40,739 nt of DNA from an uncultured Gammaproteobacteria bacterium. Lineage in GTDB: Bacteria > Patescibacteriota > Patescibacteriia > Patescibacteriales > Patescibacteriaceae. Where the stretch lies: assembly GCA_964451345.1 (NCBI GenBank), contig CAYVHQ010000004.1, positions 1 to 40,739 on the forward strand, written 5' to 3'. Shown piece by piece: positions 1 through 40,739 of this stretch. Position numbers and translations under genes: made by a program. Below the pieces are notes generated by a model. It was given only the letters and a program-made list of their open reading frames with translations. It was not told where the DNA came from and made no database searches. How positions within the stretch are numbered: position 1 is the first letter of the stretch; every line of letters begins with the position of its first letter.

Positions 1-656
1 AAGATGGCCAGACAGAGAATAAGCTGTCCGCGGAACCACAGTCCCATCTTCTGCTGCATGCGCTTAAAGACATCCATGACATAATCCTGCTTGTCTGCCG
101 GCGTCAGCGACCAAATCGCCTTGCGGATAATGCTTTCCTGCACAACCATGTAGAAGGTAATGACCAGGACGACAACGAGCGAAAGGATGCCGCCAAAGAA
201 ACCAAAGATTGTCGTGAAGACATTGCCGGCAGCGGACTGGAGATTAGAAGCGGAATTGCCCACCGTGTTCTTAATGTTATCAAGCCAACCATGCGACGCA
301 GTGTAATCGCGAAAGTTGGAAAGATAACTGTTAAAGCGTTCGATATAGTTCGGCAGATCGCTTACCAGCTGCGAGGACTGCTGAACGATCGGCGGGATGA
401 TGAGCAGGACGGCGCCGGCCAAAACAGCCAACATCGCCAGATAGATCAACGTAATGCCGAGTGGGCGCGGAATCTTATATTTCTGCATCCAGTCGATCCA
501 AGGATCAATCGCGCTCGAGAAGACAAGGGCGATGAAGAGGATCGCCAAAATGTCCTTGATGAGATAGGCGAAATATAAGAGAAGCAGCACGACGATAATA
601 CGGACGAGGCTGGCCGTCGTCAGAGTGATGCGCATTGACTGCCGTTCGGTGCTCAT
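1..656 (-). CDS. AI-2E family transporter (3' end outside window)
   Basis: Manual translation from ATG at 656: MSTERQSMRITLTTASLVRIIVVLLLLYFAYLIKDILAILFIALVFSSAIDPWIDWMQKYKIPRPLG...WFRGQLILCLAI. Typical AI-2E/PerM hydrophobic pattern; missing from the ORF track because it runs off the edge. Confidence 0.85.
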   Translation of the reverse strand, partial: MSTERQSMRITLTTASLVRIIVVLLLLYFAYLIKDILAILFIALVFSSAIDPWIDWMQKYKIPRPLGITLIYLAMLAVLAGAVLLIIPPIVQQSSQLVSDLPNYIERFNSYLSNFRDYTASHGWLDNIKNTVGNSASNLQSAAGNVFTTIFGFFGGILSLVVVLVITFYMVVQESIIRKAIWSLTPADKQDYVMDVFKRMQQKMGLWFRGQLILCLAI

Positions 657-684
657 AGGTTTGTATTAGCTTATTAGCGTCGGC

Positions 685-2940
685 TTAGCGGCCGGCGTAA
701 GGGCGACGCGGACCGTTAAAATCACGGCGCGGCGGACGGCTGCCGCCGCCAAAACCGCCGGCACCTTCGGCCTGCTTACCTTTTTCTTCTTTCCAGAGTG
801 GCTCGTTCTCAGCCAGGCCCTTCATCGTCAGGTTAACGCGGCCCATGTCATCAATTTCTTTAATCTGCACCGTGACAGTATCGCCGACGTTCAGGAAATC
901 GCTTGGCTTGCCGACACGATACGGTGCCATCTCAGAAACGTGCACCATGCCGTCGCGGCCAGGAGTCAGTTCGACAAACGCGCCGAAGTCGAGCATACGG
1001 ACAACGCGGCCGGTATAGGTTTCACCCGCTTCGAAGTCGCGAACAATATTATTAATCCATTCGAGCGCCCGGGTAACGCCGGCGGCATCGCTACCACAGA
1101 CCATGACCAGGCCGGAATCTTCGATGTCGATCGAGACGCCGCAGGCATCGATAATTTCATTGATAACTTTGCCGCCCGAACCAATAACTTCGCGGATTTT
1201 TTCCGGATTGATCTGCAGGGTTGTGATGCGCGGCGCGTACTTAGAGAGTTCAGGGCGCGGCGCGGCAATGGCCGCTTCCATGACAGAGAGAATCTGCTGA
1301 CGGGCGACGGCTGATTGCGTCAGCGTCTTTTCGACGATGGCGCGATCAAGACCGATGGTCTTAGTATCGAGCTGGATAGCAGTGATACCGTCCTTAGTAC
1401 CGGTGATTTTAAAGTCCATACCACCTTCGCCGTCTTCAAGATCCTGTAAGTCAGTAAGAACTTCCCAGCGGCTCATGTCCGGAACGGACGCGAGCCCCAT
1501 GGCGATACCTGCTACTGCTTTCTTAATCGGTACACCGGCGTCAAAAAGGGCAAGTGAAGAAGCACAGGTCGAGGCCATGGACGATGAGCCGTTCGAACCG
1601 AGCGTTTCGCTGACGACGCGGATAGTATAGGGGAATTCTTCACGGGAAGGCAGCATCGGTACGATCGCTTTTTCAGCAAGAGCGCCATGACCGATTTCAC
1701 GGCGTCCTGGTCCGCGAGAAGGCTTAGCTTCACCGACCGAGTAAGAAGGGAAGTTATAGTGATGCATGTAGCGCTTCTTGCTTTCGCCTTCGAGACCTTC
1801 GAGCGACTGCTCATCGCCGGGAGCACCGAGGGTAACAACCGACATAACCTGCGTTTCACCGCGAGAGAACAGACTGGCGCCATGATTGCGCGGCAACATC
1901 TCAACATCCGCCAACAGCGTGCGAATCTCGTCGAGGGCACGGCCATCAACGCGTCGTTTTTCATCAAGAATAGCGCGGGTAACTTCGGCTTCAACAGCGC
2001 TTTCCGCTAAGTCCTTAACGGCCGCGGAGCGATTGGCTTTTTCATAACCCTGCTCGGCGAGGTACGCATCAAGTCCTTCTTTGAGGGCGTTAACGGCCGC
2101 CTTACGTTCGCCCTTAGTGTAATACACGGTATTGAAAAGGATGTTCTTGATATTTGCATTCAACCACGTTTCGGCGGCAGCAAAGCAAGCAGCCTTCACT
2201 TCATCAACTTTCTTTTCATCAATCGCGTTAATGACGGCGGCCGGCTTCGGCTTGGCCGGAACAGCAGCTTTCATCTGGTTAATGAGATCAATAGCGGGCT
2301 GCATGGCCTTCTGTCCGGCCATGATGGCTTCGAGCATGACGGCTTCCGGAATTTCGTTAGCCCCAGCTTCGATCATGATAACGCGCTCTGCCGTACCGGC
2401 GACGATGAGGTCGAGGTCGTTATCGACGCGGTCCTTATAGGTCGGGTTGATGAGCAGCTGACCGTTAGAGCGGCCAACACGAACGCCGGCGATCGGTCCC
2501 TTCCAGTCAACGCCGGAAATGGACAGAGCAGCTGAGGCAGCAACTAAGGCTACGACGTCATAGTCGTTCTCCTGGTCGACCGACAAAACAGTCGTAACAA
2601 CCTGGACATCCTTGCGGGAAGACTGGTTGAAGAGCGGACGCACCGAGCGGTCGATCATGCGGCCGGTTAAAATGGCGTCGTCCGAGGGACGGCCTTCGCG
2701 CTTGATCCAGCGGGAACCCTTGATGATGCCGGCGGCATACAAGCGCTCTTCGAATTCGACCATCAACGGAAAAAACTCGATGCCATCGCGTTCGTACTTC
2801 GATTCAACGACGGTAGCAAGCACGACGGTTTCCCCGTACTGGACGAGGACGGCAGCATCAGCCTGCAAAGCGAGGCGGCCCGTCTTAAAAGTCAGCGGAC
2901 GTCCCTGCCAATCGCAGGAAAAAACCTGTTCTTGTGACAT
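685..2940 (-). CDS. pnp: Polyribonucleotide nucleotidyltransferase (PNPase)
   Basis: Two RNase PH domains (FFPLMVEFEER, RREIGHGALA, SNGSSSMAS, GMDFK), KH domain (VIGSGGKVI) and S1 domain (FGAFVEL...GMVHVSE). Confidence 0.99.
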   Translation of the reverse strand: MSQEQVFSCDWQGRPLTFKTGRLALQADAAVLVQYGETVVLATVVESKYERDGIEFFPLMVEFEERLYAAGIIKGSRWIKREGRPSDDAILTGRMIDRSVRPLFNQSSRKDVQVVTTVLSVDQENDYDVVALVAASAALSISGVDWKGPIAGVRVGRSNGQLLINPTYKDRVDNDLDLIVAGTAERVIMIEAGANEIPEAVMLEAIMAGQKAMQPAIDLINQMKAAVPAKPKPAAVINAIDEKKVDEVKAACFAAAETWLNANIKNILFNTVYYTKGERKAAVNALKEGLDAYLAEQGYEKANRSAAVKDLAESAVEAEVTRAILDEKRRVDGRALDEIRTLLADVEMLPRNHGASLFSRGETQVMSVVTLGAPGDEQSLEGLEGESKKRYMHHYNFPSYSVGEAKPSRGPGRREIGHGALAEKAIVPMLPSREEFPYTIRVVSETLGSNGSSSMASTCASSLALFDAGVPIKKAVAGIAMGLASVPDMSRWEVLTDLQDLEDGEGGMDFKITGTKDGITAIQLDTKTIGLDRAIVEKTLTQSAVARQQILSVMEAAIAAPRPELSKYAPRITTLQINPEKIREVIGSGGKVINEIIDACGVSIDIEDSGLVMVCGSDAAGVTRALEWINNIVRDFEAGETYTGRVVRMLDFGAFVELTPGRDGMVHVSEMAPYRVGKPSDFLNVGDTVTVQIKEIDDMGRVNLTMKGLAENEPLWKEEKGKQAEGAGGFGGGSRPPRRDFNGPRRPYAGR

Positions 2941-2948
2941 ATGTTTCT

Positions 2949-3013
2949 GGTCTGCCCGACAAACGGGAGAACTATGGAAAATACCACAGTGCTAGGTGTT
3001 TGGCGGACAAACC
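2949..3013 (-). promoter_or_regulatory. Long stem-loop in the pnp 5' leader (candidate RNase III/autoregulation hairpin)
   Basis: On the mRNA, GGUUUGUCCGCCAAAC pairs with GUUUGUCGGGCAGACC at 15 of 16 positions including G-U, immediately upstream of the start codon. Confidence 0.6.
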
Positions 3014-3082
3014 TTATTAATTAATAAATTAACTCATTAACAAATGAATCAGTAACGATCCATGTGTTAATGTATTAACTTA

Positions 3083-3604
3083 CTACTTGCTTCTTCCCGA
3101 ACCGCTCGTGCCGATGAGGAAACGCCGGCTCTCGCTTAAGTTGGTAAAGTCGTCAGCTTCTTCGATGAGGCGGCTCGAGGTCGTCTGGCGGAAAGCCATC
3201 ACTTCAACAAGGCAGCCTTTCGTGCTCTGCAAATACGCGACGAGCGGCAGATAATCGCCGTCGCCGGTTACCAGGACAATAACGTCGAGCTTTTCCGAGA
3301 GCTTGATGGCGTCGACAGCGATGCCGACATCCCAGTCGCCTTTTTTAGCCCCGCCGGCAAAAACCTGCAAGTCCTTGATGATGACCTGAAAGCCCTGTTG
3401 GCTAAGTGCTTCAAAAAAATTGTTCTCTTCCTCGTTCTCGGCGCGGATAACGTAGGCGATGGCGCGGATGAGTTTGCGACCGGCGACAGCTTCCTTGAGA
3501 ACCTCCTTAAAATTCACCCGGCGCTTATAGAGGTTCTTGGCCGAGTGGTACATATTGGAGACGTCGATGAGGACGCCTACCCTTTGGTCTTTGTGTTTGT
3601 TCAT
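3083..3604 (-). CDS. NYN domain (LabA/DUF88, PIN-like) protein
   Basis: Acidic motifs VLIDVSNMY, KGDWDVGIAVD, LVTGDGDYLPL, L..EADDF. Confidence 0.93.
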   Translation of the reverse strand: MNKHKDQRVGVLIDVSNMYHSAKNLYKRRVNFKEVLKEAVAGRKLIRAIAYVIRAENEEENNFFEALSQQGFQVIIKDLQVFAGGAKKGDWDVGIAVDAIKLSEKLDVIVLVTGDGDYLPLVAYLQSTKGCLVEVMAFRQTTSSRLIEEADDFTNLSESRRFLIGTSGSGRSK

Positions 3605-3647
3605 AGTCTCTTACGAAAGAAAGCGGGGCAGGCCCGCTTTCCGTATA

Positions 3648-4019
3648 TTAAGCTTCTTTAGCGGCGCTCTCGAGCTCTTCGTCTGGGGACTGGTCACCCA
3701 TGATTTCAGCTTCGATGCGCTTGCGCTCTTCCTCTTCCTCGATCATTTTCTTGGCGATGCGGAGCTTGAGCTTGACGGCCAGGTCCATGAAAGCCTTTTC
3801 GTCCTCACGCTGCAAGTACTTCAGCAAACGGCGGCGTTCGCCAACTTTGCGCAAAAGACCGCGACGGGAAGAATGGTCCTGCTTGTGCATTTTCAAGTGA
3901 TCGGTGAGTTGCGTGATTTCCTCGGAGAGGATAGCGATCTGCACCTGCGGGGAACCGGTATCGGTGTCATGCACCTTAAAACGGTTAATCACCCGCTGCT
4001 TTGTCTTCTTATCCAACAT
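3648..4019 (-). CDS. rpsO: 30S ribosomal protein S15 with acidic C-terminal extension
   Basis: DTGSPQVQIAIL...HLKMHKQDHSSRRGLLRKVGERRRLLKYL. True start is M75 of the tracked ORF (4019). Confidence 0.98.
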   Translation of the reverse strand: MLDKKTKQRVINRFKVHDTDTGSPQVQIAILSEEITQLTDHLKMHKQDHSSRRGLLRKVGERRRLLKYLQREDEKAFMDLAVKLKLRIAKKMIEEEEERKRIEAEIMGDQSPDEELESAAKEA

Positions 4020-4108
4020 ATCTATTCGCCGTATCCGAGAACAGTCCGACAAAAGGCTGATCCAAGAAACGGTACAATTAGTTAATAATGCTCCTATTGT
4101 ACTACAAA

Positions 4109-4137
4109 TTGAAATAAAAATCAATACGTCGTATAAT
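4109..4137 (+). promoter_or_regulatory. Sigma70-type promoter, probably giving a leaderless xer mRNA
   Basis: TTGAAA-17 bp-TATAAT, with ATG 6 nt after the -10 box. Confidence 0.65.
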
Positions 4138-4143
4138 ATTGCC

Positions 4144-5106
4144 ATGCCTGCCACTTCCCCTGCCAAAATCACCCCTCTGGACCGCGCCATCACCGATTTT
4201 CTCGAGTATCTCGAGGTGGAACGGGGGTTGTCCAAGCTCACCCTGCGTAATTACGGCTTTTTTCTGAAACGCTTCGCCATATTCGCCCGCGAACGGGGCG
4301 TCAGCCGGCCGGAAGCGATCTCAAAGCTGATCGTCCACCAGTTCCGCCTCCATATCAACCGCCTGCCGGATCGCAGCGGCCAGGGCGAGCTCAAGAAAAA
4401 TACCCAAAACTACCACTTAATTGCCCTGCGGACCTTTCTGAAGTATCTCGTCAAAAACGATGTTAAGACGCTTGAACCGGAAAAAATTGAATTAACCAAG
4501 CAAACCCCCCGCCAAGTGGAATTCCTTGAAGGCAAGGACCTGGAGCGCATCCTTGACGCTCCCTTCCAGGCCAAGGGCGAAGGCGACCTCTCGGCCGTCC
4601 GCGACAAGGCCCTCCTGGAAACGCTTTTTTCAACCGGCCTGCGTGTCAGCGAGCTCTCCAACCTCAAAGTCGACGATATCAACCTAGCCAAGCCCGAATT
4701 CACCGTCCGCGGCAAGGGCAGTAAGCTCCGTCTTGTCTTCCTCTCGGACAACGCCCGCTACTGGCTCAAGAAATACCTCGAACAGCGCAGCGATCCAAAC
4801 CCGTACATCTTCGCCAATGTCAGCCGGGCCGGCGCCTCAGCCGATAAACCGCTGACGCCCCGTTCGATCGAGCGACTCGTTGCCTTTTACGCCCGGCAGG
4901 CCGGTATCATGAAAAAAGTAACGCCCCAGACCCTGCGCCATAGTTACGCCACCGACCTCCTCATCAACGGAGCGGATATCAGAAGCGTCCAGGCAATGCT
5001 CGGCCATGCCTCGATCACGACCACCCAGGTCTATACCCATATTACCGATAACCAGCTGCGCGACGTGTACCAGGCTTTTCATGGCCGCCGGCGAGCGAAG
5101 AAATAA
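4144..5106 (+). CDS. XerC/XerD-like tyrosine recombinase
   Basis: N-terminal SAM-like domain (FLEYLEVERGLSKLTLRNY); RDKALLETLFSTGLRVSEL, GKGSKLR, TPQTLRHSYAT, LGHASITTTQVYTH. Confidence 0.95.
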   Translation: MPATSPAKITPLDRAITDFLEYLEVERGLSKLTLRNYGFFLKRFAIFARERGVSRPEAISKLIVHQFRLHINRLPDRSGQGELKKNTQNYHLIALRTFLKYLVKNDVKTLEPEKIELTKQTPRQVEFLEGKDLERILDAPFQAKGEGDLSAVRDKALLETLFSTGLRVSELSNLKVDDINLAKPEFTVRGKGSKLRLVFLSDNARYWLKKYLEQRSDPNPYIFANVSRAGASADKPLTPRSIERLVAFYARQAGIMKKVTPQTLRHSYATDLLINGADIRSVQAMLGHASITTTQVYTHITDNQLRDVYQAFHGRRRAKK

Positions 5107-5172
5107 AAGGGCAAAAGATTGACAAAGACGGCCTTTATTGATATTTTTAGCTAGTACTCGCGGAAACTTCTG

Positions 5173-5244
5173 GTCCTTGTAGTTCAATGGATAGAACGGG
5201 AGACTTCTAATCTCTTAATGTAGGTTCGATTCCTACCAGGGACA
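5173..5244 (+). tRNA. tRNA-Arg(TCT)
   Basis: Acceptor GTCCTTG/CAGGGAC, anticodon arm GGAGA-CTTCTAA-TCTCT, T-arm GTAGG-TTCGATT-CCTAC; CCA not encoded. Confidence 0.95.
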
Positions 5245-5304
5245 CAAGGATGGATTCGACCGGCTCATTAGCGGTTTTCCTCCGGAGACATAAAGCATTA
5301 CCAT

Positions 5305-5844
5305 ATGTCTTTGTTCATTATCATCGTAATGCTGCTCCTTCTCTTGGTCGTATTTTTTTTCAGCGCCGGGCAATTCTTTAATGTTCTCATCCGCGGACAG
5401 GCGCCCCTTATTTCGACAAGCCGTCGGGTAATTGCGGCGATCTTACGGGAAGTTACGTTACAGGAAGGCGAGGCCTTTTATGAACTCGGCGCGGGCAAGA
5501 CGCGAATATTGCGCGCTTTGGAAAAACGGTATCCGCTGGCGAAGTATGTCGGGGTGGAGTTTGCCTGGTTCCCGTATCTTTGGTCACGGGCTTTAAATGG
5601 GTTAACAGGCCGCGCTATCGAAATGCGCCGACAGAATCTATTTAAGGCGGACATCAGTCAGGCCGACTATATATATTGTTACCTCTTGCCGGATATGATG
5701 GGTCCGCTGGAAGAAAAACTGCGCCGCGAGGGCAAGTCAGGAGCAACGCTCATTAGTCTCGTTTTTCAGCTGAGGACGAGTCCCTATAAGACGGTTATTG
5801 TCAGTCCGCGCCAGACGCTGTACTTTTACAAGATAATACGGTAA
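5305..5844 (+). CDS. Membrane-anchored class I SAM methyltransferase-like protein
   Basis: N-terminal TM helix, FYELGAG motif I, VGVE, NLFKADISQADYIYCYL. Confidence 0.8.
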   Translation: MSLFIIIVMLLLLLVVFFFSAGQFFNVLIRGQAPLISTSRRVIAAILREVTLQEGEAFYELGAGKTRILRALEKRYPLAKYVGVEFAWFPYLWSRALNGLTGRAIEMRRQNLFKADISQADYIYCYLLPDMMGPLEEKLRREGKSGATLISLVFQLRTSPYKTVIVSPRQTLYFYKIIR

Positions 5845-5897
5845 AAACAGATAACCAGGAAATGACTCAGTCGTTTCCTGATGCGATGTTTTTACAT

Positions 5898-5971
5898 GGT
5901 GACTATAGTTTAATGGTAGAACAGCGGGTTGTGGTCCCGTTAGCGAGGGTTCGATTCCCTCTAGCCACCCA
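5898..5971 (+). tRNA. tRNA-His(GTG)
   Basis: G-1 plus GTGACTA/TAGCCAC-C73, anticodon arm GCGGG-TTGTGGT-CCCGT, T-arm GAGGG-TTCGATT-CCCTC; ends ...GCCACCCA. Confidence 0.95.
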
Positions 5972-5976
5972 GGCAC

Positions 5977-6004
5977 AAAACGCCCCTTTTTAAGGGGTGT
6001 TTTT
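5977..6004 (+). terminator. Intrinsic terminator after tRNA-His
   Basis: AAAACGCCCCTT-TTT-AAGGGGTGTTTTT hairpin with A and T tracts. Confidence 0.85.
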
Positions 6005-6125
6005 GTATTTTAGAGAGTCTCCACAGAATTTCCATTTTTTGTCGTTTCGGGATTGTGACCGTATTGTGACCTAAAAGAGCTTTCCATGGTAATTACTTTA
6101 AACTATAGGCAATATAGGTTTATTA

Positions 6126-6154
6126 TTGACATTAATTAAGAAATATGCTATATT
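6126..6154 (+). promoter_or_regulatory. Sigma70 promoter of the first cassette gene
   Basis: TTGACA-17 bp-TATATT with extended TG. Confidence 0.75.
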
Positions 6155-6306
6155 AAGAAATCAATCAAACGTTCTTAGATAGTAGGTTATAACCAAAAGA
6201 TTCGTATTCAAGTAGGGATTTTCTGGCTGTGACCACAAGGGTCGTAGTTCCCGCCTGCGGACAGTGGGCAAAATCTGGGCAAACAGTCCAACAAACTACA
6301 TTAACA

Positions 6307-6924
6307 ATGAAATATCCAAAACTCAACCTAGGCCAAATGGAGGCTATGGTTAACAAACTTGGCGGGATGGCGGGAGTAAGCCATTTTCTGTCAGGCGCAT
6401 CATCAGTCATTACAACCACTTCTCTTTATAAGAAATTTACAACATGGAAGACTGTTGAAATTGGAAAATATTCGGAAGAAGAATACTACGAAATGCTTAA
6501 AAATGTTTGCAGCAGCAAAAATAGTGTCACTGCCAAATCGCTAAGTCATATTATTTTTTTAGCTTCAAAGCATAAAAATGTTGACTTAGCTTTAGTAAGC
6601 AATATTGATTTAGGTTTCAATTCAAGCACAACTCAAAAAGAAATATATGAACGTGCACTTTCTTTAGGTTTAAAATTTTGTGGAATTGAAATCGCATTAG
6701 CATTGCGTTTGCAATATCTTGACCAGCCAAAAAATGAGACAATAAGAATGGCAATGGAATATATAAGTATGTCAGAAGGCGAGGGAATCTTTCTTCTCTC
6801 TTCTAGTGCTGATCAACTTGATATAAGGCTTTATCCTCATGAAAACCAGGATAAGTGTTATAGAGGCGATGACCCTACTACATACGCAAAATATGTTTTT
6901 GTAATACCTCCCAAGAACGATTAG
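6307..6924 (+). CDS. Hypothetical protein (family recurrent in CPR)
   Basis: LGQMEAMVNKLGG...IYERALSLGLKFC.IEIALALRLQYLDQP. Start placed at ATG 6307; followed by a terminator at 6948-6985. Confidence 0.75.
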   Translation: MKYPKLNLGQMEAMVNKLGGMAGVSHFLSGASSVITTTSLYKKFTTWKTVEIGKYSEEEYYEMLKNVCSSKNSVTAKSLSHIIFLASKHKNVDLALVSNIDLGFNSSTTQKEIYERALSLGLKFCGIEIALALRLQYLDQPKNETIRMAMEYISMSEGEGIFLLSSSADQLDIRLYPHENQDKCYRGDDPTTYAKYVFVIPPKND

Positions 6925-7039
6925 TTTAAATAAATCAACAATATTTACCCTATCCGCAGAGATTTTACGGATAGGGCGTTTTTTTACCTAAAACTTAAAA
7001 GTTGTCCAGCCAATTAGACAAATCGCCCAAACGTTGTAA

Positions 7040-7072
7040 GTCCAAAGTCCTGAACACCTCACACAATTCACC
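7040..7072 (+). repeat. 33-bp junction repeat, copy 1
   Basis: GTCCAAAGTCCTGAACACCTCACACAATTCACC, then hairpin AAAATGCCCCTTTTACGGGCTGTTTTT. Confidence 0.97.
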
Positions 7073-7146
7073 TGACATAAAATGCCCCTTTTACGGGCTG
7101 TTTTTGTCTACAACTATAGAGTATACTGAATATATCACTTACATAT

Positions 7147-8226
7147 ATGACAATATTCCAAAAAACATCACTATCTTCTCTAGCAGGAAGCATTCCAGCC
7201 ATCGCCGTCATTATTTTGTTGCTCAGCATAACACATGGTTATATTAATCTAGATATGAGTTTAGGCGCCGGATGGTTATTAGCTATGTTCATCTTTTTTG
7301 TTCTCCCTTTTATATTGGTAATCATATATTTCTGGCTCTTTAGATATACGTGGAAGAAGCTATCTATTAGTAACGCAGCAAGCACCATCACAGATTTCCG
7401 TTGGAAATATGCAATCGTTTCATTTTTCTGCATGGTTATTATAATAGGCTGCGCCTCATGGGCAGTTGATGCATATATTATCTATCACCAAAAGACTATT
7501 AGTACGCATAATCAGATTGCCAGAGAAAATGAAAAGCAAAGATTGATCAATGAGAAACTGCGGATTCAGAAACCGCTTGCCGCCCAAGAAACTCCCAATT
7601 TCATCGCCACGAAAGCTGAGGATGTTATCTATAAGGGAGAAACGTATCCGACGATACGGATTGGAGGCCAACGCTGGTTCGCCAAGAGTCTGAATGTGCC
7701 AACAATCAACTACAATGATTGTAAAGAATATTGGGATAGTAAGAATTGCCCGCTTTACGGCGTTTATACGTGGCACGAAGCAATAAACTTACCCGCCGGA
7801 GAAACGCCAGATGGTACTAAATTAGTACAAGGAATCTGTCCAACGGGTTGGCACATTCCAAGCCACGAGGAATTCCTTATTCTCGAAACGACACTCATGC
7901 CTAACTGTGGACCAAATCGGCCGATTGAATATGCAGAGGCTAGTTTTTCATGTATACCAGTTGGTGACATGTTGAAAAAAGAAAAGAATTGCTTCGGGCA
8001 ACAAAATTGCAATCGTTCGCTCTTCTCTATGGAGACATCGGAGTATGAACAAAGCCATCGGACAAAATTCAACCTTCAAGGAAATGAAGGGTATGTATGG
8101 ACAAGCACTAAGGCACCGCTTTATGGATCCATTATTACTCGTGGTTTTTCCGACTTAGATGCCGGAATAAAAATTGAAGCTATTAACACAGGAGATAAGG
8201 GCCAAGTTCGCTGTCTGCAGGACTAG
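7147..8226 (+). CDS. Membrane-anchored FISUMP (Fib_succ_major) domain protein
   Basis: Three TM helices, then YPTIRIGGQRWFAKSLN, YTWHEA, QGICPTGWHIPSHEEF, WTST, VRCLQD. Confidence 0.9.
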   Translation: MTIFQKTSLSSLAGSIPAIAVIILLLSITHGYINLDMSLGAGWLLAMFIFFVLPFILVIIYFWLFRYTWKKLSISNAASTITDFRWKYAIVSFFCMVIIIGCASWAVDAYIIYHQKTISTHNQIARENEKQRLINEKLRIQKPLAAQETPNFIATKAEDVIYKGETYPTIRIGGQRWFAKSLNVPTINYNDCKEYWDSKNCPLYGVYTWHEAINLPAGETPDGTKLVQGICPTGWHIPSHEEFLILETTLMPNCGPNRPIEYAEASFSCIPVGDMLKKEKNCFGQQNCNRSLFSMETSEYEQSHRTKFNLQGNEGYVWTSTKAPLYGSIITRGFSDLDAGIKIEAINTGDKGQVRCLQD

Positions 8227-8263
8227 CAAGAGCACTCTTCAGATAAAACACCTGCTCAGTTGC

Positions 8264-8298
8264 GTCCAAAGTCCTGAACATCTCACACAATTCACCCA
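8264..8298 (+). repeat. Junction repeat, copy 2
   Basis: GTCCAAAGTCCTGAACATCTCACACAATTCACCCA, then AAAATGGCCCTTTATGGGCTGTTTTT. Confidence 0.97.
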
Positions 8299-8385
8299 TC
8301 GAAAAAATGGCCCTTTATGGGCTGTTTTTGTAATAAAAAAAGTGGCTATTTCTAACCACTTATAGTGCCCGCTATTCTCATAGAC

Positions 8386-8694
8386 TTACATAATCCCTAC
8401 AACTGTCCCAAAAATGACCGCTGGAAATACGTACATAATATACCCGCTCTGACTCGGAAAAACCATGATCATTATCGATGCCAGGATGACCGCGACAGCG
8501 ATTCCGCACCATATTACATCGTTTTCTGAATTATCTTCTCTGAGTTTTCCTGCTACTAGTGCCGAAACTAAAAAAACCAGAGAGAAAACAATTGACAGAC
8601 TGAGCGGCATTAGAAAACAAATTGAGCCGAATACCGCTATCGTTGCTACGATAACCGTCGGAAACCACGGCAGCCTAATTGATGGATTTAGCAT
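8386..8694 (-). CDS. Small four-TM hypothetical membrane protein
   Basis: 102 aa, almost entirely hydrophobic; promoter-like sequence upstream and hairpin downstream. Confidence 0.7.
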   Translation of the reverse strand: MLNPSIRLPWFPTVIVATIAVFGSICFLMPLSLSIVFSLVFLVSALVAGKLREDNSENDVIWCGIAVAVILASIMIMVFPSQSGYIMYVFPAVIFGTVVGIM

Positions 8695-8840
8695 TTATAC
8701 CTGCCTTGAATGATTTAATTATTAAATGAACTAATAAGCTAAATTAACACTTTTTTTAGCGCATCGTCAAGAACAACCATTAATGGATAATAAAAAAGGT
8801 CAACCATACAGTTGACCCAGAAAACGAGAGAGCGCATTGA

Positions 8841-9089
8841 TTATTCTAGCCAGTCTAAGTCCTTTAATGTTTGGCATTCATCGCACAGTTTTTTAGGCGG
8901 AGTTATATAACTTTCCGGTTTTGTGTCTGCTAATGCACCACAAGCTTTACAATAAAAATACATTGGGGATCCTGCTCTCAAGGAAGCATTATTTATTTTC
9001 TCCTTTGTAGCATTTTCTGTACGTCGGTCTTCTAAAGCTTTTAAGGCAGCTTCCTTTCCCTTTGTCGTTGCGAGATTAGTGTTCTCCAC
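8841..9089 (-). CDS. Small Zn-ribbon protein
   Basis: CKAC...CDEC. GTG start at 9089 after a GGAG SD; promoter TTGACA-17-TAGTGT at 9174-9146. Confidence 0.75.
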   Translation of the reverse strand: MENTNLATTKGKEAALKALEDRRTENATKEKINNASLRAGSPMYFYCKACGALADTKPESYITPPKKLCDECQTLKDLDWLE

Positions 9090-9218
9090 TTTTGCTCCTG
9101 TTAAGTTATTGATTAAATAATATTTATTAAAGTCCTTAATAGCCCACACTACTACTTAATTAGTGTCTTGTCAATATTATTTGTTAAACCGTTTAGACGG
9201 GCCATCTGTTGTATTTAA

Positions 9219-9253
9219 GTCCAAAGTCCTGAACACCTCACACAATTCACCCA
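9219..9253 (+). repeat. Junction repeat, copy 3
   Basis: GTCCAAAGTCCTGAACACCTCACACAATTCACCCA, then TTCCGAAAATTCAGGCTCAGAAGGCCTGTTTTTT. Confidence 0.97.
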
Positions 9254-9383
9254 TTCCGAAAATTCAGGCTCAGAAGGCCTGTTTTTTCTTTACAGTTGTA
9301 TGTAGAGGAAATAAAAAAAACCCTATCTTCCTTGCACGAGATAGGGTTACAGAATTTTCAAATTATATAATAACATGTTGTTA

Positions 9384-9974
9384 TTATAGATAAGCATTTT
9401 TAACCGCCTTGCTAATTGTCTCGTCAAGAGTAGAGTAAAGCGGCCAAATACATCCATTATCCTCATTGAGGTTAATCTTTATCTGCTTTATTCCATCAAA
9501 TCCTTCTTCGGCACCGATAACAAACATCTCAAAAAACTGGTCCCATCTTTCTGGACGTAATGCATTTCTCACGCTCCAGCGCCCAATTTCTGCACGGGTA
9601 TCTCTTGCATAACTACCGTCTTCATTTCTACGAGGATTTTTGACATCTTCTAATGGAAGCCAGAATATAATTGTACCTTTTTCTGATGCAATTTTTAAAT
9701 AATATCGCTCCCAAGATGTTTGGCTTTCGAATGACCCAAGACTATGTTCTTTGCTGTTGTCTGATAAAGAATACTTATATAGCTCATGACTCTCATCATA
9801 ACGTGCAGGACAGGCAATATAACAACCTGGATCCTTTTTCGAAAGCTCAAGAATAGCTTCCTTGTGCCAATCGCCACCTCCCAGAATTGGTCCCGCTAGG
9901 AAATATACTTTTTTCCCCTTACGGCCAAAATCCGGATCATGGTAAATAGTTTTTGGAAGAATTAAATTTATCAT
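9384..9974 (-). CDS. Nucleoside 2-deoxyribosyltransferase-like protein
   Basis: YFLAGPI...DW, QTSWE, IIFWLP, TRAEIG motifs of the NDT-like (Nuc_deoxyri_tr2) fold. Confidence 0.75.
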   Translation of the reverse strand: MINLILPKTIYHDPDFGRKGKKVYFLAGPILGGGDWHKEAILELSKKDPGCYIACPARYDESHELYKYSLSDNSKEHSLGSFESQTSWERYYLKIASEKGTIIFWLPLEDVKNPRRNEDGSYARDTRAEIGRWSVRNALRPERWDQFFEMFVIGAEEGFDGIKQIKINLNEDNGCIWPLYSTLDETISKAVKNAYL

Positions 9975-10002
9975 TTTGTTTTTGTTTTTTATTAAACAAA
10001 TT

Positions 10003-10512
10003 TTATTTTAGATTTAATCTATCCAAGATTTTTTCTCTTGCAATTATCTTAGATAGATCGTCCGCAACTTCAGGAAGTCCTTGTAGGTCAAGTTCGGCGG
10101 GCACGGCGATCATCTGCATGATGCCTCCATACTCGATACTCTTTTCTTTGTGATGCCACGTGCCAACCCAGTACTCAGTCTCACCGACAACTTTTTCCAG
10201 GAATAAGTCATGGGTAATAACCCAGCGTTTTTTTTCATACTTCTTAGTAAAGCATAAACGCTTCTTTTCCGTATTCACAGCTTCCTTTTGTGGTGGATCA
10301 ATAAGTTTTATTACTGAATGCCCAAAAGGATCCACGCAGGCCCCTACTTTTAGCTCTTTGCTAAAATTTCCGTAGAATATCGCCCATTCAACTTCTGACT
10401 TCTTGGCGGATTTACCCATGATAGATGAGAAAAAACCGCTCATCTTATGCGCTGGAATAAATAGTTCTCCACGAACTAAATAATCTTTTTTATTAGATTT
10501 TGAAGATTGCAT
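10003..10512 (-). CDS. Hypothetical protein
   Basis: 169-aa ORF with GGAG SD and TTGACA promoter (10566); probably co-transcribed with the NDT gene. Confidence 0.7.
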   Translation of the reverse strand: MQSSKSNKKDYLVRGELFIPAHKMSGFFSSIMGKSAKKSEVEWAIFYGNFSKELKVGACVDPFGHSVIKLIDPPQKEAVNTEKKRLCFTKKYEKKRWVITHDLFLEKVVGETEYWVGTWHHKEKSIEYGGIMQMIAVPAELDLQGLPEVADDLSKIIAREKILDRLNLK

Positions 10513-10615
10513 GATGCTCCTTGTTTAATTTACCCTAACATAACCCTACTTTTCATATTCTGTCAAGAGTTGTTTTCTAATCATTTTAGAAAATCATCAG
10601 TTGAATTCCGAGGAG

Positions 10616-10643
10616 AAGTCCTGAACATCTCACACAATTCACC
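10616..10643 (+). repeat. Junction repeat, copy 4 (first 5 bp diverged)
   Basis: AAGTCCTGAACATCTCACACAATTCACC, then perfect hairpin AAAACGACCCCC-GCGGT-GGGGGTCGTTTT. Confidence 0.95.
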
Positions 10644-10692
10644 TATAGTAAAACGACCCCCGCGGTGGGGGTCGTTTTTAATTGTAATAACA

Positions 10693-11046
10693 TTATTTTG
10701 CTGGCGACTCTTCTCTCTTTTTTCTAAAATATTTTATGTAAAAATATCTAATGGCATATATAATAGTCAAGAGAATGAAGGTGGGAATAAAGAAAATTAA
10801 GAAATTCAAAAATTCATAGATGTACAGTGTCGAATCTGTCAAAAAATCATCATTTAATTGTAGTTGGCCGGGGTAACCTATGACATACAGATACTTGCTA
10901 TCGGCTGCAGACGTCCCGCACCAACCACCGACCGGGCAATGGTTTTCTCTGACCTGAAAATGCTGAACCTGCAAAACCGCAAAAATTACAAACGCCAACA
11001 GAGCGCTCCAGCCCATCAATTTTCTCGTTGTCCTAACAAAAGCCAT
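10693..11046 (-). CDS. Small two-TM hypothetical protein
   Basis: TM-loop (CPVGGWC...IGYP)-TM, basic tail. Confidence 0.7.
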   Translation of the reverse strand: MAFVRTTRKLMGWSALLAFVIFAVLQVQHFQVRENHCPVGGWCGTSAADSKYLYVIGYPGQLQLNDDFLTDSTLYIYEFLNFLIFFIPTFILLTIIYAIRYFYIKYFRKKREESPAK

Positions 11047-11186
11047 AAGTGTAGGTTACTACCTGTTCATATTATATATATTTTACGCCACTAAGTATAT
11101 ATTTCAAAGCACGAAATCAAAGCAATCTAAAAATAGAAGAGGGACGTTTTTAATTTGGTAATTGGTATAAAATGGTATCCCTACCA

Positions 11187-11224
11187 ACCCATTCCAAAAA
11201 TTCGGGACCGAAAGGTTATTTTTT
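11187..11224 (+). repeat. Degenerate junction (ACCCA core plus eroded hairpin)
   Basis: ACCCATTCCAAAAATTCGGG resembles ACCCATTCCGAAAATTCAGG of copy 3; the 33-mer is absent. Confidence 0.6.
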
Positions 11225-11231
11225 ATAAATT

Positions 11232-12794
11232 TTACGCTTTATATTTTGCTCTAAAAACGAGAGAAGACACAAAACCAACCAGCGCAAAAGGGCTACCCAA
11301 TAACGGGATCAAGGAAACGATTCCCAGCCCCAATAAAACACTCGGCCAGCGATTATTCATGAATTCATCCTTGGTGAGCGCTTGCTGCTTTTGATGAATG
11401 ATTGTATGGAGCGCCATGACTGAGCCTACAAAGTTAATTCCGGGTATAAAGGCGATACCAAACATTACCGCCAGACTGCCATAATACGAATGCATAGCCT
11501 GCGGCGCTGTCGCTCCGATACCTAAATAGCTTTTCGTGCCCTGAAGGGTTTTATTCTCAGCCCCATCTCCCAAAGGCCCTGCATTAAGCGAAGCCTGCTT
11601 GTAATACACTTGTTGCACGATTACCTGCTGGACTAAGTAACCAAACGCAATGACAAAAGCCCCTACGAGAAATCCCATAGCTTCGGGCGATACGTTGAAA
11701 AACATATTAATAAAAAACAGCAGCAACAGGGAACTTACAAGTCCTCCAAAACCGAGACCTAAATGCGGCTTCATAATCCGAAAAGGCATTGAAGTCTTCA
11801 AATATTCTATATAACTTTGATCCTTAAATATTCCATAGTAAAAAAAGCTTGTTCTTTTCTGCAGTTCCATAAACGGCTTTAAGCTGAAAAGGTAGTTAAA
11901 GGTCAAGATCATACCCAACCATACTGGAAAGAATACAAACACATTGAGGAATCCTAAATTCTGCAAGATAATAAGCACAGCGAGACTTATAAAAATTGAA
12001 TAACTTATCCGTATTGTTGAATACGCGGCTAATTTTTGTATCCCGAAAAGTGCTTGTGATTCTTTCCCCGCCATATCCGCCACCTGTGCCATGTTTGTCT
12101 GATCTCGGTCTCCCAGCAAAAAAATATAAAGCTTGGCTGTGTAAATCAACTGCTTGTTGTTTAGCAGTTTTTGGCCTTCCTCGTTATTAGAAAAAGCCTT
12201 TAAGGATTGTAAGAAAAAATCGATACTAAAACTTACCTGGAAAGCAGCGAATTCCAATAATTTTTGGCGGCAGAGCCGAGAGACTTCAAGGAGAGAGAGA
12301 TCCTGGCCTCTAAAATAATTAATATACGTAAGAGCCGAAAACATCGGATTACGCACCGGGATAATAAAATAAAATATTTGGTTGGCAGCCAGAACAAGAA
12401 CATTAAGACCTCCGACCATCCAGACCAGATTCCAATTCACGCTTTCAATAGGCACTCTAGCGGTTTTCCAAAATACATAAAAAAAGACCAGTAGGCACAA
12501 TCCCTGCACGACGCTCATCCAACGAGCCAATCTATACTCCTGGAGGACCGCCTTGGGATATGACTCCTTTGAAACTGGCGATACAGAGCCCTCCCCAGTG
12601 CCAGAAACAGGTGTTGTCAAAACTATTTCTGACGATCCGGGCGCGGACCCTCCAGAATGTATTTGAGCTAAACCGGCCTCTACTTCATCCATAGGCCACC
12701 CAGCCTTTAGCAGTACTTCCCTAATCTGTTGCGAGCCGACACCTTGGGACTGGCAATCATGTATATAGTCGATCACGCTCTGGGAAATTTTCAT
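11232..12794 (-). CDS. Polytopic membrane protein with CPR-type N-terminal helical domain
   Basis: DYIHDCQSQG...IREVLLKAGWP..EV motif, Ser/Gly linker, many TM helices; start at M13 of the tracked ORF. Confidence 0.8.
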   Translation of the reverse strand: MKISQSVIDYIHDCQSQGVGSQQIREVLLKAGWPMDEVEAGLAQIHSGGSAPGSSEIVLTTPVSGTGEGSVSPVSKESYPKAVLQEYRLARWMSVVQGLCLLVFFYVFWKTARVPIESVNWNLVWMVGGLNVLVLAANQIFYFIIPVRNPMFSALTYINYFRGQDLSLLEVSRLCRQKLLEFAAFQVSFSIDFFLQSLKAFSNNEEGQKLLNNKQLIYTAKLYIFLLGDRDQTNMAQVADMAGKESQALFGIQKLAAYSTIRISYSIFISLAVLIILQNLGFLNVFVFFPVWLGMILTFNYLFSLKPFMELQKRTSFFYYGIFKDQSYIEYLKTSMPFRIMKPHLGLGFGGLVSSLLLLFFINMFFNVSPEAMGFLVGAFVIAFGYLVQQVIVQQVYYKQASLNAGPLGDGAENKTLQGTKSYLGIGATAPQAMHSYYGSLAVMFGIAFIPGINFVGSVMALHTIIHQKQQALTKDEFMNNRWPSVLLGLGIVSLIPLLGSPFALVGFVSSLVFRAKYKA

Positions 12795-12854
12795 ACATAT
12801 CCATATATAATAATGCCTATATTTTAGCATAAGAGAACCAAGACTTTAATTGCC

Positions 12855-12889
12855 ATCTAAAGCCCTAAACACCTCACACAATTCAACCA
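12855..12889 (+). repeat. Junction repeat, copy 5 (most diverged full-length copy)
   Basis: ATCTAAAGCCCTAAACACCTCACACAATTCAACCA, then AAAACGGCCCCTTAATGGGCTGTTTTT. Confidence 0.93.
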
Positions 12890-12984
12890 GCTACAAAACG
12901 GCCCCTTAATGGGCTGTTTTTATTCCAGAAGATTATACAGCATCAGAAATTGAACAATATCTTTCAAAATGCTAGAGTCATATC

Positions 12985-13803
12985 ATGCTACACCAACCAT
13001 CCGAATTTGCAGCCAGCGTATTAAGAATACTCGATCAAGCGAGTAGTATAGTGCTCAAATATTTTCAAACTGTCTTGGACGTAGAATTTAAAAGGGACGA
13101 ATTTGATCCTCTGACTATTGCGGATAAAGAATCGGATTACTTCATCCGAAATTCCTTGCATGAACTATTTCCGCATGATTTACTGCTTTCTGAAGAAAAT
13201 CCTCTGCTTCCTGAAACATACAATGGAAGAGTTTGGATGATTGATCCGCTTGATGGCACGAAGTCATTCATTAAGGGAAGTGATACTTTTTCAATTAACA
13301 TCGGCCTCGTGGAAAATGGAGTCCCAATTTTTGGCTGTGTCGCTATTCCGGCGCAAGGTAAAGTATTTTATGCCGAAAAAGGGAAAGGCGCGTTTCGCAA
13401 AACAGATGAAAGCTTTGAGGCAATCCATACATCATCCATCCAACAAATCGAAAACGCTCGCCTCATCACGCGCGAAGGCAATAAGGACGTACGGCCTATT
13501 GAAGAAAAACTCAATACCATTCCTTTTTATGAACGCATTACCGGCGGTGGGATAGGCGAAAAGCTCTGCAAAATAGCCGAAGGCGTCGCTGAAGCTCAAA
13601 TCAATACGAACCGTGCTTGTAAATGGGATACTGCCGGAGTACAAGTCATTCTTGAAGAAGCTGGTGGAGTTATTACTGACTTTGATAATAATCGATTAAA
13701 TTACAAAAGTGATTCTGTGGTTTTAGAAAGAAGTTTTGTTGCTTCTGCCAATAAAGAACTGCACGAAGTATTAATAAAAGAATTGAGAGGGCTCGAGATT
13801 TAG
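12985..13803 (+). CDS. cysQ: Inositol monophosphatase family / CysQ-like 3'(2'),5'-bisphosphate nucleotidase
   Basis: PLTIAD, LSEE, WMIDPLDGTKSF, WDTAG..ILEEAGG. Confidence 0.88.
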   Translation: MLHQPSEFAASVLRILDQASSIVLKYFQTVLDVEFKRDEFDPLTIADKESDYFIRNSLHELFPHDLLLSEENPLLPETYNGRVWMIDPLDGTKSFIKGSDTFSINIGLVENGVPIFGCVAIPAQGKVFYAEKGKGAFRKTDESFEAIHTSSIQQIENARLITREGNKDVRPIEEKLNTIPFYERITGGGIGEKLCKIAEGVAEAQINTNRACKWDTAGVQVILEEAGGVITDFDNNRLNYKSDSVVLERSFVASANKELHEVLIKELRGLEI

Positions 13804-13832
13804 AGATTAATTATAAACTAGTGCAGCGCCTG

Positions 13833-13855
13833 ACCCAGACAGAAAACACCCCTTT
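13833..13855 (+). repeat. Copy of the tRNA-His 3' end and downstream flank
   Basis: ACCCAGACAGAAAACACCCCTTT versus ACCCAGGCACAAAACGCCCCTTT at 5967-5989 (20/23 identical). Confidence 0.75.
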
Positions 13856-13905
13856 ACGGTTTAAGAAATAAAAAAGAGCGGTAAAATTACCACTCTTATG
13901 CGTTG

Positions 13906-15147
13906 CTATCTCACATATATATGGGCTTGCCGCACCAGATCGTCAGGGATAAAACATTCTATTTCCTCTAACTTCTCCCTCACTACTCTTTGAAAATCGG
14001 CGAAGACTTGATAATCGGTAAAAGTTATTGTCTCTTGCGGGTCCTCCGGATAATCAACCGTAAAAGATGCCTCGTTGTCATTGAAGCTATTTAATACCGC
14101 CCGATAGACCCTGAAACCCGGCATTTCCTGCCCGGACCCATCCCGCCAATAACAAATTGCATCTATTTCTGAAGTTATCTTCGTAACAGTTATCGGGTCA
14201 AGGTCAAGGTAATGGATAAAATCAATACGAGACAGAATACGTTTTTCTTCGCCCGTTATTCCCTCAAAAGTCTGCGACACCTTGGCCGAAAAATGCTCAC
14301 GGTGCAATAAAACAATTCCACGCGTTTTATAGGGGTCATCGAAATCATAATTCGAGCCTACTTTGATCTTTTGCAGAAAGTCCTGGAAATCCTTTTGGCA
14401 GCCTTGATAATCATCCGCTAATATCTGTATGGAATTGCGTATGTCACAGAGCCATTGTCCTGAAGGTCCTTCTTCAAGGGACTTGCAAATACAAGTAGAC
14501 CAATCATCCATAGTGCCGGCTTTAGCTGCCATGGCCATGAGCTTGAGAAATGCTTTAATACGTTGAAAATCCAACGGGTCAACAAAACGCAAACTAACTC
14601 CGTCAAAAGGCGAACTTTGGACAGCCTGCTTAGTATTGTTAAAGACAAAACCCGTACCCTGATTTTGCAACTGAGTATCAAAACAAACGAGCGGATAACT
14701 CACATTAATATCTTTGTCATCAACAGACGACGTAGCCTGAATCTCCAGAATGATCTGTAAAGATACTACAGGATTTCCATTTTTCTCGTCCTTCACTAAT
14801 TCTTTTCTGCCAATTAGCCGCAGCTCTTCCAGATGTATTTCTTCTGGTTCATCAAGATCCTCTTGCTCAACTATCACCCGACCAAGAGGGGGAATGTCAT
14901 TAATAAATGATAGCTTACTGGTAATGTTAAGCAGATCTCGCGCCTGTTTGCCGGCCTCGGTTTCCAGCATCTCAAGGTGGGTTGCCAGGTCAAGGTAAGG
15001 CATTGAGAATAGAACAGTTTCGCGCACAGTTTCTAGGCTCAGGGCCTGTATATACCGTTTCTCTAAAAAGCTTTCCAGCCACCTGTTTGCCTCCGCTTTA
15101 AGCGCTTTTTTCTTCTTGAAGAATTCTTCAATTTCACGCTTGTTCAT
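13906..15147 (-). CDS. Hypothetical acidic protein (413 aa)
   Basis: AGGAGG SD before ATG 15147, promoter TTGACT-17-TAGTTT; no motif recognised. Confidence 0.8.
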   Translation of the reverse strand: MNKREIEEFFKKKKALKAEANRWLESFLEKRYIQALSLETVRETVLFSMPYLDLATHLEMLETEAGKQARDLLNITSKLSFINDIPPLGRVIVEQEDLDEPEEIHLEELRLIGRKELVKDEKNGNPVVSLQIILEIQATSSVDDKDINVSYPLVCFDTQLQNQGTGFVFNNTKQAVQSSPFDGVSLRFVDPLDFQRIKAFLKLMAMAAKAGTMDDWSTCICKSLEEGPSGQWLCDIRNSIQILADDYQGCQKDFQDFLQKIKVGSNYDFDDPYKTRGIVLLHREHFSAKVSQTFEGITGEEKRILSRIDFIHYLDLDPITVTKITSEIDAICYWRDGSGQEMPGFRVYRAVLNSFNDNEASFTVDYPEDPQETITFTDYQVFADFQRVVREKLEEIECFIPDDLVRQAHIYVR

Positions 15148-15248
15148 GCTCCTCCTTTTTCTATGTTTAAAAATTGTTAAAGTTCTGATGATACAAACTA
15201 ACATTATTCTTTTGCTTAGTCAATGACAATAAGCTTCTTTAAAGTACC

Positions 15249-15283
15249 GTCCAAAGCCCTGAACACCTCACACAATTCACCCA
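15249..15283 (+). repeat. Junction repeat, copy 6
   Basis: GTCCAAAGCCCTGAACACCTCACACAATTCACCCA. Confidence 0.97.
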
Positions 15284-15332
15284 TTAATAAAAAAGGCCTT
15301 ATCCCATATGAGAGATAAAGCCTTTAAATAAT

Positions 15333-16061
15333 TTAATCACGCAGTAGCAAAATCTTTTCCGTGACTTCACGACACTGGTAACCTAATATTTCTTGCACAT
15401 ATTTATTCAGGTCATTATGATTGACATATGAAAGATTATAGCCAAGGAACAGCAGCTCGCTAATAGTATTATAATAGACTTTCTTTCTGCCCCTCCCTGT
15501 TTCCATTTCCGTTCCTATGTTAAGAGAGCCATTATTCTCAAGTAATACTCTTAGGAACAAGGGGCCAATTATTTTTAGATAAAAAGACAGACTGGCTTCT
15601 CTGCTAAACGCTTGGAGCAATACCCAAATTTCCTTTTTTACTCCGTCCAAATACGTGTCCTCTTCAGATGGCTTTTGTCTTGCATCCCAATTTTCACAAT
15701 CCTGGTTTGCCAGGCAGAGACAATTTTGTATAGCAACAAAATGGAATTTCATCATTGTTGCTTGATCATATATTTTATAACTATCATTCTCGCCTCCGCG
15801 CGCCACTGCTGAGCATATTTCGAGCTGAGCAAGGCCTTGCTGAGGAGTCATTCCTTCTTGGGGCAAATATATTTCCAACTCAGGCGGCAAAACTATGCCA
15901 TCCAGAGCTTTCCACTTAGCGGCAACGAGTACGCCGTTTTCTTTTTTTGCCTCGGATTCAATTTCGCGACTGCAGACATGCATTTTGAAATCAGGTAATG
16001 TAATACCAAAGAATTCTTCCAATAACCTGATCTTGCTATTTTTAACTTGTTTTTCTTCCAT
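15333..16061 (-). CDS. Hypothetical protein
   Basis: Start at M25 of the tracked ORF; promoter TTGACA-17-TAGATT and hairpin leader upstream. Confidence 0.75.
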   Translation of the reverse strand: MEEKQVKNSKIRLLEEFFGITLPDFKMHVCSREIESEAKKENGVLVAAKWKALDGIVLPPELEIYLPQEGMTPQQGLAQLEICSAVARGGENDSYKIYDQATMMKFHFVAIQNCLCLANQDCENWDARQKPSEEDTYLDGVKKEIWVLLQAFSREASLSFYLKIIGPLFLRVLLENNGSLNIGTEMETGRGRKKVYYNTISELLFLGYNLSYVNHNDLNKYVQEILGYQCREVTEKILLLRD

Positions 16062-16299
16062 TTTTATCTTATTTGATTGTTTAGTAGTTAGGGTGGTTTT
16101 CTCTGCCCTCAGAAAGACCAAAGAAAACCACACTAATCAACAATTTTATAAGGAACGGGATTGCTCAATCTATCATTTTTTGTTTATTTTGTCAACAGCT
16201 TAGGCCAATTAATAATGTACCTATGTTCACCCCGCTAGGACAGAAAATACCATTTGCAGTGGGTTTTGTTATAGGAAATTCCTCATGTATAATAAAGCT

Positions 16300-16863
16300 A
16301 TGGAAAACATCATAGACCAAGTAAAACTCGCAGCCCTTGAAGAAATCAAGAAATTCGGCACGCCGAAACTGGAGCACTTCTTTTTAGCCAATGCCAAGGG
16401 ACAAGAATTAGCTGAAAAACTAAATGCCGACAAGAACATCGTTTTACTCGGCACGATACTGATGGACTTCAAACTAGGCCAATGTTTGTCGAAGAACCGT
16501 GTCGCCGACCACATTAAAGAATCTGACGATGCCGCAAAATCCTTATTGATAAGCCTGGGGTGTGAAGAAAGATTTGTTCAAAAAGTCACTGCCTGTATTC
16601 AATCGCATCACGGCCAAAAAACTTATCCCAGCCTTGAGGCAGAAATCTGCGCTAATGCTGACTGCTATCGCTTCTTAAGCCCGGCAGGATTCTTTAACGG
16701 CTTCATGCTTTTTTGTAATCGCGGATTAAGTATTGAAGAATGCCTCAAAAATGTCGAAGCTAAAGTTGACGAAAAACGCTCAATTATATCGCTTGATATT
16801 TGCAAAGCGGAAACGGAAGCATACTACCAAGAGATGAAAGATTTGCTGGCAGGGGCTCAGTGA
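16300..16863 (+). CDS. HD-domain-like phosphohydrolase (HD motif reads MD)
   Basis: EH...ELAEKLNAD..IV.LG.ILMD...H...CIQSHH...SLEAEICANAD follows the HD-fold pattern. Confidence 0.75.
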   Translation: MENIIDQVKLAALEEIKKFGTPKLEHFFLANAKGQELAEKLNADKNIVLLGTILMDFKLGQCLSKNRVADHIKESDDAAKSLLISLGCEERFVQKVTACIQSHHGQKTYPSLEAEICANADCYRFLSPAGFFNGFMLFCNRGLSIEECLKNVEAKVDEKRSIISLDICKAETEAYYQEMKDLLAGAQ

Positions 16864-16905
16864 TCAGTAGACACACCGTCTAGCTTAGCTTTCGCATTCG
16901 TGCCG

Positions 16906-16942
16906 TTCCGAAAATTCAGGCTCGAGAGGCCTGTTTTTCTTT
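16906..16942 (+). repeat. Copy of the junction hairpin of copy 3
   Basis: TTCCGAAAATTCAGGCTCGAGAGGCCTGTTTTTCTTT. Confidence 0.85.
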
Positions 16943-17085
16943 GTAGTTACAGTGATTTTCAGTACACCCATAGAGGGATGGAAAAATCAAATAAAAGAGC
17001 CACGATATTCCTACCGTGGCATACGTATATAAATCATTATTTCCGCTGAAGCGTAAGATAGCTATGAGTTGGTATTATATGGTTT

Positions 17086-17592
17086 CTATTCTTTCAATGG
17101 CTCTTGTTTTGATTTCGTGACATTAAGCAATATGACCACGGAAATCAAGCTTAATATAAAACAAATAGCAAGCAAAGAATAATAGACATAATCAAAAGTA
17201 GGCTTTTGCGTCAGCCAACTCCAGCTCGTGCCCGTGATTCCACAATATAGAGCTATTGGTATTGTTATTACCAACACTATCGGGAAAAACATTGCGTAAA
17301 ATAAGCTAAGAATTCTGGCTACTTTAATGCGTTTAATTTCCTGATCGTTAAACTTTTGATGGGATATTCTCTTATCAACTATAAAAAGTATAGTCGCGAA
17401 TGAAACCAAGAAGAATCTGTCCACAATCCAATACAGCAAATTCTCAGCCGTAGTATTGGGCTCGGAATCTACCGTCATATATTTTATAAAAGAATAAAAC
17501 AACAAAACTACCAAATAGCCTATGGCTGTGTTGCGAAAATAATTATCTGTGCCGGTTGCTGCTTCCGGGCTTGGCGCATTTATATTATTCAT
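17086..17592 (-). CDS. Four-TM hypothetical membrane protein
   Basis: Start at M18 of the tracked ORF; promoter TTGACA-17-TAATCT upstream. Confidence 0.75.
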   Translation of the reverse strand: MNNINAPSPEAATGTDNYFRNTAIGYLVVLLFYSFIKYMTVDSEPNTTAENLLYWIVDRFFLVSFATILFIVDKRISHQKFNDQEIKRIKVARILSLFYAMFFPIVLVITIPIALYCGITGTSWSWLTQKPTFDYVYYSLLAICFILSLISVVILLNVTKSKQEPLKE

Positions 17593-17760
17593 ATTATTTA
17601 GGTTTTTGTTTAGATTAGTATTCTCTGCTTCGAGGCAAAGCAAGGAACACTAATCTAAAAGTCCCTAAAGATTGTAAAAGTGCCAATTTTGCAGATTAGC
17701 ATTATTCTTATGTTTTGTCAATAACCACGTAAAGTCTCAGTCTCTAAGCCGCACGGTGAC

Positions 17761-17786
17761 AAAATGGCCCTTTATGGGCTGTTTTT
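17761..17786 (+). repeat. Exact copy of the junction hairpin of copy 2
   Basis: AAAATGGCCCTTTATGGGCTGTTTTT, identical to 8304-8329. Confidence 0.9.
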
Positions 17787-17853
17787 ATTATCATTCATAA
17801 TGGACGGAAAACTCACTGCTGCTATATACTAAGATAAGAATGCCAGTTAAAAT

Positions 17854-18261
17854 ATGCATATGCAAAATTATTCACTTACTTCAGCCTTTGAAGCTAGTAA
17901 AAACGATGACTTGAAGAACTGGGCTATTTCATATCTGAATAGTGAAGGGAACAATCACGGACTTGCACAGATTATTCAAAACACTCCCTGCAAACACATA
18001 GAGTTAACCGAAGCTCCCCTACATGGTCTGATCAGAATTTGCGGCCCTGAAAAAGGAATGGCTTTCCCCGAAGACATCTCTGTATGGGAATCGCGAATAT
18101 CAACTCTTCGCCAAGCAATCAATAGTGGAATTGAATTACCTCCTTTGATAATCACTGATTTTTGGGAAGCCTCGCAAATTTCTGACGGAGCCCACCGATA
18201 CGAAGCATTGATAAGAAATGGGATCACTAAGTACTGGGCAATCTTTTTTGATAGAGAATAG
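17854..18261 (+). CDS. Stand-alone ParB/Srx-like nuclease-domain protein
   Basis: LPPLII...ISDGAHRYEAL. Confidence 0.8.
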   Translation: MHMQNYSLTSAFEASKNDDLKNWAISYLNSEGNNHGLAQIIQNTPCKHIELTEAPLHGLIRICGPEKGMAFPEDISVWESRISTLRQAINSGIELPPLIITDFWEASQISDGAHRYEALIRNGITKYWAIFFDRE

Positions 18262-18310
18262 TGGTTTTAGAAAAAAAGAACTGTTAATTTCTTAACAGTT
18301 CAAAATACAT

Positions 18311-19027
18311 TTAAAAAAGAGCTTTTGGTTTTGGAATATTTTTTAATAAATCTATTGATATTTTCTTTGTATGCTGATTCGTACTATTAACCACCGTCAC
18401 ATCTAGCAGGTTTTTTCGCGGTCCTTTTCTGTAAACTTTTTTAATGATTATATTATCAAGATGGTTTACGGAAAACTCAGCCAAGAACATTTCCTCAGGA
18501 ATTTGCCAGTACGGCTGGTTTTCTTTTATAAGCAACACATACCATTGGCGGGTACAACCCTCGAAGCTAACCTTTGCCTCGATATTTCTGACTAAGAGGA
18601 TGGCCGAGTTTCTCGAAATAACTTTCAGGTGCTCTCTGCGGAAAAAATAAAAAATATGTTCCGATAGCAGTTTTTTCATTGAAGCGTTAAATGTTTTTCC
18701 AAAGCCATTATCATCATAGTTTTCGCGAAGTTTCGCTAGCAACCACGTATGAAATTTTTTCTGTATTGTCTCCATTGTTATCGAGAGACAGCAATCATTA
18801 TCTACGAGAGTTATCGCCTTTTCTCTTTCTAATTCTTTTCTCTCTTTCTCCTCCCAATACTGTCTGCTTTCTTCTCGTCGGGCAGACTCTCGGCTACTGC
18901 CATAGTAGGATCGTCCCATAAAGCTCAAGGTATGCGGACTAGAAAAAGCAGGCGTATATTCGCTCGGGAATAACACGGCCATAAGAAATTCCTCAACTAC
19001 TCTACAAATTGTTTTAATTATTTTCAT
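18311..19027 (-). CDS. Hypothetical protein
   Basis: 238-aa ORF with a long, hairpin-rich upstream region. Confidence 0.65.
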   Translation of the reverse strand: MKIIKTICRVVEEFLMAVLFPSEYTPAFSSPHTLSFMGRSYYGSSRESARREESRQYWEEKERKELEREKAITLVDNDCCLSITMETIQKKFHTWLLAKLRENYDDNGFGKTFNASMKKLLSEHIFYFFRREHLKVISRNSAILLVRNIEAKVSFEGCTRQWYVLLIKENQPYWQIPEEMFLAEFSVNHLDNIIIKKVYRKGPRKNLLDVTVVNSTNQHTKKISIDLLKNIPKPKALF

Positions 19028-19388
19028 AACATGTTCCCAGATTCACTATGGTGTGAATTTTCCCGTCCTTTTCGCGGGGGTTTATAAACTGGGTTTGTAA
19101 AGGTACAAAAAAGCTCCTGTAGGGAGCTAATGGTTGAGTTATGAGATTAAACAACGCAAATATCAGCCCCTTACATAAGAGAAGCCGAAATAAAAGATTG
19201 AAGTGTTAGTCCGGAATTGCATAACAAAGATATTACTACATAATATAGAAAATGTCTAGATGTGAAAAAATTAAAAACCAGATACCGCTCAAAAACAGCT
19301 CTTCAAATTTGTTTTTGTTTATAGTAAAAGCTATGTATACTTATACTGAGACTAATTTATAAGATTGTTCAGTATTTTCCCCAAAATT

Positions 19389-19898
19389 ATGCAAATAATC
19401 ACTATTTATAATAACGAAAAAGTATCAGAAGAAGAGCTCGTTTCTTTTCATCATAGACAAAAGACTCGAGGTGTTATTTTTGATGACAAACACAATATAG
19501 CCCTCCTTCACATAGAATCAAAAGGCTACTACAATCTCCCAGGCGGCGGCGTAGAGAAGGGCGAAGATACGCGCCAGGGCCTCATCCGAGAATGCCGGGA
19601 AGAGATCGGCTGCGATATTGAAATAACCACTGTGTTAGGCAAGACACTCGAATACCGCAAAGAAACCAACATCATAAATGAATCTTACGGCTATATAGGA
19701 ACCGTCAAAGGGCAGAAAGGAGATCGGATACTGATGGGCGATGAGAATGAGGCGGAAAGAAATTGCGTTATTGTCTGGGTCTCTTTGACCGAAGCAATAC
19801 GGCTTATGGAGAATACGCCTCCGCCCAAACGCTTATACAGCCAATATATTCTGGCCCGCGATTTGGCCTTCTTGAAAAAAGCTCAGGAAATTATTTAA
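19389..19898 (+). CDS. NUDIX hydrolase
   Basis: Nudix box PGGGVEKGEDTRQGLIRECREEIG. Confidence 0.92.
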   Translation: MQIITIYNNEKVSEEELVSFHHRQKTRGVIFDDKHNIALLHIESKGYYNLPGGGVEKGEDTRQGLIRECREEIGCDIEITTVLGKTLEYRKETNIINESYGYIGTVKGQKGDRILMGDENEAERNCVIVWVSLTEAIRLMENTPPPKRLYSQYILARDLAFLKKAQEII

Positions 19899-21751
19899 TC
19901 CTTCTTAATCGATTTCCACTCTTCTTCCAGCTTTTCCCATTCAGCGCGGTTATCAAGGATAAAGCGGTGGATTCTTTGGATGCGGTCCTGCAAGGCGTAG
20001 TCGAATTTAGCATTGCCATGCGGTCCTTCTTTGTGGGCCGCCTCGTGTACGTAGGTATGAAGGGCATCGGAAAGGGGCTGGTCGAACGACTCACGCGACA
20101 TCCAATAATACAGAGAATTGTACTGCCCGGCCAACGCGCTCTGTTCTTCCTTGGCGCTAAAGATCCAGACGTCCTTCAGTTCGTCCTCAGGAAGCTCTAA
20201 TAAGCGCGAAGCCTTCTTAAGAATGGCGATCTTCTGCTCCTCCCCGGGCCGCGTCTCGACCCGGCTATGCGCCTGCCAAACCCTAAATTGGTCCATCGCT
20301 CCCTTCATGCCGATTTTTTTCATATATCCGCGGCAGAATTTGAAGCCTTGGCTCTTCAGCGCGTCGCGAATCCAGTCTGCTCCCTGCGGCACATCGCTGG
20401 CAACGTATTCATTTTCAAATTCCAGGGTCGTCTTGCTTTGCGCTAATTTGTTGACCATTTGCTCTAATAATTCATCACTCACTGAATAGATATCTATATG
20501 CGGCCAGAGCGGCTTAAAATCGTAGACAGATTTTTTCAGGTCAGCTTCCGTCATGGAAGAGATGATCAAAGGCAGCACGTCTTTTGTCATCTCTTGGCGG
20601 GTGATCATACCCCGGTCTCTGTCCTTTGGCTGAATTTTTCTCCAGGTCCAAACATTTAAATCGCTGATATTTTCCCACTTGTCCCGAGTATCATAATGAA
20701 TCCGCTGCCCAGCCAAGTAAACATTACCCTTGCTGTGATTATCCCAGAATGATGCCTTTTCGTTTAATGGCAAAATCTGAAAACCGCCGCTGCTCTTATC
20801 ATTAAAACTGGGATTATAAAAGTCCGGGTTTTCGCTGCTATAAAACAGCTCTTTCGCCTTCTCAAATAATTTAAGCTTTTCCTCGGCTTCATCGCCCTCG
20901 AAAACTATTTCCAGATAATTGCCTATCTCGTCTTTCCGTCGACCCTTCTTGGCATACAATCCCTGGATCGATTTTCGGTAGGCTTCAGAATTCACGTCAT
21001 CAAAATAATAGTCTATCTCCCAGTCGCGCGAGGCGGCCTTAACCCGCTTGGCGCCATGTTCCTTAAGCAGCACGAAGGCGGCGATCTTCAAACCTTCCCC
21101 GAAACCGCCGACAGACGTATCAGAATCGGTTTTCGTGGTCCCGCCGAAATGGATAAGCTCGCGCCAATCATAATCCTGCGGTGCCTCGAACCGAACCTTG
21201 CCGACTTTCTTTTCTCCTTCCTTGGTCGCTACTTCTTCAATACTAGTATTTATACTTACTCCGTCCAGCGTTTGGCCGTTAGCGTCAAAAAAATTCTGCA
21301 ACGCGTCCCGGCTCACTTTTTCCAAATCCCAGTTCACGCCATATGTTTCCAAGAGATTTAGATAATGCCCTTTCTCGACCTGCTTTTCAAAGCTTGTGCC
21401 GTCGATATTATTTTTCAAAAGCTTGGCAACATTCCTATTGGCCCGGGAATCCTTCCCGAGAAAGCTTAAGGTTCGGAACGTGCCTTCGCCGAGCGTCTGA
21501 TCGACTAATTTTGCCAAGCCCAAAGCCTCGCTGTCACTGCCTATGGAGTTAATGTATGCTTCCGCCAGCTGGGGTGTTGCGAACATATCCTTATGGCGTT
21601 CGCTTAACTGAAGGGCTAAGGACTGACGAATTGTATTATCGGCCTTGAGCCGTTCGGCAATACCCACAAGCTGTCCGGTTTCCTCAGAAGCAGACTCTGT
21701 CTTCGGTGACTGGCCACCGGCTTCGGTTCTAAACATCTTAAAAAGATTCAT
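19895..21751 (-). CDS. GHKL-like ATPase domain plus C-terminal HExxH protein
   Basis: RDALQNFFDA (N-box), GGTTK...VGGFGEGLK (G-box), YVHEAAH..GPH. Confidence 0.65.
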   Translation of the reverse strand: MNLFKMFRTEAGGQSPKTESASEETGQLVGIAERLKADNTIRQSLALQLSERHKDMFATPQLAEAYINSIGSDSEALGLAKLVDQTLGEGTFRTLSFLGKDSRANRNVAKLLKNNIDGTSFEKQVEKGHYLNLLETYGVNWDLEKVSRDALQNFFDANGQTLDGVSINTSIEEVATKEGEKKVGKVRFEAPQDYDWRELIHFGGTTKTDSDTSVGGFGEGLKIAAFVLLKEHGAKRVKAASRDWEIDYYFDDVNSEAYRKSIQGLYAKKGRRKDEIGNYLEIVFEGDEAEEKLKLFEKAKELFYSSENPDFYNPSFNDKSSGGFQILPLNEKASFWDNHSKGNVYLAGQRIHYDTRDKWENISDLNVWTWRKIQPKDRDRGMITRQEMTKDVLPLIISSMTEADLKKSVYDFKPLWPHIDIYSVSDELLEQMVNKLAQSKTTLEFENEYVASDVPQGADWIRDALKSQGFKFCRGYMKKIGMKGAMDQFRVWQAHSRVETRPGEEQKIAILKKASRLLELPEDELKDVWIFSAKEEQSALAGQYNSLYYWMSRESFDQPLSDALHTYVHEAAHKEGPHGNAKFDYALQDRIQRIHRFILDNRAEWEKLEEEWKSIKKD

Positions 21752-21847
21752 AAGAAGGGTTTTACGCAGTTCTTAAAGCTATTTAAATAGTAGGACTTTT
21801 TCTCACATTCTACAACCCGAACCCGCCTTGGCCGAAGTTCATTGTCG

Positions 21848-21884
21848 GAAAATTCAGGCCCAGAAGGCCTGTTTTTTCTTTTAC
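21848..21884 (+). repeat. Last copy of the junction hairpin, upstream of alaS
   Basis: GAAAATTCAGGCCCAGAAGGCCTGTTTTTTCTTT, one mismatch to 9258-9291. Confidence 0.85.
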
Positions 21885-22015
21885 GTAAAGCCAAGAAACC
21901 TCAATACCATTGATTTACAAAACAACTCAACTTCGTTATTATACTAACAAGACACTAGGCATTATTGATATATCAAATAGTTGCCCTATTGGAAATTAAT
22001 GACCGCACAACCACT

Positions 22016-23935
22016 ATGAAAGGACATGAATTACGAGAAAAATACCTGGAATTTTTTAAATCCAAGGGGCATACCATTATCCCTTCAGCCTCTTTGATTC
22101 CCGAAAATGACCCAACAACGCTCTTTACCAGCTCTGGCATGCAGCCTATGGTGCCATTTTTACTAGGTGAAAAGCACCCCATGGGAACCAGAATCGTTGA
22201 TTCACAGAAATGTTTTCGGGCTGTAGATATTGAAGAGATTGGTGACAACCGACATACCACCATGTTTGAGATGCTGGGAAACTGGTCGCTGGGCGATTAT
22301 TTTAAAAAAGAACAGATTACCTGGATGTTCGAATTTTTAACGAAAGAAGTGGGGCTTGATCCCCGGAATCTGTACGTTACTGTTTTTACCGGCGATGAAG
22401 CGTTGAACATCCCTCGCGATACCGAAGCGGCGCAAATCTGGCAGGGGTTATTCCAAGAAGCGGGCATTGATTCTGAGGTGATTGATTTGTCAGAGAAAAA
22501 CGGGATGCAAAACGGCCGGATTTTTTATTACGGCGTCGAGAAAAATTGGTGGTCCCGTTCCGGCGTTCCGAACAACATGCCTTTGGGCGAGCCGGGCGGT
22601 CCGGATAGCGAGATGTTCTGGGATTTCGGACTGGAGCTGAAATTGCATGAACATTCCGAATTCAAAGATCAGCCCTGCCATGTGAACTGCGATTGCGGAC
22701 GATTTTTAGAAATCGGCAACAACGTTTTCATGCAATACGTAAAAACCGAAAAGGGTTTTGAAGTTTTGCCTAAGGGAAATATTGACTTCGGCGGCGGCCT
22801 GGAAAGAGTGTTAGCCGCCCAGAATGGCGATCCGGATATCTTCAAGACCGACCTGTTCCAGCCGATTATCGAAAAAATCGAGGAGCTGTCAGGCAAGACA
22901 TACGACGAAGCGTCGAGTATTTTTGCCATGCGCGTCATCACCGATCATTTGAAAGCGGCTACATTTTTAATGGCCGACGGAGTCGTGCCGAGCAACACGC
23001 AGCAGGGCTATGTGTTGCGCCGTTTGATTCGCCGCGCTATCCGTTACGGGCACTTACTGGGAATAACTGATAATTTTACGGGCTTAATTTCCGGAGTAGT
23101 TATTGAGCTCTATAAAAATAAATACTCGATTTTGGAGGAACATAGCCGCCTGATTTTTGATGAATTGGAAAAAGAAGAAAATAAATTCAGGAAAACGCTC
23201 ATTAAAGGACTAGAGATGCTTAATAAAACAATTAACAACCTCTCGGAGATCATGCCGGAAGGAGCGGATAAATCTGATAATACTCAGGCATTCGCCAAAA
23301 GAATCTTCGATTTGTTCCAAACGCACGGATTCCCTCTGGAATTAATTTTGGAGGAATTACAGAATAAAAATTTCAAAGAATTTGGCAAAGATGAAATTAT
23401 TAAAATCTTTAATGAAGAGTTCAAAAAACATCAAACGCTTTCCCGGACCGCTTCCGCCGGATTATTCAAAGGAGGCCTAGCGGACACGAGTCTTGAAACC
23501 ACAAAGCTGCATACCGCCGCCCATTTAATGCTCGCCGGCCTGCGAAAGATTTTAGGGGACGGCATTTTCCAGAAAGGCTCAAATATCACCGCCGAAAGAC
23601 TTCGGTTTGATTTTCTGCATAATGAAAAAATGACTGATGAGCAAATAAAAGCCGTAGAACAATATGTAAATGAAGCTATTTCAGCTGATGCGACAGTTCG
23701 CCGCGAAGAAATGCCGCTAAGCGAAGCAAAAATAAGTGGCGCGATGGGCATCTTTGATGCGAAGTATGGCGACATAGTAACCGTCTATACTATTGAAAAG
23801 GACGGCGCACTGTTTAGCAAGGAAATTTGCGGTGGACCGCATGTCGACCACACCGGCATTATGGGACACTTTAAGATTCAGAAAGAAGAATCATCTTCGG
23901 CTGGCGTCAGAAGAATTAAGGCGATTTTAGAATAA
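22016..23935 (+). CDS. alaS: Alanine--tRNA ligase, short form lacking C-Ala
   Basis: DPTTLFTSSGMQP, HTTMFEMLGNWSLGDYFK, IDFGGGLER, editing motifs HTAAH and CGGPH; ends at GVRRIKAILE. Confidence 0.98.
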   Translation: MKGHELREKYLEFFKSKGHTIIPSASLIPENDPTTLFTSSGMQPMVPFLLGEKHPMGTRIVDSQKCFRAVDIEEIGDNRHTTMFEMLGNWSLGDYFKKEQITWMFEFLTKEVGLDPRNLYVTVFTGDEALNIPRDTEAAQIWQGLFQEAGIDSEVIDLSEKNGMQNGRIFYYGVEKNWWSRSGVPNNMPLGEPGGPDSEMFWDFGLELKLHEHSEFKDQPCHVNCDCGRFLEIGNNVFMQYVKTEKGFEVLPKGNIDFGGGLERVLAAQNGDPDIFKTDLFQPIIEKIEELSGKTYDEASSIFAMRVITDHLKAATFLMADGVVPSNTQQGYVLRRLIRRAIRYGHLLGITDNFTGLISGVVIELYKNKYSILEEHSRLIFDELEKEENKFRKTLIKGLEMLNKTINNLSEIMPEGADKSDNTQAFAKRIFDLFQTHGFPLELILEELQNKNFKEFGKDEIIKIFNEEFKKHQTLSRTASAGLFKGGLADTSLETTKLHTAAHLMLAGLRKILGDGIFQKGSNITAERLRFDFLHNEKMTDEQIKAVEQYVNEAISADATVRREEMPLSEAKISGAMGIFDAKYGDIVTVYTIEKDGALFSKEICGGPHVDHTGIMGHFKIQKEESSSAGVRRIKAILE

Positions 23936-23953
23936 TTAATGTGGCATGTTTCC

Positions 23954-23990
23954 ACATAAAAAGAGCGGCACTGTTCCGCTCTTTTTATGT
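23954..23990. terminator. Bidirectional terminator
   Basis: ACATAAAAAGAGCGG-CACTGTT-CCGCTCTTTTTATGT perfect inverted repeat between convergent genes. Confidence 0.9.
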
Positions 23991-24056
23991 ATTTGAAAAG
24001 GCATAGCGCTGATGGCGCCATGCCTTTCCTTGACCTCTTTTCTTCCGGATGGCTTA

Positions 24057-25655
24057 CTACTGCAAAAGTTTTTTCCAGTCCGCCTCTGTCTTTGGCAGAG
24101 CACGGTTAGCCTTCTTGAACTTAACGACTAATTCAAAGCGCTGACGGGCGCTGAGCTTTTCCGTACGAGGTGTGCCATAAACGATGAAGTTATTAATGGC
24201 GTATTTTTCCGAAATTGTCGCGCCATTCTGGCCGCTCAAGGGAAGTGTATAGGAATTAAATGCCCATTCCATGTCCTTATTGCTGCGCATGCGCTTGCGA
24301 TATGTCAGGAACTTTCCTAAATCTTTGCCGCTCGACACAATGGCCTGCGCTTCACTGTCATTATTTGATGAAGCGGGTCCGGTAACTTCGGGCGTTTGAG
24401 TTGAGGTTGGCGCAGACGTCTGCGGACCAAAGGTCGAAGACGGCCTGGATTGAATATAAATCTTGTCACTATTACTACCTTCCGTAACACGAGGCAATGG
24501 ATAGGCAAAGGTCAGCTCCGGCTTAAGCAGAATGAAATAGCCGTCGCCGCTCACGTCAGCGGTCAGCTTCAGAGTCTTATTATCGCCATTCCTGAAGGTC
24601 AGTGGCGAAGCCAGATTCACCGTATATTCATAGCCATTTCCGCCTAGCGGCCAGTTGTAGGTACTGCCGATCAGCGTATTGCCGTCATATAATTTAATAT
24701 TAAACATGTTTATCCCCTCAGTCTTGTACATCGAAAGCTTGATTTTTTGAACGGTGAGAGGTTCATCAACCGAGACTGGCGGCTGAAAGACATCGAGCTT
24801 AGCCTTCAGGGAAAGGTTGGCGAGGGTAACCTTATTACCGGCCATGACCGGATTAACCGGCAGGCGATAAGACATGTCGAGCACCTTGTTATTGAATCTA
24901 GCTTCGTTGCCGATAACCGTCAAAGTGCGGGTAAAGGTATTATTGCTTTCGTCCGTCTCGGCAATCGTATTATCAGGATCAATCGTCGAAACGACTTCAT
25001 AGGTGCCGGATGGCCACGGATTGCCTGGCGCCAAAACCTCCATCGACGTACTGAAATACGGAATAGTGGCAGTATACGAAAGATTCAAACTCGGAACGCT
25101 TACTTTTACCTTTGGATTCGCGCTAGGCGGCGTGGAGGCAAAAATGTTCATTCGCAGCTTATCGGTTTGACCCGGCGTAGGATCAGTAAAGACATTGTCG
25201 ATTCGCAAATCGGTCTGAGTCTCTACTGGGTCAACATGTTTATAAGGATTTTGGATACAATTCCCGGCATCGCCCTCAATCGTAAAATTTAACTGAGCCT
25301 CGTTGTTATTCTCGTTCGATTCGCGAATTATATTTTCGCTATCAACCATAAAGCGGCCCTCGTATTCGCCCGGGCACATCATGAATGAAACCGGATTCTG
25401 CATGCAAGCCGAAATACGCTGGAAAAACTCCTGGCCCGTAGTTCGGTTGGTAAACTTTACTTCATAATTACGATACCCAGCAAAACAGCCGCCGTTTAAA
25501 TAAACGCCGACTTCCTTCATGTCTGGCTCTCCCATAACGGGCATTACCTGGACTCCACTAATTGATAAATCAGGACTGGCCGCTTGCACCTTCGGGCCAA
25601 CTACTCCAGACAAGCACATGATTCCTGCCAGAAAAAAGATGTGAATCTTTCTCAT
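24057..25655 (-). CDS. Secreted CARDB-repeat surface protein
   Basis: Signal peptide (VQA-A), PDL...VDSENIIRESNENNN and IDPDNTIAETDESNN, Ser/Thr linker, C-terminal NFIVYGT domain. Confidence 0.85.
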   Translation of the reverse strand: MRKIHIFFLAGIMCLSGVVGPKVQAASPDLSISGVQVMPVMGEPDMKEVGVYLNGGCFAGYRNYEVKFTNRTTGQEFFQRISACMQNPVSFMMCPGEYEGRFMVDSENIIRESNENNNEAQLNFTIEGDAGNCIQNPYKHVDPVETQTDLRIDNVFTDPTPGQTDKLRMNIFASTPPSANPKVKVSVPSLNLSYTATIPYFSTSMEVLAPGNPWPSGTYEVVSTIDPDNTIAETDESNNTFTRTLTVIGNEARFNNKVLDMSYRLPVNPVMAGNKVTLANLSLKAKLDVFQPPVSVDEPLTVQKIKLSMYKTEGINMFNIKLYDGNTLIGSTYNWPLGGNGYEYTVNLASPLTFRNGDNKTLKLTADVSGDGYFILLKPELTFAYPLPRVTEGSNSDKIYIQSRPSSTFGPQTSAPTSTQTPEVTGPASSNNDSEAQAIVSSGKDLGKFLTYRKRMRSNKDMEWAFNSYTLPLSGQNGATISEKYAINNFIVYGTPRTEKLSARQRFELVVKFKKANRALPKTEADWKKLLQ

Positions 25656-25776
25656 AAAGTATCATTAATATGAATATTCCTTAATAATAGCACATATTTC
25701 GTCAAAAGTCAATAGAAATATATCAAGAATTGCTACATTTTCGGGATGGCAGGGTGCGGTGCTATACTTATGGCAT

Positions 25777-26466
25777 ATGAACATCCACGAAAAATTTCCC
25801 GGATCACCTTCAGGCAAAGATTCTTTGCCCAAAGAATCAATCAGCCGGATTTTCTATCTCAAGGATAAGAGAATACCCTTCGTGCATCAAGAAACGCCCG
25901 CCAACTGCGGCCCTTTGGCGATTGCCAACGGCCTGCAAGCGCTTAAAAATATCCAGCCGAAGCTACGGATTCCGGATTCCTTCGCTGTAAGCTCGGCCGG
26001 GATCAGAAAATTACTGGCGTCAGACCCTGATTTAAAGAATACTCTTCATGGCTTTCCCAACGCCACAGATATCGCTAAGGACAATTATGTCTTGAACACG
26101 CTTCATATCTCAAATATCCTGGAAAGGCTCGCCTCGGAAACAAATATTGAAATTACCGGAAACCGCTTCTCGCTCGCTGGTATTCCCTCGAACAAAGTGA
26201 CTGATACGATTAAAAACTCTGACATGCTGATCCGTAACAAGGATTTTCACTACGTCAGCTTCGCCCGGCTCGATGAACAGGATTGGGTAAATCTTGATTC
26301 TATGGCCACGGCGCCGAGCATAGTTAGCCAGCAATCCTTAGAGAATGACTTTCAGGATGTTGGAAAAGTTCATACAATTTTCATGGGTCTTAAAGTGACT
26401 GATCCTCAGATAATCATTACGCCAAAAGCCAGGCCGGAGATTATTATAACGAAGAAGAAGAATTAA
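25777..26466 (+). CDS. Papain-fold cysteine peptidase-like protein (UCH/Josephin-like motifs)
   Basis: HQETPANCGPLAIAN...FHYVSF...WVNLDSM..P gives a Q-C-H-D arrangement. Confidence 0.65.
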   Translation: MNIHEKFPGSPSGKDSLPKESISRIFYLKDKRIPFVHQETPANCGPLAIANGLQALKNIQPKLRIPDSFAVSSAGIRKLLASDPDLKNTLHGFPNATDIAKDNYVLNTLHISNILERLASETNIEITGNRFSLAGIPSNKVTDTIKNSDMLIRNKDFHYVSFARLDEQDWVNLDSMATAPSIVSQQSLENDFQDVGKVHTIFMGLKVTDPQIIITPKARPEIIITKKKN

Positions 26467-26560
26467 AAAAAGATGGCCATGTCTGACCATCTTACATATC
26501 TATATCTTACTAATTCATAAACCACGCCTGCGGGTATATTTTCCGTATTTTCTTTATTCC

Positions 26561-27415
26561 TTAATCAAGCAATACCTCGTGACCCTTGCGGACGGCGACG
26601 AAATTCTGGTAACCAAAAATCTCAAATACGCTCAGGTAATCAAAAGGGACAAAGCCGCCCGGCAAAGACCGGAAAAGGGAATAATCTTTAAGTAATTCTT
26701 GAAAATCGCGCAAGAAGGTGCGGCTGATAATATTCATCTCATTAAACTCAAATTGAATAACAATAATTGCCCCACTGGCCAGCATGTGCCTGGCGCCATG
26801 CAAGACATCCAACTCGCTGCCTTCCGTATCAATCTTCAGCAAACTAATCGTCTCAAGCGAGTGGGTTGAGCAATACTCATCGATGGTCTGTCGCTCTACT
26901 TCTATTTCCTTCGCCATACCATGGTGAACGTCTTCGATGACCGCCTGATAGAGGCTGGCATGTGCCGATCCGCCTGAATTCTCATAATCATAAAAAGAAA
27001 CTTTTCCGTTCGTAGCGCCCAGCGCGGCATTGACCGCCCGGAAGTTTTGATGCCCGGACCGAAGCAGTTCGAGCTTCTTGAACGAATCGGGATGCGGCTC
27101 AAAGGCATGGAGCTGTGCTTCCGGAAAAGCCTGTAAAATCAGGGTACTATATTCGCCGATATGAGCTCCCACATCCATGATAAGAGAGCGTGGGTCTAAC
27201 TTGAGAATTTTACCTACCAGCCGTCTTTCGCTCTCAGCTACGGCCGGTCCGCTATTTAACACACCAATTCCCCGCAGAGACATCAGAAAAAGCCGCCGGT
27301 TCAGCGGATAGAAAATGGGGCGACAAAACAAAGCTTGATACATCCCCACTAGCAACTCTTTCCAGCGAGGGCGCGCCGGAACGGAATGATGGGCGGACAG
27401 CATAGGGTCAATCAT
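26561..27415 (-). CDS. FkbM family methyltransferase
   Basis: MDVGAHIGEY, AFEPHP, LLKIDTEGSELDVLHGA, IQFEF. Confidence 0.93.
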   Translation of the reverse strand: MIDPMLSAHHSVPARPRWKELLVGMYQALFCRPIFYPLNRRLFLMSLRGIGVLNSGPAVAESERRLVGKILKLDPRSLIMDVGAHIGEYSTLILQAFPEAQLHAFEPHPDSFKKLELLRSGHQNFRAVNAALGATNGKVSFYDYENSGGSAHASLYQAVIEDVHHGMAKEIEVERQTIDEYCSTHSLETISLLKIDTEGSELDVLHGARHMLASGAIIVIQFEFNEMNIISRTFLRDFQELLKDYSLFRSLPGGFVPFDYLSVFEIFGYQNFVAVRKGHEVLLD

Positions 27416-27522
27416 ATGTCCCTCAGTATATACTAAGTGTCCGGCAATTCAAACTGCCGGCCAGCGGCAGCGGAACTGGCGATTTATTGCTATACTAGGA
27501 ATAGCTTACTTTATCTCATCCT

Positions 27523-27975
27523 ATGGAAACTGCTCGCATCGCCAAGCGCATTGAAATACGTGCCACGCCCGAACAGGTTTTCGCTCTTATTAGCGATCCC
27601 ACATCTTTTACCGCGCTTCTTCCGGGGCTCATCGGCATCACCAACATCAGCCCGCTTCCCTTGGAAAAAGGATCCGGTTTCGACTACAAATATCGAATGG
27701 CCGGTACGGAGATTGCCGGAACCTGGAGCGTTGACGAAATACAGTCGCCCCGCCTTTATCGAAGCCACACCAAGGGCCTGAGCGAGAGCCGTTGGACGCA
27801 AGAGGTTTCCCCTAGCGCCGAGGGTTCGCTCTACACCCTAACCATCGACTACGCCATACCGGATGGCCTGGTTCGGCATCTGGTCGCCGAGACAATTATC
27901 GCCGCCAATGATCGCGATATGGATGAAATGATTACTAACCTGAAAAAAGCGCTGGAACGCGCCAATCATTCCTAA
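27523..27975 (+). CDS. SRPBCC (START-like) family protein
   Basis: IEIRATPEQVFALISDP...LTIDY...NLKKALE. Confidence 0.85.
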   Translation: METARIAKRIEIRATPEQVFALISDPTSFTALLPGLIGITNISPLPLEKGSGFDYKYRMAGTEIAGTWSVDEIQSPRLYRSHTKGLSESRWTQEVSPSAEGSLYTLTIDYAIPDGLVRHLVAETIIAANDRDMDEMITNLKKALERANHS

Positions 27976-27980
27976 GCCAT

Positions 27981-28439
27981 ATGCCACAGAAGGAAGTAAG
28001 AAAAAAAGGCATTTTTGACCGGCTGGAAGACGTCTGTCGCGGTCGTCTCAGTCATTTCCCGATTCCCTACGGCTTTATTGGCGGTATTGGCATCGTACTT
28101 TTCTGGCGCGGAGTATGGCACTCGGCGGACTATGCTATGTTATTGGTACGAGTTAATACCGGCCTTTCAACCACCGATTTAGCGCATGAGATTTGGTGGG
28201 ACGGGCCTTTGTCGTTCATTGTTGGCAGCCTTCTCCTGCTTATTACCGGACTTTTTGTCTCTAATTTTATTGGTAACGAAATTATCATGTCGGGATTACG
28301 CGGCGAAAAAAAGCTTTCTGAAAAAACTGAAACTGAAGTCCGTACCGAAGTCGGCGCCATCGCTGAAATTCGCGAAGAAATCAGAGCGCTTAATGCTAAG
28401 TCCGCACCGAAGCCGGTTAAGCGCCGCCAACTGCGCTAA
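27981..28439 (+). CDS. Conserved hypothetical two-TM protein
   Basis: GGIGIVLFWRGVWH, C-terminal coiled coil. Confidence 0.8.
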   Translation: MPQKEVRKKGIFDRLEDVCRGRLSHFPIPYGFIGGIGIVLFWRGVWHSADYAMLLVRVNTGLSTTDLAHEIWWDGPLSFIVGSLLLLITGLFVSNFIGNEIIMSGLRGEKKLSEKTETEVRTEVGAIAEIREEIRALNAKSAPKPVKRRQLR

Positions 28440-28441
28440 AA

Positions 28442-30265
28442 TTATTTTTTTTCGTACCGCAATCCGCTGCCGATAGGGTATAGCGGGTTTTTCGTATCAC
28501 GGCGTTCCACCTGAGCCATGTCCCGCGGCCAGGCCACCGGCAGCTTGCCACTAAAGTCATACGTACCAGACAAGACATCGGCTAGGCCGGCGCCTTCCGT
28601 ACCCGGAAGCCAGGCCATAACAACCGCATCGGCCGCCGCAATCGCGTCAGTCATGACCAGTGGGCGGCCGGCCATGATCAAGATAATTACCCGTTTGCCA
28701 TTTTTCTTGGCGCTGGCAACGCGCGCCATATCTTCCGGTGATAGAGCTAAGTTCTCGCGATCACCCTTGCCTTCGGCGTACGGCTGCTCGCCAACCACCG
28801 CAATGGCATATTCTGCCTTCTTGGACAGCTTCTGCGTGGCCAGTGGATCGTAGGTGATATTTTCCGCTCCGAAACGATCTTTGAGAGCCTGTAAGAGCGA
28901 CGTCCCAGGAGTAGTTGCTCCCTGTCCGCCCTGCCATTCAATCGTCCAACCGCCCGATTGCATCCCGACATCGTCAGCGGCGCGTCCCACTACCAAAATC
29001 TTCTGCTTCTCTTTGATTGGCAGGGCAGTATTCTTATTTTTTAATAAAACGAGCGATTCGCGCACGGCCTGCCGGCCCAACTCACGGCGATCGGTCGAGC
29101 CGACATCTTCTGTCTCGCCCATCGGCGGGAGCGCTTTTTCAAAAAGTCCAATCGATTGTTTGGCGCGCAATATACGAGTGACCGCGTCATCAATCCGCTC
29201 CTGAGGAATCGCTCCATTGGCAACCGCTGCCGAAAGCTTGTCGATAAATTCCTGATATTCGCCCGGCAACATCACCATGTCGAGCCCGGCATTAATCGCC
29301 GTCACAATATCGCTATAATAGTCGCCGGGAATCTGATCGACCGCGCCCCAATCGGAAACCAGGAAACCGCGAAAGCCAAGATCACCCTTAAGCCTGCCTG
29401 TTAGCAGGTCCTTGTCTGCACTAATCTTCTGCCCATTGATCGAGCTGCGCGACACCATAATACTCATCGCCCCGGCCTTAACCGCCTCGCTAAAAGGTTT
29501 TAGATACGCGGCTTCAATGTCCGCCTTACTGAGACGGATGTCGCCCTGATCGAGCTTATAATCTTTTGATGTGTTCCATTCTTCCGCTCCCTCGCCAATA
29601 AAATGCTTAGGAGTAGCCAGGACGCCGCCCGCCTGTAGGCCACGAATAGCAGCCACGCCTAACTCAGTTACAATCTCCCGATCGCTGCTAAAACATTCAT
29701 ACACCCGTCCCCAGCGCAAATCGCTCGGTAGCGAAAGTACGGGCGCAAAATTCCAGTTTGCTCCGGTCGCCCTGATTTCTTCCGCTGTTATGCGCGAGAT
29801 GGTTTCTACGAGAGCCGCATTTCGCGAAGCACCCAACCCGATATTATGTGGAAAAATTACCGCATCTTTGACGTTGCCATTGCCGTGGACGGCATCGACG
29901 CCGTAGAGTATGGGAATCTCTTGTTTGGAATCAAGGGCGGCATTTTGGTAATCAGCTACCATGCGACGCCATTCTTCAGGGGTATTATCCTTAGGGTTAC
30001 CACCGCCGCCCGACAGCACGCCGCCAATCGCCTTGTCTTTTACCTCTTCTGGCGTCACTGCATTCTTGTCGATAAGAACCATTTGCCCGATTTTCTCCGG
30101 CAGACTCATGCGAGCAACCATCTCACTGATGCGCTGTTCGGCTGTCAGCTCCTGACGATTTACATCTATAAGGCGACTCGCCAAGGCCGTACCGCCCGCA
30201 AAAATAATAAAACAGACGGCCAGTAGCCAATAACGCTTCAAGCTGCTTTTGAACCATTCCTTCAT
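28442..30265 (-). CDS. Glycoside hydrolase family 3 (beta-glucosidase-like), exported
   Basis: YGVDAVHG, RWGRVYE, KHFIG, GFLVSDW nucleophile, AWLPGTEG. Confidence 0.95.
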   Translation of the reverse strand: MKEWFKSSLKRYWLLAVCFIIFAGGTALASRLIDVNRQELTAEQRISEMVARMSLPEKIGQMVLIDKNAVTPEEVKDKAIGGVLSGGGGNPKDNTPEEWRRMVADYQNAALDSKQEIPILYGVDAVHGNGNVKDAVIFPHNIGLGASRNAALVETISRITAEEIRATGANWNFAPVLSLPSDLRWGRVYECFSSDREIVTELGVAAIRGLQAGGVLATPKHFIGEGAEEWNTSKDYKLDQGDIRLSKADIEAAYLKPFSEAVKAGAMSIMVSRSSINGQKISADKDLLTGRLKGDLGFRGFLVSDWGAVDQIPGDYYSDIVTAINAGLDMVMLPGEYQEFIDKLSAAVANGAIPQERIDDAVTRILRAKQSIGLFEKALPPMGETEDVGSTDRRELGRQAVRESLVLLKNKNTALPIKEKQKILVVGRAADDVGMQSGGWTIEWQGGQGATTPGTSLLQALKDRFGAENITYDPLATQKLSKKAEYAIAVVGEQPYAEGKGDRENLALSPEDMARVASAKKNGKRVIILIMAGRPLVMTDAIAAADAVVMAWLPGTEGAGLADVLSGTYDFSGKLPVAWPRDMAQVERRDTKNPLYPIGSGLRYEKK

Positions 30266-30404
30266 ATGCGTAGGTATAATCAATAAGACAGGAATGTTTG
30301 TTTCCTTCTATGTAGTATACGTTAGTCGCCCGCTGACGTTACCCACGACTTTAACTAAAAAACAGCCTGGAAAAGGGCTGTTTTTTCACATTCTGCAGTA
30401 TTTC

Positions 30405-30908
30405 CTATTTAACAAAGAAACTGACGATTATACCAACCGCAATGGCTGACCCACCCAACAAAATCATACGAACGGTATTGCGCCGGACATTTGTCCGCGA
30501 TAAGCGACTACTAATAATGCCCAGCAGGGCGAGGGCCAGAAGGGAACAACTGATTGAGATGGACAGGCCGGTAATTCCCTCCCAAAAGAAATATGGCAGA
30601 AGGGGAATTAAGCCGGCAACAATATATGAGCCAAGCATGATGAAGGCGGCATCCATCGAGATGCGTCGTTCGCCATGATTCTCATCATGAGTGATTGCCT
30701 CCGACAAATAACTGCCAATGCCCATAGAAAACGCCTCAACGAAAATAAGTACGACTCCAGTCAAGACAAGTGTCGGACGGGCAACGCCGGCAATTGCCAC
30801 GCCAGAAAGTAATCCGACAGTCGAAACCAGACTGTCCTCGGCGCCAAAGACAAAGTTACGGATAAATGTCTGATCCTCGGCCGAAACAGATGAAGTAATT
30901 TTTTTCAT
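30405..30908 (-). CDS. VIT1/CCC1 family transporter
   Basis: FVFGAEDSLVSTVGL, EAFSMGIGSYLS, GLIPLLPY. Confidence 0.92.
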   Translation of the reverse strand: MKKITSSVSAEDQTFIRNFVFGAEDSLVSTVGLLSGVAIAGVARPTLVLTGVVLIFVEAFSMGIGSYLSEAITHDENHGERRISMDAAFIMLGSYIVAGLIPLLPYFFWEGITGLSISISCSLLALALLGIISSRLSRTNVRRNTVRMILLGGSAIAVGIIVSFFVK

Positions 30909-30976
30909 ATCGCGTTGTTGTGACGAAACAGGTATGTCTTTATAATAGCAGTCGAATGGACTTCGTCACAAGATGT

Positions 30977-32125
30977 CTATGTCGTGCGACTCGATACAAC
31001 ATCAGCTCCGACTGCTTGAGAAATTGAGGAATAGCCGTCCCGGCGGAGAAGTCGAACCAAGCCGCGATTAATCTGCGGAACAAGCTGCGGACCTTCATAA
31101 ATTAGGCCGGTAATGAGCTGGAGCAATGACGCGCCGGAGCGAATCTTGCGATAGGCATCTTCCGCACTGAAAATTCCGCCACAGCCGACGAGAACGAACT
31201 CCTGGCCGCAGCGTTCATATATATACCGTATCAGTTCATCGGAGTGCTTCTGCACTGGCAATCCACTTAGAGAGCCCACGGCTGGCACATTTTGATCAGC
31301 CAACGTATCCGGCCGACCCTTAAGAAGGTTGGTACAGATAAACCCGGCAATATGATAGCGGCGGGCCGTTTCAATTATTAGATTAATCTGTGCCGGCGGC
31401 AAGGCCGCTGGTAATTTTAAAAAGATAGGCCGAGCGCAGCGCAGGGCCAGTCTGGCGAAGGTGATGGCTGCGAGTAAATCATCAAGCGGCTGGGCTTCTA
31501 GAAACGATTCTCCACCAAACGCATTTGGGCAGCTGATATTAAGCGTGAAGTAACTGCCTAGTGCGCAGCGCGCAAAAGCGGCATAGGCCTTAACGAAGTC
31601 ATCAATTCCCGCCTTTAACTCAACTGTTTCGGGACAATTAGTTCGAGCCAAGCTGATGCCTAGCGGAATAGCGCAGGGGCGTTCAGCTAAGCGGGCAGCG
31701 ATAACCCGGGCGCCAGAATTTTTTAAGCCGATATTTACGAGAATGCTCTTAGATTTAGGCAGGCGCCAGAGCCAGCGTCCCGGATTCCCGACACAGGGTT
31801 CACCGGTGACCGAGCCTAATTCCATGAACCCGAAGCCCATTTCCGGAAGTAGTCGACTCAACCGCGCATCCTTGTCGAAACCTGCCGCCAAACCGACTGG
31901 GTTTTCAAAGCGTATGCCAGCCACGGTTTGCCGCAAAGAAACATTGGAATAACTAAAAACCAGCGAGGCCATTCGCCGCGCCACGGCCCTCTCTCCCAAA
32001 CGCTCGCCTAAGGAAAGAGCCGCTGCATGAACGCGCTCCGGATCGACGCGAAAGAGAATCGGCTTGAGGAGCCGTCGATAACCAAGGCTCAGAACTGAGT
32101 CACGCAGGGTTTTCCAAGAATCCAT
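30977..32125 (-). CDS. pyrD: Dihydroorotate dehydrogenase, class 2-like
   Basis: DPERVH, NPVGLAAGFDKD, NISCPN, LSGLP, GCGGIFS, QLITGLIYEGP. Confidence 0.93.
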   Translation of the reverse strand: MDSWKTLRDSVLSLGYRRLLKPILFRVDPERVHAAALSLGERLGERAVARRMASLVFSYSNVSLRQTVAGIRFENPVGLAAGFDKDARLSRLLPEMGFGFMELGSVTGEPCVGNPGRWLWRLPKSKSILVNIGLKNSGARVIAARLAERPCAIPLGISLARTNCPETVELKAGIDDFVKAYAAFARCALGSYFTLNISCPNAFGGESFLEAQPLDDLLAAITFARLALRCARPIFLKLPAALPPAQINLIIETARRYHIAGFICTNLLKGRPDTLADQNVPAVGSLSGLPVQKHSDELIRYIYERCGQEFVLVGCGGIFSAEDAYRKIRSGASLLQLITGLIYEGPQLVPQINRGLVRLLRRDGYSSISQAVGADVVSSRTT

Positions 32126-32166
32126 ATATTGTTGATAAACATCTTTTGCACCACAACATGTTGTGC
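32119..32166. promoter_or_regulatory. Tandem NrdR boxes
   Basis: AATCCATATATTGTTG (32119) and CCACAACATGTTGTGC (32151) fit acaCwAtATaTwGtgt, 32 bp apart, upstream of the RNR operon. Confidence 0.75.
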
Positions 32167-32278
32167 ATATCTTCCAGAAAGACGGATTTTACTGGAGATA
32201 ATACCATCTCGACGCGGACCAGTCGGCTTGGTATAATAGTTTCATTGTTTCGATATTAATAAACTATCATAAAACGTT

Positions 32279-32836
32279 ATGTCTGTCACGTCCGTGCGTT
32301 CCGGCTGGTTCAAGCTAATCGTGGGCTGGGCCCTATCCTTTGCCCTGCGCGCCATACCATTTCGACCACCGAACCTCGAACCAATCCTCGCCGTGCAGAT
32401 GCCTTTTACTCGCCGCTTCGGCGTCGTGGTTGGGTTTGCCTTTGCCTTCGTTAATATAGTGCTTTTTGATGCCGTCACGGGCAAACTCGGACAATGGACC
32501 TTTATCACGGCTGCTTGCTACGGCTTGCTTGCCATTTTTTCCGCCTGGTATTTCCGCCATCGTGCCGGGACCGCTCTGCAATACGCCGTCCATGCCGTGT
32601 ATGCAACCCTGCTGTACGACGCCGTTACCAGCCTGAGCATCGGCCCGCTCTTTTTTGGTCAGAGCCTCAGCGAAGCCTTCTTTGGACAGATTCCTTTTAC
32701 GGTTTATCACCTCATCGGTAATATCGCCCTGGGAGCAATCGTCAGTCCGGTTATTTTCCGTTGGGTAGCTGCCAATCCTCGTTTTGAAACAGGCGCTCTC
32801 CGCCAGCTCATTTTTCGCACTAAAGCACCCCTATGA
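32279..32836 (+). CDS. ECF transporter S component, probably for cobalamin (CbrT/BtuM-like)
   Basis: About six TMs, LR.IPFRPPNLEPI, GQWT, QIPFTVYHLIGN; ATGA overlap with the RNR gene. Confidence 0.7.
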   Translation: MSVTSVRSGWFKLIVGWALSFALRAIPFRPPNLEPILAVQMPFTRRFGVVVGFAFAFVNIVLFDAVTGKLGQWTFITAACYGLLAIFSAWYFRHRAGTALQYAVHAVYATLLYDAVTSLSIGPLFFGQSLSEAFFGQIPFTVYHLIGNIALGAIVSPVIFRWVAANPRFETGALRQLIFRTKAPL

Positions 32837-35133
32837 CAAAATACCCCGCAAGCGTTCCAACCCGTCTGCGCAAACGTGACGGCCGTATTGTTCCCTTTGA
32901 CGCTGGACGAATTGAACAGGCTGTCACCAAAGCCTTTAATGCCGTAAAAGAAACTGCTGACGGCTTTCCGCTCAAAGTCGCCCGACAGGTCGAACGTGAT
33001 TTAGCTCATTTGCTAAAAGTATCACATAACAAAGACTTCCTACCCACGGTCGAACTTATCCAGGATATAGTCGAGGAGGCCCTCATGGACCAGGGTTTTC
33101 ATAAAGTCGCTAAGGCCTATATCATCTACCGACAGGAAAGACAGGAAGCGAGACGACAAGGCGGCTCTGTCCCCGAACATGTGCGCCGGTTATCCGAAGA
33201 AAGTAAAACGTATTTCCGCAATCCGCTTGCCGAATTTGTCTACTACCGGACATATGCCCGTTGGATTGACGCCGAACGCCGACGCGAGACCTGGATCGAG
33301 ACAGTCGACCGCTACATAAACTTTATGCGGGAGCGCCTTGGTAAAAAGCTGCGTCCGAGCGAATATGCCGAGCTGCGCCAGGCGATCCTTAAGCAAGAAG
33401 TTATGCCTTCGATGCGCCTTCTCCAGTTTGCTGGCAGCGCCGCCAATGCCAGCAATGTGTGTGCCTATAACTGCTCCTACGTCGCTCCGGAAAATTTCCG
33501 CGACATTGCCGAAATTATGTATATCTCGATGTGCGGCACGGGTGTAGGATGGTCAGTCGAAAGTCAGAATGTCCAGCGCTTTCCCCAAATTGAAGCGCAA
33601 GACGGGAACACACTTCCTCTTCACGTCATCGCTGACAGCAAAGAAGGCTGGGCCGATGCTCTCGTACTCGGCATGAAGACCTGGGCCGCCGGGCATGATA
33701 TCGATTTTGATTTCTCACAGCTGCGTCCGGCCGGCGCCCGCCTGAAAACGATGGGCGGCAAAAGCTCCGGCCCTGAACCGCTCCGCCGCCTGCTCGAATT
33801 TACCCGCCGCAAAATGCTTAGCCGACAAGGCAAGCGACTGCGCAACATCGACCTGCACGATATTATCTGCACAATCGGCGATTGCGTCGTGGCGGGCGGC
33901 GTTCGTCGCAGCGCTATGATTTCACTTTCCGATCTTGACGACCAGGACATTCGCGACGCAAAAAAGGGTCAGTTTTATCTGACCGATCCGCAGCGATCAT
34001 TAGCAAATAACTCTGCCGTCTATGGCCGAAAGCCAACCAGTGAAGAATTCTTGGAAGAGTGGATGGCGCTTGCAAAATCAGGATCAGGCGAACGTGGAAT
34101 TTTTAATCGCGGCTCGCTTGCACATAGCCTTCCGGAACGTCGCCTGAAACTTTTGCGCCGCAAAAAAGGCATGTTTGATGCCTCCGGCCAAACGATTATT
34201 GGCCTCATCGGAACTAATCCCTGCGGTGAAATAATCTTGCAATCTAAACAGTTCTGTAATCTGTCTGAGGTTGTCGCCCGGTCAAACGATACCCGCGCCA
34301 CCCTCCTCCACAAGGCAAAATTAGCCGCCCTGCTAGGTGCGTACCAGTCCACCCTGACTGACTTCCCCTACCTTTCCAAAGAATGGAAAGAGAACTGCGA
34401 GGCGGAACGCCTGCTCGGCGTTTCCGTTACCGGCCAATGGGATTGCCCGCTCGTCCGTCAGCCTGCCATCTTAGCCGCATTAAAAAAAGCCGCGCTTCAG
34501 GCCAGCGCGCTCTATGCCAAACGCTTCGGCATCAGCGCTTCAACCTGCGTCACCTGCGTTAAGCCTTCCGGCACCGTCTCCCAGCTGGTCGATTGCGCTT
34601 CGGGCATGCATCCGCGACATGCGCCGTATTATATCCGCCGCATTCGCATCTCAGCGACCGACGCGCTCTATAAGATGCTGCGCGACCAGGGCGTCCCCAC
34701 TCTTCCGGAAGTCGGCCAGTCAGCCGACAGCGCTACCACCTTCGTCTTTGAATTCCCGGTAAAATCGCCCGAGGGTTCAATCTATAAAAATAAGCTGTCC
34801 GCTCTCGAACTTCTCGCATACTGGAAAGAAGTTAAACTGTCATATACCGAACATAACCCGTCCGTTACGGTCTCCGTTGGAGAAGACGAATGGATTAGCG
34901 TCGCCAACTGGGTCTATGAAAACTGGGACATCGTCGGGGGCTTGTCATTCCTGCCTCGCTCCAACCATGTCTATCAGCTCGCCCCGTATGAAGAAATAAA
35001 CGCTACCCGTTACCAGGCGCTCAAGAAGAACTTTGAGAATATCGACTTCGCCAAAATCGTCAGTTATGAAGCCGAGGATGAGACGGAAATGAAACGCGAG
35101 TTAGCCTGCATGGGCGGCAGCTGCGAACTGTAA
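32833..35133 (+). CDS. nrdJ: Class II (AdoCbl-dependent) ribonucleotide reductase, RTPR-type, with ATP cone
   Basis: ATP cone (KRDGRIVPFD..RI), PSMR, YNCSY, GGVRRSA, TNPCGEI, CVKPSGT, C-terminal ACMGGSCEL. Confidence 0.95.
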   Translation: MTKYPASVPTRLRKRDGRIVPFDAGRIEQAVTKAFNAVKETADGFPLKVARQVERDLAHLLKVSHNKDFLPTVELIQDIVEEALMDQGFHKVAKAYIIYRQERQEARRQGGSVPEHVRRLSEESKTYFRNPLAEFVYYRTYARWIDAERRRETWIETVDRYINFMRERLGKKLRPSEYAELRQAILKQEVMPSMRLLQFAGSAANASNVCAYNCSYVAPENFRDIAEIMYISMCGTGVGWSVESQNVQRFPQIEAQDGNTLPLHVIADSKEGWADALVLGMKTWAAGHDIDFDFSQLRPAGARLKTMGGKSSGPEPLRRLLEFTRRKMLSRQGKRLRNIDLHDIICTIGDCVVAGGVRRSAMISLSDLDDQDIRDAKKGQFYLTDPQRSLANNSAVYGRKPTSEEFLEEWMALAKSGSGERGIFNRGSLAHSLPERRLKLLRRKKGMFDASGQTIIGLIGTNPCGEIILQSKQFCNLSEVVARSNDTRATLLHKAKLAALLGAYQSTLTDFPYLSKEWKENCEAERLLGVSVTGQWDCPLVRQPAILAALKKAALQASALYAKRFGISASTCVTCVKPSGTVSQLVDCASGMHPRHAPYYIRRIRISATDALYKMLRDQGVPTLPEVGQSADSATTFVFEFPVKSPEGSIYKNKLSALELLAYWKEVKLSYTEHNPSVTVSVGEDEWISVANWVYENWDIVGGLSFLPRSNHVYQLAPYEEINATRYQALKKNFENIDFAKIVSYEAEDETEMKRELACMGGSCEL

Positions 35134-35134
35134 T

Positions 35135-35698
35135 ATGCCAGCCCCATTCTATACTGGCCGAGGTGATGACGGCCGTTCCTGTTTGTTTGGCAGCGGCGTG
35201 CGTGTTCCGAAACAGGACCCTATCTTTGAATTGCTAGGCACTCTCGACGAATTAAATACCTGGCTTGGACTGTGCCGGGCGGAAGCAAAAATTCCCGGCC
35301 AATCAGACGAACAGACAAAACGTATCGCCGCGCCCCTGGAACAAGCCCAGCACGCCCTCTTCACGCTTCAGGCACAAGTGGCCGGCGCCGCCAAGCACAT
35401 CAGCCTTGACCACATCGAAACGCAAGAAAAAACTATAGAGCTGCTTAGCGAAAATCTGCCGCTGCCCGATGGCTTCTATTTGTCCGGCGGCTGCCGACTG
35501 AGCGCCCAGCTCGACATTGCCCGCACGGTCGCCCGCCGCGCCGAACGCCTGCTATGGAACATTGCCGACACGCGCGTTATCCCCGGATTAGCGCCGGCCG
35601 CTGCGTACCTGAACCGGCTCTCCAGTCTTTTATATGTCCTCGTCCGGCACGCCAATCAGTCCCATGGCATCGTCGAAACTCCGCCACAGTATAGTTGA
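35135..35698 (+). CDS. pduO: PduO-type ATP:cob(I)alamin adenosyltransferase
   Basis: YTGRGDDG, GTLDELN, ARTVARRAER, YLNRLSSLLY. Confidence 0.93.
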   Translation: MPAPFYTGRGDDGRSCLFGSGVRVPKQDPIFELLGTLDELNTWLGLCRAEAKIPGQSDEQTKRIAAPLEQAQHALFTLQAQVAGAAKHISLDHIETQEKTIELLSENLPLPDGFYLSGGCRLSAQLDIARTVARRAERLLWNIADTRVIPGLAPAAAYLNRLSSLLYVLVRHANQSHGIVETPPQYS

Positions 35699-35729
35699 TT
35701 TTTCGTCTTGCCGGGTATACTATAGCCGT

Positions 35730-36044
35730 ATGCCTAAATTAACCGCCGTCCTGCCAAAAATCGCCTTCGAGCAGAACGCCAAATTATATAAAATCCTGGC
35801 TAATGAAAAACGGCTTGAGATTTTGAATAACATTAAGCACCGCGAGCTTTCCGTCGAGCAGCTGCTGAAGATTACCCAACTACCCAAAGCTAATCTTTCT
35901 CAGCATCTGGCCCTGCTTCGGCACAGCCGCCTCGTTCGGGCCCGCAAACAAGGCTTAAATGTCTACTATACAATCATTAACCCAGACATTATCGAACCCT
36001 GCGTCATCCTCCATAAACTCTGGCGAAATAAAAAGATTACCTAA
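35730..36044 (+). CDS. ArsR/SmtB family transcriptional regulator
   Basis: YKILANEKRLEIL, NLSQHLALLR, VYY. Confidence 0.92.
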   Translation: MPKLTAVLPKIAFEQNAKLYKILANEKRLEILNNIKHRELSVEQLLKITQLPKANLSQHLALLRHSRLVRARKQGLNVYYTIINPDIIEPCVILHKLWRNKKIT

Positions 36045-36130
36045 ATTCAGGCTACTCAAGAAAAATAACCCAAACGGGTTATTTTTTTATAGCGGTGATA
36101 TACTATAGTTATTACTCATACATGATATAT

Positions 36131-36682
36131 ATGTCACTCTCTTACCGATCATTGACCGGACTCGCTGTCCCAGCCGTGCTGCTTACCCTGTTGTTTGGAA
36201 CTATGTATGGCTGCGGCCATTATATCCTTCGACAATCAGCCGATGACCCGCAAATCCAACTGTCCGAAGACGCCGCTCAGAAACTAGAAATTTCGGCTGA
36301 AGCAGCTCAGCCGCTTACTAACGGAAGTATCGATGTTGCGACAAGCCTGGCTCCATATGTCGTTTTATATTCAACTGATGGCCAGCCAATCAGCGGCAAT
36401 GGCTATCTTGATTCCATGTTGCCAGCTCTGCCACTCGGCGTCCTGACGACCGCCGGCGAGAAGGGTCAGAACCGCATTACCTGGCAACCGCGCCCCGGCC
36501 TGCGTCAGGCACTAGTAATTACGAAGGCGGGCGCCAAAGGCTTTGCCGTCTCCGGACGCTCACTGCGTGAAACTGAGAACCGCATCAGTCAATTATCAAG
36601 CTTCATTGTCTTTGGCTGGATTGTTTCACTTCTTCTACTCGCGGGCGGACTGTGGTCAAAAAAGACAGAGCTACGGCGCTAG
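36131..36682 (+). CDS. Hypothetical membrane protein (TM-extracellular domain-TM)
   Basis: LRQSADDPQIQ, RITWQPRPGLRQA, GRSLRETE; start may be 36122. Confidence 0.75.
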   Translation: MSLSYRSLTGLAVPAVLLTLLFGTMYGCGHYILRQSADDPQIQLSEDAAQKLEISAEAAQPLTNGSIDVATSLAPYVVLYSTDGQPISGNGYLDSMLPALPLGVLTTAGEKGQNRITWQPRPGLRQALVITKAGAKGFAVSGRSLRETENRISQLSSFIVFGWIVSLLLLAGGLWSKKTELRR

Positions 36683-36689
36683 TCCCGGT

Positions 36690-37466
36690 ATGGCAACTTC
36701 TCTGGTTCTCTCGCTTCTTCTCTTTGTTTTTCTTTTAGGCGTTATCTCGTTATCAATTTCGCTCAAGCCATTCTCTTTCCAAGCTAAGCCCATCAAGCTC
36801 TCGCCCTCTTTATTTTATGGCCTCGTCCTGAGCATAAGCGCCCTTTTTGCCGCTGCCTCCTTTATCATAGTGAACTTCGGCACCGCGCCCTGGCTGCAGA
36901 TTTTGTACTACCTGCTTTTTCTCAGTGGAATCTTTCTTAATGCCATTGTGCTTTCCGACAAACCTATTGTGCGCCGTCTGCTTCTCGTCGGCGGCCTAGG
37001 TATCTGCCTGCTATTCTTCGCCACCACTAGTCCATGGAGCCAGAATCTGCTGATGGCTATCAGTCTGCTCTGGGTTGGACCGTCACTCGTTCAGCGCCTA
37101 AAAATCTCCACGCCATACCTTTTAGTATCCATTGGCCTCGGAGCGCTGGCTGACATATATTCTGTCTGGCTCTCGCGAGTCACGCCCGCGTTTGATGATT
37201 CCGCTCTTTTTCTTAACGGCATTATCAGTGTTGGCGATTATTCAATAGGGCTTGGCGATTTTGCCTTCGCCTCCTTGGCCGTCGCCCTGCTTGTCCGAGA
37301 AAGAAAAGTTGGCGCGGCCTGGCTAGCCGCTGTCCTGATCGCTTTTGTCCGCTTTGGACTAAGAATTATTTTCCCATGGCTCGGCGACATTCCGTATGTG
37401 GCCGTTATCGCCGCTCTGTTCTTGGTATTGTATATATATTCGCCCCTCCCTTCTGGCCGGTCTTAA
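36690..37466 (+). CDS. GxGD-type intramembrane aspartyl protease-like protein
   Basis: Polytopic; intramembrane Asp in LADIYSVW and IGLGDF, with a later IPY motif. Confidence 0.6.
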   Translation: MATSLVLSLLLFVFLLGVISLSISLKPFSFQAKPIKLSPSLFYGLVLSISALFAAASFIIVNFGTAPWLQILYYLLFLSGIFLNAIVLSDKPIVRRLLLVGGLGICLLFFATTSPWSQNLLMAISLLWVGPSLVQRLKISTPYLLVSIGLGALADIYSVWLSRVTPAFDDSALFLNGIISVGDYSIGLGDFAFASLAVALLVRERKVGAAWLAAVLIAFVRFGLRIIFPWLGDIPYVAVIAALFLVLYIYSPLPSGRS

Positions 37467-37490
37467 TACTCGTCATGGTATACTAACGTC

Positions 37491-38621
37491 ATGAAACGGC
37501 ATTGGAAAATAGCCGCTTGGCTCATAAGCTTCCTAGTCATCGCTGCCATATTAGTGCTGGCATCGGGTTTTTTTGCCGTTCGCTTTGGCTGGACTAAAGT
37601 TGAAGGTGAAAGCGACCCTAACTCCGCTCTCTATAATGCCGAAGCGGCTGCTGTACCCGATACCGCTCCTGAGGTAGCCATGCCATCCCTCCCGCGCAAT
37701 ACCTCCATCTACGGCGAGAATGAAGGGGCGGCCTGGTGTAAAATAGCCTTAGCCGCCGATCTTAGTCCCTATAACGCCTCATCTATTTTACGCGCCTTCC
37801 GGACGACGCGTTCCGAAACCCTCTTGCGACGAATGTTATTAGCTCTCAGCTTTCGCAGCGGCAATCAGTCTGCCTTTTTAAAAAAACTTGCTGACTGCGA
37901 AAAACCCGGAGCCGTCGCGCCCAGCCTGGCCGCCCTCAGTGAACGGCTTGCCTCGCCGCAAGGAGCCAATCTGTATTCCTGGCAAAATTATGAACCCTGG
38001 AGCATCATCCGCCGCGGCCTCCTTAAGGACAAACCCGCTATCGAACGAGCCGCGGCAGCCGCCGGCGTGCAACCTAGACTGCTTGTCTCAGTCGTTATCG
38101 TGGAACAACTGCGCCTCTACTACACGCAGCGCGAATTATTTGAAAAGATTTTCAAGCCGCTGGAAATACTCGCCAACGCCAATAAAATGGCCTGGGGCGT
38201 AATGTCGATAAAAGAGAAGATGGCCATGGAAACGGAGAGTCATCTGCATGACAGCCGTTCTCCTTATTATTTAGGGAATAAGGCTTCAGGTCTGCTTGAT
38301 TTTCCGGCCGGCAGCGATAAAAGCCGGGAACGCTATCATCGCCTGACGGACGAACGTGATCATTATTATTCATATCTCTACGGCGCGCTCATACTACGGC
38401 AGTTTGAATCGCAATGGGAAAAGGCCGGCTACTCGATTAGCTATCGGCCGGAAGTTGTCGCGACGCTCTTTAACATCGGCTTCAACAATTCACATCCCAA
38501 AAAGGATCCGGCCGTCGGCGGATCAACCATCCATATTAACGGCGAAAAATATTTTTTCGGATCGCTCGCCTATGAATTCTATTATTCAGGGGACTTAATC
38601 GAAGAATTTCCTTTTAAGTAA
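37491..38621 (+). CDS. Membrane-anchored protein with lysozyme/SLT-like C-terminal domain
   Basis: IERAAAAAGVQPRLLVSVVIVEQ...WGVMSI...TLFNIG. Confidence 0.6.
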   Translation: MKRHWKIAAWLISFLVIAAILVLASGFFAVRFGWTKVEGESDPNSALYNAEAAAVPDTAPEVAMPSLPRNTSIYGENEGAAWCKIALAADLSPYNASSILRAFRTTRSETLLRRMLLALSFRSGNQSAFLKKLADCEKPGAVAPSLAALSERLASPQGANLYSWQNYEPWSIIRRGLLKDKPAIERAAAAAGVQPRLLVSVVIVEQLRLYYTQRELFEKIFKPLEILANANKMAWGVMSIKEKMAMETESHLHDSRSPYYLGNKASGLLDFPAGSDKSRERYHRLTDERDHYYSYLYGALILRQFESQWEKAGYSISYRPEVVATLFNIGFNNSHPKKDPAVGGSTIHINGEKYFFGSLAYEFYYSGDLIEEFPFK

Positions 38622-38668
38622 AAAAAATCCCTCGCCACATATGCAGCGAGGTTTATTATGTAAAAATT

Positions 38669-39199
38669 CTAACCAGCCTTGGTGACCGGCACAGACAGAA
38701 AGTTCATTCCATCCTCATCGTCACTAACATTTGTGACAGTAGATAGATTGTCAATCCATTCAAATATTTCATTCTCTGCCACTTCCCATTCATTCGCCTT
38801 TTCACGGACCTTATTTAGCATCTCGGGAAACATACCCACTTTAACCGCTTTATCAGCCGCACGAACAAAGCCATACTGAACAAGCTTATCAAACCTTTCG
38901 TATTCCATGCCATATTTTCTAAAACACTGCCATAACTTGCGCAATGAGTCAGGGTTGGCATTGCCAATCATTTCCTGAGAAACAAAATAAGCAGCAATAT
39001 CCTCGATTCCAACAGGCTGTCTCGCCAGATCGGTTATTGTCTCAAGGATTGGCAGCGTAAGCCCTGTTAGAAAGAGTCCGCGAAAGACCGGGTGCTTATA
39101 ATGTAGAAGCTGTCCCTCAAAAAGAATACTATCGTTTCTCTTACCAGGTACTTGGTTATTGTGTACAACTTCGTGTTTTACGGTGTCTTTTTCTTGCAT
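38669..39199 (-). CDS. Hypothetical protein, AT-richer than its neighbours
   Basis: Own TTGACT-17-TATTTT promoter and downstream hairpin; opposite strand to the flanking genes. Confidence 0.7.
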   Translation of the reverse strand: MQEKDTVKHEVVHNNQVPGKRNDSILFEGQLLHYKHPVFRGLFLTGLTLPILETITDLARQPVGIEDIAAYFVSQEMIGNANPDSLRKLWQCFRKYGMEYERFDKLVQYGFVRAADKAVKVGMFPEMLNKVREKANEWEVAENEIFEWIDNLSTVTNVSDDEDGMNFLSVPVTKAG

Positions 39200-39375
39200 T
39201 ATTATAATTTTTTTAAATGTTCTTGTATCTCCCTGCAAAATAACACATAATTAACAAAAAGTCAATGATAAGCCCATGCCCCTTCACACAGACTAGGTAT
39301 CTTTGAGAAACCTCCCACTATTAGCGTCATCGGCAAAGTGCTATTATTAAGGGACTATTAATCACATACATTCCT

Positions 39376-40080
39376 ATGTCGCACCTCCTCCATCGCCGTC
39401 ATCATCTTGCCTGGGCCCTTGTACTCGTTGTCGTTCTTGTACTCGGCAGCATCTACCATTATTCCGTTACCGCCCGTCTTGAGAAACGCATTGCCGCCCT
39501 GGAAAACACTACGCCTTCCGTCTCAACTCCATCCCCAGAAAAGACGCCGGCAACGCAGCCGGAGGCGCCGGTTGCTTCCGCTGACGACAACTACACAAAC
39601 ACTAATTTCGGCTACAGCCTGACATATCCGGCAAGCCTTCAGCTAAAAGCCTATAATCCGGAGAATGCCACTATTGGCCTGATTAGCGGCAGCGGTGATA
39701 CGGAAACCGTTGACGGTAAAGTTGCCCTGCGTGCCATGAGTGCCGCCAATGCCACTGAAAAGAAAATGGGGATGGATGACTTTATTTTTCAGAAAGTGAA
39801 ACTGTTGTGCGATGCCGATGGCGGCGGCGTATCAGTCAGCTGTCCAAAAAAACTCTCCAGCAAACCATTGGCGCTCACGTCCAGTCTCTCCGCATACACT
39901 CTCACTCTTCAGAAAGAAGAGAAGGCGATTGGTCCGGAAGCTTTTAATACAAAGAGCGAAGCCGTCTTCTTTGTCGTCGATCTCAGCACCGCCAACCAAC
40001 GCGCCATTCTAGTGATCCACCCGATTGGCGACGGAACGGTCGAACAGTCTCGCAGCGTCGCCCTGACCGTCAAGCGCTAA
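39376..40080 (+). CDS. Membrane-anchored surface protein (PsbP-like motif)
   Basis: TM helix, Pro/Thr linker, YTNTNFGYSLTYP. Confidence 0.75.
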   Translation: MSHLLHRRHHLAWALVLVVVLVLGSIYHYSVTARLEKRIAALENTTPSVSTPSPEKTPATQPEAPVASADDNYTNTNFGYSLTYPASLQLKAYNPENATIGLISGSGDTETVDGKVALRAMSAANATEKKMGMDDFIFQKVKLLCDADGGGVSVSCPKKLSSKPLALTSSLSAYTLTLQKEEKAIGPEAFNTKSEAVFFVVDLSTANQRAILVIHPIGDGTVEQSRSVALTVKR

Positions 40081-40095
40081 CATCCCTCTTCGGCT

Positions 40096-40739
40096 ATGAC
40101 TGCCGCCAAACTTTCTCAAGAAGTTAAACACTTATCCAATAAAACGCGCGCCGCCAACTGCGCGCGCTATTTCAAGACCGGGCCAGGCCAATACGGTGAA
40201 GGTGATATCTTTGCTGGCCTGACCGTGCCGATGTGCCGGGAAATCGCTAAAGATTTTCTTTCATTGCCGCTGACCGAGATTAAAAAACTTCTAGACTCAC
40301 AAATTCATGAGGAGCGCCTAATCGCCCTCCTCATTCTCGTCGCCCGCTTCAAAAAAGCGGCGCCAGCAGAACAGAAACAAATTTTCAATTTTTACTTAAA
40401 GCAAACGGCGCGTATTAACAACTGGGATCTCGTCGATTTATCAGCTCATAAAATCGTCGGCGAATATCTCTATCTTTCCGGCCAACCGCTTACGTTACTC
40501 GACAAACTGGTTCTCTCTAAGAATCTCTGGGAACGGCGTATCGCCGTTCTCGCCACCTTCGCCTTCATTAATCACGGCGATGGCCGACCGGCCCTGCGCC
40601 TGGCTAAAGCATTATTGAACGATACACACGATCTCATGCACAAGGCGGTCGGCTGGATGCTGCGTGAGCTCGGCAAACGGGTTTCCGAAAAAGACCTGCT
40701 TGGCTTTCTGGATATGTACGCCGCCACGATGCCTCGAAC
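40096..40739 (+). CDS. DNA alkylation repair protein (AlkD-like), runs off window
   Basis: YFKTGPGQYGEGDIF.G.TVP, IHEERL, INNWDLVD, LWERR, HDLMHKAVGWMLRE. Confidence 0.93.
   Translation, partial: MTAAKLSQEVKHLSNKTRAANCARYFKTGPGQYGEGDIFAGLTVPMCREIAKDFLSLPLTEIKKLLDSQIHEERLIALLILVARFKKAAPAEQKQIFNFYLKQTARINNWDLVDLSAHKIVGEYLYLSGQPLTLLDKLVLSKNLWERRIAVLATFAFINHGDGRPALRLAKALLNDTHDLMHKAVGWMLRELGKRVSEKDLLGFLDMYAATMPR

What the first reader, a model, noticed from the sequence alone, without database searches (positions are those of the whole stretch)
5967..21884. tRNA-His-anchored array of integrase-less gene cassettes delimited by a 33-bp site plus terminator
Seen: six same-orientation copies of GTCCAAAG(T/C)CCTGAACA(C/T)CTCACACAATTCACC (7040, 8264, 9219, 10616, 12855, 15249), 0.95-2.4 kb apart, always intergenic. 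They end in CACC, CACCCA or AACCA, like the tRNA-His end (GCCACCCA). Copies 1, 2 and 5 are followed by hairpins clearly related to the tRNA-His terminator; the others by other hairpins. Between sites lie one or two unrelated genes in either orientation, mostly with their own promoter. No integrase or transposase lies inside. Known: islands integrating at tRNA 3' ends leave attR = element arm + core + former tRNA flank. Inference: each unit [terminator-cargo-arm-CACCCA] is a mini element serially inserted at the tRNA end, pushing older units rightwards. Functionally this would be integron-like, but with a tRNA as the entry site and no attC. I do not recognise it as a described system.
Basis: partly seen in the sequence, partly recalled or inferred. 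Interest (0 to 1): 0.92.

Follow-up and report, generated by a model that had tools for sequence, protein, structure and literature searches.

The report
Serine-integrase scar stack behind tRNA-His
The six repeats are real and spell, on the opposite strand, the last codons of a serine recombinase; they are likely scars left each time such an element inserted at the end of the histidine tRNA gene, and they bound small recombinase-free gene packets that differ between close relatives and are likely carried in and out by a visiting helper element.

Summary
The array is real: six same-strand copies, all behind tRNA-His, none elsewhere in the genome. The site is not an attC or REP. Read on the minus strand it is the C-terminal tail (GELCEVFRTLD) of a large serine recombinase (LSR) family that reads antisense into tRNA-His. 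Two relatives (G139, G058) carry whole 9.4-9.5 kb elements with the LSR at the tRNA and the same kind of tail at the far end, and unsplit homologues end in that tail. A sister species has four copies with wholly different cargo; contigs from one study join tRNA-His to the third flank exactly at CACCCA. This genome encodes no LSR; unit 1 begins with a tyrosine-integrase remnant, so it arose by deletion. Best reading: accretion of LSR elements leaving CIME-like passengers, as in Dehalococcoides ssrA islands; single-cassette mobility in trans is not shown. The scan found this layout before in other CPR genomes; seven paper searches showed no description for CPR. New variant of a known kind.

The parts
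5898..5971 (+). tRNA-His(GTG); its 3' end CACCCA is the inferred attB core
   Evidence: ARAGORN 5899-5970; LSR genes of relatives read antisense into this end
5976..6004 (+). terminator-like hairpin behind tRNA-His; same flank follows copy 3 of G004
6010..6072 (-). last 20 codons and stop of a tyrosine integrase that is whole at this place in G004 (P0001); includes the direct repeat TTGTGACC x2 (arm-type site is my inference)
   Evidence: tblastn 90% identity, E 2e-5
6229..6924 (+). unit 1 cargo, 231-aa ORF, no family hit
6995..7072 (-). site 1: 33-mer at 7040-7072 and LSR tail frame of 25 codons to a stop
7147..8226 (+). unit 2 cargo, 359-aa Fib_succ_major (FISUMP) domain protein
   Evidence: PF09603, TIGR02145
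8264..8298 (-). site 2 with core, followed on + by a tRNA-type hairpin
   Evidence: (best hit, E 2e-5)
8386..9149 (-). unit 3 cargo, two 102-aa ORFs
9219..9253 (-). site 3 with core; contigs of two runs join tRNA-His to the flank behind it at CACCCA
9384..10512 (-). unit 4 cargo, 196-aa and 169-aa ORFs, no family hit
10611..10645 (-). site 4 (left end diverged); its flank is shared with G004 copy 4
10693..12830 (-). unit 5 cargo, 117-aa and 532-aa ORFs; a possible decayed junction (ACCCA plus weak hairpin) lies between them near 11187
   Evidence: (D4)
12855..12889 (-). site 5 (four mismatches); its flank is shared with G004 copy 1 (90% over 107 nt)
12985..15204 (.). unit 6 cargo: inositol-monophosphatase/CysQ-like gene (+) and 432-aa ORF (-); possible junction of another type near 13833
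15249..15283 (-). site 6 with core, followed by a different hairpin
15284..19388 (.). distal variable part without intact sites: five ORFs, a possible decayed site near 16230 and orphan flanks near 16905 and 17760

Best explanation
The six repeats encode the C-terminal tail of a large serine recombinase on the minus strand and are likely attR scars of elements that insert at the CACCC(A) end of tRNA-His, and the recombinase-free units between them are likely remnants that a helper element sitting at the tRNA would carry in or cut out as passengers. Mechanism, step by step. (1) Shown in relatives: the LSR gene ends in the tRNA; whole elements have the LSR at the tRNA and the tail at the far end. 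(2) Inferred: in the circular element the att site lies inside the last codons of the LSR gene, so insertion splits the gene, and the tail lands in front of the old tRNA flank and terminator. (3) Shown for unit 1, inferred for the rest: deletions remove the recombinase body and leave [host-type flank - cargo - tail]. (4) Inferred: a later element inserts at the tRNA again; ordinary attL x attR excision to any downstream tail removes the helper with or without passenger units, always leaving tRNA plus a terminator, and the circle can deliver those units to another cell. The identity of the site (steps 1-2) I put at about 0.95; the confidence given is for the whole, including step 4.
For: All 13 ELC-type sites tested translate in one minus-strand frame as GELC(E/D)(V/M)FR(T/A) or a one-residue variant; 6 of 11 distinct substitutions are synonymous against 21% expected, P 0.009. 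G139: tRNA-His, a 504-aa LSR (PF00239+PF07508+PF13408) reading into it, and the site WGELCDVFRTIDW 9.4 kb away. G058: the same layout, tail MGQLCDTFRT 9.5 kb away. 5 of 121 proteins examined (the G139 LSR and its best 120 of 1408 homologues) end in a G-x-LCD-x-FRT tail, among them P0161, 86% identical; W-x7-R[TIAS] occurs in 8 of 121, other spacings in at most 2. The last 70 aa of P0161 searched against the whole genome give five of the six copies as the top five hits. The five closest genome hits all abut tRNA-His. Window arms read outward match LSR-side arms at 8-11 of 18 positions but their own flanks at 3-6. Hairpins behind the sites sit at host-flank distance (loop about 18-27 nt from CACC in 10 of 11 positions; the script picked a second hairpin for site 3), not at the 35.5 nt seen in 5 of 5 LSR left ends. 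Shared flanks lie in a different order in G000 and G004 with different cargo. Joint 5965-to-9248 with 6 shared letters in 2 of 8 runs. No LSR in G000.
Against: No cognate LSR was found in any of the 20 genomes of this genus (best genus hits 38% identical and at tRNA-Gln), so the helper is inferred from other families of the order. No recombination was assayed. The synonymy signal is shared by the plus-strand frame with the same third positions (P 0.019), six frames were tried, and the sites are related. The arm symmetry is modest (9 of 18 in G139, tied with another offset; 7 of 18 in G058) and the offset was chosen after looking. The joint comes from one study, at depth 4-5, and may be a related strain or species, or the state before units 1-3 arrived. 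Unit 1 shows decay in place; non-synonymous changes and a damaged core in copies 1, 4 and 5 fit dead scars. Flank order could also be shuffled by homologous recombination.
Confidence: 0.55

Rival explanations
1. Same origin of the sites, but the array is a dead pile: each unit is what remained after an LSR element decayed in place, and units are not moved again.
For: Unit 1 is a deletion hybrid with a tyrosine-integrase remnant. G004 copy 1 lies 9 nt behind a tRNA-end fragment, a unit with no cargo. G008 keeps only the last codons of another LSR family at tRNA-His. Copies 1, 4, 5 have damaged cores; further decayed junctions lie distally. No LSR in the genome.
Against: None of the ten G000/G004 sites is followed by the LSR-side arm that simple decay should often leave; they are followed by host-type flanks. 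Shared flanks are not collinear between the sister species. A joint at the core exists in the population.
Confidence: 0.22
2. One reading: each unit excises alone between two neighbouring sites and reinserts at the tRNA end, using the LSR in trans, as an integron-like cassette store.
For: Units are small (0.96-2.4 kb), start with a host-type terminator and end in a conserved arm. G006 has a 0.5-kb one-gene unit directly between the tRNA end and a tail. Cargo turns over completely between genomes 93% identical. Other contigs carry the site with other neighbours.
Against: It needs attR x attR excision and attR x attB insertion, which serine integrases do poorly (recalled, not tested). No unit is shared between G000 and G004. 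Unit 1 is a deletion hybrid.
Confidence: 0.14
3. The sites began as LSR scars, but present turnover is RecA-type exchange with incoming DNA, using the 60-70 nt of site plus terminator as homology.
For: Site plus hairpin gives 65-70 nt at 80-87% identity between copies. Similarity between G000 and G004 flanks runs 40-230 nt past the core and then stops at unrelated places.
Against: The tRNA-to-flank-3 joint has only 6 shared letters, too few for homologous recombination (general knowledge).
Confidence: 0.07
4. An integron-like array run by a tyrosine recombinase: the Xer-like gene at 3904-5106 or the tRNA-His tyrosine integrase of G004.
For: A tyrosine recombinase gene lies 0.8 kb upstream; a tyrosine integrase sits at tRNA-His in G004 and G011.
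Against: The upstream gene scores 236 bits as XerD and 118 against a cut-off of 265 as integron integrase and is present at this place in genus members with no such sites. The sites have no hairpin and no paired attC cores. The G011 tyrosine element leaves 44-nt displaced tRNA halves, absent from this window.
Confidence: 0.02

Closest known systems
Dehalococcoides ssrA-specific genomic islands with the serine recombinase DsiB (McMurdie et al. 2011, PMC3146451; 12 passages read)
   Same: About 500-540-aa serine recombinase on the reverse strand whose 3' end overlaps attL; tandem islands behind a stable-RNA gene; 15 islands lack an integration module and are proposed to be cis-mobilisable by accretion.
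   Different: Target there is ssrA, boundaries are 20-bp repeats of the target, islands are larger and have a six-gene module. Here the target is tRNA-His, identity with the target is only 5-6 nt, the visible repeat is the recombinase tail, and units are 1-2.4 kb.
CIMEs and site-specific accretion (review PMC5704250; 12 passages read)
   Same: Three steps: integration, decay to an element without integration and transfer genes but with att sites, then integration of a new element next to it; tandems can excise and transfer together.
   Different: The worked examples in the passages read use tyrosine integrases in Streptococcus; in those passages serine-recombinase IMEs insert inside dispensable genes, not at tRNA ends. 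Here both ends of a unit look attR-like.
SCC/SCCmec composite islands (CcrAB/CcrC) (named in PMC3146451; modular layout recalled)
   Same: Large serine recombinases; stacked modules bounded by short repeats, some without ccr genes (recalled).
   Different: The cognate LSRs score 72-76 bits against a CcrB cut-off of 900; target is tRNA-His, not rlmH; single recombinase gene.
Integrons (recalled)
   Same: Array of small one- or two-gene units of mostly unknown function with fast turnover, entry at one end.
   Different: No IntI, no attC hairpin, genes in both orientations, serine rather than tyrosine chemistry.
Tyrosine-integrase islands in tRNA genes (Islander, PMC4383910; listing and abstract start only)
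   Same: tRNA target with serial insertion; such elements use the same tRNA-His in G004 and G011 and left a remnant at 6010-6072.
   Different: They leave displaced tRNA 3' halves (seen in G011, G013); the six sites here are not tRNA fragments.

Membership tests
Integron | adjacent IntI-type tyrosine integrase | tested here: not met
   118 bits against cut-off 265 (TIGR02249); best models XerD/XerC
Integron | attC: imperfect palindrome with paired RYYYAAC/GTTRRRY cores | tested here: not met
   33-mers fold at 0 to -2.5 kcal/mol; no site has both cores within the 120 nt scanned
Integron | cassette genes mostly in one orientation under a Pc promoter | tested here: not met
   3 plus-strand and 7 minus-strand cargo ORFs in units 1-6; promoters not scanned
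DsiB-type serine-recombinase islands | large serine recombinase with resolvase, recombinase and zinc-ribbon domains | tested here: met
   met in G139 and P0161; absent from G000 itself, 91% complete
DsiB-type serine-recombinase islands | recombinase 3' end overlaps attL and the target gene | tested here: met
   G139 ORF 5125-6639 ends inside tRNA-His 5107-5181; also G058, G082, G146
DsiB-type serine-recombinase islands | ssrA target with 20-bp direct repeat | tested here: not met
   target is tRNA-His; 5-6 nt shared
DsiB-type serine-recombinase islands | six-gene module (dsiA, recF, parB, mom and others) | tested here: inconclusive
   ORF lists of G139 and G058 show other genes; no search with the module genes was run
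CIME (cis-mobilisable element) | no integration or transfer genes | tested here: met
   no such family among cargo ORFs
CIME (cis-mobilisable element) | att sites kept at both ends | tested here: inconclusive
   right ends are tail plus core; left ends are host-type flanks behind the previous core, not LSR-side arms
CIME (cis-mobilisable element) | excision or transfer together with an adjacent element | not testable with these tools
   only assembled contigs were available
SCC elements | Ccr recombinase | tested here: not met
   72-76 bits against cut-off 900
SCC elements | insertion at the rlmH 3' end | tested here: not met
   anchor is tRNA-His
Tyrosine-integrase tRNA island | displaced tRNA 3' fragment at attR | tested here: not met
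   none in G000; present in G011 and G013
REP or dispersed regulatory repeat | dispersed through the genome, palindromic | tested here: not met
   6 of 6 copies within 9.3 kb of tRNA-His; no hairpin

The most novel reading that the evidence does not exclude
A tRNA-anchored, serine-recombinase gene-cassette system of CPR bacteria: recombinase-free units ending in the recombinase's own coding tail are cut out and reinserted one at a time at tRNA-His by a visiting LSR, each bringing a fresh terminator for the tRNA, so that a 1-Mb genome keeps an integron-like store with different chemistry and no resident enzyme.
Probability: 0.2. Interest if true: 0.8.

Novelty: new variant of a known kind. Interest (0 to 1): 0.45.

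Why it matters
It gives a concrete route by which tiny-genome CPR bacteria gain and lose small genes at one locus: two genomes about 93% identical share no cargo gene here. The site is invisible to searches for displaced tRNA fragments, because identity with the tRNA is only 5-6 nt and the repeat is the recombinase's own tail. The work names a cognate enzyme family with both ends of two whole elements, so attP, attB, attL and attR can be tested directly; a serine integrase that targets a tRNA end and swaps its own C-terminus is also of tool interest. The concept (recombinase overlapping att, tandem accretion, module-less islands) is in print for Dehalococcoides, and this scan has met the layout repeatedly, which limits surprise.

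Tried and rejected
Viral contigs: no match to two site patterns and no relative of P0002. The species-representative genome scan found only one contig, the one with G004's four copies. The metagenome scan gave one match inside a coding frame of an unrelated organism with no tRNA in 9 kb; treated as chance. Plus-strand coding (QSPEHLTQF) rejected: stop codons in several copies and no synonymy signal. Tn7-like, IS200/IS605-like and dif-like readings were considered from recalled features and dropped (no TG..CA ends, no hairpin, no arm symmetry inside the 33-mer). First candidate enzyme P0002 (G014; 7 of 10 class hits at tRNA-His) is not the cognate family: no ELC-type tail in the 7 loci fetched around its relatives, none among 150 profile hits, and 26% identity to the G139 LSR. 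Circles: no go-back joint at a site in the 8 of 20 listed runs laid; only contigs were available, so this shows nothing; the one go-back row in X2 is at the edge of the stretch and fits the look-alike flank near 16905. Joints 5971-7090 and 5971-8310 in X3 (side 29-31) were not counted, being likely other organisms' tRNA-His with similar hairpins. No RNA holder listed. No paired tail was seen for G082 and G146 before their contigs end; the rows for G693 and several other loci were cut from the output. The roughly 370-aa gene shared by the G139 and G058 elements has no Pfam or PHROG hit and was not found in 5 genus genomes searched. Cargo: no defence-system hit among unit ORFs. Paper searches (listings only) showed no description of such arrays in CPR; subscription journals are not covered, and no supplements were read (McMurdie's additional files on dsiB overlap could bear on novelty). 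No structure or complex prediction was run.
Full report
1. The observation. The 26-nt core finds six copies, all on the plus strand between 7040 and 15281, and no other place in the 86-contig, 1.05-Mb genome at up to 6 mismatches. tRNA-Arg and tRNA-His lie at 5173-5245 and 5899-5970. Each copy is followed by a hairpin, and units of 955-2394 nt hold one or two ORFs, nearly all without a family hit. The genome is probably a CPR/Patescibacteria member: relatives have 0.6-1.4 Mb at over 90% completeness, and homologues of the recombinase found later carry such names.

2. Relatives. The strict motif occurs in 2 of 61 genomes: this one and G004, about 93% identical in the flanking genes. G004 has four copies in the matching region with different cargo; the two genomes rejoin at the NUDIX gene (window 19389). 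G004's tRNA-His has the same flank as here up to window 6071, then a whole 368-aa tyrosine integrase. The last 20 codons of that integrase survive here at 6013-6072, so unit 1 starts as the left end of a tyrosine element whose body was deleted. Integrases of that family occur in 61 of 301 genomes of the order, commonly next to tRNAs; G011 and G013 show 44-nt displaced tRNA-His halves downstream. This window has no such halves. A looser pattern finds the site in 5 of 316 genomes of the order (6, 4, 2, 1 and 1 copies; reversed-pattern control 0); in each the copies lie in the region downstream of tRNA-His, for G004 across an assembly gap. A related site type occurs three times in G011 and twice in G013.

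3. What the site is. On the minus strand the 13 ELC-type sites read GELC(E/D)(V/M)FR(T/A) with single-residue exceptions; 6 of 11 distinct substitutions are synonymous against 21% possible (P 0.009; the plus-strand frame sharing third positions gives P 0.019; six frames tried). Large serine recombinases are common in the order (181 of 301 genomes, none in G000) and 16 of the 30 best loci have a tRNA at the end of the recombinase frame, read antisense. My first candidate family (P0002) targets tRNA-His in 7 of 10 class hits but has no matching tail. The cognate family came from G139: tRNA-His, a 504-aa LSR whose frame ends inside the tRNA, type III restriction-modification and Panacea-antitoxin cargo, and the site WGELCDVFRTIDW 9.4 kb away followed by a hairpin. 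G058 has the same two ends 9.5 kb apart. The five closest genome hits (65-100% identical; 13 of 316 genomes at E 1e-90) all abut tRNA-His. Among the G139 protein and its best 120 of 1408 database homologues, five end in a G-x-LCD-x-FRT tail instead of a tRNA-derived end; P0161, 86% identical, ends MGQLCDMFRTIDW. Its last 70 residues retrieve copies 2, 3, 6, 4 and 1 as the top five hits in the whole genome (E 2e-5 to 0.044, short-query settings) and copy 5 at E 10. The glycine codon is the complement of ACC in CACC both in the tRNA read-through and in the sites, so the frames agree. The window arms also resemble the LSR-side arms as inverted copies (8-11 of 18 positions, against 3-6 for their own flanks), a modest signal with an offset chosen after looking. 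I conclude (about 0.95) that each 33-mer is the half of attP that codes the recombinase tail, left at attR.

4. How the recombinase-free units arose and move. In 5 of 5 intact left ends the LSR's own codons form a hairpin centred 35.5 nt from CACC; behind the G000 and G004 sites the hairpin is centred about 18-27 nt away (10 of 11 positions by script; for site 3 the script picked a second hairpin), like 6 of 9 native tRNA-His flanks of the genus. Flanks are shared across the two species but in different order: the flank of copy 5 here follows copy 1 in G004, that of copy 4 follows copy 4, and today's tRNA flank follows G004 copy 3. Of 20 runs listed (8 studies, best holders wastewater) I laid 8. 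Two runs of one study hold a contig that joins tRNA-His (5965) to the flank of copy 3 (9248) with 6 shared letters (depth 4 and 4.95; shorter side 22 and 66 nt): an allele or close relative without units 1-3, broken exactly at CACCCA. Other contigs carry the site with other neighbours, one switching right behind 9253. Against easy mobility: no unit is shared whole between G000 and G004, unit 1 is a deletion hybrid, three cores are damaged, no cognate LSR was found in the 20 genomes of the genus, and no circle was seen (contigs only). The reading that needs only standard serine-integrase reactions is accretion: elements insert at the tRNA, decay, and a later helper can excise to any downstream tail, removing or carrying passenger units and leaving tRNA plus terminator (0.55). 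Rivals: dead scars (0.22), single cassettes moved in trans (0.14), homologous exchange (0.07), a tyrosine-recombinase integron (0.02).

5. Comparison with known systems. McMurdie et al. 2011 (PMC3146451, passages read) describe a 540-residue serine recombinase whose gene always overlaps attL, tandem islands behind ssrA, and 15 islands without an integration module proposed as cis-mobilisable. The review PMC5704250 (passages read) gives the integration-decay-accretion scheme for CIMEs. The array works like these. It is not an integron, not an SCC element and not an ssrA island. Seven paper searches (listings only) showed no account of such tRNA arrays in CPR; subscription journals and supplements were not seen. 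Earlier notes of this scan report the same layout at several tRNAs in other genomes; my tail reading was noted, before those look-ups, while the McMurdie lead and the CIME wording came from them and were checked against the papers.

6. Verdict. Observation confirmed; interpretation partly supported; new variant of a known kind; interest 0.45. The added value of this locus is a named cognate recombinase with both element ends, complete cargo turnover between sister species, and a population joint at the core.

Noticed in passing
window 5898-5969: The tRNA-His acceptor stem has an A-C mismatch (5902/5965), shared by G004, G007, G011 and G013, while G010 has the pairing base; it may reflect replacement of the 3' half by an incoming element.
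   Followed up: no
window 5841-5895: A 27-nt-arm hairpin lies directly upstream of tRNA-His (I14).
   Followed up: no
window about 11187, 13833, 16230, 16905, 17760, 21845: Further junction-like places: ACCCA or CACCCC plus hairpin without the 33-mer, and orphan copies of site flanks; the one near 13833 resembles a junction in G004.
   Followed up: partly
L141 (G006), 0.5 kb behind tRNA-His: A single 155-aa gene starts a few bases after the tRNA end and is closed by an ELC-type tail and a terminator, with no recombinase remnant; more junctions of another tail type follow, also in G009.
   Followed up: partly
L045, L130 (G011) and L047 (G013): Mixed arrays behind tRNA-His: 44-nt displaced tRNA halves nearer the tRNA and serine-recombinase tails (GGKWDVFRT type) further out, bounding 1-3 kb integrase-free units.
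   Followed up: partly
L052 (G008) tRNA-His flank; L051 (G014) 5435-7063: G008 keeps the last codons of a second LSR family at tRNA-His; G014 has a whole LSR of that family that stops 60 nt before the tRNA.
   Followed up: partly
   Followed up: partly
G000 C59 1085-2155: A broken tyrosine integrase of the P0001 family (2 stops) next to tRNA-Glu; a second partial tRNA-Glu lies on C46.
   Followed up: no
window 19365-21751: NUDIX gene with a weak PADLOC PDC-S07 hit and a 618-aa gene with a weak phrog_6077 hit, both shared with G004.
   Followed up: no
L042-L044: The record title of the contig with G004's copies says Gammaproteobacteria, although G004 is placed in this small-genome genus; probably a mislabelled record.
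   Followed up: no
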